Source: Promethearchaeota archaeon | Lineage (GTDB): Archaea; Asgardarchaeota; Lokiarchaeia; Sigyniarchaeales; SOKP01 | DNA: 17,062 nt | Assembly: GCA_016840085.1 (NCBI GenBank) | Contig: JAEOTA010000080.1 | Coordinates: 1 to 17,062, forward strand | Direction: 5' to 3' | Position numbers and translations under genes: made by a program | Notes under the pieces: generated by a model | Database searches by the model: none | Told to the model about the DNA's origin: nothing | The model's input: the letters and a program-made list of their open reading frames with translations, nothing else | Part shown: one piece after another, positions 1 through 17,062 of the stretch | Position numbering within the stretch: position 1 is the first letter of the stretch | Layout of the letters: every line of letters begins with the position of its first letter

Positions 1-127
1 AATTAATTCATTAATTAAAATAGAGGATTAGGCGAATTTAAGTCTGTCGTTTAGGAAAAACGTGATTTAATTAAGCCTCCAAAAGCTATAAATATTTTTG
101 TCGATGAAGGTAAATTAAAAATTATCT
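1..127 (+). repeat. Left copy of a perfect 127-bp terminal inverted repeat
   Basis: 1-127 is the exact reverse complement of 16936-17062. The first mismatch is at 128/16935. It contains TTAATTAA at 11-18 and 67-74 and an imperfect hairpin at 21-81. Confidence 0.97.
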
Positions 128-228
128 CTCCATTATAGTATAACTTTTAAGACTTGCTTATGTACTCTATATGGATTTAAACGTGTATAATAATATTATT
201 TATCATTTTCGTTTGAGGATGGTCAAGT

Positions 229-1140
229 ATGAGTAAAGTAAAGTTTGGAGTAACTATAAATGCTACACCGGATATGCTCTACAGATCTGATTACGATTCA
301 ATTAAAAAAATAGCACAGGAATGTGAAAGATTAGGTTATGACTCTCTTTGGGCCATGGATCACCTTATGTGGGGGTTTAATAATGAGGGAAGCGTGTTCG
401 AAGCTTGGACATTGCTTTCTGCCTTAGCTAGGGAAACCAAATTAATCAAGCTCGGACCCTTGGTGACGTGCAATGCTTTTAGAAATCCCACTCTGACAGC
501 CAAAATTGGGGCCACACTTGATATTATCTCCAATGGGAGATTAATATTTGCCTATGGTGCCGGTTGGAAGGGGGATGAACACGAAGCGTATGGATTTCGA
601 TTTAAGAATCGAGTCACACGAGTGAAACAAATGAGAGAAGGGATAACTCTAATAAAGAAGCTATGGACTGAAGAAAGAACGAGTTTTCAAGGAGATTTCT
701 ATGAAGCAAAAGAAGCAGTCTGTAAGCCAAAGCCCGTGCAAAAACCGCATCCTCCCATTATGATTGGAGGGGGTGGAGAAAAGCATACACTAAAGGTTGC
801 AGCCGAAATCGGTGATATCTGGGACGTGTGGGGGGCTTCTATAGAAGAATATAGAAGAAAGGTGAATATTCTACAAGAATACTGCGAGAAACTCGAAAGA
901 AAAATAGATGATATAGAACTCTCATGGAGTGGTCCATTTTTGATTGGAAAGAATAAAACAGATTTGAGTAAGAAAATTAGTAGGTATGGAGTTGTAAATA
1001 GCATTCTTTGTACCTATAACAACTGTATAGAAATACTGCAAGACTATATTGACTCAGGTTGCTCACAATTCATTTTTACTTTAAATTGTTTTAATGAGGA
1101 AAAGGAGACCTTTATGGAAGAAATAGCTTCATCATTTTAG
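229..1140 (+). CDS. Luciferase-like monooxygenase (LLM) class, probably F420-dependent oxidoreductase
   Basis: 303 aa with LLM motifs GYDSLWAMDHL, LLSALARETKLIKLGPLV, LDIISNGRL..GAGW and PKPVQKPHPPIMIGGGGEK. A purine-rich RBS-like gagga lies upstream of the ATG. Confidence 0.9.
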   Translation: MSKVKFGVTINATPDMLYRSDYDSIKKIAQECERLGYDSLWAMDHLMWGFNNEGSVFEAWTLLSALARETKLIKLGPLVTCNAFRNPTLTAKIGATLDIISNGRLIFAYGAGWKGDEHEAYGFRFKNRVTRVKQMREGITLIKKLWTEERTSFQGDFYEAKEAVCKPKPVQKPHPPIMIGGGGEKHTLKVAAEIGDIWDVWGASIEEYRRKVNILQEYCEKLERKIDDIELSWSGPFLIGKNKTDLSKKISRYGVVNSILCTYNNCIEILQDYIDSGCSQFIFTLNCFNEEKETFMEEIASSF

Positions 1141-1174
1141 AAAAAGATATAAAAAACACCAATAGAAAAAATAG

Positions 1175-1188
1175 GAGTCTTTTGACTC
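1175..1188. terminator. Small hairpin between convergent genes (possible terminator)
   Basis: gagtc-tttt-gactc, preceded by A-runs and followed by a T9 run at 1206-1214. Confidence 0.35.
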
Positions 1189-1232
1189 GAAGAAATTTAA
1201 ATAAATTTTTTTTTATCTAATTCCATTTTTGA

Positions 1233-1451
1233 TTATAAGGTGTATTTATATATTTTGCCGCATTTTCTACACCTTACTATAATGATATTGCTCTTCCGTC
1301 TAAAAATATAATCTGCTTCACTTTCCGCGCAAATATGTGGTTCATCCTCTATTATAAACCAGTGTTTTTCACATTCTTCACATATAAATATAAGATGATT
1401 CTGATCTCCTATTGAAATTATATTCTCAGAATTACAATACGGACATTCCAT
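1233..1451 (-). CDS. Small Cys-rich double zinc-ribbon protein (72 aa)
   Basis: MECPYC...CEEC...HIC...CRKC gives 8 candidate ligands. The start is moved from 1478 to ATG 1451 because a TATA-like CTATAAATA (minus strand, 1479-1487) sits about 30 nt upstream. Confidence 0.75.
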   Translation of the reverse strand: MECPYCNSENIISIGDQNHLIFICEECEKHWFIIEDEPHICAESEADYIFRRKSNIIIVRCRKCGKIYKYTL

Positions 1452-1476
1452 TTTTAAACTAAAGATATGGTAAAAC

Positions 1477-1490
1477 AATATTTATAGACT
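1477..1490 (-). promoter_or_regulatory. Archaeal TATA-like promoter of the zinc-ribbon gene
   Basis: The minus strand reads agtCTATAAATATT about 30 nt before ATG 1451. The same 11-mer occurs at 86-96 in the terminal repeat. Confidence 0.45.
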
Positions 1491-1612
1491 TCTTCAATAT
1501 TTAGTACCATAATTCATATCTAAAAAACTTCGTTATATACAGGAGTATATAATTTTTTATCAAAATCCATTTGATCAGGATTTTTTAAAACAATTAAATA
1601 AAGGTTAAGAAA

Positions 1613-2053
1613 ATGAAAACCCTTAAAGAATCTATAGAAATAAATGTACCTCCTGAAGTTATTTGGGAGTGGTTCTTACACCTCGCAGAGAATTATTGTG
1701 ATTGGCATCCTTCTCATATAAAAGCTTATTGGAAAAGTGGGATCCCTAATAAAATTGGCTCAGTGTTCTATGCTGAAGAGAATGTTGCTGGAGAATTATT
1801 AAAAATGAAATCTAAGCTAACTAAGTTTATCCCTAATAGATTATATAAATATAAAATGGTAAGTTCTTTAAAACTCCTTCTCCCTCGTGGTACTTTTGAA
1901 ATCAACCCTTCCGGAAAGGGTAGTTTTTTCACAGCAACTCTTGACTTTCGCATGGGGAATCTGCTTTCTAAAATTGCAAAGAAGAAAGTGAGAGAGATAA
2001 CTCAGCATATGATTGAAGAAGGACAAAATTTGAAAAGTATTTTAGAAACTTGA
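1613..2053 (+). CDS. SRPBCC (START/Bet v1/polyketide cyclase-like) family protein
   Basis: 146 aa with N-terminal ESIEINVPPEVIWEWF...YCDWHP and C-terminal helix ...EGQNLKSILE, typical of SRPBCC proteins. Confidence 0.8.
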   Translation: MKTLKESIEINVPPEVIWEWFLHLAENYCDWHPSHIKAYWKSGIPNKIGSVFYAEENVAGELLKMKSKLTKFIPNRLYKYKMVSSLKLLLPRGTFEINPSGKGSFFTATLDFRMGNLLSKIAKKKVREITQHMIEEGQNLKSILET

Positions 2054-2108
2054 AGTACTTATAGTATGCATGTTTTTACTTTAATACCAATAATTACCAT
2101 TAATCAAA

Positions 2109-2136
2109 GTATTATTACGGTTAATAATAATAATAC
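2109..2136. terminator. AT-rich inverted repeat between convergent genes
   Basis: gtattatta-N10-taataatac. Confidence 0.3.
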
Positions 2137-2144
2137 ATCTAATT

Positions 2145-3383
2145 TTAAATACGATACGCACGAAATAAACATGGAATTAACCGTACGCTGTTTGAAAGTC
2201 CCAGATACTTCATAAGTTTTCGTTTACGGGATAACATAACCTTCCAAATCTGTTTTCTTGTTTGACTCCTAGTAAACATCGCAATCATTGCTTGCCTCAT
2301 CTCAGGATCTTCTTGGGCTATTGAATATGCTGCATCAATAATTTTTTCTAATAATCTACTATGATATAAAAGAGTATGGATTTTGTATGAATATCTTAAC
2401 TCTTCTTCAAAAAGATGCTTTAGGAGGAGCTTATGATATCTTGCAAGACTGAGTTCCCCAAAATCTTCCTCTTCATAGGCTTTACAAAATATTTCTGCTG
2501 CTAATTTACCAGATAATCGAGCTTGGTAGATCCCTTCATATAAAATGGGGTCAGCAGTCCCACATGCATCACCAATAACCATTACATGCTCACGGTAGGG
2601 TTTTGAAATTATCCTGTCAGGAATAGGCGCCGCCCAAATCTTACGACTTTCAAATATTCTCATTTTTCTTCCAACAAGTTTCTCCTTTATGAGCGGATAA
2701 TGCAGGAATGCTTCAAAATGCCTCATCTTTATACTTTGGCCTAATATCCCAATACTTACAGCTTCTCGCTTTGGAAATGCCCAAGCGATACCATGTTCAC
2801 TTATACTGCGATCGAAGAATTCCCAGATTCGGTCACCGAATTTTTCTGTAATGTCAGATTCAGGCATTGCAAACTCGGCTTGTATTCCATTTATCATAGG
2901 TGGAACTTCAATTCCAAGATGCCTCTGGAGATGAGCACCACCAAGACCAGTTGCAAGAATTACACAGTTACTTCGAAATTCTTGAGGTCCTTTTACGACT
3001 ACCTCTTCGCCTTTGATCTCAATATTTTTAACTCGAAAACCATATGTAACCTCAGCACCCACGTTATGAGCTATATCTAAAAGGTATTTATCGAAATCTG
3101 TCCGAAACATACAGAAACCTTTGTCTTTCTCTCCTGTCGTATCGAAGTCCATAGGTTCCTTCTCAGGAGTGACTAAAACTCCTCCTGTTATTTCACGTTC
3201 ATCAACTCCGGATGGAATTGGTGTGAACTCCTCATTACTTACCGGAATACCACCAGCACAGCATTTGTATCGCCCTTCTTTCCCTGCTTCAAGTAGTAAA
3301 ACTTTTGCTCCTTTTTTTGCTGCAAATTTTGCAGCAGTAGCTCCACCTGGTCCTCCCCCAACAATTATCAAATCATAAGTCAT
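2145..3383 (-). CDS. Geranylgeranyl reductase family FAD-dependent oxidoreductase (GGR/DGGGPL reductase paralog)
   Basis: YDLIIVGGGPGG FAD-binding motif, KCCAGGI, RTDFDKYL, IAWAFPK (YxWxFP-like) and IGDACGTADPILYEGI. Confidence 0.85.
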   Translation of the reverse strand: MTYDLIIVGGGPGGATAAKFAAKKGAKVLLLEAGKEGRYKCCAGGIPVSNEEFTPIPSGVDEREITGGVLVTPEKEPMDFDTTGEKDKGFCMFRTDFDKYLLDIAHNVGAEVTYGFRVKNIEIKGEEVVVKGPQEFRSNCVILATGLGGAHLQRHLGIEVPPMINGIQAEFAMPESDITEKFGDRIWEFFDRSISEHGIAWAFPKREAVSIGILGQSIKMRHFEAFLHYPLIKEKLVGRKMRIFESRKIWAAPIPDRIISKPYREHVMVIGDACGTADPILYEGIYQARLSGKLAAEIFCKAYEEEDFGELSLARYHKLLLKHLFEEELRYSYKIHTLLYHSRLLEKIIDAAYSIAQEDPEMRQAMIAMFTRSQTRKQIWKVMLSRKRKLMKYLGLSNSVRLIPCLFRAYRI

Positions 3384-3496
3384 AAATAGTCCTTCATATT
3401 TTTTTTGAGGTCAAAAATCACTTAAATTTTAATAAAACTATTTAGTTCTTTAGTAATAGAGCATAATTTTATAAAAATTTTTAGAGGTTATTATAG

Positions 3497-6400
3497 TTGA
3501 GATTTTTAGTTTTAAGTCATCGTAACCCCATTTCTCCTCCATATATCTTTTTAAAAATGCCAGAAACGATTCAAAGAGATGATATTCAACAAGTTCCTTT
3601 ATTGATCGATCTCTATGAGAGTGGGTTTTTTAAACATACGTTTGGAACTTTTAAAACAGCAAATTTAATCTTTGAGATTCCCAGTGAATATTCAGGTACA
3701 AAAAAGGAGCGTCTTTTAATTTCATTAGTTATTGATGGCAAATCCGAAATAAATACTGCTTTAGCTCAGAAATTTTTAGAGGGATTTGTTGAAGATTTCA
3801 AAAAAATCGATGATGCGTTCAAGGCTTTTTATATGAACTCTACAAGTTATAAAGGAGATCCTATAAAACTAGAGGAAATTAGAGTACTTCTAAATACTTT
3901 TAATATTTCTTTTCCAGAAGAGGAAGTCATATTTGAACAAAAAGAAGCAAAAATCTTAATTTTTGGGCTTTCAATGGCGGGGAAAACAACAATAATTCGA
4001 ACGAGAAGGAAGTCAGTATCAAAAGCAATATTTCCAACAATAAATGTCGACATTTCTAGAATTTTAGTTAATAATGTATCTTTATTGACTTATGATATCC
4101 CTGGAAAATATAACGTTAAGGAACTATGGAAACCCTATCTAAAAAACCAAGATGGATTGATATTTGTTTTAGATGTTACAGATAAAGTAAAATTCTCATA
4201 TGCTCGTGAGTTACTGCATGAAATTGCGGGGAAACCAGAGTTAAGTGAATTACCACTTCTTATCCTTTTTAATAAGATTGATTTAAAACAACCAGATATA
4301 AAAGATCTAGAAGATGCTATGGGACTGAAGAAACTTGGAAAGAGACCAATAAAATCATTTTTGACAAGTGGAATTAAAAATATTAATATTGATGAGGCAT
4401 TTAACTGGCTTTCCCTAAAAATTGCAGAGAGGGTAGAACAATTTACTCCAAAAAGCGAGGTTGGGATAATTTTATGTCGATGGGATGAAAATTTAGGTAT
4501 TAAAGCCGAAGCTGTATATCCTAATGATGCTTTTGAAAATCCAGAATTAATATCTATTAAAAGTGTTTCAATATCGCAATTTATTTTTAAAGGAGATGAA
4601 TTTAAACCAACGTCCGTAATTCTTCCATTTCCTCACCTAAATTCCAATGCAGCTATTTATTTTGACTTTATTGAAAATGAGAGTATTAGAGGCGGTTTAT
4701 TACCCTTATCTTTAATAATTTATTACAGTGAAAAAATTCCTAAAAATATAATTAACCAATTTAGTTCATTCATTGTTAAGCAATTTAACGACATAAAAAA
4801 GAATTATCTTGATAAAAAACAAGTGGAAGATATTCTTCAATCTATTCATAGTACGATAATTAATCAAATAACTTTATTTCAGCCTTCAATTGAAGCGCTA
4901 AAAATAGCTGAATTACGTTATGAGGCTTTATTTAAAGCTGCTCGAGATGCTATTTTAATTATTGATAAAACCTCAGGAATAATAATGGATGCTAACAAAG
5001 AAGCGGAGGAGTTATTTCAACGGCCATTTGAGGATTTTATTGGATTACATTCAAGTCAAGTATTAAGTGGGATTATTAATATAGATTTTAATGAAGAAGT
5101 ATTTGATCCTCTTGATTATCCCTTTCCTTTAAGATTAGAGGTCATTGATAATTCTGGTAATCTTATTCCAGTGGAAATTAGTGTAAGTGAAATCCAGATG
5201 GGGGGGCAAATCTTTGCCCAATATATTATTCGAGATATTACTATGAGAATAGAATCAGAAATTAAATTAAAGCATTCTGAAATAAAGTATCGTCACCTTT
5301 TCAAAGATTCACCTTTTTCTATTCTTTTAATTAATCCTAAAGGTTTTTTAGTTGATATTAATCCTGCTTTAGAAAAAACGTTAGGATATGCAAGAGAGGA
5401 ATTAATAGGACGAAAATTTGTTGATCTTTCACTAATACATCAAGATTATATAGTGGAGGTTCTTAAAAGATTTAAAAAAGAAGAAAGAGGTAAAATTTTT
5501 CCTTCAATAGAAATTCAGCTTTATCAGAAAAATGGCAGACTCATTTGGGTAAATATGCAATCATCTTTAGTTGATATTGGTGAAAATACATTTTATCAAA
5601 TAATATGTCAGAATATAACAGAACAGAAAAAAATAGAACAGGAATTAAAGAAGATATCAAGATTAAAAGCTATAATTACCGAAATAGTATCTAGATTTGT
5701 TGGTATAAAAGATTTTACTGAAGCACTCATTCTTTCACTTAGAGATATTGGTGAATTTGTTCATGCAACAAGAGCTTATCTTTATATTTTTAATAATATT
5801 TACGATTTCACGAAAAGAAATTATATATGGTATAGTAAATTAATGTATCCCAAAATTGGCTTGCCTAAAAACATATTAATTAATGATTTTCCATGGGTAA
5901 TTGAGAAATTAAAAATGTCTGATTATTTTTACATTAAAAATGTAAATAACCTTCCTGAACAAGCAACAAAATTGAAAAATTTTCTTAAAATTCATAAAAT
6001 TGAAAACCTTTTAACATTTTCAATAAAAATTGACGGCACCTTAGAAGGAATAGTTTGTTTTGATAATATAACAGAGGAGGATTATTGGATAGAAGAAAAT
6101 CTAGAATTATTAAGTATTATTTCAGATATCCTTAAAAATGTGATATTACGTAAAATAGCTGAAGAGAATTTACGTTTAAGTAAAGAATCTATTCACCAAG
6201 AATTTGATAGAGAGTATTTTTATAAGGAGCTATTTGTAAATGATATAAATACTATAATAAAGAGCATTCAATCCCTATTAGATGAATGTATCAAACAAGA
6301 TAATCAAATTATATTAAAATCTAGAAGAGAATTATTAGATTCTATTAAAGATCAATGTATAAACGGTAAACTTTTAATACATATAATAAAAAGGTTGACA

Positions 6401-6868
6401 TTACTTAATGAAGCAAAAATTATGATTGAACCTGTGAATTTAATTAATGTAATTCAGAATGTTATTGAATTTGTTACAAATAATTATTCTAATAAAAAAA
6501 TTGATATAATAGTTGAACATCCAAATGAGGATCTATATGTAAAAGCTGATAAGTTTCTAATAGATGTTTTTTTCAATATCATTTTTAGTTCAATTCGATA
6601 TAATAAAAAACCAATAATAGAGATTAAAATTATTATCTTTAGAAATCAAATAGAGAACGAAAATTATATTAAAGTAAAATTTGTCGATTATCAGAAAGAA
6701 ATTTTAAACATCGGGAAAGAAATGATCTTCAATAAAGAAAGAGAAAAAGATGATAAGATCAAAGAAATAATTTTAGGATTTCTTTTAGTGGAGCGAGTTT
6801 TAAATAATTATAGTGGAAAAATATGGGTTGAAGGAGATTCTTTTGTAATTTTATTACCTGAAGCTTAA
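3497..6868 (+). CDS. Multidomain signalling protein: longin-like, Arf-like small GTPase, longin/uDENN-like, PAS, PAS, GAF, degenerate HisKA/HATPase
   Basis: GTPase motifs: G1 GLSMAGKT (3965-3988), G2 FPT, G3 DIPG (4094), G4 NKID (4271), G5 TSG. PAS motifs: RYEALFKAARDAILIID...DANKEAEELF...RDIT and KYRHLFKDSP...INPALEKTLGYAREELIG...QNITEQK. GAF-like region ending EENLELLSIISDIL. Kinase-like tail FYKELFVNDIN...VKADKFLIDVFFNII...GKIWVE. Start is TTG (alternative ATG 3557). Confidence 0.85.
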   Translation: MRFLVLSHRNPISPPYIFLKMPETIQRDDIQQVPLLIDLYESGFFKHTFGTFKTANLIFEIPSEYSGTKKERLLISLVIDGKSEINTALAQKFLEGFVEDFKKIDDAFKAFYMNSTSYKGDPIKLEEIRVLLNTFNISFPEEEVIFEQKEAKILIFGLSMAGKTTIIRTRRKSVSKAIFPTINVDISRILVNNVSLLTYDIPGKYNVKELWKPYLKNQDGLIFVLDVTDKVKFSYARELLHEIAGKPELSELPLLILFNKIDLKQPDIKDLEDAMGLKKLGKRPIKSFLTSGIKNINIDEAFNWLSLKIAERVEQFTPKSEVGIILCRWDENLGIKAEAVYPNDAFENPELISIKSVSISQFIFKGDEFKPTSVILPFPHLNSNAAIYFDFIENESIRGGLLPLSLIIYYSEKIPKNIINQFSSFIVKQFNDIKKNYLDKKQVEDILQSIHSTIINQITLFQPSIEALKIAELRYEALFKAARDAILIIDKTSGIIMDANKEAEELFQRPFEDFIGLHSSQVLSGIINIDFNEEVFDPLDYPFPLRLEVIDNSGNLIPVEISVSEIQMGGQIFAQYIIRDITMRIESEIKLKHSEIKYRHLFKDSPFSILLINPKGFLVDINPALEKTLGYAREELIGRKFVDLSLIHQDYIVEVLKRFKKEERGKIFPSIEIQLYQKNGRLIWVNMQSSLVDIGENTFYQIICQNITEQKKIEQELKKISRLKAIITEIVSRFVGIKDFTEALILSLRDIGEFVHATRAYLYIFNNIYDFTKRNYIWYSKLMYPKIGLPKNILINDFPWVIEKLKMSDYFYIKNVNNLPEQATKLKNFLKIHKIENLLTFSIKIDGTLEGIVCFDNITEEDYWIEENLELLSIISDILKNVILRKIAEENLRLSKESIHQEFDREYFYKELFVNDINTIIKSIQSLLDECIKQDNQIILKSRRELLDSIKDQCINGKLLIHIIKRLTLLNEAKIMIEPVNLINVIQNVIEFVTNNYSNKKIDIIVEHPNEDLYVKADKFLIDVFFNIIFSSIRYNKKPIIEIKIIIFRNQIENENYIKVKFVDYQKEILNIGKEMIFNKEREKDDKIKEIILGFLLVERVLNNYSGKIWVEGDSFVILLPEA

Positions 6869-7123
6869 AAATTGAGAATTCAGAAAAAACACAATTGGGT
6901 TTTGATGAAATATATTGAACTACAAAGCTCATTTTCTTGCTTTTCTCACTTTTTTATTATTTTTCTCCTTTTCAGTTGAAAAATCTATCATTTTATCATT
7001 ATTTAATACACTATTAAACGTAAAAGATGTGATGCTAAATATCAATTTTCATCGTTTTTCTTCATTTCAGAGTGAACATGTATTTATATCAAGATGAAAT
7101 TCAATAATATCTTGTGGTTAAAA

Positions 7124-7798
7124 ATGAATGAATTGAGTCTTGAAGATATAAAACAACATATAAATCAACAAAACCTATATCAGCAATCCAAACGAAAAAA
7201 TAAGAGATTAGCAGGAATAATTGCACCTCCAATTTTGATGTTAGCCATGTTTCTCATTTATACCTTATTTGGTATAATTTTTGGAAATGAGGTTGGGTGG
7301 TATTTGGGATTGTTTGTATATTGGATGCTATGTGGATTATTATTTTCAATATGGCTTATTGGTTTTGAAAAGATTAAACAATTGAGTGTACCTCGAAAAT
7401 TGAAATTAAAATTGATTCCTTTAATTATATTTCCTGTGTTAATGGCATTTATTTTTAGGTACTTTTCAGGAACAGAATACAATAAAATAAACATATTGGG
7501 CGCTCTATTGCTTGTGATAACGGCGTTTGGAAATGGAATCTTTGAAGAAATATTATGGTGAGGAGTCTATATGGAATTATATCCAAATAATTATTTCATG
7601 AGAATTATCTATTCCACAATCTGGTATGCAATGTTTCACTTTGCCTCAGGAAGTCTATCTTCAAATTCTAATGTGTTGGGTTTAGTAATTGGATCTGCAT
7701 TTTTTGGAATATGTCTAGCTTTTTTAGCTAAATGGACCGATACTATTTGGTGGAGTATCCTCTGTCATGTCTTAGGTGGTCTAGTCGTAGTTGCATAA
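7124..7798 (+). pseudogene. CPBP (CAAX protease type II / Abi) intramembrane protease interrupted by an in-frame TGA at 7559-7561
   Basis: ORFs 7094-7561 and 7571-7798 are in the same frame and read FEEILW*GVYMELYP. The stop replaces the Arg of the EExxxR motif. Later motifs are YAMFH and CHVLGG, with multiple TM segments. Likely start is ATG 7124. Confidence 0.8.
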
Positions 7799-7810
7799 AT
7801 TAGATAAAAA

Positions 7811-7853
7811 AAAGAAAGAAATGACACTTCGATTGGGGTTATTTCTTTTAATT
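7811..7853. repeat. Diverged direct repeat copy A (relic of the amidohydrolase 3' end)
   Basis: Matches 9561-9603 at 38/43 positions, and 30/33 over 7821-7853. The minus strand encodes LKEITPIEVS versus LKEIIPIEV* in the intact gene. Confidence 0.85.
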
Positions 7854-7947
7854 CTGAATCGATTCCAAAAAAATGTTATTTCTACAGCTAAATGCCTATA
7901 AAAAAATAAAAAATTAGATGAAAGAAAAGCAAATAATAGGACAGATT

Positions 7948-9456
7948 TTAAAAGATCCCATCCCATACTATTCTCTCCATCTTGAAAGGATCATCGACCA
8001 CTTTTATTTCAGGGCCAAAGATCATTGTAGACCTATTTTTAAGTTCATAAGGGCTCCATTTAGGGATGCCATCATGGTCAGGATTTCCGTTTTGAGCATA
8101 TGAAATCCAAGACTTCATCATCTTTTTGCTGAGAACGTCGGTTTCCTTACTTTTTTTCGGCACAATCCCTCTTGCTGTTTCGCTGAATCTTCCAAAAACA
8201 AAAGTAATTTCAAGTGCATGGCAAGCACCCAATTTTCCTCCCATTTCAGGTGATTTATATGTAAAAAGATAAGAGAAAACGTTAGGTTGGTGTATACATT
8301 GAGCTTCTGCTAATCTTATACCAGAGACTCTAAATCTGAAATCGGTTGTTATTGCGTCTAGAATTTCCTGGGGTTCTGTAGGAAGCTTACCCTCTCGCGC
8401 TTTTTTATATGTATCGATGACTTTCTGAGTAACGCCTCCATCTTGATTAAAAAACCCTATGATGCTGTTGGTTCTTTTAAATAAACCCTCTTCATCAAGT
8501 ATTTTCCTTGGAGGGGCTATAGCTGAGTATAATTTCATTTCATCTTGATTTGTACCCACTATAAGTTCCAGATCGGACGCAAAGCCATCTCGAATCGCTT
8601 CAAGGGGATGTTTTGGCAATGATTTGCCATCGATAAAAACTCCATAAGGAAAATTTCTACCTTTTGCACGGGCTTCCAATTCCATTTTAGTTTGGACATC
8701 CACAATTTTTTGTGTAGGCACCTTTTTTAGTAGTTCAAGGTCGAATCTTTTTAGACCCAGCTCCCTCATGATCCGTTCAGCGCCTTTAATTCCGACCTTA
8801 GGATGGAAACTGCCCGGATGAACAGCCCCACTTTGAGAAATTACCCGATTAAACAATCCTTTTGCTGCAGGCATAGCCATTAACGTAGAAACTGCCACTC
8901 CACCAGTAGATTCACCAAAAATTGTCACATTGCTCGGATCTCCCCCAAAAAGAATGATGTTATCTCGAACCCATTCAAGTGCTGTGATTTGATCCAATTG
9001 CCCTAGATTCGCAATATCATCTTGAATAAAAATATAACCGAATATACCAAGACGGTAGTTTATTGAAACGATAACTGCATTACCGAATTTTGCCAAATTC
9101 GTTCCGTCTGTTAATGAACCACTACCGAAAGAAAATCCCCCTCCATGTATCCAAAATAAAACAGGACGCTTGGCATCATCCACTCCCGGAGTCCATACAT
9201 TTAAGGTTAAACATTTCTCTTCATCTTGTAATGGAGGTGGGTGAGGGGTGAAAAATGAATCTCTTTGGGGTACATCAGGACCGAATTTTGTACAATCGAG
9301 TACACCACTCCAAGGTTCTTTTCGGATGGAGGGTCTGAACCTTAATTTTCCGACAGGTGGCTCTGCATATGGAATTCCCTTGAATTTCTTTATCCCTTCT
9401 CTTTCATATCCTTTAATTTTACCTTGTTTGGTTTCAATAATTATCTCTTTCTCCAC
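7948..9456 (-). CDS. Type-B carboxylesterase/lipase (para-nitrobenzyl esterase-like)
   Basis: FKGIPYAEPPVGKLRF, EKCLTLNVWTP, oxyanion HGGGF, nucleophile GESTG, acid GTNQDE and His GACHALE. GTG start preceded by aaggagatgg. Confidence 0.93.
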   Translation of the reverse strand: MEKEIIIETKQGKIKGYEREGIKKFKGIPYAEPPVGKLRFRPSIRKEPWSGVLDCTKFGPDVPQRDSFFTPHPPPLQDEEKCLTLNVWTPGVDDAKRPVLFWIHGGGFSFGSGSLTDGTNLAKFGNAVIVSINYRLGIFGYIFIQDDIANLGQLDQITALEWVRDNIILFGGDPSNVTIFGESTGGVAVSTLMAMPAAKGLFNRVISQSGAVHPGSFHPKVGIKGAERIMRELGLKRFDLELLKKVPTQKIVDVQTKMELEARAKGRNFPYGVFIDGKSLPKHPLEAIRDGFASDLELIVGTNQDEMKLYSAIAPPRKILDEEGLFKRTNSIIGFFNQDGGVTQKVIDTYKKAREGKLPTEPQEILDAITTDFRFRVSGIRLAEAQCIHQPNVFSYLFTYKSPEMGGKLGACHALEITFVFGRFSETARGIVPKKSKETDVLSKKMMKSWISYAQNGNPDHDGIPKWSPYELKNRSTMIFGPEIKVVDDPFKMERIVWDGIF

Positions 9457-9493
9457 TTTTTGACCATCTCCTTAAATTATCTCATAATTATAC

Positions 9494-9508
9494 ATTATAA
9501 CTTTTTTA
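9494..9508 (-). promoter_or_regulatory. BRE/TATA-like promoter of the esterase
   Basis: Minus strand TAAAAAAGTTATAAT about 38 nt before the start. An identical 15-mer lies at 11333-11347. Confidence 0.55.
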
Positions 9509-9560
9509 ATTACTTTCTTTTATGTCTCAAAATCTTTAATAACAAAATAAAATAAAAAAC

Positions 9561-9603
9561 AAAGAAGAAAATTACACTTCGATCGGGATTATTTCTTTTA
9601 ATT
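9561..9603. repeat. Direct repeat copy B (last codons, stop and downstream T-tract of the amidohydrolase)
   Basis: aaagaagaaaattacacttcgatcgggattatttcttttaatt, offset 1750 bp from copy A. Confidence 0.85.
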
Positions 9604-11299
9604 TTTTTATCTTTTTAACCTTTGGATTTTTAATAAGATGTCCTTGAATGATAACTTTTATGACTTGTCCTAAGTAATCTATTTCTTCTAAAGGGTTACC
9701 TGGAACTACTATAAGATCAGCAAATTTACCATTTTCAATACTTCCCGTAAATTCATCTATTCCGATATTTTCAGCGTTTCCTTTTGTAGCGTAATATATG
9801 GCTTCCTGAGGAGTCATTTCAGTATATTTTAAGTAGTATTTTAATTCTTTCCAGAATTCATATTGTAAGGAATAAGGAACAGATGCGTCAGTACCACATG
9901 ATATTCTCAGATTTTCTTTATAGGCTTTTTGCAATGCCAAGATCATACCTTTTTCAATCAGCTTTGCGTTTTCAAAACTTTCTTTTGTAATTTTTGTTTC
10001 TTCTTTGGGTAAAACTGCCATTCCCATACCTGCAGAAATTGTAGGGGCAATAACCGTATATCCTCTTAGGGTTTTAGAATTATTCCTAATTAATGGCACT
10101 AAGTCATCAGTTATTTCAGCAGCATGTTCTATACTATCAACTCCTCCCTTTAAAACTTCTCTAATTCCTTCTGTGGATTCACAATGGGTTGCAACTAATA
10201 ATCCGCCTCTGTGAGCTTCAAAACATGCTGTTTCTATTTCTTCTGTAGTCATTTGAGGTCGTCCAGCTTCACCCACTTTTCTAGCATCCATAACTCCTCC
10301 AGTAGAAAGTATTTTGATATGGTCCACTTTCATTCTTAAATTCTGTCTTACAGCTTTTCTGATTTCAGGGATAGAATCTGCCACAAACGCATTAACCCAT
10401 CCATGCCCTCTCGTAATACAAATTCCTTTACCTGCGCACAGTAATCTAGGTCCAATTATTTTACCCTTGTTAATCTTATCTCTTAGTTTTAAATCAACAT
10501 ACAAGGGATCGGACATAGAACGCATTGTTGTGACTCCACTGTTTAGTGCATTTAAAACATTTTTCTTCATAAGTTTGAATAAAATTATTTTTCCGAATGG
10601 CGTGGCAAGGAATTTAAATATTCTTTTCATACTTTTATCGCTCAATTTCATCAATTTAGTAGGTTTCCCGCTCCCTATTAAATGACAATGTGAGTTAATT
10701 AAACCAGGTAGAACATAAGCTCCTTTTAAATCGATTTCTTTATAATCATTGGGAATTTGAATTTCGTTTTCAGTCCCAATACCAACAATTTTGCCTGGGA
10801 TTTCCTCTTTTTCTGTAAGATTTTTAATTAGGATAACTCCCTTCGAAATTATTTTACTATCCTTATTACCATCAATAATATTACAATTTACTATTGCTAA
10901 ATTGGTTTTTGGTTCCTTTTTCTTGTTTTTTGATCCTGATAACCACGATATAATGAGATACATTAAGAAAATATTAATTAAACTAGCGATAATAGAAACA
11001 AACCAAAACCATATAGCAGGTAACCAACTGGAATTCAAATGAGAAATGTTTAATGTTAAATTATACATTTTAAAACCAAAGATTCCTAACACATCCAGTA
11101 TACCCAATGGAATACCTACAAATGGAATAATCCACGGGTAGAAATTTAAAATCCCAACGATTAAATAGGCTAAAGTCCCAAAAATGCCCTCGTATGTGCC
11201 ATAGGTTATCCATGCTAATAAGGCTATGAAAATTATAAAGATCAACATTGACAATAAGCATGTTAACTTAAACTCTGAATTCTTATTATTTTCACTCAT
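9572..11299 (-). CDS. Metal-dependent amidohydrolase (Xaa-Pro dipeptidase-like subgroup) with an N-terminal multi-TM segment
   Basis: PGLINSHCH (HxH), GVTTMR, HIKI (carbamylated Lys position), THCES, SIEHA, GTDA and GSIENGKFADLIVVPGNPL. The first ~120 aa are hydrophobic. Confidence 0.88.
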   Translation of the reverse strand: MSENNKNSEFKLTCLLSMLIFIIFIALLAWITYGTYEGIFGTLAYLIVGILNFYPWIIPFVGIPLGILDVLGIFGFKMYNLTLNISHLNSSWLPAIWFWFVSIIASLINIFLMYLIISWLSGSKNKKKEPKTNLAIVNCNIIDGNKDSKIISKGVILIKNLTEKEEIPGKIVGIGTENEIQIPNDYKEIDLKGAYVLPGLINSHCHLIGSGKPTKLMKLSDKSMKRIFKFLATPFGKIILFKLMKKNVLNALNSGVTTMRSMSDPLYVDLKLRDKINKGKIIGPRLLCAGKGICITRGHGWVNAFVADSIPEIRKAVRQNLRMKVDHIKILSTGGVMDARKVGEAGRPQMTTEEIETACFEAHRGGLLVATHCESTEGIREVLKGGVDSIEHAAEITDDLVPLIRNNSKTLRGYTVIAPTISAGMGMAVLPKEETKITKESFENAKLIEKGMILALQKAYKENLRISCGTDASVPYSLQYEFWKELKYYLKYTEMTPQEAIYYATKGNAENIGIDEFTGSIENGKFADLIVVPGNPLEEIDYLGQVIKVIIQGHLIKNPKVKKIKKLKEIIPIEV

Positions 11300-11332
11300 G
11301 ATGTATCACGATAGATGAAAAGTGAAATAAAA

Positions 11333-11347
11333 ATTATAACTTTTTTA
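11333..11347 (-). promoter_or_regulatory. BRE/TATA-like promoter of the amidohydrolase
   Basis: Minus strand TAAAAAAGTTATAAT about 34 nt before ATG 11299, identical to 9494-9508. Confidence 0.55.
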
Positions 11348-11467
11348 TACAGTTAAAATGAGTGTTAATCTTTTTATTACAAATTGAATTTTTAGGAAAG
11401 AGGAAATAATAAAATAAAAAAGATACAACACATTTTTATGAAAAATATTTCAAAGAGATGAGATTTT

Positions 11468-12130
11468 ATGGAAAAGAAAAAATTAATAACCATTGTTGGA
11501 ATGGGACCGGGTAATGGAATGGGTATTGCACAACGGTTTGGAAAAGAAGGCTTTTCAGTCGCAATGATTTCCCGAAATGAAGAAAAATTACAAAAACTCC
11601 AAGGAGAACTGATAAGTAAAGGAATAAATGCTCATTATTTTGTGGGGGATGCAAGTATTGAAAAATCCTTAAAAAAAGCGTTTCAACAATTAAAAGTAAA
11701 ACTTGGGAGCACAGATGTGTTAATCTACAATGCAGCCCGTTTAAAAATGAGGAATATTCTTGAAGAACGATTCGAATCTTTAGTTACTGATTTTAAAGTA
11801 AATGTAGCCGGACTTTTAGTCGCTGTTCAAGAGGTGCTTCCATCAATGCTAAAAAAAAATGAAGGGACCATTCTGGTTACTGGAGGACATCTGGGTATTG
11901 AACCTCATAAAGAATTTGCTTCGCTTTCTATAGGAAAGGGGGCACTTACTAACCTGGTTAAAGTATTAGCAGCAGAATTAACCCCAAAGAATATCCATGT
12001 CGGTTCGCTTATTATTTGTGGGATTATAAGTCCAGAAAATGAGAAATACAATCCAACAGCAATAGGAGAACAATTTTGGAAATTATATACTCAGAAAAAG
12101 GAAGAATTTGAAGTAGAAATCTTATATTAG
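11468..12130 (+). CDS. Short-chain dehydrogenase/reductase, atypical active site
   Basis: IVGMGPGNG Rossmann motif, DVLIYNAA and GTILVTGG. The YxxxK position reads LSIGK (no Tyr). Confidence 0.88.
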   Translation: MEKKKLITIVGMGPGNGMGIAQRFGKEGFSVAMISRNEEKLQKLQGELISKGINAHYFVGDASIEKSLKKAFQQLKVKLGSTDVLIYNAARLKMRNILEERFESLVTDFKVNVAGLLVAVQEVLPSMLKKNEGTILVTGGHLGIEPHKEFASLSIGKGALTNLVKVLAAELTPKNIHVGSLIICGIISPENEKYNPTAIGEQFWKLYTQKKEEFEVEILY

Positions 12131-12133
12131 GCA

Positions 12134-12145
12134 GAAATGCATTTC
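12134..12145. other. Perfect 12-bp palindrome in the short gap between convergent genes
   Basis: gaaatgcatttc is its own reverse complement. Confidence 0.3.
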
Positions 12146-12170
12146 ATCTTGAATCCCTAGTTTTTCAAAT

Positions 12171-13580
12171 TTATTTTTTTGAAGGTTTTTCTTTAGTTTT
12201 TACATATTTCAAATATTCGATTTCTTTTTTCTCATGAATTTGAATTATTTCCGCTTTTTGAGAAAGCCATTCTGGACCATCAAGAGGGTAAAAAAACATT
12301 ACTAGTGCCCCTAAGATCAAAAAAATGGAGGGAATAAGTGCAAAACCAATCATAATTCCCAATTGAGCAGAGAAATTTTGAGTCTGTTGTTCTGAATCGA
12401 ATCCGAAAAATGTTATTATTAATAGAAACAACCAATTTGCAAGGGAAATCGCCGGTTTTGTAAGTAATGCATTTATTCCAGAATAGGTTGTTTCCCTGCG
12501 CTTTCCCGTTCTTGTTTCATCATAATCAACAATATCAGCTACAACCACTTGGTGTGTAAGCATATATCCTGAAATTCCGATCCCTATTAGGATGCATCCA
12601 ATTATTGCAAGCTCAAACGACCATCCAATAAAAAAGCTTAGAAGAAAACTCAATCCTGTCCACATCATTGTTAAAATAAAGGTTTTTTTAACCCCGTATT
12701 TCCCAATTAATCTATTAAATATTGCCAAGAAAGCAAAAATCATTATGAAGACTATCAATAATGGAAACGTAGTGGCAATGCCAGTTAAGGTTAAGACATA
12801 ATCAACATAATAAAAAATCGCGGTAGTAAGGATTGTTTGGGCAATAGTGAAAGAAAAATTGGATACTTCAAAAATTAAAAAAGGTGTGTTTTTAAATGTT
12901 TCTTTTATTCCTTTGATGATTGGAAGTGTTTCTTCCATTTGTGTATATTTATTTTCTTTTAAGTAAAAACTACTAATAAATATCAATATAGCAGAAATAA
13001 TGCCCACAAAAATCATTGTAATAAGAAAAGGTGTGATAAGATCAGGTGATTCAATTCCGGTTAATAAAAATATTGGTAATATGAAAGAAATTAAAAGTGA
13101 GATAGAAGTTATTATATTACTATATATCAATAAATTAGCTCTTTCTTTTGAGGCTAATGCCATTTCTGCAGGAAGAGTAAAATTTATGAGCCCTAATATT
13201 GTAAATAGGGTATCAAAGACAAACAGGACAACAATTAAATTGATAAAAAGGGCTATTTGATTATTTACATCTACAAATGGAAACCAACATAAAATGAACA
13301 CTATTCCATAAATCGGAGCCCCGAATCGAATATATGGAATTCTCCTACCATATTTTTCTGATTTGGTGTGATCTTCTAAGAAACCAAATATAGGATCATT
13401 GATGGCATTCCAAAAGGAAAAGATTAACCACGCAATTCCTATTAATACCGCACTCAACCCTAATATTATGTTATAAAAGAAAGTTATCGCTGAAAATGCA
13501 ATTTGAGAAGGTAAGCCAATACCCGCTCCAAAACCCCCATATGCTAATTTCGATTTTAACGACAATTCTTCGTTTGGCAA
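12171..13580 (-). CDS. MFS transporter, glycoside-pentoside-hexuronide (GPH, MelB-like) family
   Basis: WNAINDPIFGFLED, KYGRRIPY and ADIVDYDETRTGKRRETTYSG, with about 12 TM segments. TTG start. Confidence 0.9.
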   Translation of the reverse strand: MPNEELSLKSKLAYGGFGAGIGLPSQIAFSAITFFYNIILGLSAVLIGIAWLIFSFWNAINDPIFGFLEDHTKSEKYGRRIPYIRFGAPIYGIVFILCWFPFVDVNNQIALFINLIVVLFVFDTLFTILGLINFTLPAEMALASKERANLLIYSNIITSISLLISFILPIFLLTGIESPDLITPFLITMIFVGIISAILIFISSFYLKENKYTQMEETLPIIKGIKETFKNTPFLIFEVSNFSFTIAQTILTTAIFYYVDYVLTLTGIATTFPLLIVFIMIFAFLAIFNRLIGKYGVKKTFILTMMWTGLSFLLSFFIGWSFELAIIGCILIGIGISGYMLTHQVVVADIVDYDETRTGKRRETTYSGINALLTKPAISLANWLFLLIITFFGFDSEQQTQNFSAQLGIMIGFALIPSIFLILGALVMFFYPLDGPEWLSQKAEIIQIHEKKEIEYLKYVKTKEKPSKK

Positions 13581-13700
13581 TATATTATCAATTTTAATAT
13601 GGATCTATAGTTATAATTAAATCTTTAGGATTCAGAAAAAAAGGATTGAAATAAATGGAAATCATAAAAATGTGGGCTTGGATGAGATAAAACAAATTAA

Positions 13701-16700
13701 TTAATTTTCTAAATCAGAAATTATTTTTTTAATCTCTTCTACACGTTCAATGTTGCCCATCCCTCGATATGTATTCATTAAATATTCCAGGATTTTCAAA
13801 TCGTGGGGATTTAATTCTAAAGCTTTTTTGTAATAAATTTCAGCTTTAGAATAATTGCCTGTGTTGTAATATAAACCCGCAAGGTTTTGTAGTGTATCAT
13901 AATCCTTAGGATTAGATAAGAACATTCTTTTAAGAATCCATTCTCCTTTAGCAGTTTGTCTGGTGTTAAAATAAATGCGTGCTAGCATGTTTAACGTGTT
14001 CTTATCAGTTATATCCAATTCTAATAATCTCTTATAAACCTCCTCTGCTTTATCATATTGTTTTTGATTTAAATAAATAAATCCGAGATTAGAATACGGC
14101 TTAAGATACTTAGGATTAAGATTTAGAGAATTTTGCCAATATTCATGTGCTTTTTCAAAATCATTCCTATAATAATAAACTGTTCCAAGGATATTCAAAG
14201 CAGGGAGAAAATTAGGGTTGATTTCTAATACTCTTCTGACATATTCCTCAGCTTTATCAAAATCTCTCATTTTTAAGTAAGTAAAAGCGAAGATGTATAT
14301 TATCAAAAAATTATCAGTAGATTCAAACTTCTTTAGTAACTCTAAAGCTTGCTCAAATTCCTGTCTATTGACCTTGCATAAGACTGTACCCGCAGTGGCA
14401 TTTATTGAAGTTGAATTAATAACCAATACCTTTTGGAAGCAAATTGATGCTTCCTCAAATTTATTTAAAAATGCTAGGAGAAAGCCTTTAGCATTTAATA
14501 TTGGTTCTTCTTCAATTTCCTTCTGAAGTAATTCTAAAATCTTTTCTAAATAAACTCTCCCTTTTTCTTTTTCCCAGAGATATCCTTCTAATGTATATGG
14601 ATTAACATTAACATCTCTAAAAATATCATCCAAATTTATTTCATTTACTAGCAATTCAAGCTGTGGTAATCTATTTTCTTCCCATCTTTTGAAGGTTTTT
14701 TCTAAATCTTCCACATCTTGTAGTTTTCGTTTTAATTGAGTAAGTCCATAGTTAAAATCTTGGACTTCTGGAGTCGATCCGAATCCGCCTTGAATAGCTA
14801 TATCTATTGCTTCTTCAAGAGTTTCAATTGCATTCGATATTCTTCCTTGATTATAATATACCATGGCAATATCATTATATGTACCTGAGATTCCACCTAT
14901 ATCATTCGCTTTTTCATAATAGTCAAGAGCTTGTTCATAACTTTTCAAGGCATTTTGATAATCTCCAATATCTTTGTAAAAGGTACCCACTTTTTTAAGA
15001 TCAAACAAAACTCGTGGCATATCATTTAATCTTTTGTCTATTGGTAACGCTTCCTCTAGTAACTTTACCGCTTTATCTTTAGAATTTAGTTCACTATACA
15101 ATAAAGCCATATTTGTTAAGTAAATAGCTTTTTTTGCGAGATCTCCCAATATTTCTACCTTTTCCAACGCTTTTTCATAGTTTGCTAAAGCTAACTTTTT
15201 TTTCCCTTGTTGGGCATAAATTGATGCTATATTGTTTAAACGCACTGTTATTCCATTTAAATCACCTAATTCCTCGGAGATTTGTAAAGCTTCTTGAAAT
15301 TTTTCTAATGCATTTTCATATTCATTTTTAGAAAAATAAACAGAGCCTATATTACTAAGAAGCCGCGATTTAATACCTAAATCTCCTAATTTTTTATTTA
15401 TTTCTAAAGCTTTTTCATAATACTCAAAGGCTTCTTGATATTTCCTGTCTGAGAAGTATGTTAGACCAATATTATTTAGAATTGTAATTTTGTCTATAAC
15501 ATTTTGGGAGCTTTCAACAGTTTCTAGAGCTTTTTTCAGCCACACTATTGCTTCTTGATAATTTCTTTGAGATTTAAACACCATACCTATATTATTCAGA
15601 GTCATGGAACTGCGTTCAATAGCACCCAGTTCTAACGCTTTTTCATAACATTCTAAAGCTTTTTCAGGATCCCCTTTATCTAGATATATTAAACCATTAT
15701 TGTTAAGGAATGATGATTCTAACTCGATATTTCCTTTTTCTTTTGCTAGTTTTAATCCTATTTCTCCTATTCTAAGCGCAGCATCTGGTTGTGCTAACCT
15801 ATAGTACACTTCCCATGTGAATAATAGTTTTTTAATCTCATCAATGGGTTCTAGGGTCTTATAAAACCAATTTTCAGAATCGAATTCAATTGGAGAAATT
15901 TCAATGAAATTAGGTTGATTTAATCCATTAAGTAATAGCGTCCAAATGAATCTTCGGATAAAAATGGAGGTGTTTACATTGACTTTAAATATTTTAATTG
16001 GATTATCAAGAATAGCTGAATTATGAGCTAATTCTCTTAAGAAGGAAGTTACCCTATCGACATTTCCTGACTGATTTTCAGAACTTGCTTCAATACTAAC
16101 AATTTCTGGAACCTCAGCAGATGTATGATTTATCCATATTATTTTAGAAATATTTTGTAATTCTTTCAGAGTAGGACTAATATCAAAATCATCACTCCCT
16201 GAATATCCCATTACAAATAAAGTCCTTCCTTCTAGGAGATTAATTAATGCGGGTTTTTTGTAATCCTCAATCGCAAAGGTTGTTTCATCCCGATCCCTCC
16301 CTAAAGCAGATATGGTTGTAATTAAAGAATCCCGTGTATCTTCATCAGTTATAATATTTTTTTTAGATCCATGGATTTTATAAATCAGAAGTTTGCCTTC
16401 TTTTGTTAAATTACTTGGATTAGCATAATTCATGAAATCATTGCGAGTAATTATAGGTAATATTTTCAATTTATCTTCGATAATATTTAGTAACGCAAAT
16501 TCTATAAGATAATCAAAATTAGTCGTAATTACTTGGTGTCCCTGATCAAGACTATGAGCTAGAAAATAATGAAGAATATTTGGCCGAGTATAATTGTCAA
16601 AGAAATCCATTATTCTTAACTCTTGATCAAAATATTTTTGAATAAATTCTATGACTGTTTCATATCGTAAACCTTCTAAGGATAAGACTTTACTAACTTC

Positions 16701-16850
16701 TTCATCAGGTACACATAATTTCACAAGGGTTTTTACTATCTCAACTGCAGATTTGAGACCTGAAGGTTGCTCTATCGAAATTCCAGCACCAACTAGAAAT
16801 GTGAATTTTTCATTGGGACGGATAATTTCCTTTAATTCATGGAGAACCAT
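13701..16850 (-). CDS. SIR2-like (SIR2_2) domain plus tetratricopeptide repeat protein
   Basis: FLVGAGIS, ITTNFDYLIE, YKIHGS and LFVMGYSGSDDFDI in the N-terminal ~245 aa. Many TPRs follow, of the types LNNIGxxY...A..YEKAL and NLG..Y...KAE..YK...ELN. Confidence 0.9.
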   Translation of the reverse strand: MVLHELKEIIRPNEKFTFLVGAGISIEQPSGLKSAVEIVKTLVKLCVPDEEVSKVLSLEGLRYETVIEFIQKYFDQELRIMDFFDNYTRPNILHYFLAHSLDQGHQVITTNFDYLIEFALLNIIEDKLKILPIITRNDFMNYANPSNLTKEGKLLIYKIHGSKKNIITDEDTRDSLITTISALGRDRDETTFAIEDYKKPALINLLEGRTLFVMGYSGSDDFDISPTLKELQNISKIIWINHTSAEVPEIVSIEASSENQSGNVDRVTSFLRELAHNSAILDNPIKIFKVNVNTSIFIRRFIWTLLLNGLNQPNFIEISPIEFDSENWFYKTLEPIDEIKKLLFTWEVYYRLAQPDAALRIGEIGLKLAKEKGNIELESSFLNNNGLIYLDKGDPEKALECYEKALELGAIERSSMTLNNIGMVFKSQRNYQEAIVWLKKALETVESSQNVIDKITILNNIGLTYFSDRKYQEAFEYYEKALEINKKLGDLGIKSRLLSNIGSVYFSKNEYENALEKFQEALQISEELGDLNGITVRLNNIASIYAQQGKKKLALANYEKALEKVEILGDLAKKAIYLTNMALLYSELNSKDKAVKLLEEALPIDKRLNDMPRVLFDLKKVGTFYKDIGDYQNALKSYEQALDYYEKANDIGGISGTYNDIAMVYYNQGRISNAIETLEEAIDIAIQGGFGSTPEVQDFNYGLTQLKRKLQDVEDLEKTFKRWEENRLPQLELLVNEINLDDIFRDVNVNPYTLEGYLWEKEKGRVYLEKILELLQKEIEEEPILNAKGFLLAFLNKFEEASICFQKVLVINSTSINATAGTVLCKVNRQEFEQALELLKKFESTDNFLIIYIFAFTYLKMRDFDKAEEYVRRVLEINPNFLPALNILGTVYYYRNDFEKAHEYWQNSLNLNPKYLKPYSNLGFIYLNQKQYDKAEEVYKRLLELDITDKNTLNMLARIYFNTRQTAKGEWILKRMFLSNPKDYDTLQNLAGLYYNTGNYSKAEIYYKKALELNPHDLKILEYLMNTYRGMGNIERVEEIKKIISDLEN

Positions 16851-16935
16851 ACGTTTTCACAGATAAATTTTTTATTAGTTAATATAAACTGATTAAATTC
16901 AATAATTAGTTATAAAATAAATATCATAGTTTCAA

Positions 16936-17062
16936 AGATAATTTTTAATTTACCTTCATCGACAAAAATATTTATAGCTTTTGGAGGCTTAATTAAATCA
17001 CGTTTTTCCTAAACGACAGACTTAAATTCGCCTAATCCTCTATTTTAATTAATGAATTAATT
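16936..17062 (-). repeat. Right copy of the 127-bp terminal inverted repeat
   Basis: The reverse complement reads aattaattcattaattaaaatagaggattaggcg...taaattaaaaattatct, identical to 1-127. Confidence 0.97.

Follow-up and report, generated by a model that had tools for sequence, protein, structure and literature searches.

A 17-kb Lokiarchaeial contig with identical inverted ends is very probably ordinary chromosome between two copies of an insertion sequence

A contig that begins and ends with the same sequence in opposite orientation raises the question of whether it is a mobile or linear element in its own right or a stretch of chromosome lying between repeats. The window analysed here is the whole of contig C77 (17,062 nt) from a Lokiarchaeial (Asgard) genome of about 4.7 Mb, which consists of 89 contigs with 178 contig ends. 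Positions 1-127 are the exact reverse complement of 16936-17062 (arms of 127 nt, 100% complementary), which is far beyond chance, and the similarity of the arms ends sharply at 127/128, with nothing alike further in. As the original prediction had stated, the terminal genes face inward (229-1140 on the plus strand and 13701-16850 on the minus strand), and none of the open reading frames of the window has a Pfam match to a transposase, recombinase, polymerase or terminal protein, a result that holds for the contig only. The answer reached here is that the window is very probably an ordinary chromosomal interval between two separate, oppositely oriented insertions of one multi-copy insertion sequence (IS) of 1.49 kb.

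The length of the repeat gives the first indication. The biological repeat stops at base 126 (...GAAGGTAAATTAAAAATTATC, then flank); base 127, a T, is common to contig C79 by chance, whereas in C33 and C80 an A comes after these 126 nt. When all 178 contig ends were compared, shared terminal prefixes of at least 25 nt measured 127 nt in 32 pairs, 126 nt in six and 124 nt in two, and no overlap longer than 127 nt was found. Of the 178 ends, 61 take part in such overlaps; C32 is a second contig that is "self-inverted" in the manner of the window. In de Bruijn-graph assembly with a largest k of 127 (SPAdes, metaSPAdes), the overlap between a unique contig and the collapsed repeat next to it measures exactly k bases. 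When both ends of a contig lead into one repeat node, the contig seems to carry a k-long terminal inverted repeat. The window matches contig-end overlaps of such assemblies and differs from them in nothing; judging from the contigs, the length of 127 bases was presumably set by the k of an assembler of this type. The original prediction had warned that 127 might be the assembly k and that a longer repeat, multi-copy and collapsed, might show no more than its inner end here, and this caveat was right. The 127-base "terminal inverted repeat" is thus a k-mer overlap where a stretch of chromosome meets IS copies at both ends, and it does not mark a new element, mobile or linear.

The outermost 126 nt of the IS left end, comprising the left inverted repeat (IRL) and most of a 146-nt leader, occupy positions 1-126 on the minus strand, and the left end of a second copy occupies 16937-17062 on the plus strand (IRL at 16937-16957) as the exact reverse complement of 1-126. 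The 21-bp terminal inverted repeat at 106-126 (minus strand; GATAATTTTTAATTTACCTTC, read outside-in) has 16 exact copies in the genome, none of them more than 400 nt away from a contig end. In total, there are at least nine left and at least seven right IS ends, all at contig termini. The 126-nt left end occurs at seven contig ends beyond the window (C79, C33, C80, C41, C12, C74 and C86), and copies identical or 94-99% identical to the left 126 nt of the window were found at eight other contig ends. A second end type, which has only the last 21 nt in common with the first, is present in C18, C24, C25, C26, C36, C57 and C72.

These ends lead into a transposase gene. C12 and C74 run outward into a ribosome-binding site and an 82-aa zinc-ribbon transposase N-terminus, and the C-terminus that goes with it is encoded at the second end type, with 97% identity to residues 384-420 of the protein P0001 and 42% to residues 416-451 of that of G032. 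At each end of the contig, the ATG of the transposase is located 21 nt further out, and the gene runs leftward at the left copy and rightward at the right copy, in both cases away from the window. The lack of a mobility enzyme in the contig is therefore explained by a gene that starts just outside it. Furthermore, a complete relative (L037:19-1510) measures 1,492 bp, has perfect 21-bp inverted repeats, both the same 21-mer as in the window, and carries a 420-aa gene. The encoded protein (P0001, an 88%-identical relative) matches PF13610 with 46.6 bits against a cut-off of 27. The ends of L037 are 87% and 92% identical to the two end types of the genome, and window positions 1-126 are 87% identical to L037 19-144. 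Judged by sequence, the flanking repeat is thus the left end of a 1,492-bp IS with perfect 21-bp inverted repeats, 8-bp target duplications and a 420-aa zinc-ribbon/PF13610 DDE transposase. Full-length copies probably stand at both ends of the window; 126 nt of each are visible, and either could be a truncated or solo end. The body of the IS (<2 kb) is absent from the bin, where only N- and C-terminal transposase fragments at contig ends were found. The same inverted repeat is present in another Promethearchaeota MAG in seven copies, mostly near contig ends. Elements of 1.35 kb with similar inverted repeats were considered as intact copies of the same IS and rejected, as they encode TnpB. Regarding the leader, the fold of window positions 1-126 (minus strand) gave -11.4 kcal/mol (z = 0.02 versus shuffles), and no stable hairpin is supported.

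Target-site duplications link several of these contig ends. Exact 8-bp duplications connect six of the seven right IS ends with a left IS end, where 0.003 pairs would be expected by chance, and the relatives in G032 likewise present 8-bp duplications. The right end of the window, which carries a left IS end, belongs to one of these pairs, since GTTTCAAA at 16929-16936 (plus strand) is identical to the 8-mer directly after the right inverted repeat (IRR) in C26 (198-205). Concerning the left-hand IS, TCTCCATT at 127-134 (plus strand), the flank directly after the inverted repeat, is presumed to be one copy of its duplication. No IRR-bearing end with the flank AATGGAGA was found in the bin with up to four mismatches allowed in the inverted repeat, public metagenomes, scanned for exact matches to IRR followed by AATGGAGA, gave nothing, and the DNA upstream of the left junction in the relatives G018, G021 and G004 matches no contig end of this genome. 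A simple insertion is consequently seen for the right-hand copy only.

In G024, a genome of the same genus, C77:208-16941 has an IS-free, colinear counterpart on the 46-kb contig C24. At the right junction the site is uninterrupted, with the end of C77 followed by ATTTCAAC and then by the continuation found in C26: G024 positions 43023-43074 correspond to the C77 end and 43076-43124 to C26:206-254 (39 of 49 nt identical; score of 29 against 18.6 +/- 1.6 for shuffles). This match past the junction spans only about 50 nt, after which the intergenic DNA diverges. As G024 is colinear without the IS and reads across the right junction, the window is therefore best understood as ordinary chromosome between two independent IS insertions. 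By the duplication pairing and this empty site, the adjacency of the right end of C77 with C26 reads as ancestral. At the left junction, G018 and G021 align from positions 127/131 onward and have no IS, and the DNA upstream varies among G018, G021 and G004. G055 also has no IS; it is uninformative beyond the right junction because it diverges about 12 nt ahead of it. An exact 30-mer scan of metagenomes found no IS-free allele of the right junction from the same species. The original prediction had proposed counting the repeat, looking for adjoining transposases and target duplications, and searching for empty sites. The outcome is 16 ends, adjoining transposase fragments, six 8-bp pairs, an empty site in G024 on the right and IS-free alignments of G018 and G021 on the left. 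An IS end scattered genome-wide (16 ends) and a relative that reads through the right junction are largely what that prediction had named as speaking against it.

The genes between the two IS copies show metabolic and signalling functions. From the left they encode a luciferase-like monooxygenase (229-1140, plus strand; PF00296, E 8.7e-51), whose orthologues in congeners are 73-82% identical, an SRPBCC/polyketide-cyclase-like protein (1613-2053, plus; PF10604, E 2.8e-12), an FAD-dependent oxidoreductase (2145-3383, minus; Pyr_redox_2, DAO and FAD_oxidored matches) and an Arf-family GTPase fused to PAS domains (3497-6868, plus; PF00025, E 4.3e-35; PAS_9, E 8.1e-25), in which a histidine-kinase ATPase match stays below threshold (HATPase_c, 17.2 bits against a cut-off of 26.4). 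Two short open reading frames of 155 and 75 aa follow (7094-7798, plus); the first (7094-7561) has no Pfam match and the second (7571-7798) is an Rce1-like/CPBP fragment (PF02517, E 1.3e-6). The remaining genes encode a carboxylesterase (7948-9456, minus; PF00135, E 1.2e-113), an amidohydrolase (9572-11299, minus; PF01979, E 3e-36), a short-chain dehydrogenase (11468-12130, plus; PF00106, E 3.7e-32), an MFS_2 transporter (12171-13580, minus; PF13347, E 2.3e-66) and a protein with a SIR2-like domain and a long TPR array (13701-16850, minus; PF13289, many TPR families). The last has an orthologue in G024 (80%), on the same contig that carries the luciferase-like orthologue. Taken together, these 16.8 kb do not form a functional unit.

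The window probably arose as follows. A DDE transposase with an N-terminal zinc ribbon and a PF13610 catalytic domain would bind the 21-bp inverted repeats and insert the IS through an 8-bp staggered cut, as is usual in IS movement, and each of the two copies would turn its transposase-proximal end (IRL) toward the interval. The assembler, at k = 127, would then have merged the near-identical copies into one node, so that every unique contig abutting the IS would end with an overlap of exactly 127 bases, and the body of the IS would have been lost from the bin after this collapse.

Other explanations have to be weighed against this. Inverted near-identical repeats are a substrate for recombination, and homologous recombination between the two 1.5-kb copies, 100% identical over the visible 126 nt, could, in some members of the population, flip the 16.8-kb interval. 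The contigs cannot tell which flank joins which, because the IS has collapsed. Nevertheless, this explanation is unlikely, given that it has no positive evidence, that the adjacency of the C77 right end and C26 is ancestral, and that the gene content gives no hint of a phase-variable switch. It is also quite improbable that, in the natural population, this block actively inverts or is now and then mobilised as one piece. The suggestion of an invertible or composite segment between inverted copies of a longer repeat was correct, trivially, as to the copies themselves, and nothing indicates that the segment inverts or moves as one piece.

Tn5 and Tn10 are formed by inverted IS copies bracketing genes, and the window resembles them in that inverted, near-identical copies of one IS surround unrelated, accessory-looking metabolic genes. 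A composite transposon, in which the two copies would move the 16.8 kb between them as cargo, is nevertheless very unlikely. The right-hand IS has its own 8-bp duplication, with the inner flank in C77 and the outer one in C26, which is the mark of a solo insertion; a compound transposon would show a shared outer duplication and unrelated inner flanks. Moreover, its cargo would be absent from relatives or present at other loci, and G024 keeps the same genes, order and locus without the IS. Neighbouring inverted pairs are also expected by chance, because at least nine IS copies are spread over 4.7 Mb. Hence, unlike in Tn5 and Tn10, there is no sign that the unit has moved, and the non-autonomous cargo transposon first proposed is not supported, because of the duplication of the right-hand IS itself and the conserved locus in the congener. 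If the IS works like those of the IS6 family, functional compound transposons would in addition need direct, not inverted, copies (PMC7986276).

A mis-join or chimera at one contig end, with only one IS copy truly abutting the window, is suggested by the estimated MAG contamination of 7.6% and is highly improbable. The colinearity of G024 over 208 to 16941, the duplication partner at the right end and the match of the left flank with relatives from base 127 on make both junctions consistent with genuine insertions. Finally, the identical inverted termini at both ends of a complete contig might suggest a linear replicon, a small plasmid or a virus, with terminal inverted repeats of 127 bp. This reading can be dismissed, as this terminus recurs at seven other contig ends instead of being specific to two replicon ends and continues into a transposase gene, the repeat length equals the genome-wide overlap length, Pfam found no polymerase or terminal protein gene, and a colinear stretch lies inside a chromosomal contig of the congener.

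The feature, an IS-flanked contig in a short-read MAG, serves mainly as a caution. MAG contig ends that are reverse-complementary over exactly k indicate a unique interval between inverted collapsed repeats and not an element with terminal inverted repeats. For such contigs, a quick check is an all-against-all comparison of terminal k-mers, together with a pairing of the flanks by target duplication, which here also gave scaffolding links (C77-C26, C79-C25, C80-C57, C86-C36, C41-C24 and C12-C72). The analysis also brings to light a 1.49-kb DDE IS in Lokiarchaeia that appears active and recently expanded. This genome has at least nine copies, and a search of 24 congeneric genomes detected none; there, the N-terminal transposase fragment found no match, which is a weak absence since MAGs often lack repeats. 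This IS extends the known mobilome of Asgard archaea in an ordinary way.

With respect to known families, typical IS6 members measure 789-880 bp and have transposases of 213-254 aa, and the longer clades h and i of this family (IS6/IS26), with 340-450 aa, carry N-terminal zinc fingers. The family is further characterised by 8-bp direct target repeats, transposition through cointegrates and functional compound transposons with directly repeated IS copies (PMC7986276). The IS described here resembles it in its short terminal inverted repeats, in the 8-bp direct target repeats found at its insertion sites and in PF13610 (DDE_Tnp_IS240), which exceeds the Pfam cut-off with a match confined to the first ~85 of the 139 positions in the profile. 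The IS6 equivalog model NF033587 of NCBIfam gave 44.5 bits where 125 are required, and the IS1 model NF033558 was nearly equal (43.7 against 100). Its inverted repeat starts with GA and its host is a Lokiarchaeial archaeon, both of which set it apart from IS6. With 1,492 bp and 420 aa, it fits only the atypical long clades, and it is like clade i in its N-terminal CxxC zinc ribbon and in the size of its transposase (420 aa against about 450 aa).

Comparison of the two ends of the window (the complete contig C77, 17,062 bp) showed 1-127 and 16936-17062 to be perfect reverse complements, with the similarity breaking off sharply at 127/128, and both outermost genes point inward. According to Pfam, the ORFs encode a luciferase-like monooxygenase, an SRPBCC protein, a FAD oxidoreductase, a carboxylesterase, an amidohydrolase, an SDR, an MFS transporter, an Arf-GTPase/PAS fusion with a weak histidine-kinase ATPase match, a SIR2-TPR protein and a few small products, and no transposase, recombinase, polymerase or terminal protein was found among them. 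In these three respects, the original prediction was confirmed as written.

Two of these loci deserve a comment. The ORF at 3497-6868 (+) encodes a 1,123-aa protein in which an Arf-family small GTPase is fused to PAS domains, and its HATPase match is sub-threshold (17.2 bits, cut-off 26.4). A eukaryote-signature domain that Asgard archaea typically carry, the Arf GTPase is wired here into a prokaryotic-style sensor protein. At 7094-7798 (+) there are two neighbouring short ORFs (155 and 75 aa), which could represent a CPBP gene that has split or decayed, since the second (7571-7798 region) matches an Rce1-like CAAX protease.

Concerning the length of the repeat, the caveat that 127 reflects the assembly k was right. 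All 89 contigs of the source genome (178 ends) were compared by their terminal sequences, counting shared prefixes of at least 25 nt. There are 30 groups of ends with a terminal 127-mer in common, and 61 of the 178 ends take part in shared prefixes, which measure 127 nt in 32 pairs, 126 in six and 124 in two; among all pairs, none is longer than 127 nt. Judging from the contigs, this pattern is the hallmark of a de Bruijn-graph assembly whose largest k was 127, where each unique edge would overlap the adjoining repeat node by k. The "127-bp TIR" of the window is such a k-mer overlap. Its terminal 127-mer is also common to C79, and in C33 and C80 the base after the same 126 is A, not T; hence, the biological repeat stops at base 126, with base 127 of C77 being a flank base shared by chance. 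A second contig, C32 (37,236 bp), is self-inverted in the same manner. Its 127-mer is confined to its own two ends and the inner flanks remain similar beyond it, so this contig is probably bracketed by two inverted copies of a gene, diverged paralogues of each other.

The repeat is multi-copy in the bin and lies at or near contig ends. The 126-nt sequence appears at 94-100% identity in C79, C33, C80, C41, C12, C74 and C86, so that, counting both ends of C77, there are nine left-type (A) ends, five of them 100% identical. Seven right-type (B) ends (C18, C24, C25, C26, C36, C57 and C72) have in common with the A ends only the final 21 nt, GAAGGTAAATTAAAAATTATC, past which each copy enters different unique DNA. 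The C12 and C74 copies are slightly diverged, so their contigs reach further outward, where the opposite strand carries an RBS and the start of an ORF encoding an 82-aa CxxC...CxxC zinc-ribbon N-terminus (weak matches to InsA and IS1/IS1595 zinc ribbons). The transposase ATG lies 21 nt past window base 1, and the B ends code for a protein C-terminus that reads toward the 21-mer. In C74:1-407 the IS left end has only 94% identity, and stops and a frameshift interrupt the transposase N-terminus; this copy is older and decaying, unlike the other, near-identical ones. A hairpin at window 21-81 falls in the IS leader, which separates the left inverted repeat (IRL) from the transposase start; the centroid fold contains a similar stem, and its stability is no higher than that of shuffled sequence (z = 0.02).

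The N- and C-terminal fragments match a 458-aa protein (residues 38-108 and 416-451, respectively) encoded by a 1.5-kb element, of which the closed genome G032, from the same order, has at least three copies. This element has ~22-bp inverted repeats akin to those found here and 8-bp target duplications. In a search limited to longer proteins, the N-terminal fragment had 420-aa relatives with identities of up to 88%; PF13610 was present in all of them, and almost all were encoded on stand-alone contigs of ~1.5 kb. The closest, P0001, is encoded on contig L037, where positions 19-1510 are a complete 1,492-bp IS with perfect 21-bp inverted repeats identical to the terminus described here. Window 1-126 (reverse strand) matches the left end of this IS at 87% identity, and the B ends match the right end at 92%; therefore, A and B are the two ends of one IS, bearing the IRL and the right inverted repeat (IRR), respectively. 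No contig of the bin contains the IS body (about positions 407-1295), presumably because the collapsed contig of <2 kb fell under the length cut-off; the smallest contig present is 2,249 bp.

For the two ends of simple insertions, A and B flanks would be expected to match up by their target duplications. This was the case for six of the seven B flanks, each being the exact 8-bp reverse complement of an A flank (C12-C72, C41-C24, C77 right-C26, C79-C25, C80-C57 and C86-C36), with 0.003 pairs expected by chance. Since C77 right pairs with C26, the right-hand IS is flanked on both sides by GTTTCAAA (window 16929-16936 and C26:198-205), which identifies it as a solo insertion into DNA formerly continuous from C77 to C26. 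The empty site in G024, from the same genus, confirmed this: its contig C24 carries orthologues of both terminal genes, is colinear with C77:208-16941 save for insertions and one local gene-order swap, and lacks the IS across that region. There, 43023-43074 aligns with C77:16877-16936, and what follows, 43076-43124, corresponds to C26:206-254 (39/49 identical; score 29 versus 18.6 ± 1.6 in shuffles, maximum 25). The swap, in which the carboxylesterase (7948-9456) and amidohydrolase (9572-11299) genes change places, is a minor local rearrangement between homologous stretches of intergenic DNA; a 48-nt direct repeat (88% identical, 7806-7853 and 9556-9603) sits after these genes, one copy each.

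At the left junction, two other relatives (G018 and G021) align to the window from base 127/131 on, with unrelated, IS-free DNA upstream, a region that varies among relatives. The partner contig of the left-hand IS was not found among contig ends in the bin, by synteny in relatives or in public metagenomes. A paralogue of the luciferase-like monooxygenase is 75-78% identical to it; both genes are on G024:C24, 2.6 kb apart (10052-10960 and 13564-14472), and split between C56 (17784-18692) and C77 in the source genome, so the neighbourhood to the left of the window has been rearranged within the genus.

The window is thus ordinary chromosome between two IS insertions. The IRL is present at both ends; therefore, the flanking copies are mutually inverted, with their transposase genes reading outward, and the predicted pair of inverted copies of a longer collapsed repeat was borne out. 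There was no indication that the interval acts as an element. Inversion by recombination between the copies is possible, as the present joining of flanks is hidden by the IS collapse, although unsupported. A cargo or compound transposon moved as a unit, for which one duplication at the outer IS ends would be expected, is contradicted by the right-hand IS having its own 8-bp duplication and by the colinear, IS-free G024; moreover, functional compound structures of the IS6 family need direct, not inverted, copies (PMC7986276), if this IS behaves likewise. A small linear replicon with TIRs is excluded, since the "TIR" is spread over the contig ends of the genome and runs on into a transposase gene, and the interval is in chromosomal synteny with a relative.

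Another Promethearchaeota MAG (AMARA_1S) has seven exact copies of the inverted repeat, most of them close to contig ends, and no match to the transposase N-terminus turned up among the 24 congeneric genomes searched; together with the identical A ends, this suggests a recent expansion. The source genome also carries five full-length elements of ~1.35 kb (C85:106673-108020, C19:301476-302822, C19:193138-194485, C78:57060-58403 and C78:224944-226291) and partial copies at the ends of C9, C11, C44 and C60, whose sole product is a 396-398-aa TnpB-like protein. Their ~21-bp inverted repeats are 17-18/21 identical to those of the IS flanking the window and three of the five have exact 8-bp direct repeats, which suggests solo TnpB elements that its DDE transposase mobilises in trans. 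Solo and DDE-associated TnpBs with inverted terminal repeats have already been described (PMC10691335).

Regarding classification, P0001 passed Pfam PF13610 (DDE_Tnp_IS240; 46.6 bits, cut-off 27) and failed the NCBIfam IS6 equivalog (44.5, cut-off 125), with IS1 about equal (43.7, cut-off 100). The IS would be an IS6-like, unclassified DDE IS. It falls outside the typical size range of the IS6 family (1,492 bp, 420 aa; PMC7986276). It resembles the long IS6 clades h and i in its 8-bp duplications, short inverted repeats, single ORF read from the left end and N-terminal zinc finger.

Follow-up and report, generated by a model that had tools for sequence, protein, structure and literature searches.

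A Lokiarchaeial protein with an Arf-like domain between two longins and a degenerate kinase tail: a candidate single-chain signalling device

Asgard archaea encode dozens of small GTPases and longins with no GAP or GEF paired with its substrate, and genome layout rarely shows such pairs (PMC10933270; PMC12290439). A gene in the 17,062-nucleotide stretch of DNA analysed here (contig JAEOTA010000080.1 of a Promethearchaeota archaeon, hereafter the window) places these parts on one chain together with sensor and kinase modules, and raises the question of what kind of signalling such a protein performs. An initial annotation had read it as a device coupling two-component-style input to GTPase switching. 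The single uninterrupted 1123-aa ORF on which that reading rested was borne out, and Pfam profiles, structure models of longin-1 and longin-2 made singly, and comparison with the intact kinases of the same genome gave the order longin-1, Arf-like G domain, longin-2, PAS, PAS, GAF, DHp-like helices and degenerate HATPase:

3484..3487, forward strand: Shine-Dalgarno-like GAGG, 9 nt upstream of the TTG start
3497..6868, forward strand: whole gene, 1123 aa, a single unbroken ORF (domains by Pfam profiles)
3497..3928, forward strand: longin-1, aa 1-144, NPRL2/FLCN/SMCR8-type fold by structure model
3935..4432, forward strand: Arf-like G domain, aa 147-312 (Pfam Arf and motifs)
4457..4888, forward strand: longin-2, aa ~321-464 (structure model; hhalign to longin-1)
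4910..5251, forward strand: PAS-1, aa ~472-585 (Pfam)
5279..5641, forward strand: PAS-2, aa ~595-715 (Pfam)
5699..6166, forward strand: GAF-like domain, aa ~735-890 (Pfam, weak, E 0.02)
6194..6406, forward strand: DHp-like helices (comparison with intact kinases of the genome)
6419..6865, forward strand: degenerate HATPase domain (weak Pfam match and comparison with intact kinases)

The TTG start codon lies immediately 3' of a TAG stop and is backed by orthologues with the same first residue; database calls of 1103 aa begin at Met21, and would lose strands β1-β2 of longin-1. The protein is soluble by hydropathy (highest 19-residue value 1.33). A promoter and terminator scan around the gene gave signal no better than chance, and neither a conserved neighbour gene nor an adjoining response regulator was found for the window protein's clade. 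Over the length of the gene the G+C content declines, from 0.31 to 0.22.

Both the Asgard origin and the fused architecture were upheld. More than 100 clusters of proteins from Promethearchaeota (Lokiarchaeia) share the fusion, and full-length copies with 75-91% identity are encoded by 13 further genomes of the genus, including one chromosome assembled as a single contig. Every domain is under purifying selection, the dead HATPase included (dN/dS 0.10-0.35 across all domains, with 0.10 for the G domain), and the window protein is a derived form of the family. A spread to Hodarchaeota, Thorarchaeota and Odinarchaeota, suggested by NCBI labels on 73-82% identical copies, was rejected because full-length heads in a GTDB sample fall almost exclusively within the window protein's family.

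The predicted folds of the two segments flanking the G domain (pLDDT 94 and 88) have the β-β-α-β-β-β-α-α topology of longins, and structure searches with the models matched known longins at Z 12-16, in agreement with the longin-like strings first noticed at aa 3 and aa 324. The nearest folds for both were a Loki longin and the GAP-type longins FLCN, NPRL2, Lst4 and C9orf72/SMCR8. Longin-1 aligned with 8YQG at Z 13.3 (rmsd 2.9 over 131 residues) and with both FLCN 6NZD and NPRL2 8FW5_B at Z 12.5, and longin-2 with 8YQG at Z 15.8 (rmsd 2.5 over 135 residues), 6NZD at Z 12.2, Lst4 at Z 11.7 and C9orf72/SMCR8 at Z 10.7-10.8, whereas the GEF-type DENND1A and Mon1-Ccz1 came lower in the same searches (Z 8-9.5). 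As modelled, both are closer to the GAP class (FLCN/NPRL2/SMCR8/C9orf72) than to GEFs, and Pfam showed DENN or NPRL2 C-terminal modules to be absent downstream of them, the G domain and PAS following directly; this corrects the GEF option of the initial annotation. The two longins are homologous to each other (hhalign 90%, E 1.6e-6). At the sequence level, Pfam profiles run on segments and alignments gave sporadic Folliculin and Afi1 matches, all below significance, PDB searches returned just NPRL2 residues 9-40 (E about 0.4-0.5), and NPR2 and Folliculin profiles gave nothing above cut-off in the genome. Atlas matches, scored 0.81-0.89 and treated as leads only, included an NPR2-bearing cluster at rank 6.

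The G domain matched Pfam Arf over aa 147-307 (E 4e-35; 121 bits vs a cut-off of 22, and 42 bits for Ras), and its best PDB sequence matches were ARF1 and, at E 6e-32, 8OUN, which we take to be an Asgard ArfR structure. The N-terminal amphipathic helix is absent, longin-1 taking up the N-terminus. All of the expected G1-G5 motifs were located between aa 157 and 292 (G1 GLSMAGKTT, 157-165; G2 T181; G3 DIPGK, 200-204; G4 NKID, 259-262; G5 TSG, 290-292), and G1, G2 and G4 show no variation among about 120 relatives, but the first reading had overlooked that the catalytic glutamine of switch II is replaced by Lys204 (nt 4106-4108), a residue found throughout the window protein's clade (51 sequences) where 61 relatives have Gln. 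Longin-1 is altered too. Intact relatives carry a Gly-Pro and a β4-β5 arginine in this domain, SMCR8/NPRL2-like, and GP is present in 36 of 49 distant family members; the window protein has PP (aa 14-15, nt 3536-3541) and, in place of the arginine, Gly67 (nt 3695-3697). The arginine is kept in 79/79 relatives with Gln or His at the G3 position vs only 11/56 with Lys or Tyr, a co-loss of Arg67 and Gln204 that traces back to just two independent events (p=0.5 by sign test), and three two-domain longin-Arf relatives have lost the arginine and retained the glutamine. Since both Gln204 and the longin-1 arginine are gone, ordinary GTPase switching seems doubtful in the window protein's clade.

Downstream of the head, the two PAS domains (Pfam matches at aa ~474-570 and 598-711) and the GAF domain (aa 742-879, weak at E 0.02) were recovered as anticipated; PAS-1 is the constant neighbour of longin-2 in sensor-bearing members and GAF is missing from relatives of ~950 aa. 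The histidine-kinase-like tail stood in part. It is homologous to intact kinases of the same genome (E 1e-32 to 4e-24), and Pfam HATPase matched weakly at aa 1019-1122 (E 2e-4 to 7e-3, under cut-off), but all of its catalytic motifs are lost: the phospho-accepting histidine is Asn915 (motif VND, nt 6239-6241), the second Asn of the N-box is Ser (NIIFSS), the G1 box DNGxG reads DYQKEI, and GxGL of G2 has become ILGFLL, whereas intact paralogues in the genome keep HD, NxxxN, DNGxG and GxGL. On these motifs the domain is a pseudokinase, unable to serve as the two-component transmitter that had been proposed. Across the family the phospho-histidine was lost repeatedly, with nine changes on a tree whose root is assumed and whose backbone is unresolved. 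Because kinase motifs and hydrolysis residues are lost while the nucleotide-binding motifs are invariant, the window protein is probably a GTP-binding, kinase-dead sensor scaffold and not part of a phosphorelay.

We therefore favour, at a probability of roughly 0.4, a single-chain paired-longin/Arf signalling protein whose head is docked in the window protein's clade, a layout that by analogy resembles a single-chain C9orf72-SMCR8-ARF1 arrangement. Such a protein would be soluble, probably dimeric, and act in signalling. In the family, longin-1 and longin-2 would pair within the chain into the cup that two subunits form in C9orf72-SMCR8, FLCN-FNIP and NPRL2-NPRL3, the substrate being the Arf-like domain that lies between them on the chain, or its counterpart on a partner chain; the Trp-Asp of longin-2 would grip this domain and the longin-1 arginine would power hydrolysis, with a variable PAS/GAF array and then a histidine kinase lying downstream. 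By motifs, the window protein's clade has lost the kinase chemistry and the hydrolysis parts and has kept the GTP-binding motifs and the WD and Arg398 of longin-2. The window protein most likely rests GTP-bound, docked on longin-2, with the pseudokinase as a putative dimerising stalk; ligand binding by PAS/GAF may be relayed by conformation instead of phosphotransfer, and may expose or hide a G-domain/longin surface to partner proteins. In favour of this reading are the GAP-type folds and motifs of the longins, the retention of the longin-1 arginine alongside Gln or His in G3, the loss of WD and RGG from longin-2 where G1/G4 are broken, the natural G-domain deletion described below, dN/dS values that are low in every domain, and the repeated loss of the kinase histidine. 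Against it, the Arg/Gln link comes down to two events; GP together with Arg occurs in nearly all of this Asgard longin family, GTPase-fused or not (134/143 rows), and may be structural or act in trans; the arginines match those of NPRL2 and SMCR8 by topology; and the linkers of about 10-13 aa may not permit docking in cis. A complex prediction for longin-1, longin-2 and the G domain of the intact relative P0100 with GTP scored 0.18 (mark 0.32) and was counted neither way. More tentatively, the family as a whole may be a natural single-chain C9orf72-SMCR8-ARF1 GAP-substrate complex in which PAS/GAF ligand or the kinase gates hydrolysis, the window protein's clade being a locked-on, kinase-dead derivative; if so, a longin GAP with an identified substrate would for the first time be known from a prokaryote.

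The signal might instead run the other way, with the longin-G-longin head sensing GTP/GDP or a partner GTPase as input and the output coming from the C-terminal kinase; intact members would autophosphorylate, and the window protein's pseudokinase would tune an active paralogous kinase or a response regulator by binding, in the manner of DivL-type pseudokinases. An N-terminal input to a C-terminal kinase is the usual order. A full kinase is kept behind the same head in the relatives P0100 and P0109 (HD, NxxxN, DNGIG, GxGL) and P0159 (HATPase E 8e-18), the catalytic domain is well conserved despite being dead (dN/dS 0.13), and by motifs the genome has active paralogous kinases. We nevertheless consider this rather unlikely: the head is invariant while kinase motifs decay repeatedly, many members (473-730 aa) lack any kinase, and neither a response regulator nor a kinase gene turns up repeatedly beside the fusion gene.

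Less probable again is that the window protein still cycles, or serves as a GAP, with longin-2 supplying its WD and a finger Arg398 to its own G domain (which would tolerate Lys204 or be aided by it) or, in trans, to further GTPases of the Arf/Rag kind, with longin-1 acting as scaffold partner and PAS/GAF gating the GAP. The W329-D330-x3-G334 of longin-2 has spacing identical to C9orf72 W33-D34-x3-G38 and is conserved in 119/120 (W329), 118/120 (D330) and 120/120 (G334) relatives, and Arg398, of IRGG, lies between strands β4 and β5 in the model and is kept in 118/120 relatives, the Lys204 clade included. In relatives with broken G1/G4 nucleotide motifs the WD and RGG of longin-2 are gone too, Arg398 among them, and the genome encodes about 20 other small GTPases as possible partners in trans. 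The correspondence of Arg67 and Arg398 with NPRL2 R78, SMCR8 R147 and R164 is one of modelled topology and not of residue-level superposition. The Pro of GP is mostly missing from longin-2 in the family (the window protein has GI; P0100 has GP in both longins), and a Gln to Lys change at the G3 catalytic position impairs hydrolysis in Ras. C9orf72-SMCR8 is likewise reported in the literature not to hydrolyse ARF1 Q71L.

A role for the longins in nucleotide exchange, as in Mon1-Ccz1, TRAPP and DENND1, or as passive platforms, with the arginines structural, is improbable. Eukaryotic longin dimers are mainly GEFs (PMC10933270), and RG is retained even by longins that have no GTPase fused to them, but in the fold searches the GEF type ranks clearly under the GAP type, and the literature assigns GP and WD to the GAP class. 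An assembly chimera or decaying pseudogene, which the MAG origin of the contig and the G+C drift might suggest, is refuted by the independent assemblies and by dN/dS well under 1 in all domains.

What sets the family apart is that a candidate substrate is fused between GAP-type longins with complementary SMCR8-like and C9orf72-like motifs, and this gives a single-chain model on which the working of such GTPase regulators before eukaryotes can be tested. Intact, Gln/Arg-loss (the window protein), nucleotide-dead and G-domain-deleted members provide natural controls, the last represented by P0182, a cluster of three in which longin-1 and longin-2 are adjacent and in frame. One soluble 470-residue construct could test if Arf longin GAP chemistry predates eukaryotes, together with its wiring to prokaryotic sensors. 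Within Lokiarchaeia, which are not the lineage nearest eukaryotes, the family is a patchily distributed innovation, and it may therefore have been invented in parallel out of parts held in common.

Among known systems, Caulobacter DivL is a pseudo-histidine kinase. Like DivL and the His-less kinases mentioned in Asgard archaea (PMC10343646), the window protein has a PAS-linked kinase scaffold without the phospho-histidine; unlike them, it is missing the ATP-binding G boxes as well and has a eukaryote-like GTPase in its head. Its parts are published, as longin and two-component fusions (Liu 2020), longin-Arf fusions (Zhu 2025; Tran 2024) and Asgard arginine-finger longins (Traffic 2025). No description of the double-longin/Arf/kinase chain was found in the literature, although Fig. 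5c of Liu et al. (bioRxiv 10.1101/2020.10.19.343400) may or may not draw the exact architecture. As far as its accessible text goes, that study describes an Asgard NPRL2-like longin fused to two-component domains and proposes a link between eukaryote-like regulators and prokaryotic signalling; the window protein shares the NPRL2-like longin and PAS/GAF/kinase on one chain, whereas the same text names no internal GTPase, paired longins or pseudokinase. The Arf-like G domain of the window protein is apparently akin to Asgard ArfR/AArf (10.1101/2024.02.28.582541; PMC11914678), some AArfs having a longin at the N-terminus where the amphipathic helix would be, and fusions of longin and GTPase occur in MK-D1 (PMC10933270). 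Unlike these, the window protein adds a second longin and sensor/kinase modules, without a membrane-binding helix, and the G3 of the fusion family is DxPG(Q/K) vs DVGGQ in ArfR/AArf. GP, the β4-β5 arginine and WD are GAP-longin motifs, and ARF1 is seated in a two-longin cup (PMC12290439; PMC8213707; 10.64898/2026.01.05.697756). As in the C9orf72-SMCR8(-WDR41) ARF GAP, FLCN-FNIP2 and GATOR1 NPRL2-NPRL3 (PDB 7O2W/6LT0, 6NZD/8DHB, 7T3B), there are two longins of the same structural class, and as in the C9orf72-SMCR8 class the family has one longin with GP and β4-β5 arginine and another with WD-x3-G, pointing to a likely Arf-type substrate. Unlike that class, the family is a single chain including the GTPase, without DENN, with a PAS/GAF/kinase tail and an arginine also in longin-2, and the window protein itself lacks the longin-1 GP/Arg and the G3 Gln. 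The fusion family shares GP and arginine finger motifs with Asgard FLCN/SMCR8-type longins, whose target GTPase, ArfR or Rag, has been raised as a question (Traffic 2025, PMC12290439); in contrast to those longins, the present family has its candidate substrate fused between the two.

The window spans all of contig C77 of a 4.7-Mb, 29.5% G+C genome and holds, as the initial annotation had read it, 1123 open codons, with a TTG start that follows a TAG stop and has GAGG 9 nt upstream. Pfam bore out the domains named there, detecting an Arf domain over aa 147-307 (E 4e-35) and two PAS domains alongside weak GAF and HATPase matches; no transmembrane segment was found in the protein, and no DENN module after either of its longins. 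The two genes considered are:

3497-6868, forward strand, longin/Arf/longin/PAS/PAS/GAF/kinase-like protein
13701-16850, reverse strand, 1049-aa protein with a SIR2-like domain and a long TPR array

The SIR2-TPR protein possibly has an NADase-type defence or signalling role. The contig ends (1-127 and 16936-17062) form a perfect 127-bp inverted repeat, and because this 127-mer recurs (at the ends of contigs C79, C80 and C33, internally in C12, C41, C74 and C86) and exact 127-mers are likewise shared by about 30 further pairs of contig ends in the genome, a cargo transposon was rejected in favour of assembler k-mer overlap at a dispersed repeat.

The fusion is genuine and is conserved among relatives. 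Searching with aa 1-470 brought up 133 clusters; the 120 listed showed 45-91% identity and nearly all had Arf plus PAS. Close relatives carry the labels Promethearchaeota/Lokiarchaeota. The full-length gene is present, stop-free and at 75-91% identity, in 13 other genomes of the genus, one of them a single-contig chromosome; with the same fusion in so many clusters and genomes an artefact was rejected, and the chimeric join that the initial annotation had allowed for did not materialise. Median dN/dS values, taken domain by domain across 12 orthologues, were 0.10 for the G domain, 0.19 and 0.17 for the longins, 0.11 and 0.20 for the PAS domains, 0.35 for GAF, 0.21 for DHp and 0.13 for the catalytic domain. 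Among 200 genomes spread evenly over the phylum, the full head (longin-1, G domain and longin-2) occurred in 10 of the 40 from the window's family versus none of the 160 others; it was also found in one genome from another family of the same order. The longin-G-longin gene is therefore patchy and lineage-restricted, and no conserved neighbour genes were found across the loci compared. At eight relatives' loci (L016, L022, L024-L027, L030 and L057) a gene for a free-standing small GTPase of about 320 aa adjoins the family member, that at L016:405-1349 lying directly upstream, on the same strand, of a ~950-aa member; these GTPases are candidate trans substrates.

Structure prediction indicates that both flanks of the G domain are longins, the models of aa 1-146 and aa 316-465 having longin topology with pLDDT 94 and 88 respectively, as the initial annotation had expected. 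In Foldseek the top ranks went to NPRL2 chains of GATOR1/SEA, Lst4, FLCN-FNIP2 and 8YQG, a longin from Lokiarchaeota. VIA-align scored longin-1 at Z 13.3 against 8YQG and at 12.5 against each of FLCN and NPRL2; for longin-2 the scores were 15.8 (8YQG), 12.2 (FLCN) and 10.7-10.8 (C9orf72/SMCR8). Compared by hhalign, longin-1 and longin-2 are homologous (90%, E 1.6e-6), and the alignment brings the RG motif of one onto that of the other.

GAP-class longins carry GP before strand b2 and an arginine finger in the stretch that joins b4 to b5; C9orf72 has a further class motif, W33-D34 beside G38-P39, whose W33G/D34K substitution nearly abolishes activity, and the two-longin cup of C9orf72-SMCR8 holds ARF1, with SMCR8 R147 as the catalytic residue (PMC12290439, PMC8213707, 10.64898/2026.01.05.697756). 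In intact relatives, longin-1 has GP at aa 14-15 and Arg67 within the b4-b5 loop, whilst longin-2 has W329-D330-x3-G334 (W in 119, D in 118 and G in all of 120 relatives). From fold and motif position we infer that the head resembles an Arf domain flanked by two longins, one SMCR8-like and the other C9orf72-like. GP plus Arg also occurs in 134 of 143 rows of the wider Asgard longin family, with or without a fused GTPase, and being near-universal proves only a limited amount by its presence. The window's genome (G000) encodes five more longin-1-type proteins: C85:9436-10608 and C19:29297-29791, both with GP and WARG; C89:41790-42800, which has lost the arginine and has an extra domain at its C-terminus, MEDS-like on visual inspection; C5:64654-65493; and C24:81139-82176.

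To judge from its motifs, the window protein is a derived form of this family. G1, G2 and G4 are invariant, but the G1-G5 set, as listed initially, has lost its catalytic Gln (G3 is DIPGK, Gln to Lys at 204), and longin-1 has PP for GP and Gly for Arg67. Where residue 204 is Gln or His, Arg67 is kept in 79 of 79 sequences; where it is Lys or Tyr, in 11 of 56. On the tree GP was lost first, then Gln, then Arg, and Arg also disappeared independently from another small clade, which has Tyr204. The Arg67-Gln204 link is no more than suggestive, since the co-loss has arisen independently only twice (p=0.5) and Arg has gone, with Gln retained, in three longin-Arf relatives of two domains. In a mirror case (relatives P0173, P0189 (L017:1246-3351, reverse strand) and P0197), G1/G4 are broken and longin-2 WD and RGG lost, with longin-1 GP and Arg kept. 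The P0182 cluster (632 aa, ENA, 3 members), which nests beside full-length P0090, has precisely deleted the G domain, leaving longin-1/longin-2/PAS/kinase. Helix a1 of the G domain ends in an RRK patch (4004-4012; aa 170-172) that is invariant in 71 of 71 members of the Lys204 clade and near relatives and variable in distant ones; this patch is a possible new interface.

The histidine-kinase function initially assigned gives way to a pseudokinase, dead by its motifs: the boxes read FVNDIN (H), NIIFSS (N), DYQKEI (G1) and ILGFLL (G2), whereas three paralogous kinases in the genome retain HD, NxxxN, DNGxG and GxG(L/F)GL. Of some 120 relatives only 25 keep the His, which changes state nine times on the tree, and only a few (P0100, P0109) keep all kinase motifs. 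Beyond PAS-1 the tail varies freely (none to seven PAS, zero to two GAF, kinase present or absent), the constant unit being longin-G-longin(-PAS). The same head also fronts the giant members P0159 (2317 aa, ending in a strong HATPase match), P0190 (1772 aa) and P0185 (1383 aa), in which PAS domains number as many as seven and GAF domains as many as two.

Architecture, folds, motif states and selection are demonstrated; as to mechanism, we tentatively favour, at roughly 40%, a scaffold with a dead kinase and impaired hydrolysis that descends from a self-contained GAP device. The longins would pair and the G domain dock on them; in intact members the longins would act as a GAP, and the window protein may be GTP-locked, dimerising via DHp and relaying PAS/GAF signals by conformation. 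Flow could instead be reversed, the GTPase head serving as input and the pseudokinase modulating another kinase, which we think somewhat unlikely. That the GAP is still active, using longin-2 Arg398 (b4-b5 loop; kept in 118 of 120 relatives), seems improbable given the Gln204 state. The GEF or platform role first proposed is very unlikely: the longin fold stands, but the class needs correcting to GAP-type, as GEF-type DENND1A, Mon1-Ccz1 and TRAPP scored lower against the flanks (Z 8-9.5).

NPRL2-like longins joined to two-component domains in Asgard archaea (Liu et al., bioRxiv 10.1101/2020.10.19.343400), Asgard Arfs bearing N-terminal longins (Zhu et al.), longin-GTPase fusions in MK-D1 (Tran et al.; PMC10933270) and Asgard longins with GP and arginine fingers, whose substrates were asked for (Traffic 2025; PMC12290439), have been reported, so the class of fusion is already published. 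GTPase fusions are not mentioned in Galperin's archaeal two-component census or a paper on Asgard sensor kinases, and the double-longin/Arf/kinase chain is a variant of which the text of the literature searched yielded no description. Significance is tempered by that publication and by a host lineage that is not the closest to eukaryotes; nevertheless, the fused candidate substrate and natural loss-of-function series make Asgard longin GAP activity directly testable. Although a single chain without DENN modules, the family head shares with C9orf72-SMCR8-ARF1 its two-longin and Arf parts.
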